Below, piece by piece: positions 1-64,000 of a stretch of 64,000 nt of DNA. Source of the stretch: Candidatus Dormiibacterota bacterium (GTDB lineage Bacteria; Chloroflexota; Dormibacteria; Aeolococcales; Aeolococcaceae); the NCBI GenBank assembly GCA_963718525.1, contig OY970355.1, forward strand, positions 992,001-1,056,000, given 5' to 3'. A model generated the notes under the pieces. It was given only the letters and a program-made list of their open reading frames with translations. It did not search any database and had not been told where the DNA came from. Made by a program: the position numbers and the translations under genes. How positions within the stretch are numbered: the first letter of the stretch is position 1; each line of letters begins with the position of its first letter.

Positions 1-329
1 TGGGTCCCGCCAAGGCAGCGCTCGAGGCGATCGTCAGGTACCTCGCACGCGAGCTTGGGCCTCGCGGCATCAGGGTCAACACCATCTCCGCCGGGCCACT
101 CGAGACCATCGCGGCGCGTTCGATCCCTGGTTTCGAAACCCTCAAATCATCCTGGGGACGGCATTCGCCACTCGGCTGGGACAGCTCCGACAGCGGACCG
201 GTCGCCGACGCGACGGCATTCCTGCTCAGCAACCTGGCGCGCGGCATCACCGGCGAGATGATTCATGTCGACGGCGGCTATCACTCACAAGGAGCACCCA
301 CCATCGAGCCCGCGGAGGCGAAGGCATGA
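1..329 (+). CDS. fabI: enoyl-ACP reductase, C-terminal part (truncated by window start)
   Basis: Frame from base 3 reads GPAKAALEAIVRYLARELGPRGIRVNTISAGP...GITGEMIHVDGG; TGA 327-329 overlaps the fabF ATG (ATGA). Confidence 0.85.
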   Translation, partial: GPAKAALEAIVRYLARELGPRGIRVNTISAGPLETIAARSIPGFETLKSSWGRHSPLGWDSSDSGPVADATAFLLSNLARGITGEMIHVDGGYHSQGAPTIEPAEAKA

Positions 330-1582
330 GCGGCAGCAACGGCAGCACGCGCGTGGCGATCACCGGCATCGGCGCCGTGACCCCCCTCGGCCTCGACGCG
401 GAATCAACGTGGCAGTCGTGCCGCAAGGGTCACGGCGGCATTGGGCCGATCACCGCCTTCGACGCGTCGCACCTCACCACCCATATTGCCGGCGAGGTGA
501 AGGGCTTCGACCCCGAAGCCGTGCTCGGCAAGAAGGAAGCGCGGCGCACCAGCCGGTGCACGCAACTCGCGCTCTTCGCCGCTCGCCAGGCGATCGAGGA
601 CTCGGGCCTGGACATCCGCCCGATCGCGGAGGACGTCGGGGTGCTGGTCGCCTCGGGGGTGGGCGGCATCGAGGTGATCGAGCGCAACGTCCTCGCCCTG
701 TACAACCAGGGCCCGAGGCGGGTGTCGCCGTTCACGGTGCCGTCGATGATCATCGACATGCCCGCCGGGGCGATCGCGATCGACTGCGGGGCGAAGGGGG
801 TGAACTACGCGATCGTCAGCGCGTGCTCATCGTCCGGTCACGCCATCGGCGAGGCCGCGGAATGGATCCGACGGGGTGAGGCCACCGCGATCATCACGGG
901 CGGCACCGAGGCGTCGATCACCAACATCAGCGTCGCCGCGTTCGATGCGATGCAGGCGCTGTCGACGCGCAACGACGAACCCGAGCGCGCCTCGCGACCG
1001 TTCGACAAGGATCGCGATGGCTTTGTCATGGGCGAGGGCGCCGGGATGTTCGTGGTCGAGGAGTGGGGGCACGCGGTCGCGCGCGGCGCGCGCATCTACG
1101 GCGAGGTGGCCGGCTACGGCGCAACCGCCGACGCCTTTCACATCACCCAACCCGACGAGCAGGGTGACGGTGCCCGGCGCTGCATCCTGCGGTCATTGAA
1201 ACGGGCCGGCCGCGAGCCCGATGAGGTCGACTACATCAACGCGCACGGGACCTCAACGCAGATGAACGATGCGGCCGAAACCCGCGCGGTGAAAGCGGCT
1301 TTCGGCCCTCAGGCCGGCACCATCCCGATGTCGTCGACGAAGTCCATGCACGGCCATCTGCTGGGTGCTGCAGGTGCGGTCGAGGCGGTCATCACGATTC
1401 TTGCCATTCGTGACCAATTCGTGCCGCCCACGGTGAATCTTGACGAGCCCGACCCCGAGTGCGACCTCGACTACGTGCCCAACCACGGGAGGGAGGCTCG
1501 AATCGACTTCGCCCTCAGCACGTCGTACGGATTTGGCGGCCACAACGTGTGCCTGGCGCTGGCACGTGCGGATGGAGCCTGA
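326..1582 (+). CDS. fabF: beta-ketoacyl-ACP synthase II
   Basis: SACSS catalytic Cys, INAHGTST, KSMHGHLLGAAG, GFGGHN motifs. Confidence 0.95.
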   Translation: MSGSNGSTRVAITGIGAVTPLGLDAESTWQSCRKGHGGIGPITAFDASHLTTHIAGEVKGFDPEAVLGKKEARRTSRCTQLALFAARQAIEDSGLDIRPIAEDVGVLVASGVGGIEVIERNVLALYNQGPRRVSPFTVPSMIIDMPAGAIAIDCGAKGVNYAIVSACSSSGHAIGEAAEWIRRGEATAIITGGTEASITNISVAAFDAMQALSTRNDEPERASRPFDKDRDGFVMGEGAGMFVVEEWGHAVARGARIYGEVAGYGATADAFHITQPDEQGDGARRCILRSLKRAGREPDEVDYINAHGTSTQMNDAAETRAVKAAFGPQAGTIPMSSTKSMHGHLLGAAGAVEAVITILAIRDQFVPPTVNLDEPDPECDLDYVPNHGREARIDFALSTSYGFGGHNVCLALARADGA

Positions 1583-2111
1583 CCGGCTGATCCGCAAGGT
1601 CGGCGGGGGCCGGATCCGGCTCTGCCGTGCCGACATCACCAGGCTGGAGGTCGACGCCGTGGTGAACGCCGCCAACGCCTCGCTGGCCGGTGGAGGCGGT
1701 GTCGACGGCGCCATCCACCGCGCGGCGGGACCTGACCTGATGCGCGAGCTGCGCCAGCGATACGAACGCTGCCCGACCGGGTCGGCGGTCATCACCGGCG
1801 CCGGGATGCTGCCGTCCCGGCACGTCATCCACGCGGTCGGCCCGCGGTGGCGTGACGGGCGTCACGGCGAGCCCGAGCAACTTGCGTCGGCGTATTCCCG
1901 CGCCTTCGAGCTCGCCTCGGAGCATTACTGCGCCACGGTCGCCGCACCGGCGATCAGCACCGGAATCTACGGGTTCCCCATCGAGCTCGCGGCGCCGATC
2001 GCAATCGACGCTGCGGCCGCAGCCCTTGCGGTGCCCGGGACGACCCTGGCCGAGGTGACATTCGCGCTGTTCAGCGACTCCGACCTCGAGGTCTTCGCGA
2101 GGGCCCTGTGA
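1572..2111 (+). CDS. macro-domain protein (O-acetyl-ADP-ribose deacetylase, YmdB-like)
   Basis: DITRLEVDAVVNAAN...GGGGVDGAIH, VIHAVGP, PAISTGIYGFP; ATG 1572 overlaps the end of fabF. Confidence 0.9.
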   Translation: MEPDRLIRKVGGGRIRLCRADITRLEVDAVVNAANASLAGGGGVDGAIHRAAGPDLMRELRQRYERCPTGSAVITGAGMLPSRHVIHAVGPRWRDGRHGEPEQLASAYSRAFELASEHYCATVAAPAISTGIYGFPIELAAPIAIDAAAAALAVPGTTLAEVTFALFSDSDLEVFARAL

Positions 2112-2149
2112 CGCCGGCTTGACGGACGCGTGGGAGGCGTGGCCATAGA

Positions 2150-3460
2150 GTGGGCAACGCCTTGTCTCAACGCCCTCGGTGGTTTGCCGCCGCCATCATC
2201 GCCGTCTCCTCGATCGTCATCGCCCACTACGTCCAGGTCTGGGCGGTGGTCCCGGCCTCGCTCGCGCCGACGAGCGACTTCGCCGGGACCTATGTTGCGG
2301 CGACCCTGATCCGCGACGGTCACGCCGAGCAGATCTACGACACCGCAGCCGAACGCCGGACGCTGGTCGAGAGCGGCGCTCCAACCGGTCACGACAACAT
2401 CCCGTTCGAGAATCCGCCGTCGGCGGCCGTGGTCGTGGTGCCGTTCACGCTCCTCAATGCCGGTGCCGCCTGGCGCGCCTGGTCCCTCCTCCAACTCGCG
2501 GTGATGCTGCTGGCGCTCGTCATGGTCACGCGCGCAGCCCCATGGCCGGCGGCATTCACGAGGCGGCCGCGCCTGGCAATGGTGCTCCTGGCGCTCGCGG
2601 GTTTCGGCACCGGGCTGCTCTTCCTGGAAGGGCAGTGGGACGGAGTCTCAGTCCTCGGCCTCGCCGGGGCGTACGTGCTCTGGCGGCGGGATCGCCCCGG
2701 GGCCGCCGGGTTCGCCCTCGGCTTCACCGCGGCCATCGCCAAACCCCAACTGGTGATCGGGATCGCCGCCTACATGGTCGGGAAGCGCGACTGGCGCGCC
2801 GTCGGTGGCGCGCTGGTGGGAGCCGCGGCCAGCATCGCGATCGGATTGGTCGGAGCCGGACCGCACGCGCTCGTCGCCTTCGCGGCGGCGATCGCGACGC
2901 CGAGCAACTCCCCGACGGCGCAGATGCAGGGGACGAGCGGCCTGTTCGGGTCCCTCCTGGGTCATGCGCCCGGGGTGTTCCTGCTGGCCGTCGGCGCCGG
3001 GGTGGCGGCGGCGGGTGTGGCGGGGTGGCTCGGCAGCGTGGCCCACCGGCGCCCGGACCTCTTCGAACCGTCGCTCTGCGGAGCGGTGGCGCTGTCGCTG
3101 TTCGCGTCGCCACACCTGCTGGGACATGACCTCACCCTTATGGCCCCCATGCTTGTTGTTGGCGTTGCCTGGCTGGCCGGCCGACCAGGGGAGGGATCGT
3201 GGCCAGGTCGCGCAACGCTCGGCGTCGTGAGCCTCTGGGTGCTGCTCTCCGCGGCCAGCTTCGAGGACCTGGCGCAGAACGCCGTGGGCCTGCCGGGAAG
3301 GGCAACGCCGTGGGTCCTGCTCGTCACCGCCGCGGCCTGGTGCGGGCTGGTCGCGAGAGCCGCACGGTCTCCGGCGGCGGGCATGTCGCTCAGCCGTGTC
3401 GCACGAAACGAACCGTCCGGCGCGTATGCACGACCCGAGAGTCCATCGGGACGATACTGA
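2150..3460 (+). CDS. GT87/DUF2029-type membrane glycosyltransferase
   Basis: DF motif after TM1, PFENPP, GQWD, KPQL, HDL; many hydrophobic helices. Confidence 0.75.
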   Translation: MGNALSQRPRWFAAAIIAVSSIVIAHYVQVWAVVPASLAPTSDFAGTYVAATLIRDGHAEQIYDTAAERRTLVESGAPTGHDNIPFENPPSAAVVVVPFTLLNAGAAWRAWSLLQLAVMLLALVMVTRAAPWPAAFTRRPRLAMVLLALAGFGTGLLFLEGQWDGVSVLGLAGAYVLWRRDRPGAAGFALGFTAAIAKPQLVIGIAAYMVGKRDWRAVGGALVGAAASIAIGLVGAGPHALVAFAAAIATPSNSPTAQMQGTSGLFGSLLGHAPGVFLLAVGAGVAAAGVAGWLGSVAHRRPDLFEPSLCGAVALSLFASPHLLGHDLTLMAPMLVVGVAWLAGRPGEGSWPGRATLGVVSLWVLLSAASFEDLAQNAVGLPGRATPWVLLVTAAAWCGLVARAARSPAAGMSLSRVARNEPSGAYARPESPSGRY

Positions 3461-3905
3461 TCGTCCCGTCGGGTTCGAGCACGCCGAGACGCACGTCCGC
3501 GACGCCGTCGACCCCGTGCTCGCGGATGGCCGTCTCCACCGCCTCGCGGTCGACCCCTTCGCGCTCCATCGCGCCCTCGATGTACCGCCCGCCTTCGATG
3601 ATCATTCGTGGCGGGGGGACCAGCAGCCGGTGGAATATACGATTGGCGTCGAGCCGCGAGATCAGGAAGTTGAACAGGACGAGCGTGGCGATGATGATCA
3701 GGCCACCGAGGAGCGAGCTGTCCGGGCCCGTCATCGCGGGCTGGACCGCGTTGGCGACCAGAAGTATCAGAACCAGGTCATAGAGGGTGAACTGGCCCAG
3801 CTCGCGCTTGCCGAACAGGCGCAGCGCGACGAGCAGGACCGCGTCGATGACGATGCACCGAACAACGAACTCCCATGCGGGGATGCCGAGCTGAAAGAGA
3901 TCCAT
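3390..3905 (-). CDS. DUF421/YetF-family membrane protein
   Basis: RLFGKRELGQFTLYDLV; LEPDGTISIV. Confidence 0.85.
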   Translation of the reverse strand: MDLFQLGIPAWEFVVRCIVIDAVLLVALRLFGKRELGQFTLYDLVLILLVANAVQPAMTGPDSSLLGGLIIIATLVLFNFLISRLDANRIFHRLLVPPPRMIIEGGRYIEGAMEREGVDREAVETAIREHGVDGVADVRLGVLEPDGTISIVPMDSRVVHTRRTVRFVRHG

Positions 3906-3988
3906 GTGTCCGCTCCTAGTTGAATCGGTGTTGTGATGGGTACGTTCATACAGATGAAAGGCCTGGGGAGCAGGATGAGAACGGCATC

Positions 3989-5134
3989 ATGAACAGAGGC
4001 GGCGTCCCGATCGCCCGTATCGCCGGAATCAGGGTCTCGGCGGACTGGAGTGTGCTGCTGATCGGCGCTCTGCTCGCCTGGGGCGTGGCCGTCGGTGCGG
4101 TGCCGGCGGCGGTGCCGGGTACACCGGCGTGGCTTGCATGGATCGTCGGCGCAACCGCCGCGCTGCTGCTGATCGCATCGCTCACGGCGCATGAGCTCGG
4201 CCACGCTCTGCTCGCGCGGCGGCGCGGCATCGCCGTCGAGGGCATCAAGCTCTGGCTGTTCGGCGGCGTTGCTCAGATGAGCGGCGACTGGATGACCGGC
4301 AAGACCGAGATGCTCGTGGCCGCAGTCGGACCTGCGATCACCCTCGTCCTCACGGGATTCTTCGTCGGGTCGTCGTGGCTCCTGGTGCAGCTCGGCGCGC
4401 CACCCCTTGTGATCGTCGTCGCCGAGTGGCTCGCAGCGGTCAACCTGCTGCTCTTCGTCTTCAACCTCATTCCCGCCTTCCCGCTCGACGGCGGTCGGAT
4501 ACTTCGTGGCTTCCTCTGGACCCGGACCAAGAACCGGATGACGGCGACTGTCGCGGCGTCTCGCGCCGGACGTTTCTTCGCGGTCGTCCTCATCGGCTTG
4601 GGCGTGCTCGACCTCTTCTTCGTGGACCCGGTCGGCGGGCTGTGGCTGATGCTGATCGGATGGTTCCTGGACAGCGCCGCGCGCGGCGAGGCCCACGGCG
4701 AGCAGGCGCGCCACGCCCTCGAGGGCGTGCTCGTCGCCGACGTGATGTCGAAGAATCCGGTCGTCGTGCCGTCATGGATCACGGTCGAGCTGCTCGTCGA
4801 GCAATACGTGATGGGGCATCAGTTCACGTCCTTCCCGACTCACAGCATCGACGGCCGCATCGACGGCCTGGTGACGATGCGAGGCATCAAGCAGGTCCCC
4901 GTGCAGCAGCGCGCCAAGCGTCGTGCCATCGACATCGCGATCCCCATCGACCGTGTGCCGATTGCGCGCCAGGACGAGAACATCACCGACCTGCTGAAGC
5001 GCATCGGACCGGTGTCCGACGGCCGCGCGATGGTCTATGACGGGGGCACGCTCGTCGGGGTCGTGTCGCCGAGCGACGTCGCGCGCCTGTTCCAGGGCGG
5101 CCCCGGACGCGCCGCCACGCGGGTCGCCGCCTAG
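3989..5134 (+). CDS. site-2 protease (M50) with CBS domains
   Basis: HELGH, NLIPAFPLDGG, C-terminal CBS pair. Confidence 0.9.
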   Translation: MNRGGVPIARIAGIRVSADWSVLLIGALLAWGVAVGAVPAAVPGTPAWLAWIVGATAALLLIASLTAHELGHALLARRRGIAVEGIKLWLFGGVAQMSGDWMTGKTEMLVAAVGPAITLVLTGFFVGSSWLLVQLGAPPLVIVVAEWLAAVNLLLFVFNLIPAFPLDGGRILRGFLWTRTKNRMTATVAASRAGRFFAVVLIGLGVLDLFFVDPVGGLWLMLIGWFLDSAARGEAHGEQARHALEGVLVADVMSKNPVVVPSWITVELLVEQYVMGHQFTSFPTHSIDGRIDGLVTMRGIKQVPVQQRAKRRAIDIAIPIDRVPIARQDENITDLLKRIGPVSDGRAMVYDGGTLVGVVSPSDVARLFQGGPGRAATRVAA

Positions 5135-6168
5135 CCTTCGTCGCCGACGCTGAGGATCAACTTTCCTCGGTTCTCGCCGCTGTAGAGCTTGAGCAACGTC
5201 TCGGGAAAGCGCTCCATGCCTGCGACCACGTCCTCGACGGATTTGAGGCGGCCCTCGGCGATCCACCCGGCCAGCGCCAGTGCGGCTTCGCCGTACCGCT
5301 TCGCGAAATCGAACACGAGGAATCCCTCCATGCGCGCGCGATCGACGAGCAGCGCCATGTAGTTCGACGGGCCGCGCACACGAGCTTCGTTGTTGTATTG
5401 CGAGATCGACCCGCAGATCACGATGCGCGCACGGCGCGCGAGCCTGGTGAGGACGGTGTCGAGGATCTCGCCGCCGACGTTGTCGAAGTACACGTTCACC
5501 CGGTCCGGGCAGTGCTCGCGCAATGCTGCGTGGACATCCTCGTTCTTGTAGTCGATCGCCGCGTCAAAGCCGAGCTCCTCGACGATCAGCCGGCACTTCT
5601 CCGGCCCACCCGCGATCCCGACGGCCCGACAGCCCTTGATCCGGGCGATCTGGCCGACGATCTGACCCACTGCGCCCGCGGCCGCTGAGACGACGACCGT
5701 CTCACCCGCGACCGGCTTGCCGATCTCGAGCAGGCCGAAATAGGCGGTCATCCCGGGCATACCCAGCACGCTCAGGTACTTGGTCAGCGGTGCCGCGCCG
5801 GCATCGACGCGGATCACTCCCCGGCCGTCGCTGAGTGCGTAATCCTGAACACCGAACATGCCGCTGACGTGGTCGCCGATCTTGAAGTCGGGGTGCTCCG
5901 AGGCGATGACCCGTCCAATCCCGCCCGCCCGCATGACCTCCCCGATGCCGACCGGCGGCACGTAGGAGCGTCCCTCGTTCATCCAGCCGCGCATGGCCGG
6001 GTCCAGCGAGACGTAGAGCACGCGCACCAGGAAATCTCCACCGGCGAGTGCGGGAATCGGCTCCGTGAGGAACTCCCAGTCGGCTTCGACCGGAAGCCCC
6101 TTCGGACGCGCCGCGAGGCGCCACTGGCGGTTGACGGGGGCGCCGTCAGGCGCGGGTGTCGCAGTCAT
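5131..6168 (-). CDS. NADP-dependent oxidoreductase (CurA/prostaglandin reductase family)
   Basis: SLDPAMRGWM, GMPGMTAYFGL, AAAGAVG, YFDNVGG. Confidence 0.9.
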   Translation of the reverse strand: MTATPAPDGAPVNRQWRLAARPKGLPVEADWEFLTEPIPALAGGDFLVRVLYVSLDPAMRGWMNEGRSYVPPVGIGEVMRAGGIGRVIASEHPDFKIGDHVSGMFGVQDYALSDGRGVIRVDAGAAPLTKYLSVLGMPGMTAYFGLLEIGKPVAGETVVVSAAAGAVGQIVGQIARIKGCRAVGIAGGPEKCRLIVEELGFDAAIDYKNEDVHAALREHCPDRVNVYFDNVGGEILDTVLTRLARRARIVICGSISQYNNEARVRGPSNYMALLVDRARMEGFLVFDFAKRYGEAALALAGWIAEGRLKSVEDVVAGMERFPETLLKLYSGENRGKLILSVGDEG

Positions 6169-6208
6169 CGCATCAGACTACGCGCGATGGGCTGGTAGGC
6201 TCTGGCCA

Positions 6209-7084
6209 ATGCTGGGCGCCGGACTCATACTCTTTCTCGCCGCGCTCCAGGGAATCACCGAACTCTTTCCGGTGTCCTCGTTGGGGCATGCAGTGGTCGT
6301 TCCACGGCTGATCGGGCTCAATTTCAATGAGACCAGCCCGGCGTTCGTCCCGGTGCTCGCGCTCCTCCACCTCGGGACCGCCGCCGCACTGCTCTTCCTG
6401 TACCGGCGCGACTGGGCACGGATCATCTCCGGGTTCGTCCGCGCCGCCGTCCGCGGGCGCATCGAAGACCCGGACCAGCGCCTGGCGATCATGTTGGTGG
6501 TGGGGACCGTGCCGACCGGGATCATCGGATTCCTCCTTCAGGACCCGCTGAAGTCGCTGTTTGGCGATCCCCGAGCCGCCTCAGTCTTCCTCATCGTCAA
6601 CGGCGGCATCCTCTTTGCCGCAGAGATGTTCCGGCGCCGGGACGAGAAGCGCCGCGCGCTGGGCGGTGCCCCAGTGCTCGCCCACGAGGAGGACGATCCG
6701 GCCTACCAGCCCATCGAGGGCCTGAGCCTGCGCACCGCGCTGATCGTCGGATTCTTCCAGGCTGGTGCACTGCTTCCGGGGATCTCACGTTCGGGGATCA
6801 CCATGGCTGCCGGGCTCGTCGCAGGCCTCCGCCACGAGGAGGCAGCGCGCTTTGCCTTCCTGCTCGCCACCCCCATCATCCTGGCGGCAGGTCTGCTCGA
6901 GGTGCCCAATCTCGGGGCTGACGCTCCCACCCTTGGGGTTGGCATCGCCGCCGCCGCGCTGGCAGGAATCGTCGCTTACGCAAGTGCCCGTTTCCTGCTT
7001 CGTTACCTCAGACTCGGACGTCTGGACCCCTTCGCGTATTACTGTGCCGCTCTCGGGTCCGCGGGCCTCGTCTTCATCCACTGA
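6209..7084 (+). CDS. uppP: undecaprenyl-diphosphate phosphatase (BacA/UppP)
   Basis: QGITELFPVSSLGH and PGISRSG motifs. Confidence 0.9.
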   Translation: MLGAGLILFLAALQGITELFPVSSLGHAVVVPRLIGLNFNETSPAFVPVLALLHLGTAAALLFLYRRDWARIISGFVRAAVRGRIEDPDQRLAIMLVVGTVPTGIIGFLLQDPLKSLFGDPRAASVFLIVNGGILFAAEMFRRRDEKRRALGGAPVLAHEEDDPAYQPIEGLSLRTALIVGFFQAGALLPGISRSGITMAAGLVAGLRHEEAARFAFLLATPIILAAGLLEVPNLGADAPTLGVGIAAAALAGIVAYASARFLLRYLRLGRLDPFAYYCAALGSAGLVFIH

Positions 7085-7159
7085 AGGTCGTGAACCGACT
7101 GTCGAACGCTGAAATGTCTTCGTACCGTAGGCACGGCCGCACTCACCGGGGGATCTCTT

Positions 7160-7369
7160 ATGCGGGGTAGCCGCCCACTCGCGCTAGCGCTGCTTGTGCT
7201 GGCCGTGATCTTCGCCATCATGGCGATCTTCTACTTCACCCAGAAGACCAGCTTCCTTGCGTCCGGCCCTCCGGCGACGCACTGGAAGCACGCGATCGTC
7301 TTCACCGTGCTCACGCTGCTCGCCGTTGTCGCGGCGAACTTTGCGCGCCCGAAGTCCATCACGGCCTGA
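7160..7369 (+). CDS. small two-TM membrane protein
   Basis: 69-aa ORF with two hydrophobic segments and GC3-rich codons. Confidence 0.65.
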   Translation: MRGSRPLALALLVLAVIFAIMAIFYFTQKTSFLASGPPATHWKHAIVFTVLTLLAVVAANFARPKSITA

Positions 7370-7376
7370 CCGCCCC

Positions 7377-7871
7377 TTGCCTCTGACACCCGACCGGGCG
7401 GCGCAGATCTATCGCGAGACCTTCAGCGGCACGCGACGAGAGCGACTGTTTCTGTCGTCTGTGTCATTTTTCACGACGTTTGCGGCGACGCGTGCGATCA
7501 CGCACGCGATTCGCGATGGCGTGGGGCCGTTTCACAACCTCACCGTGGGCGGCCGCCACTTCCATCACCTCGTGCTCGGCATCGCCGGTCTCCTCGGTAC
7601 GGGGTACCTCTGGTTGATCGAGGTCAACACCGCGGGGAGGACCAAGGGTACTGACGATGCGCTCGCGAAATTCACGTCCGTCCTGTACGGTGGTGCGGCG
7701 GCGCTCACGCTTGACGAGTTCGCGCTGTGGCTGGATCTCGAAGACGTGTACTGGACCAAGCAGGGACGCGCGAGTGTTGACGCGGTGGTGCTGTTCGGCG
7801 GCGTGCTCTCCATCGGATTGTGGGGCGGACCGTTCTTCCGGCGCCTGTTCCGCGAGCTCTCACACGTCTGA
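7377..7871 (+). CDS. conserved membrane protein
   Basis: HFHHLVLGI and LTLDEFALWLDLEDVYW motifs; TTG start inferred. Confidence 0.7.
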   Translation: MPLTPDRAAQIYRETFSGTRRERLFLSSVSFFTTFAATRAITHAIRDGVGPFHNLTVGGRHFHHLVLGIAGLLGTGYLWLIEVNTAGRTKGTDDALAKFTSVLYGGAAALTLDEFALWLDLEDVYWTKQGRASVDAVVLFGGVLSIGLWGGPFFRRLFRELSHV

Positions 7872-7883
7872 ACGCCGGCGCGC

Positions 7884-9455
7884 TCACCAGGAATCGACGT
7901 AGCGGCGTTTCGGCGGCTTTGGCGACGGCACGTTGGGATGAAGGATCACCTCGGCAACCAGGGCTCGTGTCTCCGCCGGATCGACCACGTCATCGATCTC
8001 GAAATACGTTGCCGCGTTGACGGCGGTCCCGCGTTCGTACGCATCGGCGACCATCGCGTTGAATTGGGCCTTTCGTGCATCGGCGTCCTCGATCGAATCG
8101 AGCTCCTTTCGGTAGGCGAGCTTGACGGATCCCTCGAGTTCCATCCCTCCGAATTCGCCGGTTGGCCAGGCGACGGTTATGAGTGGAGCGCGAAAGCTGC
8201 CACCCGCCATCGCCTGCGCGCCAAGCCCGTAGCCCTTGCGCAGCACCACCGTCATGAAGGGAACCGTGAGGGCGCCTCCGGCGAGGAACATCCGGCTCGC
8301 GTGGCGCACCAGCGCCGTGGTCTCCGCGTCGGGCCCAACCATGATGCCCGGCGTGTCGCAGAGGAAGAGCACGGGCAGCCGGAACGCCTCGCACAGCTGC
8401 AGGAACCGCGCGGCCTTGTCACCGCAGTCGCTGGTGATAGCACCGGCGAGGTGCATGGGATTGTTGGCGACGATTCCCACCGGGTGGCCTTCGATTCGCG
8501 CGAGCACGGTGACCATGCCGCGCCCGAACCTCGGTCGCAGCTCGAGTGACGAGCCGGTGTCCGCGATGATCTCGACAGCGCGGTGCACGTCGTACGCGCG
8601 CCGCCGGTTCTCCGGGACCACGTCTCGCAGCGGGCGCTGATCTGGAGCTTCCCATGTCGGCACGGGTCCCTGGAAGAACGACAGTGCCTGCCGGGCGAGG
8701 CGAACCGCATCAGCCTCGTCGGTTGCGGCGATGTCGATGACGCCGTTCTTCACCTGCACGTCGAATGGTCCGACCATGTCGGCGTCGACAACACCGAGGC
8801 CGCCGCCCTCGATCATCGCCGGGCCGCCCATACCGATGCTTGCATCCGGCGTCGCGATGATCAGGTCGGAGCAGCCGAGCAGCGCCGCATTGCCGGCGAA
8901 ACAACGACCCGATGCCACCCCGATTCGCGGGACGAGCCCAGAGAGGCGTGCCCAGAGCGCGAACGCCATCACGTCGAGACCCGCGACCATCGCCTGGTCG
9001 GTGTCACCAGGCCTGCCACCGCCGCCCTCGGCGAAGAGCACGACGGGGAGCCGACGGCGCTCGATGATCTCGAAAAGACGGTCCTTCTTACGATGTCCCA
9101 TCGCTCCCTGGGTGCCCGCCAGCACGGTGTAGTCGTACGAGAGAACAGCGCAGTGGGCGCGATCCGCGCCGACAAGGCCGCCGTTCACCCGGGCGGTGCC
9201 GGCGATCAGGCCGTCGGCCGGAGTTCGACGCACCAGGTCGTCGACTGTGCGGCGGCCGCGCTGTGCAGCGATGGCGAGGCCGCCGTACTCGACGAAGCTT
9301 CCCTCGTCGCAGAGGTCGGCGATATTCTCGCGCGCCGTTCGGCGTCCTGACGCATGACGACCTGCGACGACCTCGGCGCGACTCCCGTCGCGTGTCAGGC
9401 TGCGGCGTCGAAGCGCTTCGGCCAGATCAGCGCGCGTCTGCTCGTCTTCGGGCAT
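7884..9455 (-). CDS. acyl-CoA carboxylase carboxyltransferase
   Basis: YDYTVLAGTQG, EGGGGRPGD, DTPGIMVG, RKGYGLGA. Confidence 0.9.
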   Translation of the reverse strand: MPEDEQTRADLAEALRRRSLTRDGSRAEVVAGRHASGRRTARENIADLCDEGSFVEYGGLAIAAQRGRRTVDDLVRRTPADGLIAGTARVNGGLVGADRAHCAVLSYDYTVLAGTQGAMGHRKKDRLFEIIERRRLPVVLFAEGGGGRPGDTDQAMVAGLDVMAFALWARLSGLVPRIGVASGRCFAGNAALLGCSDLIIATPDASIGMGGPAMIEGGGLGVVDADMVGPFDVQVKNGVIDIAATDEADAVRLARQALSFFQGPVPTWEAPDQRPLRDVVPENRRRAYDVHRAVEIIADTGSSLELRPRFGRGMVTVLARIEGHPVGIVANNPMHLAGAITSDCGDKAARFLQLCEAFRLPVLFLCDTPGIMVGPDAETTALVRHASRMFLAGGALTVPFMTVVLRKGYGLGAQAMAGGSFRAPLITVAWPTGEFGGMELEGSVKLAYRKELDSIEDADARKAQFNAMVADAYERGTAVNAATYFEIDDVVDPAETRALVAEVILHPNVPSPKPPKRRYVDSW

Positions 9456-9706
9456 CGTCGGAGCTTAGTGCTCCGGTGGAGGAGGCGACGCATCAGGCCA
9501 TTGCGTCGCGAGGCGCGATCACCGGCGGGGAGGAAGGCGAAGAGCTGGCGCGCGACGCGGTGACGACCTCGATCGCCGCTGAGATCTCGGCGGCGTTGTC
9601 GCGAGCACGGCGAGCAAGCTCCGGATCACGTTCCACGAGGCGCGCGCGAACGTCGGCCCGGCGAGGCCTTGGACGCTATAGGCGGACAGTGTGGATCTAG
9701 GCTTCG

Positions 9707-9808
9707 TCAGGGCGGCGGCTCCACCACGGCAATTCCGTCGGCGATATGGATGCGCCAACCCTCCTCGTGCACCACGCGGTGATGCGGCCGGCACAGAGAG
9801 ACCAGGTT
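9707..9808 (-). pseudogene. displaced 3' fragment of the DUF222/HNH gene
   Basis: Reads NLVSLCRPHHRVVHEEGWRIHIADGIAVVEPPP*, the in-frame continuation of ...TELDNLV at 33684-33692. Confidence 0.9.
9800..9808. repeat. att core, left junction of element 1 (GACCAGGTT)
   Basis: Identical 9-mer at 33684-33692; lies 17 bp before the integrase ATG. Confidence 0.9.
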
Positions 9809-9825
9809 AGTCAGTTACTGCTAAT

Positions 9826-11250
9826 ATGCCCCCTGCCATGAAGAGCCCGAAGGCAGCAGCGATTTATGCGCGGATCAGTAGCGATCCCGCCGGAACCGCG
9901 CTAGGCGTCGAGCGGCAGCTCGAAGACTGTCGGCAGCTCGCGGCCGACCTCGGGTGGAGTGTTGGTGGCGAGTACGTGGATAACGATGTCTCGGCATACT
10001 CGCGCACGCGCAAGAGGCCCGAGTACACGAGGATGCTTGGCGATCTTAGGGACGGCCAGTGCGACGCCGTGTTGGCCTACCACGTCGATCGGCTATACCG
10101 GCGGCCGATAGAACTGGAACAGCTGCTTGAGGTCGCCGCCGAGGCGCGCGTGCTCGGTATTCACTTCGTAGCGGGGCAGGAACTCGACCTTGGCAATGGT
10201 GATGGACTCCTCGTGGTGCGCATGCTCGTCGCGGCGGCGGCACACGAGTCAGCCTCGAAGAGCCGCCGCATCCTTCGCAAGATGGAACAGAACGCAGCCG
10301 CCGGCCTGCCTCACGGTGGTGGCCCCTACCACCGTCCGTTTGGCTACGAGAGCGACAAGATCACTGTTCGCGAATCCGAGGCCGAGCTCATCCGGACGCT
10401 GGCCGGCCGCTTCCTGGCCGGAGAGAGCACCAGGTCGCTCGCGAAATGGCTGGAGCAGGACGGGGCCAAGACGGTCGCGGGAGGGACATGGACGACGACT
10501 ACGGTTCGCAACCTCCTCACCTCCGGCAGAGTGGCGGGCCTGCGCGAGCATCGCGGTCGGATCGTCGGCCCTGCGGTATGGCCGCCGATCATTTCCGTTG
10601 AGCAGCGCGACCGCATCTGTGCACGCCTCACAGCAAACGTCCGCGCCGGGCGACGAACTCCCCGCCGGTACTTGCTGAGTGGATTACTGCGGTGCGGCCG
10701 CTGCGGCACCCGACTGTTCAGCTCAGCTCGGCGAGCCCACCGTCGCTACGTGTGCCTATCCGGACCTGATCACGGCGGCTGTGGTCACCTCACGGTCGTC
10801 GCCGGCCCGTTGGAGGCGCTGGTAGCCGACGCCTGCATCTTCAGACTGGACTCGCCAGAATTAGCCGACGCCCTCGCAGGTCGCGCATCTAAGAACAGGG
10901 AGGCGGCCGCGCTGAGCGAGGAGTTGGCGACCCTCCGAGCGCGCCAAGAAGAGCTTGCTCACCTGTTCGCGGCCGGCGATATCGGCGGCGCCGAATGGCG
11001 GATTGCCGGGCAGGACCTTGCCCAACGCATGCACCATGTCGAGGCGGCCCTGTCGCGGGTGACCCGCACCGACGCGCTCAGCGGCATCGTCGGCGATGGC
11101 GATCGGCTGCGAGCTGCGTGGCAAGGCATCAGTCTTAGTCGACAGAATGCCGTCATCAGGGCAGTACTCGACCATGCGGTGATCGCACCGGGGGTGTCTG
11201 GCGCCCGTGCGCTCGACCATCATCGCGTCGGCTTCGTGTGGCGGGCCTAG
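9826..11250 (+). CDS. large serine recombinase (integrase)
   Basis: IYARIS catalytic Ser, YVDNDVSA, DRLYRRPIELE, recombinase domain, CGRCG zinc ribbon, coiled coil; closely resembles phiRv1 Int as recalled. Confidence 0.93.
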   Translation: MPPAMKSPKAAAIYARISSDPAGTALGVERQLEDCRQLAADLGWSVGGEYVDNDVSAYSRTRKRPEYTRMLGDLRDGQCDAVLAYHVDRLYRRPIELEQLLEVAAEARVLGIHFVAGQELDLGNGDGLLVVRMLVAAAAHESASKSRRILRKMEQNAAAGLPHGGGPYHRPFGYESDKITVRESEAELIRTLAGRFLAGESTRSLAKWLEQDGAKTVAGGTWTTTTVRNLLTSGRVAGLREHRGRIVGPAVWPPIISVEQRDRICARLTANVRAGRRTPRRYLLSGLLRCGRCGTRLFSSARRAHRRYVCLSGPDHGGCGHLTVVAGPLEALVADACIFRLDSPELADALAGRASKNREAAALSEELATLRARQEELAHLFAAGDIGGAEWRIAGQDLAQRMHHVEAALSRVTRTDALSGIVGDGDRLRAAWQGISLSRQNAVIRAVLDHAVIAPGVSGARALDHHRVGFVWRA

Positions 11251-11304
11251 TCCCAGAGCGCGAACACCTCGTCGAGTTATGAGTGAGCATCAAATCGACC
11301 AGCA

Positions 11305-12333
11305 CTATCGAGGCGTGAGCAGCTGGCGCAGTTCACGTAACTGACGAGCGACGGACCTCCGATCAGGTTTTTCCTCTGAAGTCTCGGCCAACTGATCAGC
11401 CTTCACCGCGTCGGGCAACGCAATCCCCTCCATGACGATTCTGCGATACAGGGGCAACGCCGCCTGTAGGGTAGCCAGCTGTGGGCCGAAGTTACCCTCT
11501 GGTTCGGCACCCCGTGCCCTAAGCAATCGCTCTTGGCGCGGTCGAATGACGTTCGTACAGATCCACTCCATGTCCTTCTTCGTCACGTACTCGTCGATAC
11601 CACCAACCTTGAGTGCAAAGCTCCCGACGATGACGTCATCGGTGCTGTCTCGGATCTCAAGCAGAGCTTCGGGAAGCTCGATGCCGACGAGGCACTCCGT
11701 CTCTTCGGTGACGAGGAACTCACTGATGCGCGTCGCGATTACGCCGTTGCGCACGCAGGGGAGCCGGTGGCGGGCGCATAGGCAGGCAACAGCGTCATCC
11801 AGCGGTACGCCCTCGTGGAGCCCATGTCTGAGCCAGTGCGGGTTGGAGGAATGGCTCAGGTCGGCGTGGGCGCTCCGCCTTGCGGTGAGCACCGCTTCAG
11901 CGCTCAAAAGTATGCCTGGAAGCCGGTCGTCGGAAACAAGGGCGTCCACTCGCCCGGTAGCCTCGAGTTCATGCACACGGATCCACTCCGAGGCGCGTCG
12001 CCTGCGGACGAACTGCCGAGTGCCAATCGCGTCTGATTCCAGCTGGATATGCGGCGGATCCGTCACCACGCTCGACCCGCTGGGGCCGAGATCAGGAGGT
12101 GATACGTCAAACCAAACGCTATCGCCCTCCCCTCCATGTAGCAGTTCCGGCCTATGCCCGAGCGCACTACGCACGTCCCGACAATCAAGTTCGAGGTGCG
12201 GGTTCTCCGAGAGAAACAACAGACGCGCGCGAAGGCCTTCGGACGTGTCCTGCCACGGAACCTGCCGTCGCGGGTAGACGCGATCTGCCAGGTAGGTGCG
12301 AAGCGCCCGCTCGAACTCGACGTGCAAGTGCAT
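11305..12333 (-). CDS. hypothetical protein, possible C-terminal HTH
   Basis: Long ORF convergent with the integrase and divergent from xis; start uncertain. Confidence 0.55.
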   Translation of the reverse strand: MHLHVEFERALRTYLADRVYPRRQVPWQDTSEGLRARLLFLSENPHLELDCRDVRSALGHRPELLHGGEGDSVWFDVSPPDLGPSGSSVVTDPPHIQLESDAIGTRQFVRRRRASEWIRVHELEATGRVDALVSDDRLPGILLSAEAVLTARRSAHADLSHSSNPHWLRHGLHEGVPLDDAVACLCARHRLPCVRNGVIATRISEFLVTEETECLVGIELPEALLEIRDSTDDVIVGSFALKVGGIDEYVTKKDMEWICTNVIRPRQERLLRARGAEPEGNFGPQLATLQAALPLYRRIVMEGIALPDAVKADQLAETSEEKPDRRSVARQLRELRQLLTPR

Positions 12334-12536
12334 AGTCCTTGCGTCGCAACTGGGCGAGTGCGAGCCGATAGGGTGCGACGCCGTTGATTTCGTCGTCTGT
12401 GAAGTTCGGCACACTGTCGCCGAACAGGAGGCGAGCGACTCCCGCCCACGTTAGACGGCTTGCCCTAGGGCTGCGCGTCATAGGCGCCCTCTATGACGTT
12501 CCCACCGAAGCCTGACGGCACTCCACGATTCGCGGC

Positions 12537-12740
12537 ATGGCACCCGACAACTCTAGGACGATCGAAGAGCTGCCCGAGTTCCTGACGAGGGCCGAGGCGG
12601 CCGCACAACTCAGGATCGGCCGGGCGCTCCTTGACCGCATGATCAGCTCCGGCGAGTTGCGCGCACTCCGTGTGCACCGTCGGGTCCTGATCCCAGTCGC
12701 GTCGATCCGTGAGCTCGCCTGCAGAAGTCGACCTCGGTGA
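12537..12740 (+). CDS. excisionase-like HTH_17 protein
   Basis: FLTRAEAAAQLRIGR...GELRALRVHRRVLIP. Confidence 0.85.
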   Translation: MAPDNSRTIEELPEFLTRAEAAAQLRIGRALLDRMISSGELRALRVHRRVLIPVASIRELACRSRPR

Positions 12741-13120
12741 GCGCGCAGAGCGGACCACGGCCTGGGTCACGCGACGTCGCAACCCAGCGCCCTGAGGCCG
12801 TTGTCGATACGCCGCTGGCTCGTTGCTCGGTCTCCACGGCCGGTGCGGCCGGCCGGGATCGTCACCCTCCGCAGTTCGATCCGGCGGTGGTGGAGGTCAT
12901 GGTGCGCGCGCCCCGTGAACAACAGCATCTTCCTGCACGCGAGTGCCAGACCTTGCACGACTGGGTCGGAAGGTCGTGCCTCGCGCAAGCCGTTCCGCTC
13001 CACGTCACCGATCCGGCAACGCTGCAGCAGGTGGCGACCCTCCTTGGTGCGACCGCACCAGCGCCGACGAGGCGTCGGACGCCGGGGGCAACTGCAGCGA
13101 CGACCTCACGAGCGTGGTGA
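12737..13120 (+). CDS. hypothetical protein
   Basis: GTGA overlap with xis; ...AQAVPLHVTDPATLQQVATLL. Confidence 0.45.
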   Translation: MSAQSGPRPGSRDVATQRPEAVVDTPLARCSVSTAGAAGRDRHPPQFDPAVVEVMVRAPREQQHLPARECQTLHDWVGRSCLAQAVPLHVTDPATLQQVATLLGATAPAPTRRRTPGATAATTSRAW

Positions 13121-13207
13121 AGTGCGGCCGATGAATCGCGAAGTCGCTTCTCTGGCGGCGGCCCCATGGCGCCTGTCGCCTCGCGCGGACGTCCGCGACA
13201 AGGCATC

Positions 13208-13966
13208 GTGAGTACGCTTGGCGCAAGGGCGCTCGGACTTGCGGTCGACGGATTTCGGGTTATTCCGGTGATGTCCAACGGCAAGGCGCCTCTCACCGAA
13301 CACGGATGTAAAGACGCGAGCGCTGGCGCTGACCTGATCACGGCATGGTGGCGGCGCTGGCCAGAGGCGAACGTGGGCGTCGCCACCGGAGACGGCCTCT
13401 GTGTCGTCGACGTCGACATGAAGCAGGGCGTCGATGGCGAGGCGACGTGGCAAACTCTTCAGCAGGCACACGGCACGGCGCCGACCACGCGCACAGTGCT
13501 GACCCCCAACGGCGGTCGCCACCTGTACTTCATCAGCGTCGGCGCCAGCGTTGCCTGCAGCGTCAGCAGGTTGGGCCCGGGCATCGACATCCGAGGCTCG
13601 GGCGGCTACGTGGTCGCGGCGGGCACGATCGGCGGCAAGATCTACCAAACCTTGCCCGAGCCTGTCGCGACGGCGCCAGCATGGCTGCTGGAGCTCGTGC
13701 GAGCGCACGACGTCGCAGGCCGCCCGGTCGTCGAATGGCGACAGCTGGCCCGTACGGGGGTCGAGCTCGGTCGCCGTAACGCCGCTGTCGCTTCCTTCGC
13801 CGGTCATTTGCTGCGCAAGGGCGTCGACGCCTGGGTCGTCCTCGAGCTGCTGCGAGGCTGGAACCAGTCTCGTGTCCAGCCGCCGCTGCCGGACGACGAG
13901 CTGCTGCGTTGTGTCGACAGCATCGCGGGCCGGGAGCTGAGTCGGCGGATTGGTCCGCGGTCGTGA
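13208..13966 (+). CDS. bifunctional primase/polymerase (Prim-Pol) with PriCT domain
   Basis: GKAPL, ANVGVATG, VVDVD, TPNGGRHLYF, DIRGSGGYVV, GRRN...PPLPDDEL. Confidence 0.9.
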   Translation: MSTLGARALGLAVDGFRVIPVMSNGKAPLTEHGCKDASAGADLITAWWRRWPEANVGVATGDGLCVVDVDMKQGVDGEATWQTLQQAHGTAPTTRTVLTPNGGRHLYFISVGASVACSVSRLGPGIDIRGSGGYVVAAGTIGGKIYQTLPEPVATAPAWLLELVRAHDVAGRPVVEWRQLARTGVELGRRNAAVASFAGHLLRKGVDAWVVLELLRGWNQSRVQPPLPDDELLRCVDSIAGRELSRRIGPRS

Positions 13967-15537
13967 TGACGTCTGACAACATCACGGCGCTTGCCGCGAC
14001 GGAAACGATGCCAGCCATCGTGGTCAACGACAGGCCGCTCCGTGACGTCAGCGCCGATGCTCTGGTCGCGCTCTACGAGTTGAACGACCCTCCCGTTATC
14101 TTCGCCCGCGGCGACGTCCTGGTCCGCGTGCAGCGCAATGCCGATGGCACTGGCCGCGTTGTCCCGCTCGGCGAGGACCACCTCCGCGGCCACCTGACCC
14201 GCAGCGCCGATTTCGTCCGCGCCGTACGGCGCGGGCAGTCGACTGTGGACATCCAAGTAAGCCCGCCCCGGGACGTCGTTCGCGACCTGCTCACTGCAGA
14301 GGGCTTGGCCTTTCCGCATCTGCAAGGCCTGGTCAGTTCTCCGGTGGTGCGCCCCAATGGCAGCATCCTGGAGAAGCCGGGCTTCGACGTGGCGACCGGC
14401 CTCTACTACCTGCCGCCGGTAGGGTTCAGCGTGCCGGCGATCCCCGCCCGGCCGAACACCGACGAGGTGGCCGCGGCGTTGAGCCGGCTGACCGAGGTCT
14501 TCGGAGACTTCCCCTATGCAGACGAGGCCTCGCGCGCGAATGCGATGGCGCTGCTGTTGACTCCGGTGGTCCGCCCGATGATCAGCGGGCCGACCCCCCT
14601 GGGGCTCGTGGACTCTCCTCAGGCGGGGACCGGCAAGGGTTTGCACGTCGAAGTCGCAAGCATCATCGCGACCGGGAGCACGGCCGCGGTGACCACCGCC
14701 CCACGCAGCGACGACGAATGGCGAAAGCGGATCACGTCACTCCTGCTGAGCGGACAGCCCGTGGTGCTCGTAGACAACATCGAGGGGACCCTCCACAGTC
14801 CCAGCCTTGCTGCCGCCATCACGGCGCCGGTCTGGCAGGACCGGTATCTCGGCCAGAACCGTCAGGTGACTCTGCCGGTTCGGGTCGCGTGGCTGGCTAC
14901 CGGAAACAACATCAGGCTGGGCGGGGACCTGGCTCGGCGCTGCTACTGGGTTCGACTCGATGCCCGGAGCGCCCAGCCATGGCGGCGCACCGGCTTCCGC
15001 TACCCCGATTTGGTTGGGCACGTGCGCCAGTGCCGCCCGCAACTGGTCGCAGATCTGCTCACGCTGGTCCAGGCCTGGGTGGCGGATGGCCAGCCCGGCG
15101 CCTCCATCCTGCCCCTGGGGTCGTTCCAGGAATGGGGTCGCATTGTCGAAGGCATCCTGGGCGTGGCCGGCGTCAATGGCTTCCTGGGAAACCTCGACCG
15201 AATGTACGACGTCGCCGACGTCGAGACCGGGGCATGGACAGCATTCCTGGAGGCCTGGTGGGATTACTTCGGCGGCCAGGAGGTGACGGCGGCCGGTGTG
15301 ATCGAGGCCACCGCGTTGGAGCAACCGGGCCTTGTGCGCCTCCGCAACGCCTTGCCAGAGGAGGTGGCTGACGCCAGGCCCGAGCGGCGGAGCCGCGCGC
15401 TCGGGACGGCGCTGGCGTCGCGCGAGGAGCGCCGCTACGGCGCCTCGGGCTTGCGCGTTACCCGGACTGGGACGCAGCACCGAGCCGTCTGCTGGAAGGT
15501 GGTTGTAAATGAGGTGGTGAGTCCGGTGAGTCCCTAA
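13966..15537 (+). CDS. primase-associated P-loop ATPase/helicase
   Basis: Walker A AGTGKG, Walker B VLVDNI, ATGNN, DLARR; coupled to prim-pol. Confidence 0.75.
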   Translation: MTSDNITALAATETMPAIVVNDRPLRDVSADALVALYELNDPPVIFARGDVLVRVQRNADGTGRVVPLGEDHLRGHLTRSADFVRAVRRGQSTVDIQVSPPRDVVRDLLTAEGLAFPHLQGLVSSPVVRPNGSILEKPGFDVATGLYYLPPVGFSVPAIPARPNTDEVAAALSRLTEVFGDFPYADEASRANAMALLLTPVVRPMISGPTPLGLVDSPQAGTGKGLHVEVASIIATGSTAAVTTAPRSDDEWRKRITSLLLSGQPVVLVDNIEGTLHSPSLAAAITAPVWQDRYLGQNRQVTLPVRVAWLATGNNIRLGGDLARRCYWVRLDARSAQPWRRTGFRYPDLVGHVRQCRPQLVADLLTLVQAWVADGQPGASILPLGSFQEWGRIVEGILGVAGVNGFLGNLDRMYDVADVETGAWTAFLEAWWDYFGGQEVTAAGVIEATALEQPGLVRLRNALPEEVADARPERRSRALGTALASREERRYGASGLRVTRTGTQHRAVCWKVVVNEVVSPVSP

Positions 15538-15608
15538 TCAGCCGCCGCAGCGCCGAGCTCCGCGGCCTCCAATCGACATGCAACTCACTGGACTCACCCA
15601 ACTCACCA
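15516..15608. repeat. iteron-like direct and inverted 9-bp repeats (putative origin)
   Basis: GGTGAGTCC x2 (15516-15533) and ACTCAC x3 with 9-bp period (15583, 15592, 15601) in opposite orientation. Confidence 0.65.
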
Positions 15609-15802
15609 ATAAAGACCTCGGCGCTCGCACACCAACGGGACCTGCGGCGTGGCGCCGCGCTGGAATGCACCAAACCTCGTGACGAGCGCCGCCTCGTCAA
15701 GACGCCCTCGCCAGGCGAGGCAACTAACAGAACAGGGCGGGGTCTGACGCCCTCACTGAGCGCCGTTCAACAGTCGGTCCGCGTTAGCTCCCTTCTCACG
15801 AG

Positions 15803-15850
15803 GATTCATCTCATGCATGAGATGAATCTCTTTGATACCATAGATGGTAT
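15803..15850. promoter_or_regulatory. palindromic operator pair
   Basis: Perfect 26-bp palindrome GATTCATCTCATGCATGAGATGAATC (15803-15828) and ATACCAT-AG-ATGGTAT (15835-15850) at the XRE gene start. Confidence 0.65.
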
Positions 15851-16283
15851 GAGAAGAAGCCGTACGGATCTGCGCGACCAGGCGAAACGAGTCGCCACGA
15901 TAAAGAAGCATCGGGTCGACGGACTACACCAGCGGCTGGGGGCACAGGTCGGCGAGAAGATCCAAAAGCTACGCGTAACACGCGGGTACTCGCAGGACCG
16001 ACTTGCCCGCCGCGCAGAGACCTCGCAGTCCGCAATTGCCCGATTGGAAACGGGGAGCGCGCAAGTCCGGCTCGACACGTTGAGTAGGATTGCCCTGGCG
16101 CTTGACGCCGATGTCGACATCAACCTCGTCAAGAAGCCCGCCTCCGACTTTCGCAGCCGCGACTTGCCGAAAGGAACACCCGTCCCGGCGTCGCGGGCGC
16201 GGAGGATGAAGGCGAGGGGCGAGTGGTCAGAAGCCAGCGTCATGGAAACTCGCCCTACACCTCACCGCGAACAAGGATCCTAA
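15849..16283 (+). CDS. XRE-family HTH regulator
   Basis: LRVTRGYSQDRLARRAETSQSAIARLETG...LDTLSRIALAL; start could be 15813. Confidence 0.85.
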   Translation: MRRSRTDLRDQAKRVATIKKHRVDGLHQRLGAQVGEKIQKLRVTRGYSQDRLARRAETSQSAIARLETGSAQVRLDTLSRIALALDADVDINLVKKPASDFRSRDLPKGTPVPASRARRMKARGEWSEASVMETRPTPHREQGS

Positions 16284-16559
16284 CGAGATCGGCGCTCGGA
16301 CCATCGCCGCCCCGCCGCTCGGTCAACGACTACTTGAGAATCGTCCCAACATCATCTGAGCGGCATCGGATCGGGTCCTCCTTGGGTCGGGGTGGTCCCG
16401 TAGGGTCGTGCCTCCGACCGCTTTCGCGTCGCCGCGAGCCAAGATCTCACCTCGTCGGCCCACTCGCACCACCGGCGCAACTTGATCGGAACTACTGATG
16501 AGAGCGAGCCGAAGCCCTCCAGCCTCTTGGCTTCGGTTCGCCGCCGGGACGAACAAGGG

Positions 16560-17108
16560 TCAGCGTCGACCCGCGCGGTCTCTCTGCGCTCGCCGCGATG
16601 CTACGCGCCACTCGCCCTGTGCCTCTTGGTCGGGAGACTTGGTGGCTTCGGTCTCAGCCGCGGCGTCGTAGCCAACGAGGCGGGCGATCTGGTCCGCCGA
16701 CACGGGGACCATGATGAAGCTGCCGTGGAACGGCGTCGTGCTCAGGGTCGGCGTCGTGCTCACGCCCGGCACCGTGGCCTCGGGGGCGGTGCGGGACGGA
16801 GCGGCCGAGGCCTCCGGTGCCGCGCTGTTCGGCCTTAATGCGCCCTCAGCGCCGCTCGCGGTCGACTTATCGCCACGGCCCCGCCCGACGAACGACGGTG
16901 AACCGCCTTCTCGGGTCTCCACGCGATCCTCGGGGTGGGCGGCCTCCAACGCGGTGACGCGCTCGTCGACGTCATCGAGCCGCACGTTCACGACATCCAC
17001 CTCCTCACGCAGCGCCGCAACTTCGAGCGCGGTGGCGCCCCTAGTCTTCCCACCCGTGTTGTCCACAACCCGCGGCGTCCTCGCTTCGACGGTCTCGACG
17101 TCATCCAT
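16560..17108 (-). CDS. hypothetical protein with short coiled coil
   Basis: GGAG upstream of ATG; LREEVDVVNVRLDDVDERVTALE. Confidence 0.5.
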   Translation of the reverse strand: MDDVETVEARTPRVVDNTGGKTRGATALEVAALREEVDVVNVRLDDVDERVTALEAAHPEDRVETREGGSPSFVGRGRGDKSTASGAEGALRPNSAAPEASAAPSRTAPEATVPGVSTTPTLSTTPFHGSFIMVPVSADQIARLVGYDAAAETEATKSPDQEAQGEWRVASRRAQRDRAGRR

Positions 17109-17404
17109 GGTGATGCTCCTTGCGCTGCCGTGCCGACATTCCACTCGGCAACGCTAAACCACGATGCCCCAACGGGCAGCGTCGTCATCAGATTGTGCGA
17201 TGCGACTTCGCGTGTGGTTGCGGTGCGGCATCGCTGCGCGAGTCCGTGGTCGATGTCATTGCGTCGGTCAATTCGCGAAGACGTGCGTATCGCGCACGTG
17301 CGCGAGGGCCTCTCTGCGACCGCCGAGAAATCACTGTCTGGACTTATACTATTGACAGGTATCCGAACTGATATGCGAACGTGCGACGGCACTGACAACC
17401 GGAC

Positions 17405-17836
17405 ATGACGAAACGACTGCCGCCTCCGAGCCGTGCGAGGTACGCAGCCGCGCATCCCACCATCGGAATCCATGTGACTAGCGATGTCTATACGCAACTC
17501 GTAGCGCTTCGCGACGTCTCAGGACATTCCTTCGGAACGCTCGTGCAGGAGAACCTCGGCGTCATCGAGAAGGAATACCAGTCCGTGCGCAAGCGGGGGT
17601 TTGATGATGGCCACGTCGTAGGGGTTGCCGAGGGTCGCAGAGCTGGATACCTAGAGGCACTCCATCTGTACTGCGTGAGCTACTCCTGCAGCATCTGTGG
17701 TCTGCCGATGAGGCTGCGACCTGGAAGTCGCGCGGCGAAGGTTGCAGCCGAAGCCCTAGGGGAGATGGGCTGGGGGCATAGCCAGTGTCACCAACGGCGG
17801 CGACCCACAGAGGGCCACGATGCGTCGCAGCAGTAG
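17405..17836 (+). CDS. hypothetical protein with CxxC/HxxC putative zinc site
   Basis: CSICG...HSQCH; overlaps the resolvase start. Confidence 0.55.
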   Translation: MTKRLPPPSRARYAAAHPTIGIHVTSDVYTQLVALRDVSGHSFGTLVQENLGVIEKEYQSVRKRGFDDGHVVGVAEGRRAGYLEALHLYCVSYSCSICGLPMRLRPGSRAAKVAAEALGEMGWGHSQCHQRRRPTEGHDASQQ

Positions 17837-18503
17837 GGCCGAGCGCGGCCGAACGCCGGCGGCGGGCCGGGGACCGGTCCGCGTCGCCCTCTACGCCAGG
17901 GTGAGCACCCGGGAGAAGGATCAAGACCCGGAACTGCAACTCGCCCCGATGCGGAACTACGCCGCTGCCCGGGGTTGGGAGGCGACCACCTACATCGACA
18001 AGGCCTCCGCGGCAGACATGATGCGGCGCTCCGCATGGGCACACCTCATCGAAGACGCGCGACTTCGGAAGATCGACATCGTCCTGGTGTGGAAGTTGGA
18101 CCGTGCCTTTCGCTCTACGCTCCACTGCTTGCGGACCCTCGAAGTCTGGGACGGTCGTGGCGTCGGCTTCGCGTGCGTGACCCAAGACGTCGATACGACG
18201 TCCTCGACTGGTCAGTTGCTGCTCACGATCCTCGCCGCGGTGGCCGAGTTTGAGCGCACTCTGGTCGCCGAGCGTGTCAAGGAAGGTATGGCGAACGCCC
18301 GACGAAAGGGCATCCGTATCGGGCGCCCGCCCGCCACTGAGCGCGAACACGTCGCACGCCACCTTGCCGAGGTGTGCGCGTCGATCGATGCCGGCACGAT
18401 GAGCAAGCGAGCAGGAGCTCGTCGACTTCGCGTTGGGTTCGGAACTCTCGATCGGATTCTCGCCGCTACGAAAGGGCAGGCTGCGAATCGAGAGCTCTCC
18501 TGA
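17820..18503 (+). CDS. small serine recombinase (resolvase/invertase)
   Basis: YARVST, VWKLDRAFRS, AEFER, GRP hinge and C-terminal HTH. Confidence 0.92.
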   Translation: MRRSSRAERGRTPAAGRGPVRVALYARVSTREKDQDPELQLAPMRNYAAARGWEATTYIDKASAADMMRRSAWAHLIEDARLRKIDIVLVWKLDRAFRSTLHCLRTLEVWDGRGVGFACVTQDVDTTSSTGQLLLTILAAVAEFERTLVAERVKEGMANARRKGIRIGRPPATEREHVARHLAEVCASIDAGTMSKRAGARRLRVGFGTLDRILAATKGQAANRELS

Positions 18504-18630
18504 GTTCACGGAGGGGGCGTATTCGGGTGCACAGAAACGAAATCGTTGCGGAGCACTCCGTCTGGCAATGACCAAACGGACAGTTCTGGGGACATCCCGG
18601 CGTTGACTCCTCGCAACCTAATCGCGATGC

Positions 18631-21600
18631 TCAGTCCGTTTCGAAGCCGTACGCGTCCAGCTTGAGTGTCCGTGCATTCTCGGTGACGGTGCGCGTCACG
18701 TGATCGGGGAATCCGCCGGAGTTGGTGGCTTTGACCTCGACCGAGATTTCGATGTCGGTACCCAAGTAGCCGGCGAGGTTCGCGATCACCTCAGCCGCCA
18801 GCTTCGCAAAGTCGCGTTGGTATCGCTCTGGGTCGAGCTTGGCCACAGCGTAGAAACGTCGCAGGGCTTCGACCACCGGAGCCTCGGCGTCGCGGTCATG
18901 AAGCGTGAGTTCCGCGGTGGCCGGGGGCTTGCCACCAGCGCCCGAGCCCGCCAGGCGTTCGGTCGCCTCATCGACGAGCTGCGGTGCGGCGGCATCCGGC
19001 TGGACGACGAGGGTCGCACCCGTCACTGTCGTCCCCTCCGCGTGCGTGGAGAGAGCCACAAACCGCCCAGTCGTCGGATCGACGCCATCAGCCAGAGCGA
19101 ATCCCATCGTCTGCCACGTAATCGGATTCGCCCCGTGACGGGCCGTTGCGCAAAGGGTCTCCAGGTTCTTGAGACGCGGGAGATATGGGTATCGGGCGAA
19201 TGCGTCCCACACCGCGTTCACGGTCGTGTAGCCCTCGACCCACATCGGCGAGAGGACACCCCCGGGATTGAGAAGGCCGCGGAGCAGCTCGCTGGGGTAG
19301 GCGATACCAAGAGAACCCGCATTGACGAGCTTTCGGCTCGCACGGGCGCCGACCGGTCCCTGGCCGTCGGCCTTCATCATCTCCCACTCGATTGCGCCCA
19401 TCGAGTTCAGGCTGATGCGGGACTAGACACCAGTGGTAGCTCTCGGCGAGACGGAGGTCCACAGCGCGATCAGCGTCACTTCGCTTGGACCGGGCCTGGT
19501 TGGTCTGGAAGACGTCAAGGTTTAGCTCTGCACGGCGGTCGTCGATCTCCTTCCACGCTAGATACTCGGCCGACCCTCGCTCAAGCTCCCCCAGGCGCGT
19601 CAAGTCGGGGGCGAGGAATACGAGCATATTGCGGTACAGCCGTTGCCCCGACGCTCGCTGGTCGAGGATTTCACGTGCGGCCGCCATGGCCTGGGAGTTG
19701 AGGTCTCTGTTCGTGTGGGGCGCACTCGGCGCGAGGATGACGAGCCGTGCTTCTGAATCATCGGGGACCTCACCGGGACTAGCCGGGCACACGTGTACCG
19801 CCACGAACTCCCCGCGCTCGCGGGCTTGCTCGCGAAGTCTGCGAATGATCTCGGCGTGAAGTTCGTCTCGACGGGTCGCGAGCAGTTGGTCCACAAGTTC
19901 GCGGGCACGCCGGGCAACCGACGCCTGCGTCCCGTACCAGTAGCGGGCGCCCTCGACATAGAGGTAGGAGGATCGGTCTGTAAGTCGGTTGAGTGCATCC
20001 CCATACGTGGCTACGGATTCGCCAGGGAGTGTGCACGCGAGCTTGACACGTTGGATCTCCACGCCGCGATTAGCGGAGCCCGTTCTCGGTGCTGACGCTA
20101 GGAAGACGGCCCTAGCCGCACGCCGGGCAGCTCCGTAGCGCCCGAGGTTGGGGAAGGCTCGGTCGAGCCTGTGCGGCACCGATGACGGTCCATCGATGTC
20201 GCTGTCGAGGATTGGCTGCCATGTGTGGTCAAGGTTTCTCGTCAACTCGGACTGCACAGCCGCATCGTCCAACGGGACGCTGGCGGGGAGGATCAAGGGC
20301 GATTGGTCGTTGCCGGCCCAAAGCGCCGAGATCACTGCGGCCATAAGTCGGAGCACGCCGCGGGTGCGCTGGAAACCCTCAAGGGTCGACCAGTCTTCGT
20401 AGAGGCGAGCGAACAGCTCTGGATGAATGGGGTACGAGCGCTTGATCTTCTCGACATACCCCGGCTCTCGGCACTCGCCAGGGAACTCTGATGCCTGCGT
20501 CCGGTACATCTCGCTGAACGTTTGAGCGGTTGCGTCCCGATACCTGGTGAGGTCGGAGGGGATCGGTTCGAACAGGCGGCGTCGGACGATCTCAAAGCTC
20601 TCGTCGGCCGACGCCGGGCGCCACGATGTTTCTGTGCGGGCCATCACATTGCCAAGTCGACGAGCGGCCTCCTGTCCCGCGACGCCACCGACCTCGGCCT
20701 CAGAACCAATTGGAGTAGCGCCGGACCTAGCGGGGTCGTCGGACACGGGGAGTGAAACCACGAGGAGCACTCCCGGGACCGCGATTGCTGCATCGGCAAG
20801 GGTCTGGGCGAAGGAGAACTGCGTCTCGAACATGCCGCCGGGAAGCAGCTCTGATGTCTCGAAGAGCTGGCGGGCGTAAGCTACCCATTCGTCGATCAAG
20901 AGTAAACACGGGCCGAAACGTCTAAACACTTCGGACATCGCACGGCCAGGGTTAGTAGCGGTCCGGTCGGCTTCGCTCACAAGCCGGTAGCCCTCGACGC
21001 CGCCGAGTTGCCAGGCGATCTCGCCCCACAGGGTGCGTATCTCAGTGCCATCGGGCTTTACCTGAGGCTGACCCGGGGAAAACTCCGTGCCGACGAGGAC
21101 AGCTCGCCTCACGGGAGGCAACTCATTCACGCCAGCAGCGGTAAGAAGCTCCTGAATCTCCTGCGGGAACGATGTGGTTGGCAGACCAGAGAAGAGGTGG
21201 TAGAGCGCAATCATGGAGTGGGTCTTGCCGCCGCCGAAATTGGTCTGTAGGTCGACGACAGGTACGCCCCCGCCACTTGTAATCCGCTGGGCCGCGTGCG
21301 TGAGCAGTTGCCGAAGTCCGGCAGTCAAATATGTGCGTCGGAAGAACTCGATTGGCTCCGTGTACTCGGCGAGCCCTCTTCCGAGGTGCACTTGCTGGAG
21401 GTTGGCTGCGAACTCAGCCAGAGCGAATTTGCCCTTGGCGACGTCGTCGTGGGGCTGGATCACCTCTCGCCACGGCCGAAGCCCCCCGGCGGGCTCGGTG
21501 AAGAGAGCATCCGGGTGGGGCGCGGTCTTCTTAGCGTCCGCTTCGAGACGCTGACGCATCAGGTCGCTCTTGGCCGCGCCGACTTCGGTTGCTTCCGAAG

Positions 21601-21946
21601 CACCAATCACCGTGAGCAGCCGTTCGATCGTGTCGAGGGCGCGGTATGCATCGTCGTGCGAGAACGGTTCGTTGTGAGCCCACTTGTTGCGCCAGTCGCG
21701 AACCTCGCCTATCAGGTTGCGCCCCGTCGTCCGCAACTCGTTCCGAAAAACGTCCTGCCAGTTGTCGAGCACGGCGCTGATTTGCGCCGCGGGATCCTTG
21801 TCGACATTGACGTCGGCGTAGGTAGCCTTCCATCCGTCTCCTTTCGGAGAACTCTTGGACATGCGTTGGTCCACATAAGGCCCGAATGCCCGGCCCAACA
21901 ACTCCAGGGCCCTGGCCACGCGATCCCGATTACTTGTCGCCATCAA
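18631..21946 (-). CDS. Swt1-like HEPN + DUF499 AAA ATPase; apparent +1 frameshift near 19406
   Basis: RNKWAH HEPN motif, QTNFGGGKTH Walker A, LIDEW, YPIHPE, FQRTRGVLR; C-terminus continues in ORF 18631-19401. Confidence 0.85.
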
Positions 21947-24680
21947 CTCTCAACCCTGGGAGTGATCCCTGACCGTCAGCACCAACAGCAGCCATTCGGC
22001 TGATCTCAAGCCACGACGCAGCGAGCGCATTGTACGGACCGGCGTCCTTCGACCACTTTTTTGCCTCAGCAATTTGGAACAAACGATATGCAAGATCACG
22101 AGCGGCGTCGCCGAACCCACCGACCTTCGAAAGCAGGTCCGCGGCTGAGGCCTCACCGTCATTGAGCAGTCGCCGGATCAGATGCTGCGTGACCTCCCAG
22201 ACTGTGAGCCGGCTGTCCGTTGTCGGATCCCACGTCGGGTCCAGCTCGTCACGCTCCAACAATCGCACCTTACCGGCGCCCGACTTCACCAGGCCCGCAC
22301 GAACAAGTCCGTCAACGCTGACGTTCTTCGCACGGCTGAGGTCGTCCGCTCTCCCGTATGTTCCCTCATCCATTCCCTGCTCTGCGTACCAAGCGATCGC
22401 CCAGCGAGTGTCCTCGTCGAACTCACCCTCCTGCTCTGCGCTGACTTCATCTAGAACTTGATTGATCAGCGCCAGAGCCGTCCGGACGTGCATTGGTGTG
22501 CCGTCGGGCTCGACCACTTTGGCGTAACCAGAAAAGACGGCCATACCTGGCCCGATCGCTGCCTGGGCGAGATCGACCGGTGCGATGCCCCCACTTTGCA
22601 AATCTCTGAGAGCGTGCCCTAACCGGCCCTTGAGCGATTGGACAAAGCCCCGCCGATCCGTGACGCCAGCCGTGCTCGGGCGCGGTCGGCACACGAGAAC
22701 GATCGACGATGCGAGGGCATTCGTGCCGAGTCCAACGCTCCGGCTCGCGCGCTCAGTCCGCATCGGCCAAGTGCCAGTCACCATCAAACCCGAGCGGAGC
22801 AGACCATCCAGCATCTTCTCCCAACCGGTCGACGCGACGCCACGTGTGTTCCCGTCGGCCTCGTCCTCTGATTCGCTCTGTTTGAATGCATAGAAGATCG
22901 TTAGCGGCGTGCCCTGCGCCGTATGCTTAGCGGCACCACTGAAAACTTGGCGAAAGCCATGCTCAAAATGTTGCTCAGCCTTGTGCTTGTCCCCACCAAA
23001 CCGGAACGGGCTCGCAATCAGTTCCTCCGTTTTTGGCGTGAGAAGAGTCCTGAGCAGGTCAGGATAGATGTTGAAAAGTGACCGCCGCAGCCACACATAG
23101 AAGAAGTCCGAGAGGTCTGCATATCCGATGTTGTCGTAGTACGGCGGGTCACTACAAAGGACAGCCTCACTCCAACCCAGGGAAGCGGCATTTGCGAGAT
23201 CGACGGACACCTCTGCGGACCCGACCAGTGACTCGACAACGCGCGCCGTCGCCTCAACGGATGAGACGAGGTCTCCTGCGGCTCCAGCCAAAGGGTTAGC
23301 CTCGGCATAGTCCCAGGTCATCGGAATGGCTTGGCGGGCAAAAGTGCTCCTGGTTGCCCCCGTGCCATGACCAGAGCGCCACGTGACGATGGTTGAAAGG
23401 TCGTCGGCAGCATTACTACAAGCAAATGCTAAGTACGTTGCGACGGCGTCGGCGTACGCTGGATCGTCGTGGCTGTCGGCGAGGACGCGCTTGTGCGCCT
23501 CGCCGACGAGGTCACTGAATGTACACAATGTCGCAAGCTGCCGGTCCGTGAATAGATCGGCATGGTGCGTCATGCCATAACCCTGGACCCTAAAGCCGAG
23601 CGCACGCTCCGGCAACTCGCTGTCAGGCACATTCACCGGTGGCCTCGGAAGGTCTTCCATCTGTTGATTTGGCGCTGACGGGGGAAAGTAATCGCGCCCC
23701 TGCGTTCCTTCCGCGGCAACTGCCATGAGCTGTGCACCCATACGGCCGGCTTGCGCCTCGACACGGACATGGTCCAGCGGAACTGCCGTGTGACACACAA
23801 GGCAGGTGGCACCCGTGCGAAGGACCGAACCTTCTACGGGCGGCCCCTCCTTACCGTGTCTGATCTCAAACCCAACATTTCTAGCGGTGGAATCTGGGAT
23901 TGGATGAACCCAGGCTTCTCTGCCTCGCTTCTTGCTCAACCAAAAACTGCGTACGAGAGGCATCGTTGCCTGACAGGCTGGGTTTGGACAAATCACCGTT
24001 CGCGCCCAAAGCCATGCAATGACTTTTGCCCGCCTTCCGTCCGCATGGATGAGCGGCGGGTAGAGCGGGCTGAGTCGGCGCTCAGCTTGGTCGCGCATCC
24101 AGTTGCCGTAGTAGCGAATGTCCTCTGCAAGACCCTGAGCGCGTCGCCAGGTCTGCCCCATTTGAAGCGTCGTTCCGGATTCGGGATGGACAGGTGGTCT
24201 GTTCGCGAACTTCGGGGGAAGTTCCGTCAGCGCTTTGGTGATCAGAACCGCGACGGGATTGAGATCGCTGGCGTGCGCCTCCAACCCAAGGCGTTGCGCT
24301 TCGAGTGGTATGGAGCCACCGCCACAGAAGGGGTCGACGATGGTCGGAAGTCCGTCGGGATACCATCGCCGAATCTCCGCTCGCGCTTCTTCGAGGACCT
24401 TCACGTCGTTTGACGCTTCCCAGGGAACAAGACGCTCGATAATGTCAAAGAGCCGACGACGTTCCTGTTCTTGGTCGGCTTCAGTGTGAAAGAGTTCTGG
24501 ATGCGCAGAGGGATCATCAACGAGCTGAGCAAACAGCACTGCGCGGCATGCCGCGAGGGGGCGGCGCGCCCACCACAGGTGGAGCGTGCTTGGGTGGCCG
24601 TGGCGAATGCTCTTCTCTCTCGCTGCTTCCCTGTTGATTACGTCAAGAGGAAGGGCCACCTCGATCAGCTTCGTTGGCAT
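21930..24680 (-). CDS. DUF1156 adenine-specific DNA methyltransferase with Zn ribbon
   Basis: LHLWWARRPL, DPFCGGGSIP, DLNPVA, CPNPAC, DPPYY. Confidence 0.92.
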   Translation of the reverse strand: MPTKLIEVALPLDVINREAAREKSIRHGHPSTLHLWWARRPLAACRAVLFAQLVDDPSAHPELFHTEADQEQERRRLFDIIERLVPWEASNDVKVLEEARAEIRRWYPDGLPTIVDPFCGGGSIPLEAQRLGLEAHASDLNPVAVLITKALTELPPKFANRPPVHPESGTTLQMGQTWRRAQGLAEDIRYYGNWMRDQAERRLSPLYPPLIHADGRRAKVIAWLWARTVICPNPACQATMPLVRSFWLSKKRGREAWVHPIPDSTARNVGFEIRHGKEGPPVEGSVLRTGATCLVCHTAVPLDHVRVEAQAGRMGAQLMAVAAEGTQGRDYFPPSAPNQQMEDLPRPPVNVPDSELPERALGFRVQGYGMTHHADLFTDRQLATLCTFSDLVGEAHKRVLADSHDDPAYADAVATYLAFACSNAADDLSTIVTWRSGHGTGATRSTFARQAIPMTWDYAEANPLAGAAGDLVSSVEATARVVESLVGSAEVSVDLANAASLGWSEAVLCSDPPYYDNIGYADLSDFFYVWLRRSLFNIYPDLLRTLLTPKTEELIASPFRFGGDKHKAEQHFEHGFRQVFSGAAKHTAQGTPLTIFYAFKQSESEDEADGNTRGVASTGWEKMLDGLLRSGLMVTGTWPMRTERASRSVGLGTNALASSIVLVCRPRPSTAGVTDRRGFVQSLKGRLGHALRDLQSGGIAPVDLAQAAIGPGMAVFSGYAKVVEPDGTPMHVRTALALINQVLDEVSAEQEGEFDEDTRWAIAWYAEQGMDEGTYGRADDLSRAKNVSVDGLVRAGLVKSGAGKVRLLERDELDPTWDPTTDSRLTVWEVTQHLIRRLLNDGEASAADLLSKVGGFGDAARDLAYRLFQIAEAKKWSKDAGPYNALAASWLEISRMAAVGADGQGSLPGLRVDGDK

Positions 24681-27600
24681 CAGGCGTCCAAAGGTGATGC
24701 AGCCCGGTGCCAATAGGCCTGCCAGGCGAGGGTCGTGCTAGTTGTGTCAAACGGCAGGCGGACATCGGGACCATAGGGATGCAGCAAGTACTGCACCCGA
24801 TCGTGCTCCGGCCCGTTGGGCGAGACCTCGACGAGTGCAAGGACGTACGCGTCCGGCACGTTCGCGGCAAACCGAAGCTCGTTTTGAGTTACCACGAACG
24901 TGTCAGCTCCTTCGATGCGGCCCTTGACCTCCAAGAACGAAGTCGCGCCTCCGGCCGTGGTCGAGCGCACGTCGTATCCCGGGTGATTGTGAGGCATCTC
25001 GAACGCCTCGTGGCCGAACCGCCTCTCGATCGACAGTACCGCATCGACCGCACGTCGCTCGACGATGGTTGTGTCAACCGCATAGGTGGCTGATGCCGCA
25101 GGTGGCTCGCCGATCGCCTGTAGCACGAGGCCGATTGGTATGACCAGGGCACCCCCGACAACCACCGGAGGTTGAGAGGCTACCTGCGCCTCGCGATCCA
25201 GTTCGGCGAGTCTGGTTTCCTTGCGGCGTTGCAACTCATCGGCACGTCCAGCAGCCCGGTCCGGATTCATCCGTGGTGACTTGCCGGCGGCTGCTTGGAG
25301 TTGAAGCTCACTTGCGCGGTGATCCCAGTAGGTAACCTCTCGCGTCAGGCGCTCTTGTACCGCGGCTTTCACCTTGGCTACTCGCGCCACGATACGGGAG
25401 CGGACTTCGGCGAGGTGCTCGGCGGAGAGAACGTCGATTCCGTAATCGACCGCCCTCGAACTCAACGTCATCGTGCAGCCATGACATCTTCTTGACCAAA
25501 GGACCGAGGGCCAACAGCTCCGCATCGGTGGGCGGCCGAAGGTCAAGGTAAGGCGCGTAGCTCGCCGGTCGAAGCTCGCCTGCTTCGGGAACTTCAACGA
25601 ACTCGAATCGACGTGACACAGTGCGCCGGTTCCCATGGCCATCGTCTCGCGCATCGGTTAGTGCATGTTCCAGGAAGACGAGCACGCTCGGGTCAGTTCC
25701 GCCGTCCGTTGAGTCAACCAACACCGCTCCTTGGCGGAGGAGAGTTCGGTGGCGTTCCAGGGTGATGTCAAGAACCGCTTCGAGAAGCGGATGGCCAGGA
25801 GCTACCAGCTCAGCGAGCGGCTTGCCTTCAACGTGAACGAGCGTCTTCTCGAACGTCACGCGTTGATATTTCGGAAGAACGGGCACACCGGCACCGATTA
25901 AGCGGTCGCGGTTGCGTATTTCGGCGGGGACGAAAGTGACCTCAAACCTGCTCGCCTCGCGTTCGCTCATCCGGCCGCCGAGGTGCGAAAACGCTAGCGC
26001 GAACCATGCGTGTACATAACCCGGTTGCAGCTTGCGGGCCTCGGCTTCGAGCATGTCGGCTCGGATCTGTTCGAGGTCGGCCGTGGACAGCACCTCGGAA
26101 CTGAGCGCATGCTCGCGGACCATCGCCGGAAGACCTTCGCCAACCTTCGCGTCGATGATCCGGTTGAGTTGCGCCTTTACCTCGGGCTGGTTGCCGTAGC
26201 GAATCGCTTGTAGTAGCAGGTCTCGCAGCTCACGGCCGGGGAGAACATCGCCTAGGACGTCAAACACTTGATCCTTACCGAGGGTGTCGCGCATCTCGGA
26301 GAGCTTGTCCAGAAGCCGTCGGTAGACCTGTCCCTCGCGAGTCTCGTCGGCGACGAGGTTCCACATGTGGCAGACCTCAGTCTGCCCGATCCGATGTACC
26401 CGTCCAAATCGCTGCTCGATGCGATTGGGGTTCCACGGCAAGTCGTAGTTCACCAAGAGATGGGCTCGCTGGAGGTTGATGCCTTCTCCGGCAGCGTCAG
26501 TCGCAACCAGGATCAGACAGTCCTTATCCTGGGTGAATCGTTCCTGGATAACTCGTCGTTCTTCACGAGCTACCCCTCCGTGGATCGCGACCACGGCCTC
26601 GTCCTTGCCTAGGTACGTGCGTAGCTTGCCGACGAGGTAGTTCAGTGTGTCGCGATGCTCAGTGAACACGATCAGCTTCCGCCGCGTTCCACCGGCTTCC
26701 ATCATCTCCGGCGCATCGGCGAGAAGGCCAAGAAGTTCGGTCCACTTCTTGTCGATCTGGGATTGGCGAACGCGGTCAGCGAGGCCTTCGAGTCGACCCA
26801 GTGTTGCGATCTCGTGATGCAACTCAGCCAGGGTGCGCGCGCTCGTGGCTTGATCCAGGAGCTGTTCCTCCAGCTCCTCGACCTCGGCGCCCTCGAGATC
26901 CTCAATGTCGTCATCAAAGTCCTCGTCGGGGTCGTCGAGCTGGATGCGAAGCGGTTCGGATTCAGCAAGGATTGCCTGCGCTCGCTGCTGAGCCCTTGCG
27001 TCGCGCGCCCTTTCTTCTAGTCTTTTGCGACGCCGGGAGAGGGATTGATAGATTGCCTCGGGGCTTGATGCGAGTCGCCGCTGCAACACCGTCAGCGCGA
27101 AGCCAACACGGTTTCCACGCCGACCCTCGCCTTCCGCAGATAGGCGTTCAGCGCGCCCCATTTCCTCTGCGACGTAGTCGGTTACCTCCGCGTAGAGCGC
27201 CATCTCCAAGTCAGACAACTCATACGGGACGGTGTAAGCACGGCGCTCGGGGAATAGGGGTCGACCGTCGAACCGCAGGATGTTCTCCTTCACCATTCGA
27301 CGCATAAGGTCTGATACGTCCGCTGTGTGCACCCCGTCGTGGACCTTCCCCTCAAACCGATCTGAATCGAGGAGCGCCATGAAGAGCTGGAAGTCCTCTT
27401 CCTTGCCGGCGTGGGGTGTCGCCGTCATCAACAGGAAATGGCGGGCTGTCTCACCGAGCACTTTGCCGAGCCGATAGCGCTTTGTCTCCTTTACTTCGTT
27501 GCCGAAGTAATGGGCGGCCATTCGGTGAGCCTCGTCGACCACAACGAGATCCCACTCCGTGGCCGCCAATCGCTCTACCAAGTCATCGTTGCGGGAAAGG

Positions 27601-28223
27601 TGATCCAGACGACCGATGAGTAGATTCCGCTCGCTAAATGGGTCGCCTGTTCGCGCTGCTTCAATCAGCTCTCGGGTCAGAATCGAGAAGTCGAGTCCGA
27701 ACTTGTCGTGCAACTCGTCCTGCCATTGCCCGACGAGCCCACCAGGCGCAACGATGAGAGCTCGGCGCAGATCGCCGCGTAACATCAGTTCCTTTATGTA
27801 GAGCCCCGCCATGATGGTCTTCCCGGCTCCGGGGTCGTCAGCGAGGCAGAAGCGCAGCGGCTGACGGGGCAGCATCTCGCCGTAGACGGCGATGATCTGG
27901 TGCGGCAACGGTTCGATGAGGCTGAGATGAACCGCAAGGCGCGGGTCAAAGAGATAGGCGAGGCGGATTCGGCGGGCCTCCGCAACGAGCCGGAACAGGG
28001 CTGCGTCACCATCGAACGACCAAGCGGCGCCGCGCCCGTCTACGCTCAAGTCGCCCTCTTGGGTGCGGTAGACGACCTGCTCGTCCACCTTGCCCGCCGG
28101 CGTGCGGAACGTGAGTACCACGCTCCGAGTCCCAGCCCAGCGAGCTGCGACAACGGTGACGGCCTCACCTGGGACAACCCCCCGAACAAGCGCGCCGGGT
28201 GTCAGTTCCTCAAGCCTCGTCAT
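24680..28223 (-). CDS. SNF2 helicase with C-terminal DUF3883 nuclease; apparent +1 frameshift near 25460
   Basis: ADDPGAGKT, DEAH, TATPH, QRFGRVHRIGQ; C-terminal GYDVRS...EVKG in ORF 24680-25654. Confidence 0.88.
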
Positions 28224-28383
28224 CGCAATCCATACACCCTACGGTCATTTGTGCACCGCCAGCGCCCCAACGATCGCCCTGCCCTCCGTTTGGCGCCATT
28301 GTGGGACTTCATCTGTCGCCAAGCCGCGGATCTCGGCTGCTTGTGTGGTCTGTAGCCCAGCGGCAGCCTGCGGGACACGTGGG

Positions 28384-29064
28384 TCAGCCACCGTAGCGTT
28401 GCCGGTATTCCCTTCTCACCTCTTGACGGATCCGCGCGTGCTGGGTTCTCTCGAGCGCCAGCTCCCGTCGGGAACCGAAGAAGGCGTCAAATTCTGCCGC
28501 GGCCCGAGACAGGCCTTCGTCTCCCGGGTGGTAAGTACTCGCGGAATCCTGCCACTCCTCCAGTAGCTCGATCTCGAGCAACACAGGCGCGTTAACATCA
28601 TCAAGCGCTTCCAGTTCGACTTTGAGGCGCGAGAGATGATGAATGTAGCGTTGTTGAAGAACGACCAGGCCATAGTCATCGAGGCAAGCCAAACGCCCGA
28701 CAAGATTCAAGTCCGCTGTTCGCACTCGACCGGCTTCCTCAAAAACAGCGAGGTAGTTCTCCGCAACCCCGAGCAGTGTCGGCAATGGACAAACCCGGTA
28801 ATTGTGCTCCCAGAGGTGGGCAGGGTCTTCGTTAGTCCGCACCACACGCGCCATCATTAGATGCGACCGTAGCCTCGTTCCACTGCGCATTGTGCAGGCA
28901 TGACTCAGGACGATCGCCAGCCCAGGCTCCTCCTCGACGCCCGGAATCGACACCTGCTCAAAGATGTCCCCTTGCAACAGAGGCCGAGTAACTGGTACCT
29001 CGCCATCTTGGCGCCTATACCGGTAGATGAGCTCCGGGGAGGTTGGGGATTCAAGTTCCGCCAC
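28384..29064 (-). CDS. hypothetical protein, PemK/MazF-like N-terminal pattern (putative toxin)
   Basis: LLQGDIF...AIVLSHACTM...MARV; third gene of a compact operon. Confidence 0.5.
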   Translation of the reverse strand: MAELESPTSPELIYRYRRQDGEVPVTRPLLQGDIFEQVSIPGVEEEPGLAIVLSHACTMRSGTRLRSHLMMARVVRTNEDPAHLWEHNYRVCPLPTLLGVAENYLAVFEEAGRVRTADLNLVGRLACLDDYGLVVLQQRYIHHLSRLKVELEALDDVNAPVLLEIELLEEWQDSASTYHPGDEGLSRAAAEFDAFFGSRRELALERTQHARIRQEVRREYRQRYGG

Positions 29065-29082
29065 AGTCGCTACGCAGGGCTG

Positions 29083-29730
29083 CTAGCGACGTCGTCGCAA
29101 AGACAGCATCCCGTCGCCGGCTTTGAAGACCTCGTGCTCCGAAACAAGTGACTCCCGCCAATCTTGGCTCAAGACTTCCAGTGCTTGTTCGGGTCGGGCG
29201 TGCCCCGTAGCCAGATCAAATAGGGCGTCCCCTCGGCCAGCCAGCAGCAGGTCAAGCCGCCGCGGCCTGAATCGATCCAAAATGGGTAGCTCAAGCCAAG
29301 ATGCTGGGTCCGCGATGTGGTGCGCGCTGAGCACGCTCAGGGTAGCGGCGAGCTGCGCAAGTCTCATTCGATGTTCGGCAACCGCAGACTGGCCATGCCG
29401 CCACTTTCGCAGCGATTGAACCGTAACACCCACCACTCGCGCGATATCGCTCCAAGACATTCCAAACTCAGTGCTGAGTAACTCAAGTATCTGAGGCACA
29501 CTCAGACGCAGATGCATCTCTATTTGGTCTTGGAGAACAACACGCATCGCATCGTGATTTAGGGCGTCCGCCTGCTCCGCTACCTCGCGAATGTGCGAAC
29601 GGAGCTGTCCGGACTGGTAGGCCAACATCAGACCCGTAGGGATTGGAGACTCTGACCTCGAAAGATTCGCTGGCTCGGTTGTGCCTTGCCGTTCGCTTTC
29701 GACGGCGACGTTAGCCTGTGCTGCAACCAT
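29083..29730 (-). CDS. HTH protein resembling Xre/MbcA-type antitoxins
   Basis: MSWSDIARVVGVTVQSLRKWRHG HTH; DPASWLELP. Confidence 0.6.
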   Translation of the reverse strand: MVAAQANVAVESERQGTTEPANLSRSESPIPTGLMLAYQSGQLRSHIREVAEQADALNHDAMRVVLQDQIEMHLRLSVPQILELLSTEFGMSWSDIARVVGVTVQSLRKWRHGQSAVAEHRMRLAQLAATLSVLSAHHIADPASWLELPILDRFRPRRLDLLLAGRGDALFDLATGHARPEQALEVLSQDWRESLVSEHEVFKAGDGMLSLRRRR

Positions 29731-30581
29731 CAGCCACCACCTCTTGAATGCTCGTGCTGTCGAACGGCCGCCTCGCTGGTCTTAACAATCGCGTCGAATA
29801 GCCTACGAACCGGCTCGTGAACTAAGTCAGCAGCGGCAAGCGCCGCCTCTAGGTTGAACGCCGGAAGCGGGGCGGACGCTGTCACTGAGCTATCGATATC
29901 GACCAGATAGTAGGGACCGGTCCGAAGGGGGCTGGGCAGCTTTAGGGGACCTTCTGCAATCGAATATCCACGTAGTGAACCGTGACGAAGGATCACTTCG
30001 TGCCCGTCACCCGATACCAGTCGCGTCACTGTCTGGGCGTCCTCGACCGGATACGACAGCACTCGCGACGGAAGCACATGAGCACTTAGTGCCTCGGGGA
30101 CCACGAACTCTTGCCACTGATCAATACTCACCCTTTCCTCGCTATCGTCAAAGCGCAACTCGTTCCAATATCGGATACCAATTCGATCGATCCCCGAAAT
30201 TGCCTCCATCCGCACACCTAAGCCACCGAGCACTTGCTCAAGCACTGATCGGAATGCGTCCCACGAACGGTAGACAGTGGTCTCGACTGCACAAGTCGAC
30301 GCGCCGACGCTGACAGACGTGTACAGGTCACGAGACATGAATCGGTAGCCTTGCTGGGACGAACTCGATCCCGATAGGTCCGGAACGACAGCACCAGGGA
30401 GATTGATCATCAGCCCGCCACTGGTGAAAGGGCGCACGACCGGGAATTCGGGATTCATCACGCTGACGAGTCGCTGGAGTGAGCTAGGGTCGACCAAGGT
30501 CGGCGATAGCGGAAAGCGCACTTCCGCTACGACGAACCTCAATGACGGCTCGTAGACGCCGCGTCGGGGGGCTGTAACCAT
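29730..30581 (-). CDS. TIGR04255-family protein
   Basis: VVAEVRFP, VETTVYRSWDAF, RIGIRYWNE, LVDID; stop overlaps the next ATG (TGATG). Confidence 0.75.
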   Translation of the reverse strand: MVTAPRRGVYEPSLRFVVAEVRFPLSPTLVDPSSLQRLVSVMNPEFPVVRPFTSGGLMINLPGAVVPDLSGSSSSQQGYRFMSRDLYTSVSVGASTCAVETTVYRSWDAFRSVLEQVLGGLGVRMEAISGIDRIGIRYWNELRFDDSEERVSIDQWQEFVVPEALSAHVLPSRVLSYPVEDAQTVTRLVSGDGHEVILRHGSLRGYSIAEGPLKLPSPLRTGPYYLVDIDSSVTASAPLPAFNLEAALAAADLVHEPVRRLFDAIVKTSEAAVRQHEHSRGGG

Positions 30582-30614
30582 TTCTGCAACTGTATACGCT
30601 ACTAGATCGCAAAC

Positions 30615-30647
30615 GGTTACGGCAAGCCCTGTTGCTTGTCCGTAACC
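30615..30647. promoter_or_regulatory. inverted repeat upstream of the TIGR04255 operon
   Basis: GGTTACGG-CAAGC ... GCTTG-T-CCGTAACC. Confidence 0.45.
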
Positions 30648-30915
30648 AGGCTAACGGCTCGCTCGATAGGTGATGTCAGGGGACCCTCGTCCCGCGAGCC
30701 CAAGGGACCGAGAGTGGCCCTACGGGGCGATGATGCCGGGCAATAACGGTCGGAGTCGGCATCATGATCGTTGAGCTCCGGGGTAGTGCTTTGTACGCCA
30801 GCGGACTGCCAACGACCCGTTCTATGGCTTTAATGAGGCCATTGATGCAAGGCGACCGGTCGTGACGCGTACCTTGGTCGCCGGGGCCTCGTCGAACTCC
30901 AACGGTGCCCCCCCG

Positions 30916-31860
30916 ATGCTGGAGGAGCGCTTCGCGACTGTTCGCGGGCAGCCGCTTCGCTACCTCGTCTGCGGGCGCGGCAAACCGCTGGTCCTCTGCC
31001 ATGGCTTCCTCAGCTCGGCCGAGGAGTTTGGAGGGAGGTTCAGCGAGCTGGGGGCGTATCGAACCCTGATCATCCCCGACCTTCCAGGGAACGGTGCGTC
31101 ACCGCCGCTCCGCGGACGGCACTCGTCCGGGGCCATGGCCGATGTGCTGTTCGACCTGCTGGCTGAGCTCCAGATCGACAAGTTCGATGTCGGCGGTCTC
31201 TGCCTTGGAGCGACCGTCGCCTGCGCGCTCGCGAAGCGGGCAGGCACCCGAGCCGAGCGGTTGGTCCTTCACACGCCGCTGCTGTCGTCCGACCTGATGC
31301 GCCGGCGCTACCGAGACCAGGTGCGCCTGTTGAGCCGCCGGCCCATGTGGGACGGCGTCGTCTGGTTGAGCCGGCAGCGCTGGGTGAGCGATCTCTACAA
31401 GCGCTTCGTCATCGTCGAGGGCGACGTCGACGATCGCACCGCCGACATCAACTACGAGAATCAGCGCCGCGCGGATCCTCGCGCCGCCCGTGAGTGGCTC
31501 AACGACTGCCTGCACCGCGACGACGTCGATGTGGTCGCCGCACGGGCGGAGCGGACGCTCATCATCGTCGCTCGACACGATCGCCTGGTCGACGTGGAAC
31601 GGCTCAAGGACGTGATCGCGACCCTACCCGACCTCCAGGTGTTCACCGACAGCGACCAGGGTCATGGCTGGAACGAGGAGGCCGTGCACCGTCAGCTGGA
31701 GGTGCTCAAGGCGTTCTTCGGCAACTGCCACGGGAATGGCCACACTAATGGAAGTCAGGTGGTTGCCTCGGGCGTGTCAGCGAACGGCGCTGCGAACGGA
31801 GCAAGCCACGGACGGCCCTCGCTGCGCGACACGGTCAGTGTCCCGCTCTCCCACGCCTGA
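30916..31860 (+). CDS. alpha/beta hydrolase with Cys in the nucleophile elbow
   Basis: LCHGF, PDLPGNGAS, GLCLG in place of GxSxG, late D and GH; start could be 30862. Confidence 0.8.
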   Translation: MLEERFATVRGQPLRYLVCGRGKPLVLCHGFLSSAEEFGGRFSELGAYRTLIIPDLPGNGASPPLRGRHSSGAMADVLFDLLAELQIDKFDVGGLCLGATVACALAKRAGTRAERLVLHTPLLSSDLMRRRYRDQVRLLSRRPMWDGVVWLSRQRWVSDLYKRFVIVEGDVDDRTADINYENQRRADPRAAREWLNDCLHRDDVDVVAARAERTLIIVARHDRLVDVERLKDVIATLPDLQVFTDSDQGHGWNEEAVHRQLEVLKAFFGNCHGNGHTNGSQVVASGVSANGAANGASHGRPSLRDTVSVPLSHA

Positions 31861-31902
31861 GCGCGACAGGGTCATCCCGGCCTCACCGGCCGTCGTCCCA
31901 GG

Positions 31903-32150
31903 TCAGCGCCCTCGAGCTCGAGGAGACCCCGGTTTGCGCTCGAGCCCCCACCCATATCCGGTCAGCCCCCCATCAGTGCCGATCAGGCGATGGCTTGGGA
32001 CGACGATCGAGATGAGGTTCTGACCGTTGGCGGCACCGACAGCGCGGACCGCGCGCGGCCGGCATCGCCGTCCCGCCAGGATGGACAGACGACCTCGACG
32101 ACGGGTCTGTCGCCGGTATCGTGGACGTCGACCGGGGCGTTGCTGATAAG
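31903..32150 (-). pseudogene. ogt: degenerate O6-methylguanine-DNA methyltransferase (Ogt/Ada) fragment
   Basis: [38 protein letters not shown]; PCHR active site reads PSHR and the N-terminus is eroded. Confidence 0.7.
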
Positions 32151-32283
32151 CGCCACGGCTCCGCAGCACAGCTCGGCGGAGGCCAGCGCGTCAGCAACGC
32201 CCTCAGCACATCGTGCGCACCGTTTGGGGGTTCCCGCGCGTCGGGCCCCCGTGCGGGGTCGGCCGGGTCAGCCGCCTCGACGA

Positions 32284-32318
32284 GGGGTTGGAATAACGAT
32301 TGAGGAGGTTGGTCAGTT
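32284..32318 (+). other. internal attP-like site
   Basis: 27/35 ungapped identity to the reconstructed attP (33666-33692 joined to 9809-9816). Confidence 0.7.
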
Positions 32319-32370
32319 CGATTGGTTTCTCTTGGCCGGGAGAATGCTACAAGCGATTCATGGTGCGCCG

Positions 32371-33606
32371 TCAGTCTCGCGGGACCGGAACCACCACGAG
32401 CGCGATCCTGACGAGCCGTTGCTTGTCCCCAACATGATGGAGATACACGGTCGGGTTCCCGGCTACCGGTGACCCGTCGCGGATGTACTGTGCGTGCCCG
32501 CGGAGCGACTGCAGAGCCTTTTCACTCAGCCCAGTCACGTCGTCCTCGCGCATGAAGAGAACCAGTGCTGCCTTGGTGTCTCGCCAGACGAGGTACCCGA
32601 GGAGCTGGTCCACAGCTTCGCTGAACGCCTTCTGGCCAGCCCAGAACTTGCACTCTGCGATGAAGACGGGTCCCTCAGCGGTGACCACGAAGATGTCAGT
32701 CTTGCCATTCCGGCTGAAGGTCTCCCCGCTCGCTTCGCCGAACGTGTTGTTCAAGATGAGCAGGAGGATGTCCCGCAGCCCCTGCTCTGGCAGCGAGGCA
32801 AACGTCACTGGCAATCGCTCGATGAGACGACGAAGTGTGCCGAGGAACTCGATGATCTGGATGTAGCCCTCGTCGCGCAGGAAGGGTCCTCCAGCCCGAT
32901 CGGCCGTCGACCCGACGACGGGAACAAGACCGCGACGCGGTACCTCCACGGCGAGCGCGGCGTCTGCGTCGGCCCTGCGACGTATCGGAAGACCGAGGGC
33001 TGATTCCAGGCTCTGACCCGTCTCCAGGCGCTGGCGCCGTCGCTCCAGAGCCTGACGAACTCGGTCCAGGAGAGTGTGGTTGAACCCTCGGATGTCGCTG
33101 ACGGCCCAGCCAACGTATTCGCCGATCTTGACGAAGGCTTCGTCCACGGACGACTTCATGCCGGCCTGCACCTCCGCCGAGGCGGCGGCATCGGCTGCGA
33201 CGGTCACAGTGACGACGACCGCGTGGTCGCGAACATCGCCGTGCGGCGGGTTCAATGTGAAGCGACTGGGAGAGAGATCGAGGATCTCGGGATCGCCTTC
33301 GAATGTCTCGTGTACCTCGATGCGATGGCCAGGGATGAACGCCGGACGACTACGGTCGAACACCGCACGTGCCCAGTCCCGACTGACGTCGATCCGCGTC
33401 TCCTGTACCCCATCGACAATGTACCGGTCGCCTGTGAGGCTCGGCTCAGCAACCGCGAAGCGATCCACGATGGGCTGGGCGAGGTCGTTGATCGAGTCGC
33501 GCAGGATCTCGGCTGGCGCAAGTGCGTCAACCGCTTGCAGAGCGCCGCGCTCGCGCTCCCCAAGCCACTCACGCAGTTGCCTACGTTGAAAGAGAAGTCG
33601 ATCCAC
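32371..33606 (-). CDS. uncharacterised protein with C-terminal PD-(D/E)XK nuclease-like domain
   Basis: GETFSRNGKTDI...FIAECKFW...QLLGYLVWRD; GTG start inferred at 33606. Confidence 0.7.
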   Translation of the reverse strand: MDRLLFQRRQLREWLGERERGALQAVDALAPAEILRDSINDLAQPIVDRFAVAEPSLTGDRYIVDGVQETRIDVSRDWARAVFDRSRPAFIPGHRIEVHETFEGDPEILDLSPSRFTLNPPHGDVRDHAVVVTVTVAADAAASAEVQAGMKSSVDEAFVKIGEYVGWAVSDIRGFNHTLLDRVRQALERRRQRLETGQSLESALGLPIRRRADADAALAVEVPRRGLVPVVGSTADRAGGPFLRDEGYIQIIEFLGTLRRLIERLPVTFASLPEQGLRDILLLILNNTFGEASGETFSRNGKTDIFVVTAEGPVFIAECKFWAGQKAFSEAVDQLLGYLVWRDTKAALVLFMREDDVTGLSEKALQSLRGHAQYIRDGSPVAGNPTVYLHHVGDKQRLVRIALVVVPVPRD

Positions 33607-33674
33607 TCCAACCCCGACTCTAGGGCTGAAGAGGTGAGGCGCGATCCCGGTCGCCGACCTCAGCAGGGGATGTC

Positions 33675-34805
33675 TTAACGATGGACCAGGTTGTCGAGCT
33701 CGGTGCGACCGCCGTCCGGCCAGTGGATGATGTGGTGGCCTTCGGTCCATGCGGGCGGTCGGTCGCACCCCGGGAAGCGGCAGCCCTGGTCGCGAACAAC
33801 CAGCGCGGTGCGGAGGTGCGCCGGGATCGTCCGCGTGGCCCGTCCCACCGAGAGCGGCAGTGCATGCGTGCTCGCAGCCATCCACGCCAGATCCTCAGCA
33901 GGCGGCGCCACCATCACCACCGTCCGCACCGCGTCGCAGGCGATGCGGCGTGCGGTCTCGGGATGGATCGGACCCACACGGCCCAACTCGGCCGGCGCTG
34001 CAGCGGCGCCGGAACGGAGCGTGTCCGCGCTCACCGTGACGGTGAGATGCGGCCGCTGCCCGTGCACATCGCGGTGGTCTCCACAGCGCAGCTGGGTGGT
34101 CGCAAGATCGACCAGCGCGTCGGCCCTGCGCTGGGACGCCAACCGCTCTTCGCCCCAACTCATCCCGTGACTGAGCGCATCGATCGCCGTCTTCACCAGC
34201 GCGCCGCCCTCGGCGTCGAGCTCACCACGGAGGACGAACACGCCCCCATAGGTCTGCTCGCACTCGAACCAGCGGCGTTCGTGGGCGCGGTTGTCATCGG
34301 CGAGCACCCCATCGGGGTCGAGGCGCAGCCGGGTGGCCTGGGTGAGCATGCGCATGGCCCGGGGCTCAAACGTCTCCGCCGCGCCCACCAGGACGTGCTC
34401 GAAGGGCGCCAGCTGCGCCACGCCGACATCCTCGGCGAGGTGGGCGATCATGGTCACGTTGCTGAAGGAGGCGCGCCCGGTACGAGCGCTGTCGAGCGTG
34501 GCCGGCAGCTCTCCCAGGGTCCGGGCCAGGTGGACGCGGTAGGCGGCCGCCTTCACGGTCATCCCGCAGGCACGTCGCAGCCAGGACACCGTGCTCCCCC
34601 CGCCATCGGCCTGGGCGCCCCGCTCGCGATGAAAGCGGTGCAGACGGCGGATGGACTCGGCCTCCAGCCGATCGATCGCCCGGCGGATGTCGACGATGTC
34701 CTGACCCAGGGCGTGCGTCGAGAAGCCGTCGATGGACTCTCCGACGAGGGTATCGACCGCCTCACGCAGACGGTCTCGCGCATCCGGTATGGCGAACGCT
34801 TCCAT
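33675..34805 (-). pseudogene. DUF222/HNH endonuclease (13E12-repeat-like), interrupted by element 1
   Basis: QRRADAL, RRIACDA, RDQGCRFPGC, HHIIHWPDGGRTELDNLV then premature HR*. Confidence 0.9.
33684..33692. repeat. att core, right junction of element 1 (GACCAGGTT)
   Basis: Identical to 9800-9808. Confidence 0.9.
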
Positions 34806-34812
34806 ACAGGAT

Positions 34813-34832
34813 ATTATACCAAACACCTGTTC
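34813..34832 (-). promoter_or_regulatory. extended -10 promoter overlapped by a LexA (Cheo-type) SOS box; leaderless start
   Basis: Minus strand GAAC-AGGT-GTTT (34821-34832), then TG-G-TATAAT (TATAAT 34813-34818), 7 nt before the ATG at 34805. Confidence 0.75.
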
Positions 34833-34836
34833 GCCA

Positions 34837-35070
34837 CAACAGGGACAATGTGGCCTCACAAGTTGTAGCCACTTCCGGCAATAACCCCCGCGACGCCGAC
34901 GGGTCGATGTTCCGGCGGGGATCATTCCCTGTTGGACCGAGGCGGTGCCCTCACCCCTGAATCCAAGCCCGAAACCGGTGTCAAGGATCAGCCGAACCCC
35001 ATTCGTCGGGGGTCAGCCGAAGCCCTGTAAAGCCTCAGCCGCATGCCTTTTGACAGGCATCAGCCGAAGG
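34837..35070 (-). ncRNA. candidate structured RNA (linked-hairpin array plus a multibranch domain)
   Basis: TCAGCCG repeats at 34988, 35013, 35035, 35060 separate stem-loops; CAACAGGGA/TCCCTGTTG closes a branched domain. Confidence 0.4.
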
Positions 35071-35085
35071 TACACATCACAAAAG

Positions 35086-35124
35086 TGCCCGCTCAGGGAT
35101 TCGAACCCTGGACCTTGGGATTAA
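35086..35124 (-). repeat. att site: duplicated 3' half of tRNA-Lys
   Basis: 39 bp identical to 53358-53396. Confidence 0.95.
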
Positions 35125-35192
35125 GAGTTTCACGGTAGCAATCTCGGCGGTACCCCTGGCTATTCTGAAGCTCGCCGCCAACGTCCGCCAAG

Positions 35193-35232
35193 AACTGTTG
35201 GAGTACGTGGTAACTGTTGTAAGAACCGTTGT
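35193..35232. promoter_or_regulatory. putative integrase arm-binding repeats
   Basis: AACTGTTG, AACTGTTGTAA, AACCGTTGT; the same motif with 12-bp spacing recurs at 53271-53291. Confidence 0.65.
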
Positions 35233-35870
35233 CGAGCTGCGCCGTTCTAGACTCCTCGCGTTCGCTGCGTTCAAGGCTTGGGGTGTCACACGTGGGCCGA
35301 AGACGACGAGAGGTCAAGCCACATGGCCGCCGCCAGATCGACAGCGTGCAGATGCAGCTGGTGGAGGCAATGTGGCTTGCATTCCCACTGAAAACGGCCA
35401 CCGAGGTCGCTGCTTTCGCCAGAGTGAGCCGGGACACTGCCTGGCGGCACCGAAGACAACTCGAGGCCGCCGGCCGGCTCCCGGTCATGAGTCGAAAGGA
35501 GCGCGGTCGAGCGCGTACAAGCGCGCGATTTGCTGAAATGCTCAGTGACCCGGACAACGTTTTCCGCACGCGCAAACGAAGGCGACCGCGGACCGGTTGG
35601 TGGACTCGGACCGAAATCCAGATCGAAGGCCCCCTAGGTGGACAGATCTGGACGTCGCCTTCGTTCCCCGATCTTTTCCCTCCAGACTACGTGCCGAGCG
35701 AGGAGGAGCTCGCCACTCGAATGCAAGAACGCATGGGTCAAGTGTTCGACGACTACTTGCGGCGCGTCCGTCCGAGATTGCTTCGAGAAGCGCTCGAACG
35801 CGTCAAGGGAGAGTTGACTCCGATCATGCATGTGCGCGTGCTCGTCTCATCCGCTGCCAACGCGCCCTGA
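35229..35870 (+). CDS. hypothetical protein with HTH-like segment
   Basis: KTATEVAAFARVSRDTAWRHRRQLE; start uncertain. Confidence 0.5.
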   Translation: MSSCAVLDSSRSLRSRLGVSHVGRRRREVKPHGRRQIDSVQMQLVEAMWLAFPLKTATEVAAFARVSRDTAWRHRRQLEAAGRLPVMSRKERGRARTSARFAEMLSDPDNVFRTRKRRRPRTGWWTRTEIQIEGPLGGQIWTSPSFPDLFPPDYVPSEEELATRMQERMGQVFDDYLRRVRPRLLREALERVKGELTPIMHVRVLVSSAANAP

Positions 35871-35939
35871 CTGCCCACCAATCCAACTCCAACAGCCGGA
35901 CAAGTTGGGCATAGCGCGACCTTCGGCACACTTTGACGT

Positions 35940-36131
35940 ATGGGTACTCCAGCCCCGAGGCGGCTGCTCCTCTCAGTTGAGCAAGCAGCGGAGATGCTCT
36001 CGATTCGACGGACGCTAATGATGCGTCTGATCTACGAAGGCGAGGTGGGATCGGTAACCGTCGGTCGGCGGCGGCTCATCCCGACATCGGCCCTCGAGGA
36101 GTTCGTTGATCGACGTCGCGAGGAGGCCTGA
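35940..36131 (+). CDS. excisionase-like HTH_17 protein
   Basis: LLSVEQAAEMLSIRR...SVTVGRRRLIP. Confidence 0.85.
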   Translation: MGTPAPRRLLLSVEQAAEMLSIRRTLMMRLIYEGEVGSVTVGRRRLIPTSALEEFVDRRREEA

Positions 36132-36293
36132 TTTGCCGCCTGAATGGACCTCTTCGATATTCGATATGGCCCAGCGGCCAGCGGCGGCGAGCGTGGAATC
36201 GTGGCCGCGAGATCGAAAATGGGCCCACGGTCGCCTGCCTTCAGCGCGAGCCGGGGCGCGCGGGTGACCAGCGACGGCCCTGTTTCAAGGGCT

Positions 36294-36725
36294 AGCCTCG
36301 GAAAGATGGGTCGATCCAGACGCATCCCGCCCCGGAGCGATCTGTTGTCCATCATCGAGCACGCCAAGCCGTGCACGGTCCGGCAGGCCTTCTACCAGGC
36401 GACGGTGCACGGCGTCGTTCCGAAGACCGAGGCTGGGTACGACAAGGTCCGTCGACTGCTCGTCGAGACGCCTCTCGATGAGCCTTCGGGGTCAGCCGAG
36501 ATCTGCACGTGACCGCGGCTGGCCTTGGTTCTGGGGCCAGCCTCGGAAAGGTAGGTCGGCCCAGAGACATCACGACGCGGGTCGATCTGTTGTCGATAGT
36601 TGAGGGCGTCAAGCCCTGCACGGTCCGGCAGGCCTTCTACCAGGCGACGGTGCACGGCGTCGTTCCGAAGACCGAGGCTGGGTACGACAAGGTGGGTCGA
36701 CTGCTCGTCGAGATGCGTCTCGATG
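36294..36725 (+). repeat. tandem partial duplication, 245-bp period
   Basis: 36294-36480 vs 36539-36725; 77-bp exact core at 36372-36448 and 36617-36693. Confidence 0.9.
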
Positions 36726-37402
36726 GCTCGCTGCCGTGGGATTGGATCGCCGACCACACGAGGTGGATGCGCAAGCCGACCACGTTCGGGAGCCTGGAGT
36801 ACGCCGCCCAATGGTGGGCTGCCGGCTATCGGCGAGATCTGGTGCGAGCTGTCGGCCGAGTAGAAGTGTGGCTCGAGAAAGACGCCCTGGCAGGAGTGAT
36901 CTTCCCCGTCACGGCGGAATGGGACGTGCCACTGATGGTGACGCGCGGTTACTCCAGCCTCTCGTTTCTGCACACCGCAGCCGAGGGATGGCAAGCCGGA
37001 GGCGACTGCCACGAGCCTGTGACCGTCTACTACCTCGGCGACCATGACCCCAGCGGATGCGACATTGATCGAAACATTGAGAAACGGCTTCGGAGCTTTG
37101 CGCCAGACACAAACTTGACGTTCGAGCGCATCGCGGTCACCGTCGACCAGATCACGGACTGGGACCTGCCCGAAAGGCCCACGAAACGTTCGGACATCCG
37201 GTCGCGGGGTTGGGTGGGCGGCAGCGTCGAGCTCGATGCCGTCCCCCCCGACAACCTGCGTGACCTTGTTCGCGGAGCCATCCAAGCGCACGTGGATCTC
37301 GAGCAGCTCGACCGCATCCGGAGGGCCGAGACAGCCGAGCGCGAGTCCATCCGTGACTTCGCCGACGCGCTACGAGACGGACACGGTGAGGCCGAGCTCT
37401 GA
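36509..37402 (+). CDS. TOPRIM-fold protein of the Topo VI-A/Spo11/JetD-like group
   Basis: TVRQAFY, EVWLEKDAL, RGYSS, YLGDHDPSG, ELDAV. Confidence 0.75.
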   Translation: MTAAGLGSGASLGKVGRPRDITTRVDLLSIVEGVKPCTVRQAFYQATVHGVVPKTEAGYDKVGRLLVEMRLDGSLPWDWIADHTRWMRKPTTFGSLEYAAQWWAAGYRRDLVRAVGRVEVWLEKDALAGVIFPVTAEWDVPLMVTRGYSSLSFLHTAAEGWQAGGDCHEPVTVYYLGDHDPSGCDIDRNIEKRLRSFAPDTNLTFERIAVTVDQITDWDLPERPTKRSDIRSRGWVGGSVELDAVPPDNLRDLVRGAIQAHVDLEQLDRIRRAETAERESIRDFADALRDGHGEAEL

Positions 37403-37449
37403 GCGCGAATCTCGATCCGGTCGAATACTCGTGCAACGAGGGCCCGCGT

Positions 37450-38481
37450 GTGTACAGCATCGACGACGCACGGCGGCGCTTCAAGGAGTCGATTGAGCAC
37501 CTACCAGTCCTCGGCGTCGATGGGTTCATCGTCAAGGGCTGGTCGCACTTACTGGCAGGCTGGTGGCGCTTGGGTAAGAGCGAGTTGATGGCGGCAGTGA
37601 TGCTCCCTTGGCTACGTCTCGGGCTCCGCGTTCTCTGGATCAGCGAGGAGCCTGACAGCGTGTGGGCCGACCGCGCCGACATGTGCGATGGACTCTACGA
37701 GCCGATCCCCTGGGGTGGCCTCACGCTGGTCGACGCGCTCAGTGGCACGTCAGCCGAACTACTCGACGTCGCGTCTCGCTTCGAGGGCGACATCGTCATC
37801 ATCGATACGGTCCAGGAGGTCTGCGGGATCGAGTCGATGAGGGACGACGATGCCGTACACCGCGCCATGACCCCGTGGCTTCGAACGCTTCGCGACAAGG
37901 GCGTCACGAGCATCTATATTGCCCAACACCGCAAGGCGGCGGGCGAACACGGCCAGCGAGTGATGGGGTCCGTGACCCTGCCTGCGAAGTTCGACGTCGT
38001 TCTTGAGCTCGAGGATGTCGAGGGCTACGACCGACGCCGCCGTTTGACTGCTCGTCGACGACGGAGAGAGGTCCTTCCGGTGGTATACGAGATGGACGAT
38101 GAGGGCCGCATCGTCTTGGTTGCCGATGCGCGGTCGCGAAGCAGAGTGGAGGTAGAGGCTTCAGTACTAGCCATCGTCATTGCCAGCCCCGAGGGCCTGA
38201 CCACAGCCGAGGTAGAACGCCGGATGACGCCGAAGCCATCTCGGGATACGGTCCTTCGGGCCTTGATCGCTCATGCACAGGCTGGCCGAATCCAACGCGA
38301 CCCAGTGATCACGGAGCCGGCGACAAGGCGGACGGTCACCTGGTTACGGAACCTACCGACGCCACCAAATCTGCCGCAAGATCTCCACTCCCTATCGGTA
38401 GAGATCAGCGCGGCAGACGGTGCTGCGGCAGATTCGTCCACCTCAGCCGCACTCGGCCAGCCCGTGTGCGCGATGCCGTAG
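37450..38481 (+). CDS. RecA-like AAA ATPase/helicase with C-terminal winged helix
   Basis: GWWRLGKS Walker A variant, VIIDT, QHRK, VMGS. Confidence 0.7.
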   Translation: MYSIDDARRRFKESIEHLPVLGVDGFIVKGWSHLLAGWWRLGKSELMAAVMLPWLRLGLRVLWISEEPDSVWADRADMCDGLYEPIPWGGLTLVDALSGTSAELLDVASRFEGDIVIIDTVQEVCGIESMRDDDAVHRAMTPWLRTLRDKGVTSIYIAQHRKAAGEHGQRVMGSVTLPAKFDVVLELEDVEGYDRRRRLTARRRRREVLPVVYEMDDEGRIVLVADARSRSRVEVEASVLAIVIASPEGLTTAEVERRMTPKPSRDTVLRALIAHAQAGRIQRDPVITEPATRRTVTWLRNLPTPPNLPQDLHSLSVEISAADGAAADSSTSAALGQPVCAMP

Positions 38482-38485
38482 CCCC

Positions 38486-39193
38486 ATGTCCGACGGTGTG
38501 TCTTCGATGGCGTCCGCATCCCATGGCGCGCGCAAACCGGAGAACAAACGAAGAGGACGCACCAAAGGGTATGGCGGCCAGAAAGGCGGCGCACACCAAG
38601 TCACCTGGTGCGATGACCCCATCATCCTTGACCGCATTCGCATTGGTCTCAAGCCGTGGATGGAACGACGATCGCCTCTCGAATGTCTCGAAGTCATTCG
38701 CACGCACATGGCCGACGCTCATCCAAACGAGCCGCCGATCTCCGCGCGAACCATGTACGAGGACCGCCAGCGAGCAGGCATGTTGATAACGCGCGACCTA
38801 GAAGCATTGCGATCAGAGCACGTCGCAGAACTCGACCACGTTATCCGGCGGGCTTGGGAGCTGTTCGAGTCGACTGCGCAAGGCCACGCGGCGCTGTTGG
38901 GGACCATCTCCCAGACGATCGAGCGCAAGGCCAAAGTTGATGGAACGCTCAATCCCAAGGCAATCGCTATCGGTTCGTTGGCGATCGCTGGACCGTCGAC
39001 GCTGGGAAAGGTCGATGTCGACATGTCCGATGAGACGATGGCGCGCATCTTGGCTACTGCCATGGATCTGCGCGAGTCTCATGGTCTGATCGTCGATACC
39101 GGCGCTGGTTTCATCTCACCACTACCGGCGCTGAACAACGAGCTGGACAAGGAGGGAGACGATGGCATCGACGACTATGTCGAGCGGCTCTGA
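38486..39193 (+). CDS. hypothetical protein, terminase-small-subunit-like
   Basis: ELDHVIRRAW...IERKAKVDGTLNP resembles the helical TerS-like pattern of phage proteins. Confidence 0.45.
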   Translation: MSDGVSSMASASHGARKPENKRRGRTKGYGGQKGGAHQVTWCDDPIILDRIRIGLKPWMERRSPLECLEVIRTHMADAHPNEPPISARTMYEDRQRAGMLITRDLEALRSEHVAELDHVIRRAWELFESTAQGHAALLGTISQTIERKAKVDGTLNPKAIAIGSLAIAGPSTLGKVDVDMSDETMARILATAMDLRESHGLIVDTGAGFISPLPALNNELDKEGDDGIDDYVERL

Positions 39194-39253
39194 ACTGCCA
39201 CAAGGATTGCGATGCGCCGGTTCCCAACGATGTCTGCCGCGCTGAAGCGGTGA

Positions 39254-39997
39254 TTACGCAGCCGGCTCACGGAAGAGATCGATTACACGCTCCACCACGG
39301 TGACCGCTGCTCCTCGAACGAGAATGCCAAGTTCAAGGTTCGGACCGGCAAGACCGGCACCGGTAACGTTCGCGCTCCCAACATACGCGGCCCGGGAGTC
39401 CGATGTGAGTGCCTTGAGGTGCGCCCAGGGAGCATCGTCGCGCAACGCAGCGACGGAGAAGTTGTTGCGTTCGCCACCTCTTGCAATGGTCGAATGGAGT
39501 TCCTGGAGAGCAGCGCCTGCATGGGTGGACCGGGTCGGCAACAGGATCTCGACGCGGACGCCGCGTGCGGTCGCCGCTGCGAGAGCGTCGCCGAGATAGG
39601 AGATGCCTGGAACGTCGATGAACGGAGCGACCAAGCGCACTGTCGCGGTCGCCTCGGTCACGAGCTGCACAAGGGTCTCTCCGGTCGTACGGGTAAGACC
39701 CGGCGGCAGCGACATGTTTCCCGGCAGTGAAGCGACGAGGTCCCACGGCGCGGCTGTCGCGACCGAGCGACGCCCGAGAACCCATGCGGCTCCGAGGTCG
39801 CAGGCAGTGTCGATCCGGGCTCTGTTGCCGCCGAAGTGAGCACGTAGCACCTCAACGAGATCGGGATCGAGAGCGAGCCTGGAGGCCTCTCGGCGATCAA
39901 CTCGGGCAGCCGTGAGGAGGCCGGTGAGGTCGCGCGCAGCGCTCCACGGATCGGGCGCGGCGTAGAGAACTCCGCCGACCAGTTCGGCGTCGTGCAC
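39254..39997 (-). CDS. drmC: phospholipase D-family nuclease (DrmC-like)
   Basis: HLKALTSD (HxKxxxxD), YVGSANVT, NLELG. Confidence 0.75.
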   Translation of the reverse strand: MHDAELVGGVLYAAPDPWSAARDLTGLLTAARVDRREASRLALDPDLVEVLRAHFGGNRARIDTACDLGAAWVLGRRSVATAAPWDLVASLPGNMSLPPGLTRTTGETLVQLVTEATATVRLVAPFIDVPGISYLGDALAAATARGVRVEILLPTRSTHAGAALQELHSTIARGGERNNFSVAALRDDAPWAHLKALTSDSRAAYVGSANVTGAGLAGPNLELGILVRGAAVTVVERVIDLFREPAA

Positions 39998-39999
39998 CG

Positions 40000-41695
40000 T
40001 CAGCGAGGGCTCCGTACGAAGCCGTGCTCGCCGAAGAGCTGGGAACGGTCGAGGAAGCGGTTGAACCAGCGACAGGATGGTTCGCCGAGGTGGAGGCAGG
40101 CCATGCATGCACCGCCGCCGCTGCGACAGCCGGGATCGAGGGCGCAGCGTGACTCGCCGGCAACGAAGTCCTCAAGAACGCGGTGGAGCGAGGTCTCGAA
40201 GACGGCCTGGAGCCCTCCGAGGACGAAGTCACCACGCGAAGCCGCGTACACAATGAAGCCGAGATGGTGCGGCAGCAAGTATTCGGCCAGCCCGTCGCGC
40301 TCGATGCCCGCGAACGCCGCGAGCCGGCGGATGGTTCGGTGTGCATAGGAGTGGAGCAGTGACAATATGCTCCCGCCTAGAGGCTGGAACTGCTCCTGCG
40401 TCGGCCAGGGGATGTCGAGATGCTCGAGGATCGCAAGCCGTGCAGCTCGTGCATCCGCAGCTGGCGGCAGCGCGTGGCCGCCAGCCGTCAGATGATGGTG
40501 GACCGCGACGGGATCAAGCCGGAATAGCAGTGCCTCCGTCCGACTGAGGGAAGCGTACGCGCGGAGGTGGCCTCTATCGCGGAAGGGAACCAGCCGGGCG
40601 ACACCAGGGTTCATGTCGCCGCGCGTGTAGCCGAAGCCGAGCGTTGCAACAGGGAAGTTGGCCAGCAGGTCGACGCCCTCGAGATTGGCGGCGCGCATGG
40701 CATCGTGATACGCGCCCTCGTAGAGGGTTCGCAGCGGCGGTGTCGTTCCGGCCACCATGTCGGCCACCCGAGTCCGTCCGCCTGAGACCGCAGAGGCGAG
40801 GCTCAATGCCTCTTCTTGCGCTTTCTCCCGGACAGGGTCCTGGAGCAGGATCGGGTTTGCGGCTCCGGCGTCGACTTCGCCCTGCTCCGCCGCTTGGCGT
40901 GCGAGATCCTGTGCGGTCGCCTCGGACAACCCCATCTGGCGAAAGCCCTCAACAAGGCCGGCCAGGGTCTGTCGGCCGGCAGTGGGGTCGTCGGTGGTCA
41001 TCCCGTCGACCACCCACTCAATTGCGCGAGCGCCGCCGCCGCCGGCTCTGAGCCGCGCAGCAGTGGCCGGGTCGGGTGGGTTAACGAGGACTGCGAACCT
41101 GGGCGAGAACACGACAGCGGCACGGTGAACGGTGACGCTCATGCCGCCTCCGCAGTTGCACACCTGGTACGGGAAACCCTGGGAGACCGTGGCGCGACAG
41201 CGTGGGCAGAAGAAGCGGAGTTCGCGGGCGGTGGACGTGCCGGGCAGGTGCACAGCAACGGCGTTGTGGGTTCGGCAGCGTTGGAGGATCGGCTCTCGTG
41301 CGGCTCCGCACGTGTGGTACGCGACGAACTGCATCTGCGCGCGAGCTCGTCCACCGCAGGGGCAGCGGTCGTCACGTGAGCGAGTGATCGTCCCGCACGA
41401 CTTGCAGCGCCACTGCTGCGGGAAGGGTTCGACGAGCACGCCGCGATCCATATTGAGTTCTCACGACGTCGACCGCCGCCCTAGCCCGCAACTCTGCGGT
41501 CACCCCGTCATCGTTGCCGCTGGCGGCCCATGGGGCGATTGCGGCGATGAGGGCTGACCGAACCGTCTCCTGGTCGAGTGCAGTCTGGACCGGGTCGACC
41601 CAATTGGCGACACGCCAGATACGGCCCTCCAGGTCAGCAGTCTGGCCGGGGAGCAGCCCGAAGAGGATCTGCGACGCTCCTCGCTCGACCCTCAC
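40000..41695 (-). CDS. drmB: DUF1998 Zn-binding protein (DrmB-like); apparent +1 frameshift near 41456
   Basis: LLHSYAH, EYL, C-x4-C...ACMACL...SC...NRFLDR; N-terminus starts at a GTGA overlap with the helicase stop. Confidence 0.75.
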
Positions 41696-44600
41696 GACGG
41701 ACCACCCCGGGAGTAGACGGGAGCCTGTTCCTCGACGTCCCGAAGGGACAGCATCGGCTTGCCCGTGGGGAAGAGGTCGTCGACCCATTGGGCGCTGTTG
41801 GCTGGGTCGTTGAGGGCACGAAAGAACTCTCGCAGGTAGGTCTCAAGGTCCTGTCTCAGGTTCTCGTCGAGTGGCCCCGTGAAGGCGAGCATCGCGACGA
41901 GTGCAGTCAGCTCCGCCGGCTCGAGCACGGGCAGGCGGGCGAACGCCCGTCGCACCGCGGCCGGGAGAGTGAGCTGTCTGAGGTTAGCGGCGATGGCGGC
42001 CGGTTCATGGATGCCATAGAGGCGGGCCTGGACGAGTCCAGCGAAGGTCAGCTCCAGAACCCGCCGGCTCTTCGCCGTCACCGGCACGGGATCGATCAGG
42101 CGATCTGCATGGGCGACAAACGACGGGAAGGTTCGATAGACGGCGGCGTCGCGCTCGCGGCCGATCTTGTGGAGCACGATGACGAGGCCGGGATGGGTGC
42201 GTCCCACCCGTGAGGTCGTCTGAATGAACTCGGCGGTGGCGAGCGGCAACCCGAGCATGACCATGACGTTGAGCCGATTGATGTCGACGCCGTGGGAGAG
42301 CATCGACGACGCCGCCACGAGGTGGATGCGATCGTAGAAGTCGGGTTCGGGTTCGGTGAGACGGGCCAGCGTGGTGCGGACCTCGTCGAGCGGCGTCCGA
42401 CCGGTGAGCGTCGCTGCGTTGACCGGGCGGGAGAGCTGGATCTGGGTGTCGAAGGAACGTGCGACCGCCTCGACGTCCTTGAGCGTCGAGCCGTAGACGA
42501 CGTCGACGCCGTAGATCGACGCGAGATCGGAGAGCAGGTCGACCGCGAGTCCGGTCTCGGCTGCGACGGCGGCAGGATCATCGACCGCCCGCCGGGTCAC
42601 GCGCTGGAGCGCCTCGGTCAGTTGGTCGGTGGCGTACTCCAACGTCACGCCACGCGGCGCGACGCCCGCGAACCGCCGGGCGAGGTTCTCGGTGTCGCGG
42701 GACCAGAACGAGTGACCCACCCGCGGACCAGGCCGTGGAAACGTTCGTCCCTCCCGGCGGTAAAGGGCAGCGACCTGCTCGTCGTGACCTGCGAGGGTGG
42801 CCGAGGAGGCGATGATCTTGGGAGTCGAGCCGTAATGAGTTTGGAGCGCATCGAGCAGTGCTTCGTAGTGGGCGTCGACCGCTCCCAGGCTGTCGCGCAG
42901 GAGGTGCAACTCGTCCTGCATCCGGATGGTGGGGGCGAACAGCGCTGCGTCCTGGCCCAGCGGGCCGGGTGGTGCTGAGCACCCCGGGAAGAGGCAACCT
43001 GACGGGGACTTGCTCCTCGGCGCGTACGTGTAACCGTGCCCCTGCAGCGAGCAGCGTCCGGACGGCGGGCCGTAGAACCCGCGCATGGCCGCCTGCATCG
43101 CGACGCTCGCCGCCTTGTCGAGCGTGCCGAGGACAACGGTCGGTAGCGAGCGGTAGATCTCTTCGTCGACGACGCGCATGGGCAGGGGTCGACCTTCCCA
43201 CGGGCAGCGCGTCTCGGTGCAGATGTGATCGAGGGCCCACCGCCGCTGGTCGAAGCGCATCTCGAGCGACGAAGACGTGCAGAAGGGGCAGCGGAGCAGG
43301 ACCTGGTAGCGCCCGGGCATCTCGGGGTCGTCCGGGTCGGGCTGGCCCGGCCGGTGATCACGGGCGGTAGGGATCTTGTTGGGGGTCCCGTTGTTCCCGA
43401 CGAAGAAGCCGAGCGAGAAGGGCTGGCCCTCGATCTGTTCGTCGCGGCGCACCAGTTCGGCGGCGGCGAGGACGTCGGCGAAGCGCTGCGTCTGTTGTAG
43501 GGACAGCATTCGGAGCGGGAAACGTCCCCATGAAGTGATGCCTTCCCGCTTGCCACGGAGGCGGTCGAAGAACGCTGCGGTGACCACGAAGAGGAGGTAC
43601 GTCTCCGTCTTGCCGCCTCCGGTCGCGAACCAGAGCGTGTCGACGACCTCGCGTGGGCCATCCGCCAACTCGTCGACGATGGAGGCGACGTTCGCGACCA
43701 CGAAGCCAAGCTGGAACGCTCGCCACGCCGAATGGGGCACCGCGGGTGACGTCGCGAATGCACGGTTCGCAAGCCGAAAAGCGCGGAGTAGGCGATCGTC
43801 AGTGTCGAGAAGCGTCACCCCCTGCTCAAGCCGGCCCAGCTCGTCGAAGAAAGCGTTGGACTCGCCGGCGGCCTGGCGGCGCATGCCTGCGTCCCAGCGC
43901 TCCCTGTCCGCCCTTTCGGCTAGCACTCGATCGGACCAATGGCGGTCGCCCCACTGTCCCGCCATGGTGACGAGGGCACGCAGGCTCGGCATCGGGTCGT
44001 CGGCTAGAACTGCGAACCTGATGTCCGGCTCTGCGCCGGCCTCGGGGTCCCAATAAGCAGGTCGGACCTGATCGCGGACGGCGACATCGGTGGTCTGGAA
44101 GATGGTGGGCGAGATCGGTTCGACGCCGCCGTTGACACCGTAGGCCGGGACCGTCCGCTCGTAGCGGAAAGAGTCCGGGAGGTTGTCGAGCTTGAAAGGC
44201 TCGGTAGCTCCGATATCGGCGGTCATCGACGCTTCGTAGAGATTGGTGTCCCAGCCGTCGAGTTCCTCCGGAGAGAGGTTGACGAGCGTGACGACGAGTT
44301 CGGGACCATCCTTGCCGAGCTCGAGTTCCGCGTGGAACTCGCACGTCATGCCCACGGCTCCTGCTCCGGCCAGCACACGCTCGAAGTCGCCACGACCGGC
44401 CGACGTGACCTGACCCACGACGGTGGGCGTGGGCAGTTTGGCGATCACCTCGATGGGTTCACTCTTGCGCCACCTGTCGGCGTCCGGCTGAGCGCCGCCG
44501 TCGAACTCGCTCCACACGACGAACCGAGCCGAGCACGAGACCGAGCGGCCATCGATTGCCGATGGGCGAACCCGGACGCCAACCTCGCACGGCTCCAGGC

Positions 44601-44787
44601 GCTCGCTGCGCTCCCCCAGCCTACTGTTCTGGACCACGATCTCTGGGGCCAGGCGGCCAAGCCAGAAGCGCCCCTTGGGGGCGACCGGCAGGAACGACAT
44701 GAGGTCGCCGCGCGCCTCGGCGACGATGCTGTCGAGCATCCACGAGACGAAGGTCGCGCAGTCGGCGGAACTAAGCTGATCGATCAC
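41692..44787 (-). CDS. drmA: SF2 helicase (DrmA-like)
   Basis: FATGGGKTE, PLRMLSLQQ, GTLDK, QDELHL, SSATL, HGVDI, QTTSRVGR. Confidence 0.82.
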   Translation of the reverse strand: MIDQLSSADCATFVSWMLDSIVAEARGDLMSFLPVAPKGRFWLGRLAPEIVVQNSRLGERSERLEPCEVGVRVRPSAIDGRSVSCSARFVVWSEFDGGAQPDADRWRKSEPIEVIAKLPTPTVVGQVTSAGRGDFERVLAGAGAVGMTCEFHAELELGKDGPELVVTLVNLSPEELDGWDTNLYEASMTADIGATEPFKLDNLPDSFRYERTVPAYGVNGGVEPISPTIFQTTDVAVRDQVRPAYWDPEAGAEPDIRFAVLADDPMPSLRALVTMAGQWGDRHWSDRVLAERADRERWDAGMRRQAAGESNAFFDELGRLEQGVTLLDTDDRLLRAFRLANRAFATSPAVPHSAWRAFQLGFVVANVASIVDELADGPREVVDTLWFATGGGKTETYLLFVVTAAFFDRLRGKREGITSWGRFPLRMLSLQQTQRFADVLAAAELVRRDEQIEGQPFSLGFFVGNNGTPNKIPTARDHRPGQPDPDDPEMPGRYQVLLRCPFCTSSSLEMRFDQRRWALDHICTETRCPWEGRPLPMRVVDEEIYRSLPTVVLGTLDKAASVAMQAAMRGFYGPPSGRCSLQGHGYTYAPRSKSPSGCLFPGCSAPPGPLGQDAALFAPTIRMQDELHLLRDSLGAVDAHYEALLDALQTHYGSTPKIIASSATLAGHDEQVAALYRREGRTFPRPGPRVGHSFWSRDTENLARRFAGVAPRGVTLEYATDQLTEALQRVTRRAVDDPAAVAAETGLAVDLLSDLASIYGVDVVYGSTLKDVEAVARSFDTQIQLSRPVNAATLTGRTPLDEVRTTLARLTEPEPDFYDRIHLVAASSMLSHGVDINRLNVMVMLGLPLATAEFIQTTSRVGRTHPGLVIVLHKIGRERDAAVYRTFPSFVAHADRLIDPVPVTAKSRRVLELTFAGLVQARLYGIHEPAAIAANLRQLTLPAAVRRAFARLPVLEPAELTALVAMLAFTGPLDENLRQDLETYLREFFRALNDPANSAQWVDDLFPTGKPMLSLRDVEEQAPVYSRGGPS

Positions 44788-47135
44788 GCACTCTCCAGGC
44801 GTCCCAGCAGCGTCAGCGGCACCGGTTCCTCGCAGAGCTGGACGTCGATGACAACTGCTTCGATAACGGCGTCGCGCAGATCGGCGATGGACAGCCCAGT
44901 ATCGGGATCGACGCGCCTCTGGTCCTCAACAAGCGTCGAGCTTCGAGCAGCCTCGGCAAGCGCTCTCCCGGCGGCCCGACGGAACACTCTGCGCCTCTGG
45001 ACGCAGGCAAACAGTTCAGCGATCTGGACGTCGGACATGCCGAGGTCGAGAGCCACGCATAGCAGTCGCAGGTCACTGAGATCGCGCGGCGCCATGATCC
45101 CGCCATCGGTCACCCAGTTGCGGACGGCGACTGAAGTCTTCTCGCAGCCGAGCGCCCCAAGCTTGCGGTGGAGATAAGTGATGTTGAAGCCCGACCCAGC
45201 AAATCGACTGCGAACGAGGTCGTGGTAGCGGTCGATGAGCATCCGGGCGGCGAGCAGGTCCGGGCGAGCGCCAAGCCGTTCCTCAAGGGCCTCAAGCAGA
45301 CCGACCCGACCCTGCCGTCGGCTGATGAGGAGGACATCCCCTTGCTGGAGCTTGAGCGGCCGACGGTCTTCGATCTTGAGTCCCACTCGCACTTCGACCG
45401 ATCGAGCCGCTTCCAGAAGCACGCGACCCTGATCCGTAGAGACAGCGACGGCCACGACGGCTGCCGCCCACTCGCCGTCGTCGAGCTCGCGGGCAACCTG
45501 GGACATCGGTCCTTCGTCGCCGATGTCGAGTGGATCGAGATCGAACAGTGAATCGAAGAGCTCGAAGGGATCGGGTTCGGGCACGAACTCAACCCCGTCG
45601 ACGAGGACAACCGGCGGCGTGGTCACCATGGAAGAGGGGGCTGGTGGTGGATCAGTGCCAAGCAACGTCCGCCACGTCCTGCCTCGAATCTCCGGACTTC
45701 CCCACCGCTCCCGGGCGGCTCGGACACTGTCGACAGCGATGGCGCAGGTCCGACCCGAGGCACTGCCGAGCGCCAGAACTGTCACCTCGGTCGAGAGGCC
45801 GGATAGGATCCGATGCCAGTCCCACGGAGCGGGTTCCCCGACCACAACCGCCTGTGGCCAGGTCCCCTGCCGATGCAGACGGCCGATTGCGCTGAAACTG
45901 ACCTGCCCGACGGCGCCCGCGTCGGGGTCGACTCCGAGAGCGTCGAGCAACGCACGGGACGCGGTCTTGGTCTTGGTCACCACGAGCGCTTCGCTCCCGC
46001 TTCGTACCAGCTCCGCGAGCGCCGATCCCAGCGGGTTTCCGGTATCGAGGGCGGCTCGGAGGTCGCCGATGTCGTTTGCCAGTATGTTGGCGATCTCCGC
46101 CCGGTCGCCGTCGAGCGTGCGTGCCCAGCTGGTCAGCTCGGGCTCGAAGGTGCGGGTCGCTCGGGCGGCCCATGGCGGCAGCCCCGCAAACCGGTCGAAA
46201 CGGCTGGGTTCACAGGCCAGTGAGGTCAAGGTCGACAGATGGTGCCAGGCGGCCGACAGGCCGCGCTCGACGTGGCGGTTGGAGCGCTCAGGAGTGAGTT
46301 CCCGCAGCAAACGGAGGTCTTCGCGGGCCCGGGCGAGCGCGGTCTCGGCTTCAGGATGCCGAGCAACCGAGACGGTGACTTTGACACCCCTCGCAATGGC
46401 CTCCAGTCGCTCCGTTGCTACCGAGAAGGGCACAGTGCGGCCACGCCGAATCTCAAGATGGGTATTCCAGCGAGCGAGGTCAGAATCGGCCCAGCCCCAG
46501 ATCAGCCGGCCCTTATGTTCATCTCGGCTTAATGCGGAATCGAGCGGATCAGCAAAGACCTCCACCGACGCCTGTCCGCTCTCCACCTTCACAAGGCCCG
46601 CGAGATGGTCGACGACGAGGTAGTCCACCGGCCAGCCCGCGCACGCCTGACCGATGATGATCCCGGTGAATCGCCGGCCGCCGACGGGGCTCTCACCGTC
46701 GGGGCCGGCCCGGAAACATCCGAGGACTTCGTCGATAGGTGTCCGGTCCCCGCGATTGGCAATTCGGAGCTGCTTCCAGATCCGCTCAGCCATTGTCGGG
46801 TCGGCCGTAACCAGTCCGAGAGCCGGCGCTCGAGCGCCCATCACCCCGTGCGTTGCGAGGAACTGACGGAGCAGGAGCTGAGCCGCCAGGAGGACGGCGA
46901 CGCTCCCAGCGGGCGCCGGGTAAACCAAGTCGATGCTCTGCCCGCGACGGACTGCTAGGTCGACCAGCGCCAGCGCCGCCTCGTCGACCCAGCAGAGGTC
47001 GACCCACTTCGGCCCCTGACCGTCCTCGAGCACCAGGCGGCGGTCGCGGGCAATGGCCACGAGACTGCCGCCGCCCTCGTTGTCGAGCAAAAGGGCGTCC
47101 CACGGAGCTTGGGTTCCGCTCGCTTTGCGCTCCAC
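44784..47135 (-). CDS. drmE: DrmE-like degenerate helicase
   Basis: 783 aa, coupled upstream of drmA; C-terminal LQQGD, VRNW...IMAP...DL pattern. Confidence 0.55.
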   Translation of the reverse strand: MERKASGTQAPWDALLLDNEGGGSLVAIARDRRLVLEDGQGPKWVDLCWVDEAALALVDLAVRRGQSIDLVYPAPAGSVAVLLAAQLLLRQFLATHGVMGARAPALGLVTADPTMAERIWKQLRIANRGDRTPIDEVLGCFRAGPDGESPVGGRRFTGIIIGQACAGWPVDYLVVDHLAGLVKVESGQASVEVFADPLDSALSRDEHKGRLIWGWADSDLARWNTHLEIRRGRTVPFSVATERLEAIARGVKVTVSVARHPEAETALARAREDLRLLRELTPERSNRHVERGLSAAWHHLSTLTSLACEPSRFDRFAGLPPWAARATRTFEPELTSWARTLDGDRAEIANILANDIGDLRAALDTGNPLGSALAELVRSGSEALVVTKTKTASRALLDALGVDPDAGAVGQVSFSAIGRLHRQGTWPQAVVVGEPAPWDWHRILSGLSTEVTVLALGSASGRTCAIAVDSVRAARERWGSPEIRGRTWRTLLGTDPPPAPSSMVTTPPVVLVDGVEFVPEPDPFELFDSLFDLDPLDIGDEGPMSQVARELDDGEWAAAVVAVAVSTDQGRVLLEAARSVEVRVGLKIEDRRPLKLQQGDVLLISRRQGRVGLLEALEERLGARPDLLAARMLIDRYHDLVRSRFAGSGFNITYLHRKLGALGCEKTSVAVRNWVTDGGIMAPRDLSDLRLLCVALDLGMSDVQIAELFACVQRRRVFRRAAGRALAEAARSSTLVEDQRRVDPDTGLSIADLRDAVIEAVVIDVQLCEEPVPLTLLGRLESA

Positions 47136-47220
47136 ACTGGAGATTCTGACCGTGACAGTCGCCTATCTCCGGCCTCGGAGTCCTCGCGTCAGCGATGACG
47201 GCATCGTGGCAGCAGCCTGG

Positions 47221-48870
47221 TCAGCCTCCCCTCACTGCAGCGAACACCTTGCTAGCGAACTCGACTGGATCGTCGTGCTCCCAGTAGCGCAGAACGGTCC
47301 ATCCTGCGTCGGTCAGTCGTGCATCAGTAGCGGTGTCGCGGGTGCGATTGGCGGCGATCTTCTTCTTCCACCACTCGCTATGGCTCTTCGGAGCGGTGCC
47401 ATGCGCCGGGCAGCCATGCCAATAGCAACCGTCCACGTAGACGGCCACACGAGCTCCGCGGAACACGATGTCGGCGCGCCCGCGTGTGCCGTCGACTGGT
47501 TGATCTACTAAATAACGGAGACCCCGGCGGTGCAGTTCGGAGCGCAGCCGTAACTCCGGTGCGGTGTCGCGTCGCTTGGTTGTTCGAAACCGCCGCCGAA
47601 TAACATCGCTCGAAGCCGTGGGGACGTTGGCACGACGGAGGGCACTGATGGCGTTCGCACCGCGCGTCGCGCCATCACCGCGCTTAGTCGGAAAGACTGC
47701 AGTGAGGAGCGGCGTTCCGATATGTACCCCCAGTAAGGGGGGAACGGCGTTGCCAATGACGTGCGCCCATGTGCCGCGGGTCTTATCGGTGCCGAGGTCG
47801 AAGAAGTCCGGTAGTGTCTGGAGACGGGCAGCCTCGTGGGGAGTGATCGTACGGGGCTCGGCGGGGTGGACGTATCGCCCTTGACCCATCGAGCCATAGC
47901 CGGTGGTGATCGTCTGTGCCGGGGCACCCCACCGGAGTCGGCCGTACATCGAGACGTAGCTGTGATCGTCGTGGTGGCACGCCGGTCGCCGCCGGTTGGG
48001 GAGGTCATACGCGCCGTTGTCGATGAGCCAGCGCATCCGAAGGAGGTTCTTGGTGCTCGCGACACCGGGAGAATCGATGCCCTTCGGATCGGACTTGCCG
48101 GCGAGGTCGCCTATCGCCCATTCGACTGTGCGGGGCCCGTGGTCCTTGCACGCAATGGTGGCCCCAAGGATGACCGCGGGATCAATCCGACGATCGCGCA
48201 CGGCGAGCATCAGATGACGCCGCCGGCGCTGCGGCATCCCTAACTCGGTGAGGTCGAGGACCGCCGTCTCAACTCGATAACCAGCGGCCTCGAGTGCGGC
48301 GCGGGCAGTGGGAACGGATCTGTGCAGGTCGTGTTGGATCGCCGGCACGTTTTCGATGAGCACCGCGCGCGGGCGAAGAACTTCGGCCGCGCGTGCGACA
48401 CGAACATAGAGTCCGTTCCGCGCGTCGTCACGCCGGGTCTTGTTGTTTAGATCTGAGTGCCCCTGGCAGGGTGGTCCAGCCAGCACGATATCGACCCTTC
48501 CGATCTTGGATGCGAGTTTGTCCTCACCGGCGGTTCGGGGTTCCCCTGGTGGGCCGTCGAAGAGGCTGGCAACGTCCTCCCGGAGTACCTTCGCTCGGGG
48601 GAAATTCAGTTCGTAGACATCGGCAGCACCTGGATCGTCGTCAACGGCAACGGCGATCTTGATGCCTCGTCCCACGCGACGTGCCGCCTCTGCGAAGCCG
48701 AGGCTCAGGCCCCCACCGCCGCAGAAGAGGTCGACGACCCGGAGGGTCGGCGCATGCGACTCATAGTCGGGCCGACGCTTCCGTCTGATGAACTTCGCAT
48801 CCGCGTCGCAGACTGGGCAATCCTCCACAACTCGAGATCGTACGAGGGATGGCGAACCACCGGGGGCCAT
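47221..48870 (-). CDS. C5-cytosine DNA methyltransferase fused to Vsr endonuclease
   Basis: DLFCGGGG, GPPCQG, ENV, QRRRR, EAARLQ, IGNAVPP, then RDTAPELRLR...DGCYWHGCP in the same frame. Confidence 0.88.
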   Translation of the reverse strand: MAPGGSPSLVRSRVVEDCPVCDADAKFIRRKRRPDYESHAPTLRVVDLFCGGGGLSLGFAEAARRVGRGIKIAVAVDDDPGAADVYELNFPRAKVLREDVASLFDGPPGEPRTAGEDKLASKIGRVDIVLAGPPCQGHSDLNNKTRRDDARNGLYVRVARAAEVLRPRAVLIENVPAIQHDLHRSVPTARAALEAAGYRVETAVLDLTELGMPQRRRRHLMLAVRDRRIDPAVILGATIACKDHGPRTVEWAIGDLAGKSDPKGIDSPGVASTKNLLRMRWLIDNGAYDLPNRRRPACHHDDHSYVSMYGRLRWGAPAQTITTGYGSMGQGRYVHPAEPRTITPHEAARLQTLPDFFDLGTDKTRGTWAHVIGNAVPPLLGVHIGTPLLTAVFPTKRGDGATRGANAISALRRANVPTASSDVIRRRFRTTKRRDTAPELRLRSELHRRGLRYLVDQPVDGTRGRADIVFRGARVAVYVDGCYWHGCPAHGTAPKSHSEWWKKKIAANRTRDTATDARLTDAGWTVLRYWEHDDPVEFASKVFAAVRGG

Positions 48871-49838
48871 CGATTGCTGGTGGCCGCCACATATCCCATC
48901 TGTCGGGCGGCCAGGCAGCGTACGATTCGAGCATCGACGCGGACTACGAGGAGCGGCTACGGGTAGCTGCCATGGGGTGGCTCGATGAGGGCATCCACAC
49001 CGGCCACGAGGTATTCACGTTCGACGAGCTGGCGATGTTCAGCTTTGAAGGTCGCCGAGTGCCCCTCATGGATCCGCAACGAGGCATCCGCAAACCTGCT
49101 CACCTGACAGCAGCACTGTCAATCCGAACCAGGTTCACGCCACCAGGACAGGTCCCTCCGTACGAAGATGCCGAAGGGCCTGACGGTCTTCTGCGTTACA
49201 AGTATCGGGGCTTGGATCGCAACCATCCCGAGAACGTCGCTTTGCGCGAGGCGTATGAGCGCCGGTTGCCACTGGTTTGGTTCGTGGGGGTTGCGGTTGG
49301 CGCGTATGTTCCGATTTATCCGATCTGGATCGTCGGCGACGAGCCCGCGCAGCTCCAGTTCGTGGTCGCCTTCGATGTGGCACAACGTCTGGTGACGGTC
49401 GGCAACCTCAGCGACGAGGTGCAGCGCCGATACGTAGAACGGCTCACACGCCAACGGCTCCACCAGCCCGTCTTCCGGATCAGGGTCCTGACCGCCTACG
49501 CGAATCAGTGCGCCATGTGCCGGTTGCGCTACTCATCGCTGCTCGATGCCGCTCACATCTTGCCCGACGGGCACCCTCTTGGTGCTGCGATCGTCACTAA
49601 TGGACTGTCTCTCTGCAAGATCCACCATGCGGCATACGACAACAATCTTTTGGGCGTTCGGCCCGACCTCGTGGTCGAGGTCCGCTCCGACGTCAGGACC
49701 CAGATAGACGGCCCGATGCTGCTTCATGGGTTGCAGGAGATGGCGGGCGTGCGGCTCGTCCGGCCGCGTTCACGGGCGTCGCAGCCGGACCCCGAACGTC
49801 TTGAGGAGCGATACATAGAGTTCCGCGGGGCAGCGTGA
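48849..49838 (+). CDS. HNH restriction endonuclease-like protein
   Basis: RLHQPVFR, CAMC, DAAHI, NGLSLCKIHHAAYD; start uncertain. Confidence 0.85.
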   Translation: MANHRGPSIAGGRHISHLSGGQAAYDSSIDADYEERLRVAAMGWLDEGIHTGHEVFTFDELAMFSFEGRRVPLMDPQRGIRKPAHLTAALSIRTRFTPPGQVPPYEDAEGPDGLLRYKYRGLDRNHPENVALREAYERRLPLVWFVGVAVGAYVPIYPIWIVGDEPAQLQFVVAFDVAQRLVTVGNLSDEVQRRYVERLTRQRLHQPVFRIRVLTAYANQCAMCRLRYSSLLDAAHILPDGHPLGAAIVTNGLSLCKIHHAAYDNNLLGVRPDLVVEVRSDVRTQIDGPMLLHGLQEMAGVRLVRPRSRASQPDPERLEERYIEFRGAA

Positions 49839-49898
49839 CCGAGGCGACTGCCCTGAACGCTGCGAGGCGGTCGCAACGATGAGGCATCCTTTGTCCTG

Positions 49899-51905
49899 AT
49901 GTCAGGAGACACCGCACCCCAGGATAAGGTCCCGAACGTATACACGATGAGGCTCAGCCTCAACGTGCTCGACCACCTCGGCCTCAACCTCTACAGCAAC
50001 ATCCCTGCGGTGCTGTCCGAGGTAGTCGCCAACTCATGGGATGCCGATGCCGAGACGGTCACGATCGTAATCGACGCTCCTTCGGGCCTTATCACGATTA
50101 CCGACGACGGCATCGGTATGTCCGTTGCCGACCTCAATGAACGCTTTCTTTTCGTCGGGTTCAAACGCCGCGACGGCGGTTCGTCGGTTACCGCTCGAGG
50201 TCGACCCGTTATGGGCCGCAAGGGGATCGGCAAGCTGTCTCTCTTCGCCATTGCGGACACGATCCAGGTGGAGAGTTTCAAGGATGGGCAGCGCGCTGGT
50301 CTTGTGCTGAAGACGTCAGAGATCCGAGCCCAGATGGCTCAGGCAGACGGCGAGTACCACCCGACAGCGATCGATCCCGACCAGATCTCGCTGCAAAAGG
50401 GAACCGAAATCACCCTGACGGATCTCCGGCTCCGCCCGACAGAGACCACCCGTCACGCTCTCCGCCGGCGTCTCGCACGCCGATTCAGCATCATCGGACC
50501 CGAGCACGGCTTCGCTGTTTCCGTCGATGGTGTCGAGATCAGCGTGGCCGACCGGGATTACTACTCGAAGATTGAGTACCTCTGGTCGCTGGGCGACGTA
50601 GGTGACGTGTACGAGCAGCGCTGCCTCAACGCCACCAAGAAGCGTCAGATCAGCGGCATTATCTCGGCAGCTCAAGGCTGGACCGTCACCGGATGGGTCG
50701 GGACCGTCGACGAGCAGAAGAGCATTGACGACGAGACCAACGTCATCCCGGTACTGGCGCGGGGCAAGCTCATCCACGAGGACCTGCTCGCCTCGGTCAA
50801 GCCGGCCGGAGTGTTCGCCAAGTACGTAATGGGAGAGATCCATGCTGACTTCGTCGACACAGACGACCGTCCAGACATCGCCACCAGCGATCGCCAAAGC
50901 CTCAAGGAAGACGATCCTCGCTTCGAGGCCCTCATCGATTATCTCGACAAGACCGTGCTGCGAGAGGTTGGCAACAGGTGGCGGGACTGGCGCCGGGACG
51001 ACGCGCTCGATAAAGCACGCACGAATCCCGTCGTCGAAGAGTGGTACCTATCGCTGGGCGAGGACCAGAAGCGCTACGCGAAGCAGCTCTTCGGCAAGAT
51101 CGGGAACATCGCGCTAGAGCGAGAAGCGGATCGAATTGAGCTGTACAAGCATGGGATTCTCGCGTTCGAGCGCCTCCGGCTCCGTGATCTGCTGGGTGAA
51201 GTGGAGAAGCTCGACGGGTCAGCGCTCCAGTTCGATGTTATCGGTCGCGCATTCGCGAGCATCGACGACATCGAGGCCGCTCAGTACGGGGAGATCGCGC
51301 GCGGACGAATCAGTGTTATCGGGTCCTTCGTGGGGTTAGTCGATGCCGACGCCAAGGAGCGCGTAATCCAACGGCACCTCTTCGATCACCTCTGGTTGCT
51401 CGACAGCTCTTGGGAGAGAGCTTCGACCAACGAGCGCATCGAAGAGACGGTCATGAAGGAGTTCGCCAAGATTGACGCCAACCTCACAGTTGACGAGAAG
51501 GCGGCCCGGATCGACATTCGGTACCGGACTGCCGCGGGAAAGCACATCATCATTGAGCTGAAGCGGTACAGCGTGACGGTGTCGACGAGCGATCTTGTCG
51601 CACAGATCGGAAAATACCGCAGCGCGCTCCAGAAGTGCATTGCAGAGCAGTTCCCAGACGAACCGCACGAAATCGAGTGCATCGCGGTAGTAGGCAAGGT
51701 CCCGACCGACCTCTCCCCCGACGAAGTGAAGCGGACGCTCGCCGGCTTGGGCACACGAGTAGTGACATACGACATGCTGATCGCAAATGCACTCAGGAGT
51801 TACCAGGACTACCTCGAACGACACAAAGAGGTGTCGCGGCTCGCTGAGCTGATTGAGCGGCTGGAGGCTTCCGCAGTGACCAAGGAACCAGAAGCGCCAG
51901 ACTAA
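49899..51905 (+). CDS. GHKL (MORC-like) ATPase fused to PD-(D/E)XK endonuclease (HgiDII-like architecture)
   Basis: EVVANSWDA, DDGIGM, GRKGIGK, C-terminal RIDI...IIELKR, QIGKY. Confidence 0.85.
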   Translation: MSGDTAPQDKVPNVYTMRLSLNVLDHLGLNLYSNIPAVLSEVVANSWDADAETVTIVIDAPSGLITITDDGIGMSVADLNERFLFVGFKRRDGGSSVTARGRPVMGRKGIGKLSLFAIADTIQVESFKDGQRAGLVLKTSEIRAQMAQADGEYHPTAIDPDQISLQKGTEITLTDLRLRPTETTRHALRRRLARRFSIIGPEHGFAVSVDGVEISVADRDYYSKIEYLWSLGDVGDVYEQRCLNATKKRQISGIISAAQGWTVTGWVGTVDEQKSIDDETNVIPVLARGKLIHEDLLASVKPAGVFAKYVMGEIHADFVDTDDRPDIATSDRQSLKEDDPRFEALIDYLDKTVLREVGNRWRDWRRDDALDKARTNPVVEEWYLSLGEDQKRYAKQLFGKIGNIALEREADRIELYKHGILAFERLRLRDLLGEVEKLDGSALQFDVIGRAFASIDDIEAAQYGEIARGRISVIGSFVGLVDADAKERVIQRHLFDHLWLLDSSWERASTNERIEETVMKEFAKIDANLTVDEKAARIDIRYRTAAGKHIIIELKRYSVTVSTSDLVAQIGKYRSALQKCIAEQFPDEPHEIECIAVVGKVPTDLSPDEVKRTLAGLGTRVVTYDMLIANALRSYQDYLERHKEVSRLAELIERLEASAVTKEPEAPD

Positions 51906-52112
51906 GCGTCACTATCCGGAGTGTCCCCTTGATCCATCGCGCTCAGTGCGTGAGCGCGGTCCGCGGCCTCACGGTTGTCGGAGACGAGGCTTAAGACGCT
52001 GCTGCAACACCGCGCACCGTTAGCCTCTAAAGGAATGTCAGCGATTCGACACCGTGCGGATCCGTCGTGGCGCGCGGGAGGTTACATACCATCCAACGCT
52101 AATTTTGTAGTC

Positions 52113-53318
52113 TCACGGTGCGAGCAGTGCAGACAGACGCGACAGTGCGTCGCCCTGCATTGAAGGCATCACGTGGCTATACGTGTTCAGTGTCAGTGAG
52201 ATTTGTGAGTGTCCGAGGATCTCCATCACCACACGCGGACTGACCCCCTGTGCAATCAGGAACGAGGCGCATGTGTGGCGGAGGTCGTGAAACCGCTTTC
52301 TTGGCAAGCCAGCACGAGCGAGATGAGTTTGAAAGGCGTGAGTTACGTCAGCAGAGTGAAGAGGTCGCCCGGTTAGCGTGGTGAACACCAACTGCCAGTC
52401 GTTGTTCCAGTTGCGGGTCGCTAACCGCTCCTCGGCCTGGCGCGTCCGATGAGCCCGGAGCACGTCGAGCAACTGGGTGGGAAGTGGTCCGATCGACCGA
52501 CGACTGCGGTCAGTCTTCGGTTCAGCCAGCATGAAACCACCGTTGCCCCTCTGAAGAGTTCGGCGAACATGGATCACCCCCAACTCAAAGTCGACTTCGT
52601 TCCAGCTCAATCCGAGGATCTCCCCCTGGCGCAAACCCAGAGCAAGTGCCACGGAATAAAGTGCCTGGAGCCTGTCGCCGCTGACCGCTTCAAGGAGCGC
52701 GCCGGCCTGCTCGGGGGTTAGGGGCTCAACCTCCTGTTTGGGCACTCTTGGCCCCTGGGTGAGGGCTGCCGCGTTTCGATTAACTAGTCCCCAGCGCAGC
52801 GCTTGATTGAGCGCAATGCGTAGAACCGCTCTGATGTACTCGACGCGACGAGGTGAGAGTCCAGAAGCGAGCTTTCTGTTCAGCATCGTCTGAACGTGCC
52901 CGGGGGTGAGTTTGTTGAGTCTCAGCTTCCCGAGCTCGGGTTCGATGTGGAGCCGAACAAGGTCCCGATAGCTGGAGTATGTCGACGGTCGCACCTTGGT
53001 GCTAACGGTTCCTTGCAGCCAATCCTGCAAGAACTGACCAACGGTTTCCCGCTCGGGTGGTATGGGCACACCCTCGTTGGCAGCGCGCACGCCCTGGGCC
53101 ACCTTGACGACGACTTCGGCGCGGGTCTTACCTGAATACCACTTACGCCGGGCCTGGTCCAGGGTCACGTATCCGTACCACGTCCCGTCCTTCCGCTGAG
53201 CGATGCAGCCCTCGCGATTGCCCCGGCGACCGCGGCGCTTTCGAGGCTCCGAAAGTGACCCCAGTGCCCCAACTGTTGTAACGACTGTTGTGTCGGGGCT
53301 AATCTCACCTTCGGTCAC
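52113..53318 (-). CDS. tyrosine integrase
   Basis: GLRQGE, PKT, FHDLRH, LGHSQ, TYSH; true start may be downstream of 53318. Confidence 0.95.
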   Translation of the reverse strand: MTEGEISPDTTVVTTVGALGSLSEPRKRRGRRGNREGCIAQRKDGTWYGYVTLDQARRKWYSGKTRAEVVVKVAQGVRAANEGVPIPPERETVGQFLQDWLQGTVSTKVRPSTYSSYRDLVRLHIEPELGKLRLNKLTPGHVQTMLNRKLASGLSPRRVEYIRAVLRIALNQALRWGLVNRNAAALTQGPRVPKQEVEPLTPEQAGALLEAVSGDRLQALYSVALALGLRQGEILGLSWNEVDFELGVIHVRRTLQRGNGGFMLAEPKTDRSRRSIGPLPTQLLDVLRAHRTRQAEERLATRNWNNDWQLVFTTLTGRPLHSADVTHAFQTHLARAGLPRKRFHDLRHTCASFLIAQGVSPRVVMEILGHSQISLTLNTYSHVMPSMQGDALSRLSALLAP

Positions 53319-53357
53319 GAGGTGATTATAGCCTTCATTCGTATTCAGATTTGCCTA

Positions 53358-53429
53358 TGCCCGCTCAGGGATTCGAACCCTGGACCTTGGGATTAAAGTT
53401 CCCTGCTCTACCAACTGAGCTAAACGGGC
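53358..53429 (-). tRNA. tRNA-Lys (probably CTT); anticodon arm 1 nt short as sequenced
   Basis: Acceptor GCCCGTT/AGCGGGC, D-arm GCTC/GAGC, T-arm CAGGG-TTCGAAT-CCCTG; the att copy reads CTCTTAA. Confidence 0.85.
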
Positions 53430-53441
53430 CAGGGCCCGATT

Positions 53442-54245
53442 CTAACCGTGGGTCACCGCCCCTCCGGACGGACCCGCACCGCCGCCAACCCGTCCCGCGC
53501 GTCGCTCGCCGCCGAGCCACACCATCGATCGATACTGCTGGGAGAGCCGCATCCGGAGCGGCGGAGGCGACGGGCCCACGGCGCCCGACATCGGTGACGT
53601 TGTCCGGTCCGCGATCGCGCGACGCAGATCCGCCGCCCCCTTTCCCGGGAACACGGTGAGCACGCGCCCCAGGTCGTGCTTGCCGAAATGGCTGTCACCG
53701 GCGCCGAGCGCCGCGCCGAGGCGGTCCCGGTGCTCGGCGTAGAACGTGTCGAGCACCCCCCAGGTCTTCGGGAGCACGGGCGCGGTGTGGCGGAGTTCGA
53801 TGCCGTCCACCCTCCGCGCCTCGAGCAGGTGACGTGCCCTTCCGGGCGTCATCGATGCGAACCAGGTCGGCATGAACGGGTGGGCGATGACGGCCAGACC
53901 GCCGGCGTCGTGGATCGCGTCAACCGTGTCCTCAACGGACATGTGCATCCGTATCTGTCGCTCCAGGAACAGCCCGACGATGTGGATGCCAGGTGGGAAG
54001 GACGCAGTCACCTCCTCGCCTCGGACGACGTCCACGCCCAGTGCGGCCCCGGTCTCGATCGCCCGGCCGAGGTCGGAGATCGTGTCGTGGTCGGTGATGC
54101 AGAGCACGTTTAGGCCGATCGCCGCCGACGCGCGGACCAACTCGGTGGCGCTCACCATCCCGTCACTCGCGAGCGTGTGCGCGTGAATCTCCGCGATCCC
54201 GAGCCCATCCGCGACGCGCGCGCGAGCAGCAGGTCTCTAACTCAT
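53442..54245 (-). CDS. PHP-domain phosphoesterase; in-frame TAG at codon 3 as sequenced
   Basis: EIHAHTLASDG lies upstream of the called Met; ITDHD, GEE, AHPF, GDSH. Confidence 0.8.
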
Positions 54246-54264
54246 CGATCCAGTGTAAGGGGCT

Positions 54265-54286
54265 GCTGAGAAGCCGCTGAGAAGCC
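54265..54286. promoter_or_regulatory. OmpR-family tandem binding site (MprA-box-like)
   Basis: GCTGAGAAGCC x2, i.e. CTGAGA-N5-CTGAGA, upstream of the response regulator. Confidence 0.65.
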
Positions 54287-54344
54287 GTATTCGCGATCAT
54301 CTCGTGGCGGAGTCGTCGCGAGTTCAACTCATATACTCGAGGCA

Positions 54345-55049
54345 ATGAGTGGGCAGACCCGCCTCCTCGTCGTCGACGACGAGCAGAGCATCACCGACTT
54401 CATCGCGCTCGGCTTGCGCCATGAGGGGTTCGATGTCCGCACCGCTCCAGACGGTCATGTCGCCCTCCGCATCGTCGACGAGTTCAAGCCGCACCTGGTC
54501 GTGCTCGACCTGATGATGCCGCGCGTCGACGGCTGGGAGCTCTGCCGCGCCCTGTCGGGCGACCGCACACGAGGGATCATCATTCTCAGCGCGCGCGACG
54601 AGACCAGCGATCGGATCCAGGGGCTCGAGCTCGGGGCCGACGACTACCTCGTCAAACCGTTTGACTTTGCCGAGTTGCTTGCCCGGATCCGCGCGGTGCT
54701 CCGCCGCCGCAACCCGGATCTCACTCGCGTGATCCACGCCGGCGATCTGAGCATCGACACCGCGACCCGTGAGGTGCGCGCGGGAAATCGAACGGTGGAT
54801 CTCTCGGTGCGGGAATACGATCTGCTCCTGTACCTCGCGACAAACGTGGACCAGGTCCTGCCGCGCCAGCGCATTCTCGACGAGGTGTGGGGCTACAACT
54901 TCTTCGGCGACGAGAACAACATCGAGGTGTACATCCGCTACCTGCGCACCAAGCTCGGCGATACGGCACACGAGCGCATTCAGACCGTGCGCGGCGTCGG
55001 CTACCGGCTCCGCAGCACCGTGGTCGGGACCGACGCCGCGGCGCGGTAG
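54345..55049 (+). CDS. OmpR/PhoB-family response regulator (MprA-like)
   Basis: VVDDE, LDLMMP, GADDYLVKPF, IQTVRGVGY. Confidence 0.93.
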   Translation: MSGQTRLLVVDDEQSITDFIALGLRHEGFDVRTAPDGHVALRIVDEFKPHLVVLDLMMPRVDGWELCRALSGDRTRGIIILSARDETSDRIQGLELGADDYLVKPFDFAELLARIRAVLRRRNPDLTRVIHAGDLSIDTATREVRAGNRTVDLSVREYDLLLYLATNVDQVLPRQRILDEVWGYNFFGDENNIEVYIRYLRTKLGDTAHERIQTVRGVGYRLRSTVVGTDAAAR

Positions 55050-55052
55050 GAC

Positions 55053-56549
55053 GTGCGCCGCATCGGACACGCGCTCGCGTCGCTGCGCTGGCGGCTGACA
55101 TTGACGTTCATCGCGCTGCTCCTTCCATTGCTCATGTTGCTCGCCGGCTACCAGTACGTCACGTTGCGAGCGAGTCTCATCAGCAATCGAGTCGGTGAGC
55201 TGCAGGCTGCCTTCACATCGGCAAAGCGGCTGCTCGCCACCAAGGAGAAGGCGCTGGGCGCGACCACGACGGCGAGCCTCCGCCTGTGCAACACGCACCC
55301 CGCCCTGTTCGGTGCAGCGATGGCCAGCGTCGTGTCGACCGTCTCAGGACAAACCGTGCAGGTTGTCGTCTTCAACAACGGTCTCACCGAGGAGGCGGTG
55401 GCGCCGTCCGGCGCAAACCCACCAGCGCTTGACGTGGCGCAACTGCAAGGGGTGATCACCAAGGGCACGCGCTCCGGCGCTCAGCAGATCAGCACGAGCA
55501 CCGGCGACCAACTCGTGGTGGGGTTTCCTGCTGTGCCCGGATCCGGTGCCTGCGGCGTCGTGCAGATGTCGACCAGCATGGCGCCCATCACGAACGTGCT
55601 GAATGACGACATCCTCCTGATCACCGCCGGCAGCCTGGTGACTCTGTTGCTGGCACTCGTCCTTGGAGTACTGCTCACGGGAAGAACGCTCCGACCCATG
55701 CGCCGGCTCACCGCCACCGCCGAGCAACTCGCAGCGGGCGACCTCACCGCGAGAAGTCGTTTGACACCGAGTGGTGACGAGGTCGGCCAGCTGGCGAGCA
55801 GCTTCGACCACATGGCCGACCGCATTCAGGAAGCCTTTGCTGCGCAACAGGATTCCGAGGCGCAGGTCCGTCGCTTCATCGCCGACGCGTCGCACGAGCT
55901 GCGCACACCGCTGACCGCGCTCAAAGGCTACATCGACGTGTTGCGCAGGGGAGCCGGCCGTGAACCCGCCGAGCTCGATGCCGCGCTCGAGGCGATGAGC
56001 AACGAGTCCGAGCGCATGCGCGTGCTCGTCCTCGACCTCCTCACACTGGCGCGCCTCGACGCGCAGCGCAAGTCGCATCCCGAGGATTTCGACCTCAACG
56101 CCATGGTCGAGGGGCTGCTCACGGAAGGCGTGCCGGGCATGCCGTCGGTGGTGGAACGCAACCTCGGTCCCACGCCGCTGCTCGCGCACGCGGACCGCGG
56201 AGCTGTGAGCACCATCGTGCGCAACCTGCTCGTCAACGCGTGCAAGTACGCGCACGGGGCGGCGCAGCACTGGAGCACCTCGGTGGAGGGCGGCTGGGCG
56301 AAGCTCGAGGTTCGCGACGAGGGACCCGGCATTCCAGCGGCCGATCTGCCGCATGTGTTCGAACGGTTCTACCGGGGAGAGAAGACCAGGGCGCGGGAGG
56401 AGGGAGGCAGCGGGCTCGGTCTCAGCATCGTGCAGGGTCTGGCGCGTGCGCAGGGGGGTGACGTTGCGATCCGCAGCAGCGAGGGCGCTGGAACCACCGT
56501 GACCCTGTGGCTGCCGATCGCGGCGCCGCCGCCCCCTCCTACAGATTGA
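55053..56549 (+). CDS. HAMP sensor histidine kinase
   Basis: Two TMs, HAMP, ASHELRTP, N box, DEGPG, GSGLGL. Confidence 0.93.
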   Translation: MRRIGHALASLRWRLTLTFIALLLPLLMLLAGYQYVTLRASLISNRVGELQAAFTSAKRLLATKEKALGATTTASLRLCNTHPALFGAAMASVVSTVSGQTVQVVVFNNGLTEEAVAPSGANPPALDVAQLQGVITKGTRSGAQQISTSTGDQLVVGFPAVPGSGACGVVQMSTSMAPITNVLNDDILLITAGSLVTLLLALVLGVLLTGRTLRPMRRLTATAEQLAAGDLTARSRLTPSGDEVGQLASSFDHMADRIQEAFAAQQDSEAQVRRFIADASHELRTPLTALKGYIDVLRRGAGREPAELDAALEAMSNESERMRVLVLDLLTLARLDAQRKSHPEDFDLNAMVEGLLTEGVPGMPSVVERNLGPTPLLAHADRGAVSTIVRNLLVNACKYAHGAAQHWSTSVEGGWAKLEVRDEGPGIPAADLPHVFERFYRGEKTRAREEGGSGLGLSIVQGLARAQGGDVAIRSSEGAGTTVTLWLPIAAPPPPPTD

Positions 56550-57282
56550 ACGGCGACTGGAACGAGAGCCCGCTCAGGACGGTCAGCTGGCCGGTGGCCA
56601 TCAGCAGGCCGAAGCAGAAGAGGATCACGCCGGCAACGATGCTGATCACCCGGAGATGGCGGTTGATGCTGCGCAGCACCCCCTGCAGCCGGTCCGCCAG
56701 GAGCGCAACGAGGAGGAACGGGATCGCCAGTCCCAGGCAGTACAGCACCATGAACGGGAGACCGCCGAATTCGCGGTTCTGGGCGAGCGTGAGGATGGCG
56801 CCGAGTTGTGGCCCCAGGCATGGCAGCCATCCAGCCGCGAAGGTCAGTCCAAGCAGCAGCCCACCGGCGGCGCCGCTCGAGACCGGGAGGTGGAACCTGC
56901 GTTCACGCTCCAGCCAGCCGAATCGGAGCACTCCCATCGTCTGGAGCGCGAGCACCATGATGATCCCGCCCGCAATCCGGTTGACGAGGTCGAGGTTGCG
57001 CTGAAAGACGGTGATCGCGAGCACACCCTCGAGCAGGTAGTACTCAGCGATGAACACGAGGCTGAAACCCAGGACGAAGGCGATTCCGGTGGTCATCGCG
57101 GAGCTGCGGTTGGCCGCCGCCACCGATCCTCCCGAGGCTGCCGCGAACGCGGGTTGGCCGGCGCGGCCGCTCAGGTACGCGGCATACGCGGGCATGAGCG
57201 GGAAGACGCACGGCGACAGGAAGGAGACCAGACCCGCAAGGAACGCAAGCGGAATCGACGGACCCGCTGATACCCCGATCAC
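56539..57282 (-). CDS. ccdA: cytochrome c biogenesis/thiol-disulfide transporter CcdA
   Basis: SFLSPCVFPL and WLPCLGP. Confidence 0.88.
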   Translation of the reverse strand: MIGVSAGPSIPLAFLAGLVSFLSPCVFPLMPAYAAYLSGRAGQPAFAAASGGSVAAANRSSAMTTGIAFVLGFSLVFIAEYYLLEGVLAITVFQRNLDLVNRIAGGIIMVLALQTMGVLRFGWLERERRFHLPVSSGAAGGLLLGLTFAAGWLPCLGPQLGAILTLAQNREFGGLPFMVLYCLGLAIPFLLVALLADRLQGVLRSINRHLRVISIVAGVILFCFGLLMATGQLTVLSGLSFQSPFNL

Positions 57283-57306
57283 CGCGCAAGCGTAGGTCGG
57301 CGAGCG

Positions 57307-58818
57307 CTAGGGGGGGCCTTCCACGTAGTAGCGCTGCCGCCACCGGATGTAGACGTACAGCGCGAGAAGCACGAAGAAGACCTCGTACACAAGTGGCGTC
57401 GGCCAGTGGAATGCGGCCTGCGCGAAACGCTGAATGCCGTTCACGGGCGGTGTGGTGGGCACGTGCTTGATCGCCTGCGGCACGGGCGTCGCGGTGGGCA
57501 CGGGTGTGGGCACCGACGATGGAACCTTGGCTCCCGGCGCCTCTGCCACGAGCGGCGGAGGAGCGGGTGCCGTCGTGTCGGTCTCGACGTATACGTGGCT
57601 GCCGCCGGTCGGCGGGTTCAACGCCACGATCACCTCGGGCGGGGTGGTGTTGGCGATAGCGATCGCGTCGACGTTCTTGCTCGTGCTCGGGAGACCGGTG
57701 TCGGCTTTGTGGTACGTGAGGCCCCCGTCGGTGGATCGAAAGAAGTCGCCGCCCGTGCTCCCACCGGAATCCGCCCCGGCGTACACGAGGCTCGGATCGA
57801 GGGGACCGAACTGCGCGACCGTCAGCGTGAGTGCCTGGGGCGCTCCCGTGCCGGCGGTCCAGGTCGCCCCACCGTCGCCGCTCCGGAAGATGCCCTGGGA
57901 GGTCGCGACGATCAGCGGCCGCTTCGGGACCGCGGCGTCGATCTCACCCGCCGTGAGCGATGCGACCAGCGATGCCGACGGCAAGCCCGATTGCAGGACC
58001 TCCCACGCGCCGCCGCCGGTGCTGCTGAAGAGATATCCGGAGGTGAGCGTGCCGCTGATCGCACCGTCGGCGCCGGCGATCACGGTGAACTGCGGGAAGT
58101 TGGCGGCCACGGCCACCGCGGCGATCGAGTACCGATCGAGTCCGCCGTCATGCCAGACATGGCCGTCCGGGCTGAGCGCCACCCCGGCGTTGGTGCCGGC
58201 GGCGATCCCGTCGAGGCCGAACGCGAGCGAGCGTACGGCGAGGTTGCCAAGCCCGCTCGACGCGTCGGTCCACGTCGATCCGGCGTCACCGCTGGCAAAC
58301 ACCCCCTTGCCATCCGTCCCCGCGAAGGCATCGACGGGTTTGCGAACGTCGAATCCGACCGTCCAGACGCGCACCCCGGCCAGTGTCCTGGTCCACGTGG
58401 CGCCGCTGTCGCGCGAGACGTAGAGGCCCGAATCGGTGCCGGCGAGGATCGTGCTCGGTACCGTCGGCTCCACGGCGACGCTCCAGATCCGACCCGACCC
58501 GAGCCCGGGCAAAACGCCCGCCTCGGTGAACCCGGCCTGGGCTGCGGAGACGTGGGGGCTCAGCGTCGCGAGGGCGGTGAGCAGCACCACGGCGAGCAGC
58601 AGCGCACCAAACGAGCGCCGTCGCCGGCGTCCCGGCGTCCCGGCGGGCGGACAGGGGTGGGTGGGCTGGTGAGTTCTCAGTACAGGGCGCTTAAGTGGGT
58701 CGAGTTGAGATGACGGCGCCGCGAGGTCTCGCGCCGCAATCGGGGAGACAGCCCAAGAATAGCGCGCGTTTCGGGTTTCGCGACCGGCCCGCCGAGGTAT
58801 CTGCGAACCAGATGCCAA
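57307..58818 (-). CDS. secreted BNR/beta-propeller protein with C-terminal membrane anchor
   Basis: Signal-like segment, repeated SxDxGxTW, Pro/Thr linker, C-terminal TM; true start probably downstream of 58818. Confidence 0.75.
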   Translation of the reverse strand: MASGSQIPRRAGRETRNARYSWAVSPIAARDLAAPSSQLDPLKRPVLRTHQPTHPCPPAGTPGRRRRRSFGALLLAVVLLTALATLSPHVSAAQAGFTEAGVLPGLGSGRIWSVAVEPTVPSTILAGTDSGLYVSRDSGATWTRTLAGVRVWTVGFDVRKPVDAFAGTDGKGVFASGDAGSTWTDASSGLGNLAVRSLAFGLDGIAAGTNAGVALSPDGHVWHDGGLDRYSIAAVAVAANFPQFTVIAGADGAISGTLTSGYLFSSTGGGAWEVLQSGLPSASLVASLTAGEIDAAVPKRPLIVATSQGIFRSGDGGATWTAGTGAPQALTLTVAQFGPLDPSLVYAGADSGGSTGGDFFRSTDGGLTYHKADTGLPSTSKNVDAIAIANTTPPEVIVALNPPTGGSHVYVETDTTAPAPPPLVAEAPGAKVPSSVPTPVPTATPVPQAIKHVPTTPPVNGIQRFAQAAFHWPTPLVYEVFFVLLALYVYIRWRQRYYVEGPP

Positions 58819-59786
58819 CGACCTTCAAGGACTATTACCAGATCCTGGGCGTTCCGCGGACTGCGACGCAGAAGGAGATCCGCAGCGCTTTCCGCAAGCT
58901 CGCCCGCAAGCACCACCCTGACGTCAACCAGGGTGACAAGGCGGCCGAGGACAAGTTCAAGGAGATCAACGAGGCCAACGAGGTCCTTGGCGATCCCGAG
59001 AAGCGGAAGAAGTACGACGAACTCGGCCCTCGCTGGCAGGAGTACGAGCAGTGGGAGCGCGCAGGCCGCCCCGGGCCAAACCCATTCGAGGGTGGCAACG
59101 AGCATTTCCAGTATCAGACGGTGTCCCCGGACGACCTGGAGGGCATGTTCGGGAACAGCGCGCCGTTCAGCGACTTCTTCCAGCAGTTCTTCGGTGGCGG
59201 GGGCGCAGGTGCGACAGATGGGTTCAGCACGACGCGCACGCGACGGCGAACCGTTGCTCGGCGCGGCCAGGACGTCGAGGGCGATGCCGAGATCAGCCTC
59301 GAGGACGCGTTTCATGGTTCGACGCTGACCGTCGACATGAGCTCGGCTGACGGCCCGCGCAAGGTCGAGGTGAGGATCCCACCCGGGATCCACGACGGTG
59401 CCCGGGTGCGGGCCGGCGGTCAGGGGAGTGCCGGCCGAGGTGGCGGACCTCGGGGCGACCTGTTCATCCGCGTCCACATCCGGCCACATCCCGTCTTCAA
59501 ACGCTCCGGCGACGACCTCCTCGTGACCGTGCCCACGCCGCTGGCAACCGCCATCGCGGGCGGCACCGTTGCGGTGCCGACGCTTCGCGGGACCACCGCT
59601 CAGCTGTCGATCCCGGCCGGCACCCAGAACGCTGCTCGCCTCCGCCTCCGAGGACTCGGCATGCCCCATCTCAAGGGAGACGGCGCCGGTGACCTGATCG
59701 CGACCGTCGACGTGCGTCTGCCCCGTCCGACGCCCGAGCCGCTGCTCGCGTGGGCGACGTCAGAGGTAGAGCAGCAGAGCCCCTGA
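58812..59786 (+). CDS. DnaJ-class chaperone without zinc finger (CbpA-like)
   Basis: KDYYQILG, HPD, FSDFF, C-terminal DnaJ domain. Confidence 0.9.
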   Translation: MPTTFKDYYQILGVPRTATQKEIRSAFRKLARKHHPDVNQGDKAAEDKFKEINEANEVLGDPEKRKKYDELGPRWQEYEQWERAGRPGPNPFEGGNEHFQYQTVSPDDLEGMFGNSAPFSDFFQQFFGGGGAGATDGFSTTRTRRRTVARRGQDVEGDAEISLEDAFHGSTLTVDMSSADGPRKVEVRIPPGIHDGARVRAGGQGSAGRGGGPRGDLFIRVHIRPHPVFKRSGDDLLVTVPTPLATAIAGGTVAVPTLRGTTAQLSIPAGTQNAARLRLRGLGMPHLKGDGAGDLIATVDVRLPRPTPEPLLAWATSEVEQQSP

Positions 59787-59793
59787 CGCACGG

Positions 59794-61452
59794 TCAGGAA
59801 ACGGTGAGGCGGTGCTCGCGCGTCAGCCGGCGGATCGTGCAGACGTCGCCTTCGCACGTTGAGGCGATCACGTCCACGGTGAGCATGCCGCTCCCGGGCT
59901 TCCCCAGGTGAACGTCGACGCTGACCGGAAGAGCATCCAGGGCCCACGATCGCGGGCCTGTCCCGAGCAGCGTCTGGGGGTCGGCGCTCAAGGTGAGGTG
60001 GACCGGCGTTCCCTGCTGCAGGTCGAGCTCTGAGCCCGCGAGGTCGACGTCCGCCGCCACGACGAGCGCGGTACCGGACAATCCTTCCAGCGCTGGTCCT
60101 TGGGCCTGATCCGGAGCACGGGCGTCCCGAATCGCGATCTCGGCGACGGCACCGGTCTCAGCATCGACGGTGATCACGCGATGGTGGTTGGTGTCGGCCA
60201 TCACGAGCCGGCCGTCAGCGAGGCCGTCAAGGCCGCCGGGCTCGTCCACCGCCTCACTCAGGGGCAGAGTCCGGAGTGCGCCGCTCGACCAGATCCGGAG
60301 CAGCGAGTTGAAGGTGTCCGCCACCGCGATCCGTCCGCCTGCGAGCGCCGCCACCCCGAGTGGATGCTGCAACCGTGCCGTGCTTCGATCGCCGTCCTCG
60401 GCTCCCCAGTCGAAGAGACCGGTGCCAACCAGTGTCTCGACCCGGCCGTCGCGGATGAGGCGAAGCGCCGACACTTCGGAGTCGGCAAACGCGATGGCGC
60501 CATCGTCGAGCAAGGTCAGGCCACTCGGCTGGGCCAGGTGAGCCTGCAGCGCAGGTCCATCCCGAAGTCCCTCGGCCCGGCTTCCAGCGACCGTCTCAGG
60601 TGCTCCGCCCTCGCTCGGGACCGCGATGATGCGATGGAGGCCGGCCTCGGCCACGGCGATCCTTCCATCCCCCAGGGCGAGCACGTCCCACGGGGAGCGG
60701 AGCCCGGACGCCAGGGTGCGGCGTTCGCCGTCGGGCATGGAGACGGCCACGAGGTCCCCGGCGGCCGTGTCGCACACCAGCAGGCGTTCACCGTCGAATC
60801 GGACCCCCTGCGGCTGGTGGAAGCCGCCGAACTGTTGGCGCACGGTGCCGTCGAGAGCGCAGACGAGGACTCGATCGTTGCCGGTGTCGGCGATCGCGAG
60901 ACTGCCGGAGCCGTCTGAGGCCACCTTGCCGGGGAACGAGAGGGTGGTCCGATCTCGCAACGCAACCGGCGTGAACGCAGGTCCCGCTGCGAGATCGTCG
61001 CGGCTATCGAGCAGCTGGGCGACGACGCGTTCGAGCGCCGGCCCATGGCCCTCGCCTGAGGCCATGGCGACCACGTACCCGTCGGGGTCGATCACGACCA
61101 GGGTCGGCCACGCGCGAACCCCATACTGCTGCCAGGTCTCCAGGTCGGGATCGTCCAGCACCGGATGCGGGATGCGATGCCGGGCGACCGCTCGTGCGAC
61201 CGCGGCATGGTCGGCCTCGTGCGGAAACTTCGGAGAGTGCACCCCGATCACCACGAGACTGCTCCCGAAGCGCTGCTCGAGCGGCCGAAGCTCCTCGATC
61301 ACGCGAAGGCAGTTGATGCAGCAGAACGTCCAGAAGTCGAGCACGACGACACGTCCGCGGAGGTCACGCAGAGCAAGTGGATGCTCCGTGTTGATCCACC
61401 CGCCGGCGCCTCGGAGCTCGGGTGCACGAACCCGTCCGACTGTGGTGGTCAT
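59794..61452 (-). CDS. thioredoxin-like + NHL repeat protein
   Basis: DFWTFCCINC, GVHSPKF, NHL repeats (IADTGN, LQHPLG). Confidence 0.88.
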   Translation of the reverse strand: MTTTVGRVRAPELRGAGGWINTEHPLALRDLRGRVVVLDFWTFCCINCLRVIEELRPLEQRFGSSLVVIGVHSPKFPHEADHAAVARAVARHRIPHPVLDDPDLETWQQYGVRAWPTLVVIDPDGYVVAMASGEGHGPALERVVAQLLDSRDDLAAGPAFTPVALRDRTTLSFPGKVASDGSGSLAIADTGNDRVLVCALDGTVRQQFGGFHQPQGVRFDGERLLVCDTAAGDLVAVSMPDGERRTLASGLRSPWDVLALGDGRIAVAEAGLHRIIAVPSEGGAPETVAGSRAEGLRDGPALQAHLAQPSGLTLLDDGAIAFADSEVSALRLIRDGRVETLVGTGLFDWGAEDGDRSTARLQHPLGVAALAGGRIAVADTFNSLLRIWSSGALRTLPLSEAVDEPGGLDGLADGRLVMADTNHHRVITVDAETGAVAEIAIRDARAPDQAQGPALEGLSGTALVVAADVDLAGSELDLQQGTPVHLTLSADPQTLLGTGPRSWALDALPVSVDVHLGKPGSGMLTVDVIASTCEGDVCTIRRLTREHRLTVS

Positions 61453-61625
61453 CTCGCGTCCATCATCTCGCGGCGCGGTGTCGAAGGGCCACCGCTGGAG
61501 GCGGGTATCTTGAGAGCCTTGATATAATGCATGCAGAGGTAGGTTGGTGCACCGGCCAATGGCGCTGGGGAGGTGCTGACGGTCGTCGACACTTTATTTG
61601 AAACTCTCCCTATCCCTTCCTGACC

Positions 61626-61653
61626 GGCAGGGGGTGGCCCTCCGCCCCCTGCC
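61626..61653. terminator. GC-rich hairpin downstream of purA
   Basis: GGCAGGGGGTGG-CCCT-CCGCCCCCTGCC. Confidence 0.6.
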
Positions 61654-61687
61654 ACTACTCCTGACAGCGAAGCAGGCTGGCGGGCTG

Positions 61688-63272
<1,585 letters not shown>

Positions 63273-63338
63273 CCTCAGCCGGCCCGGCCGCGGTCTCCGG
63301 GGTTGATGCTGCCGTGCCATCGCTACGATGTCCCGGCA

Positions 63339-63815
63339 ATGCCAACGTCGGATCCGGGGACGGCCGACTGCATCTTCTGTGCCATCGTCCGCGGCGAGGC
63401 GCCCGCGACCTTTGTTCATGAGGACGATCTGGTCGTGGCGTTCATGGACATCCGGCCGGTGCAGCCCGGGCACCTGCTGGTCGTTCCGAGAGCGCACGCA
63501 GCGCTGCTCCCTGAGCTCGACAATCGCGTGCTCGAACGGCTCTGGTCGGTCGCGATCGCTCTCGACGCCGCGCTGAGAAAGAGCGCTCTCCCCGTTGAAG
63601 CGGTGAGCGTCTACGTCGCGGACGGGGAGGCGGCTGGTCAGGAGGTGGCACACGTCCACATCCATCTCATCCCGAGGCGCGCTCACGATGGATTTGGATT
63701 TCGTTTCCCGCCTGGCTATGGCAGGCAGCCGGAGCGCGCCGAGCTCGAGACGATCGCCGAGCGAATCAGACCCCTGGTCGCGGTGCTGAAGATCCTGGAA
63801 CTCAGTGGCGACTGA
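63339..63815 (+). CDS. HIT family protein
   Basis: CIFC, PGHLLVVP, HVHIHLIPR. Confidence 0.92.
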   Translation: MPTSDPGTADCIFCAIVRGEAPATFVHEDDLVVAFMDIRPVQPGHLLVVPRAHAALLPELDNRVLERLWSVAIALDAALRKSALPVEAVSVYVADGEAAGQEVAHVHIHLIPRRAHDGFGFRFPPGYGRQPERAELETIAERIRPLVAVLKILELSGD

Positions 63816-64000
63816 GGCGCTCGGCGCCCGCCTGCATCGCTATCGCGCCGCACCGTGGTGGCCCACGGCGACAGTGCTCGTCATCGGTGAGCTGGGGCTG
63901 GGCGCGGCGCTGCTGATTCCGATCACCTTCAGCGACCCGAACGGCGTCGACCCATACCTCGCCCGCCTGAGCGTCGCGTCGGTGCTCATCACGCTGCCGT
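63805..64000 (+). CDS. membrane protein, N-terminal part (truncated by window end)
   Basis: GTG overlapping the HIT end; open to the edge with hydrophobic segments. Confidence 0.5.
   Translation, partial: MATEALGARLHRYRAAPWWPTATVLVIGELGLGAALLIPITFSDPNGVDPYLARLSVASVLITLP

Follow-up and report, generated by a model that had tools for sequence, protein, structure and literature searches.

Large serine integrases act on short att sites that have partial dyad symmetry around a central dinucleotide (PMC1470463). A described case in which the target lies inside a multi-copy DUF222/13E12 gene, with gene pieces on both sides, is phiRv1 at REP13E12 of M. tuberculosis (PMC1931498, PMC9317374). LexA ChIP peaks have been reported at six 13E12 genes of this species, including Rv1588c, the piece beside phiRv1 (PMC3381160). 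A phiRv1-like targeting strategy had been put forward in the preliminary description of the present locus, and the match is indeed found, in that enzyme type, multi-copy target gene and flanking gene pieces are all shared with phiRv1 in REP13E12. Positions 9809-33683 of the window (the whole 64-kb stretch of DNA analysed) are very probably an integrative mobile element, which a serine integrase inserted into the HNH Asn codon of a multi-copy DUF222-HNH gene with a LexA-type box (Table 1). Its one-core circle would measure ~23,884 bp.

Table 1. Features of the element, its borders and the split gene (window coordinates).
Feature	Position	Strand	Remarks
DUF222-HNH tail (3' piece, 33 codons, second half of HNH motif)	9707..9808	-	NLVSLCRPHHRVVHEEGW...PPP + stop; aligns with C-termini of 8 intact homologues; full translation NLVSLCRPHHRVVHEEGWRIHIADGIAVVEPPP, then stop
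attL core GACCAGGTT	9800..9808	+	exact repeat; 19 junctions in register
P' arm of element, AGTCAGTTACTGCTAATATGCCCCC	9809..9833	+	directly 5' of integrase start; C..T.ATCG.TAA...CCCC kept in relatives
Large serine integrase, 474 aa	9826..11250	+	Resolvase 8.4e-24 (residues 11-160), Recombinase PF07508 2.2e-13, Zn_ribbon_recom PF13408 4.5e-9; phrog_95 1.5e-93
HTH_17 protein (excisionase/MerR-type), 67 aa, pI 11.5	12537..12740	+	candidate recombination directionality factor
73-aa ORF, motif W-x3-SC-x2-Q-x5-VTD	12899..13120	+	co-inherited with integrase clade; second candidate accessory/directionality factor
Prim-Pol + PriCT_1 primase/polymerase	13166..13966	+	1.8e-39; 4e-13
Primase/polymerase-helicase-type C-terminal part	13909..15537	+	phrog_10537 7.7e-79, phrog_19930 4.1e-42
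XRE/Cro-type HTH regulator	15813..16283	+	family match
Small serine recombinase (resolvase/invertase type)	17820..18503	+	at edge of lower-GC cargo block
HmaC (DUF499 ATPase), N-terminal Swt1-like HEPN domain	18631..21946	-	1-nt frame break near 19406
HmaB (DUF1156 adenine methyltransferase)	21930..24713	-	E=0, 1046 bits
HmaA (SNF2 helicase, NOV_C-type C-terminus)	24680..28223	-	1-nt frame break near 25459
Alpha/beta hydrolase (cargo)	30862..31860	+	family match
PDC-S54 candidate defence protein, ~411 aa from GTG at 33606	32371..33606	-	2.7e-101, 5-407 of 410
P arm of element, GGGGATGTCTTAACGATG	33666..33683	+	matching arm at second element and 5 cassettes in relatives
attR core GACCAGGTT	33684..33692	+	exact repeat
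DUF222-HNH head (5' piece, 374 codons, open)	33684..34805	-	Pfam DUF222 2.3e-29 + first part of HNH; translation M...HHIIHWPDGGRTELDNLV (374 aa)
Promoter region of DUF222-HNH gene	34806..34885	-	-10, LexA-type box, inverted repeat
-10 TATAAT	34813-34818	-	7 nt upstream of ATG
LexA-type box CGAACAGGTGTTTG	34820-34833	-	abuts -10, 1 nt before it
Inverted repeat GTTAT...ACAAC, conserved	34862-34885	-	

The two exact copies of GACCAGGTT that had been reported at the borders, both on the + strand, are the sole occurrences in the 64-kb window. By itself this repeat is weak evidence, since two or more matches were also obtained in 6 of 100 shuffles, and it is the context that decides. In the integrated state, the reading frame of the head closes as ...NLV-HR-stop at 33675, while removal of the insert rebuilds, at the sequence level, an ORF of 404 aa. 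The two gene pieces fit this one ORF to the base and restore an HNH motif that is cut at its central Asn, again in agreement with the preliminary description. The crossover dinucleotide is probably the TT at 9807-9808, which reads as the AA of the Asn codon on the opposite strand; read by eye, the rebuilt attP shows the symmetry GGGG...CCCC around this TT. No direct repeat longer than the shared 9-nt core was found at the borders. With their short core and partial dyad and without long direct repeats, the att sites fit the rule for large serine integrases, and a discrete insert of ~23.9 kb at the HNH Asn codon is supported.

The integrase shows the N-terminal motif YARISSD...ERQ with the nucleophile serine. 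It presumably catalyses attP x attB recombination and is probably still active. Relatives at 57–69% identity are numerous (at least 120 proteins listed). It had been asked whether such homologues flank split DUF222/HNH genes. At 55–66% identity, 14 of 17 do, each lying next to an HNH tail that is broken at this very Asn codon; the other three (L057, which follows a maf-like gene, L077 and L086) lie outside HNH genes. Alignment brings 19 junctions into register: HNH codons stand to the left and the conserved P' arm to the right. In a 41-tip tree the tail-targeting integrases form one clade, with mycobacterial homologues (51–54% identical) as its sister group. Two of the latter, L061 and L062, are placed in the opposite orientation beside the head of the gene, where the Asn codon is again cut at its AA.

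Relatives that lack the island show the joined ORF, as the preliminary description would have it. Thus, 8 of the 11 relatives' loci fetched contain a full-length, uninterrupted ORF of 402–433 aa (...TEL(D/E)NL(V/I)SLCR.HH...PPP), and these 8 intact homologues read across the insertion point as ...TELDNLVSLCRPHH...PPP and stop. The matches to head and tail are base-contiguous in G008 (C3, 99217/99218), G016 (C15, 126817/126818), G005 (C4, 260499/260500) and G012 (C10, 53714/53715), and in G003 (C1, 1104233/1104234) the uninterrupted copy, at the orthologous locus, adjoins the same carboxyltransferase gene as in the window. Furthermore, contigs of three other soil metagenome runs (X3, X4 and X5) have an identical left flank and diverge at 9808. 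Record 13 of X3 has 0 differences from window 8850-9808; in this record, as in record 23 of X4 and record 32 of X5, the match stops at 9808 and 44–48 nt more follow, and the one continuation printed, the loose end of X3, equals window 33693-33722, which is head sequence. Island depth was read out as 0 in almost every bin of X3 and near 0 in X4. Since this left-flank contig runs into the head, a natural empty site exists and the island is polymorphic. This site may be ancestral rather than a product of excision, because neither a circular attP form (in the reads or contigs examined) nor an occupied and an empty junction in one sample was seen. As for the occupied junction, none of the contigs listed for the island-holding run X2 bridges 9808/9809, and it therefore rests on the window assembly and on the junction pattern at other loci.

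The target is a multi-copy family, and hence provides several near-identical landing sites, as had been anticipated. Elsewhere in the same genome there is a second occupied DUF222-HNH copy with the same arm sequences, and three further DUF222-HNH genes are intact. Upstream of the gene, the SOS-like box of the preliminary description is present as a conserved LexA-type box, but it abuts the -10 rather than lying over it. The -10 itself is so close to the ATG that the transcript is probably leaderless. The pattern CGAAC-N4-GTTTG is kept in 11 of 11 copies, with invariant half-sites and a variable spacer. Relative to the actinobacterial consensus TCGAAC-N4-GTTCGA (PMC3381160), CGAACAGGTGTTTG has 3 mismatches in 12 specified bases. 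The same GTTT variant (GAAC-N4-GTTT) stands upstream of lexA (GAACATCCGTTTG), CGAACAGATGTTCG lies upstream of a RecA-fold gene that we guess to be imuA-like, and in a second DUF222 subfamily CGAACGTCTGTTC directly adjoins TATACT. From these sequences, LexA probably binds the box. The genome-wide count adds nothing here, because its 15 strand hits are about the ~11 expected from base composition (a hand estimate with no shuffle control).

The contents of the island agree with the earlier claim of a capsid-less element with defence cargo. Among its 43 ORFs, comparison with PHROGs and Pfam revealed no capsid, protease, portal, tail or terminase (including small terminase) family, and conjugation genes (FtsK/SpoIIIE and relaxase families) were likewise not found in the element; some 10 ORFs have no family match. 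HmaA, HmaB and HmaC were matched with E values from 1e-243 to 0 and lie adjacent on one strand. We attribute the frame breaks in HmaA and HmaC to assembly indels, since the extra nucleotide at 19406 and 25459 is missing from X2 contigs, with frames open on both sides, and since recA is also split in the assembly. The helicase-type ORF overlaps the Prim-Pol ORF, and the two may be one gene split by an assembly indel. PDC-S54 is encoded on the strand of the DUF222 head, 70 nt downstream of it, and no terminator-like site was found between them. By family match, Hma and PDC-S54 are two predicted anti-phage systems. Of the two small proteins following the integrase, one may be its directionality factor; the 73-aa ORF has no Pfam, PHROG or PDB match.

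In the explanation we propose, the large serine integrase would have recombined attP (GGGGATGTCTTAACGATG-GACCAGG-TT-AGTCAGTTACTGCTAATATGCCCC) with an attB that lay within a DUF222-HNH (13E12-like) gene, and strand exchange would have taken place at the AA (TT on the + strand) of the catalytic Asn codon. Besides regulators, the element has a replication module of its own (Prim-Pol and the helicase-type protein) and, as cargo, the two predicted anti-phage systems; it may pass from cell to cell as a helper-dependent satellite or a mobilisable island.

Along the lines of the preliminary description, the element might instead be a regulated, reversible interrupter, where DNA damage lifts LexA repression, triggers excision and restores an SOS-induced HNH nuclease, much like SPbeta/spsM or skin/sigK. 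Precise excision would rebuild the gene, head and tail are both open, the promoter and its LexA-type box are undamaged, there are two small candidate directionality factors, and presence/absence polymorphism with identical flanks occurs in nature; there is precedent for serine-integrase gene switches (PMC5499854), and repeated natural excision has been reported for phiRv1 (PMC12268328). However, the open head and tail are explained equally well by recent insertion, and the split copies elsewhere have decayed: the head beside the second element contains an in-frame stop, a deletion and frameshifts, and at L060 and L028 the tail is frameshifted or truncated. Plain gene disruption therefore fits better than a maintained switch. 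Moreover, at 5 loci of relatives this position is permanently occupied by integrase-less cassettes that retain the P arm, and nuclease supply is independent of the split copy because three intact DUF222-HNH genes remain. We regard a damage-triggered switch as distinctly unlikely, and judge that excision would restore the gene simply through the chemistry of serine integrases rather than because a switch has been selected. That the island was misjoined at repeated DUF222 copies during assembly is extremely improbable. DUF222 copies do terminate many contigs in relatives, indel errors are known in the assembly and no independent contig is listed across 9808/9809; yet both junctions fall at one 9-nt core within one codon, the arms match conserved P/P' arms at 18 other junctions and further P arms, and the gene pieces form a single frame. 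A chimeric join would not recreate attL and attR.

How the integrative element travels is a separate matter. It is possible, if on the doubtful side, that it belongs to the helper-dependent phage satellites (PICI or phiRv1 type), has lost its packaging genes or never had them, hijacks a helper phage, and carries defence cargo that protects both host and satellite. One end holds an integrase, a small HTH_17 protein (a candidate excision factor) and a primase/helicase module, comparable to the integrase, excisionase and primase of phiRv1 (PMC12268328), which has been termed PICI-like (PMC10654092). An XRE-type regulator is also present, as is the satellite trait set of integrase, AlpA-type HTH and primase-replicase. 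Against this, the 43 ORFs include no packaging or capsid-redirecting gene, although such functions could hide among those without a family match, and no cultured-phage integrase above ~33% identity was found among 202 records. A still bolder proposal, which we consider rather unlikely, is that DUF222/13E12 HNH genes across Actinomycetota would serve the Asn-codon integrase clade as a multi-copy docking platform with SOS promoters. Integrase-bearing defence islands and integrase-less cassettes that retain only the P arm would accumulate there, and the LexA-controlled promoter would read into the cargo (here PDC-S54), giving an integron-like, damage-responsive site where defence and accessory genes collect.

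These data extend the single textbook case of phiRv1/REP13E12 to a large integrase clade, mostly from uncultured organisms, whose members share a crossover point in the HNH motif, at the codon for its catalytic Asn. Our literature search found no description of such clade-wide targeting; the exact crossover position of phiRv1 is possibly already published. Since DUF222-targeting elements carry predicted anti-phage systems, they provide an added route for the movement of defence islands in soil bacteria, and they offer ready attP/attB pairs for a serine integrase family with natural multi-copy targets. They also raise the question of why SOS-controlled DUF222 nuclease genes are preferred docking sites.

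In size and content the element departs from phiRv1, which is ~10 kb long with terminase, prohead protease and capsid genes in M. tuberculosis, whereas the present one spans ~24 kb in an uncultured soil host and has none of those genes but Hma and PDC-S54. Gene-interrupting elements excised by serine recombinases include skin in sigK. A serine recombinase element likewise splits a coding frame that excision rebuilds in the case of SPbeta in spsM (SprA/SprB; PMC5499854). For both, a developmental programme governs excision and the cell requires the rebuilt gene, whereas here sister copies decay. In staphylococci, SCC elements (CcrAB serine recombinases) use one conserved att site in the 3' part of rlmH and form arrays in which some cassettes lack a recombinase and are flanked by att half-sites. 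The relatives studied here also hold such recombinase-less cassettes at a conserved site, but recombinase family, target gene, phylum and cargo differ, and the target is multi-copy. There are also points in common with actinomycete integrative and conjugative elements (AICEs): on plasmids of M. avium and Gordonia, integrase relatives (~51% identical) have a replication initiator and an FtsK/SpoIIIE transfer protein as neighbours, and the second element in this genome has a Rep_trans gene. The window's element differs in that no FtsK/SpoIIIE or relaxase family was found in it. Finally, the cargo resembles the Hma system (helicase, methylase and ATPase in PADLOC), named in PMC8565338 and PMC11232893, from which the present HmaC differs by its extra N-terminal HEPN domain.

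The insertion at the HNH motif is real and well defined. An exact search finds the core GACCAGGTT at just two sites in the window, 9800-9808 and 33684-33692; by itself, this doubled 9-mer is weak evidence (at least two matches in 6 of 100 shuffles). In the integrated state, the head (the 5' piece of the DUF222-HNH gene) runs into two extra codons (HR) and then a stop at 33675. The gene has many copies in same-genus genomes, at 71–86% DNA identity, and a full ORF of 402–433 aa, with ...TEL(D/E)NL(V/I)SLCR.HH...PPP, was recovered in 8 of the 11 relatives' loci fetched; the filter used gave no full ORF in the remaining three, two of which (L008 and L010) lie at contig ends. The preliminary description held that one gene had been cut at its HNH Asn codon by inserted DNA. 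The head and tail frames and the eight uninterrupted ORFs agree with this, and the empty allele is indeed present in relatives as a joined ORF, with tail and head matches base-contiguous (G008:C3 99217/99218, G016:C15 126817/126818, G005:C4 260499/260500 and G012:C10 53714/53715). The neighboring carboxyltransferase gene (window 7884-9455) is without an adjacent DUF222 gene in most relatives; in one (G003:C1), it does adjoin a DUF222 copy, whose core is uninterrupted (1104233/1104234). We also considered that the HNH region was chosen as a target for being the best-conserved part of the gene, which is unsupported at a depth of eight close copies, where majority identity is 0.92–0.95 there but reaches 0.97 elsewhere in the gene.

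Four soil metagenome runs (X2–X5) were compared with window positions 6001-26000. X3 and X4 belong to the study of the probable source sample, though the samples differ; X5 belongs to another study. The left flank has a word depth of ~15–40 in X3 and X4; over the island, nearly all X3 bins have depth 0 and X4 is close to 0. Record 13 of X3 matches 8850-9808 with zero differences and then continues for 48 nt, GTCGAGCTCGGTGCGACCGCCGTCCGGCCA..., which is the window from 33693 onward. Matches also end exactly at 9808 in X4 record 23 (8802-9808) and X5 record 32 (9412-9808), with continuations of 46 and 44 nt, respectively; letters were printed only for the X3 record. The island is present in X2, and none of the X2 contigs listed bridges 9808/9809. 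Window parts beyond the bridged junction that were uncovered in X3, X4 and X5 were not counted as evidence by themselves. With flank-only contigs that stop at 9808 and an island-bearing run in X2, the insert is a presence/absence polymorphism whose borders are those predicted; the empty form may be either ancestral or a product of excision.

Coordinates of the split gene, the island, its right-hand neighborhood and the second element (window positions unless a contig is named)
Feature	Position	Strand	Remarks
DUF222-HNH tail	9707-9808	-	encodes NLVSLCRPHHRVVHEEGWRIHIADGIAVVEPPP + stop
Large serine integrase	9826-11250	+	Resolvase, Recombinase, Zn_ribbon_recom; phrog_95 1.5e-93
HTH_17 protein	12537-12740	+	67 aa, pI 11.5
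Small ORF without family	12899-13120	+	73 aa
Prim-Pol/PriCT_1	13166-13966	+	
Primase-helicase type ORF	13909-15537	+	
XRE regulator	15813-16283	+	
Small resolvase	17820-18503	+	
HmaC, HmaB, HmaA	18631-28223	-	lower-GC block (0.60-0.64)
Alpha/beta hydrolase	30862-31860	+	
PDC-S54	32371-33606	-	
DUF222-HNH head	33684-34805	-	374 residues, ends ...HHIIHWPDGGRTELDNLV; Pfam DUF222 2.3e-29 + first part of HNH
DrmC	39254-40108		
DrmB	40000-41451		
DrmA	41692-44787		
DrmE	44784-46928		weak match
C5 methyltransferase	47221-48870		
HNH protein	48849-49838		
Type II restriction enzyme	49899-51905		
Second element	G000:C1:2467600-2479766 (locus L065 4801-16966)		same P and P' arm types as the window's element

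As described from sequence alone, the insert reads as a capsid-less defence island: it has Hma and PDC-S54 family matches, and a PHROGs scan of 43 island ORFs gave zero matches to capsid, portal, terminase or tail families. Pfam likewise gave zero FtsK/SpoIIIE or relaxase matches among the island ORFs, and ~10 ORFs are without any match. Around the low-GC Hma block, nothing convincing was seen as nested transposon ends, and a GC3 frame plot was too weak to tell frames apart for gene calling in the island. The N-terminus of HmaC (window 21602-21946) carries a Swt1-like HEPN domain (PF18731, 1.4e-26) ahead of the region covered by the PADLOC HmaC model. HmaA and HmaC each lie in two frames in the window. 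We read these breaks as assembly indels, because the short-read X2 contigs are one base shorter at 25459 and 19406, the frames are open on either side, and recA is likewise in two frames in the assembly (G000:C1:2411616-2412402); with the extra bases removed, HmaA would have 1180 codons and HmaC 1104. Single-nucleotide indel errors thus seem to be scattered through the assembly, and a frame break in it should not be taken for a pseudogene; another such error may underlie the overlap of the Prim-Pol and helicase-type ORFs (13909-13966). A DISARM-like set, DrmC to the C5 methyltransferase, is found on the right-hand side of the DUF222 gene; with the HNH protein and the type II restriction enzyme after it (window 39254-51905 in all), it places the split gene at the edge of a defence neighborhood.

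No flanking repeat longer than the 9-nt core was found around the insert. Joining the right to the left end rebuilds attP as GGGGATGTCTTAACGATG-GACCAGG-TT-AGTCAGTTACTGCTAATATGCCCC, with arms roughly symmetric about the TT, which is the complement of AA in the Asn codon. Serine integrases are described as having, as a rule, small sites with a central dinucleotide (PMC1470463). Integrase homologues were collected from 42 genus genomes (19 with a match), from one genome per species (8 loci) and from metagenome contigs (18 loci), and the DNA 5' of each integrase start was read for junction type. At 55–66% identity, 17 loci retain the N-terminus and have ≥50 nt of flank (L051 and L055 merged; L073 and L083 dropped, the N-terminus missing). 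In 14 of these 17, an HNH tail cut at the Asn codon adjoins the integrase (11 found by pattern; L060, L028 and L046 called by eye), bearing out the expectation that integrase homologues flank split DUF222/HNH genes. The exceptions are L057, after a maf-like gene at CCTGAGGTT, L077, at CGTCAGGTT, and L086. At 45–54% identity, L071 and L078 have the same tail junction, and L062 and the decayed L061, both from Mycobacterium, adjoin the head, cut at the AA of the Asn codon, in the opposite orientation; five further loci are without HNH and L059 is ambiguous. Also in this range, L085 (M. avium plasmid NZ_CP076860.1, integrase ~51% identical) interrupts an IS3-like transposase frame at ...AAAAGTT, another multi-copy target. 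Below 45%, L058, L048 and L034 adjoin DUF222 heads cut at the motif's first His and L054 adjoins a tail; the other 19 loci have no DUF222/HNH junction.

When 19 junctions, the window's included, were aligned, HNH codons stood on the left and a conserved P' arm (an arm of the element) on the right; the register was set by pattern, and what was observed is that both sides are conserved. A midpoint-rooted tree of 41 full-length proteins, partial or multi-piece matches being left out, groups the tail-targeting integrases in a single clade, to which the mycobacterial group is sister. At least 120 metagenome proteins are 57–69% identical to the integrase, and none of 202 cultured-phage records exceeds ~33%. 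Two plasmid relatives of the integrase, those of L085 and L086 (Gordonia plasmid NZ_CP059695.1), both ~51% identical, lie beside replication initiator and FtsK/SpoIIIE genes in AICE-like contexts.

That multi-copy DUF222 genes serve as landing sites is borne out within the same genome (G000) by a second occupied copy and three intact, unoccupied ones of the second subfamily, with GACCAGATT/CTCAAGG sites. At the occupied copy, a second integrase (G000:C1:2467630-2469018, 58% identical) adjoins an HNH tail, NNVVLLCHRHY..., and at the far end, ~12.2 kb on, the arm GGGGTTGTATTAACGATG/GACGAGGTT is joined to a DUF222 head with a stop, a deletion and frameshifts. This second element has as cargo an IS110 transposase, Rep_trans, an OLD-type ATPase-TOPRIM protein, a TIR-TM protein and a hydrolase; the integrase is all that it has in common with the window's element. 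The flanks are chimeric, the tail being of DUF222 subfamily 2 and the decayed head of subfamily 1, which hints at rearrangement between DUF222 copies. Further traces include an orphan DUF222 tail (G000:C1:1396345-1396449) that stops precisely at GACCAGGTT, with ordinary-looking genes after it (GNAT, SnoaL, AraC, methyltransferase), the cargo type of cassette L088; a remnant (G000:C1 2462920-2463080) comprising tail and core plus 51 nt of head, with 1 nt deleted; and two P-arm junctions (G000:C1:1862115 and 1871959, locus L092) close to an intact DUF222 gene of subfamily 2, with a 20-codon head fragment after one of them. The two junctions enclose a molybdopterin oxidoreductase, a hydrolase and an HTH_20 gene; L092 has no window-type integrase.

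At five loci of same-genus relatives (L087–L091; G019, G008, G015, G010), integrase-less inserts of 1.2–8.5 kb occupy the same Asn-codon spot, with cargo that includes AraC and methyltransferase, GNAT, an aromatic amino acid lyase and an ECF sigma factor. All five keep the P arm GGGG(A/T)TGT..TAA.GA. beside the head; on the tail side they lack a P' arm, and the sequence stops precisely at ..CAG(G/A)TT. Some begin with a 50–60-nt head fragment and then CCCGTCAATCC.CAAATGTACGTTGA. An integron-like orientation rule for the cassettes was dropped, as orientation is mixed: in our own reading, cargo is co-directional with the DUF222 promoter in 4 of 6.

What, then, does the split mean for the host gene? 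Precise excision would give back a 404-codon ORF, and the preliminary description saw here a reversible gene split, in which excision of the island would turn the nuclease back on, possibly in step with DNA damage. The HTH_17 protein is a candidate directionality factor of the classical kind. In addition, the motif of the 73-aa ORF, W-x3-SC-x2-Q-x5-VTD, occurs just 3' of the integrase in 13 of 20 other loci at ≥47% identity (a set requiring at least 300 nt of downstream DNA) versus 1 of 23 below 47%; Pfam, PHROGs, PDB sequences and the protein atlas gave no family for this ORF (best atlas score 0.83, below the useful range). A maintained switch is, however, unproven and the less likely reading: split DUF222 copies elsewhere are decaying, and the integrase-less inserts of the five relatives' loci sit at the same spot without the P' arm. 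On these two grounds we favor plain site-specific insertion, whereby the island would have entered a convenient multi-copy target, with gene restoration as a by-product.

The promoter of the split gene has the SOS-like box that was originally noted, yet the box adjoins the -10 rather than overlying it: the candidate LexA box CGAACAGGTGTTTG (34820-34833) stands one base before TATAAT, itself 7 nt before the ATG. Its CGAAC and GTTTG are invariant and the 4-nt spacer is variable in 11 of 11 aligned copies. In the second DUF222 subfamily, CGAACGTCTGTTC directly adjoins TATACT; GAACATCCGTTTG occurs upstream of lexA itself, and CGAACAGATGTTCG upstream of a RecA-fold gene that we guess to be imuA-like. 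Genome-wide, the SOS pattern gives 15 strand hits versus ~11 expected by a hand estimate from base composition; with the count this near the estimate, the argument is carried by the position and conservation of the box. Neither the DUF222 promoter nor the DNA ahead of the integrase gave a full sigma-70 -35/-10 pair in a consensus scan. An inverted repeat, GTTA..GCC-N-GGC..TAAC (window 34862-34885, minus strand), lies ~60–80 nt before the start codon, is kept in 11 of 11 aligned copies, and is followed by TTGTCC(G/C)TG. This repeat may act as a second operator or belong to the RecA-independent damage promoter type, though its spacing to the -10 does not fit the RecA-NDp rule. The head promoter is directed into the island, PDC-S54 starts 70 nt past the head's stop, and no terminator-like site was found between them; DNA damage might induce transcription to run on into the cargo.

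In M. tuberculosis, six LexA ChIP peaks are described at 13E12 genes, including Rv1588c beside phiRv1 (PMC3381160). Together with the conserved box, this makes LexA control plausible at the window's DUF222 gene; for the DUF222/13E12 family, such control is not new. The closest known case to the window's element is phiRv1 itself, for which the sources describe a serine integrase, a REP13E12 location, an integrase-excisionase-primase module and a LexA-bound target family (PMC9317374, PMC1931498, PMC12268328, PMC3381160). Unlike phiRv1, the window's element has defence cargo and no head genes, and it differs in host and orientation. We found no published account of clade-wide HNH targeting in the literature searched, the original phiRv1 papers being outside its scope; the evidence here places the integrase of the window's element in a whole specialised clade.
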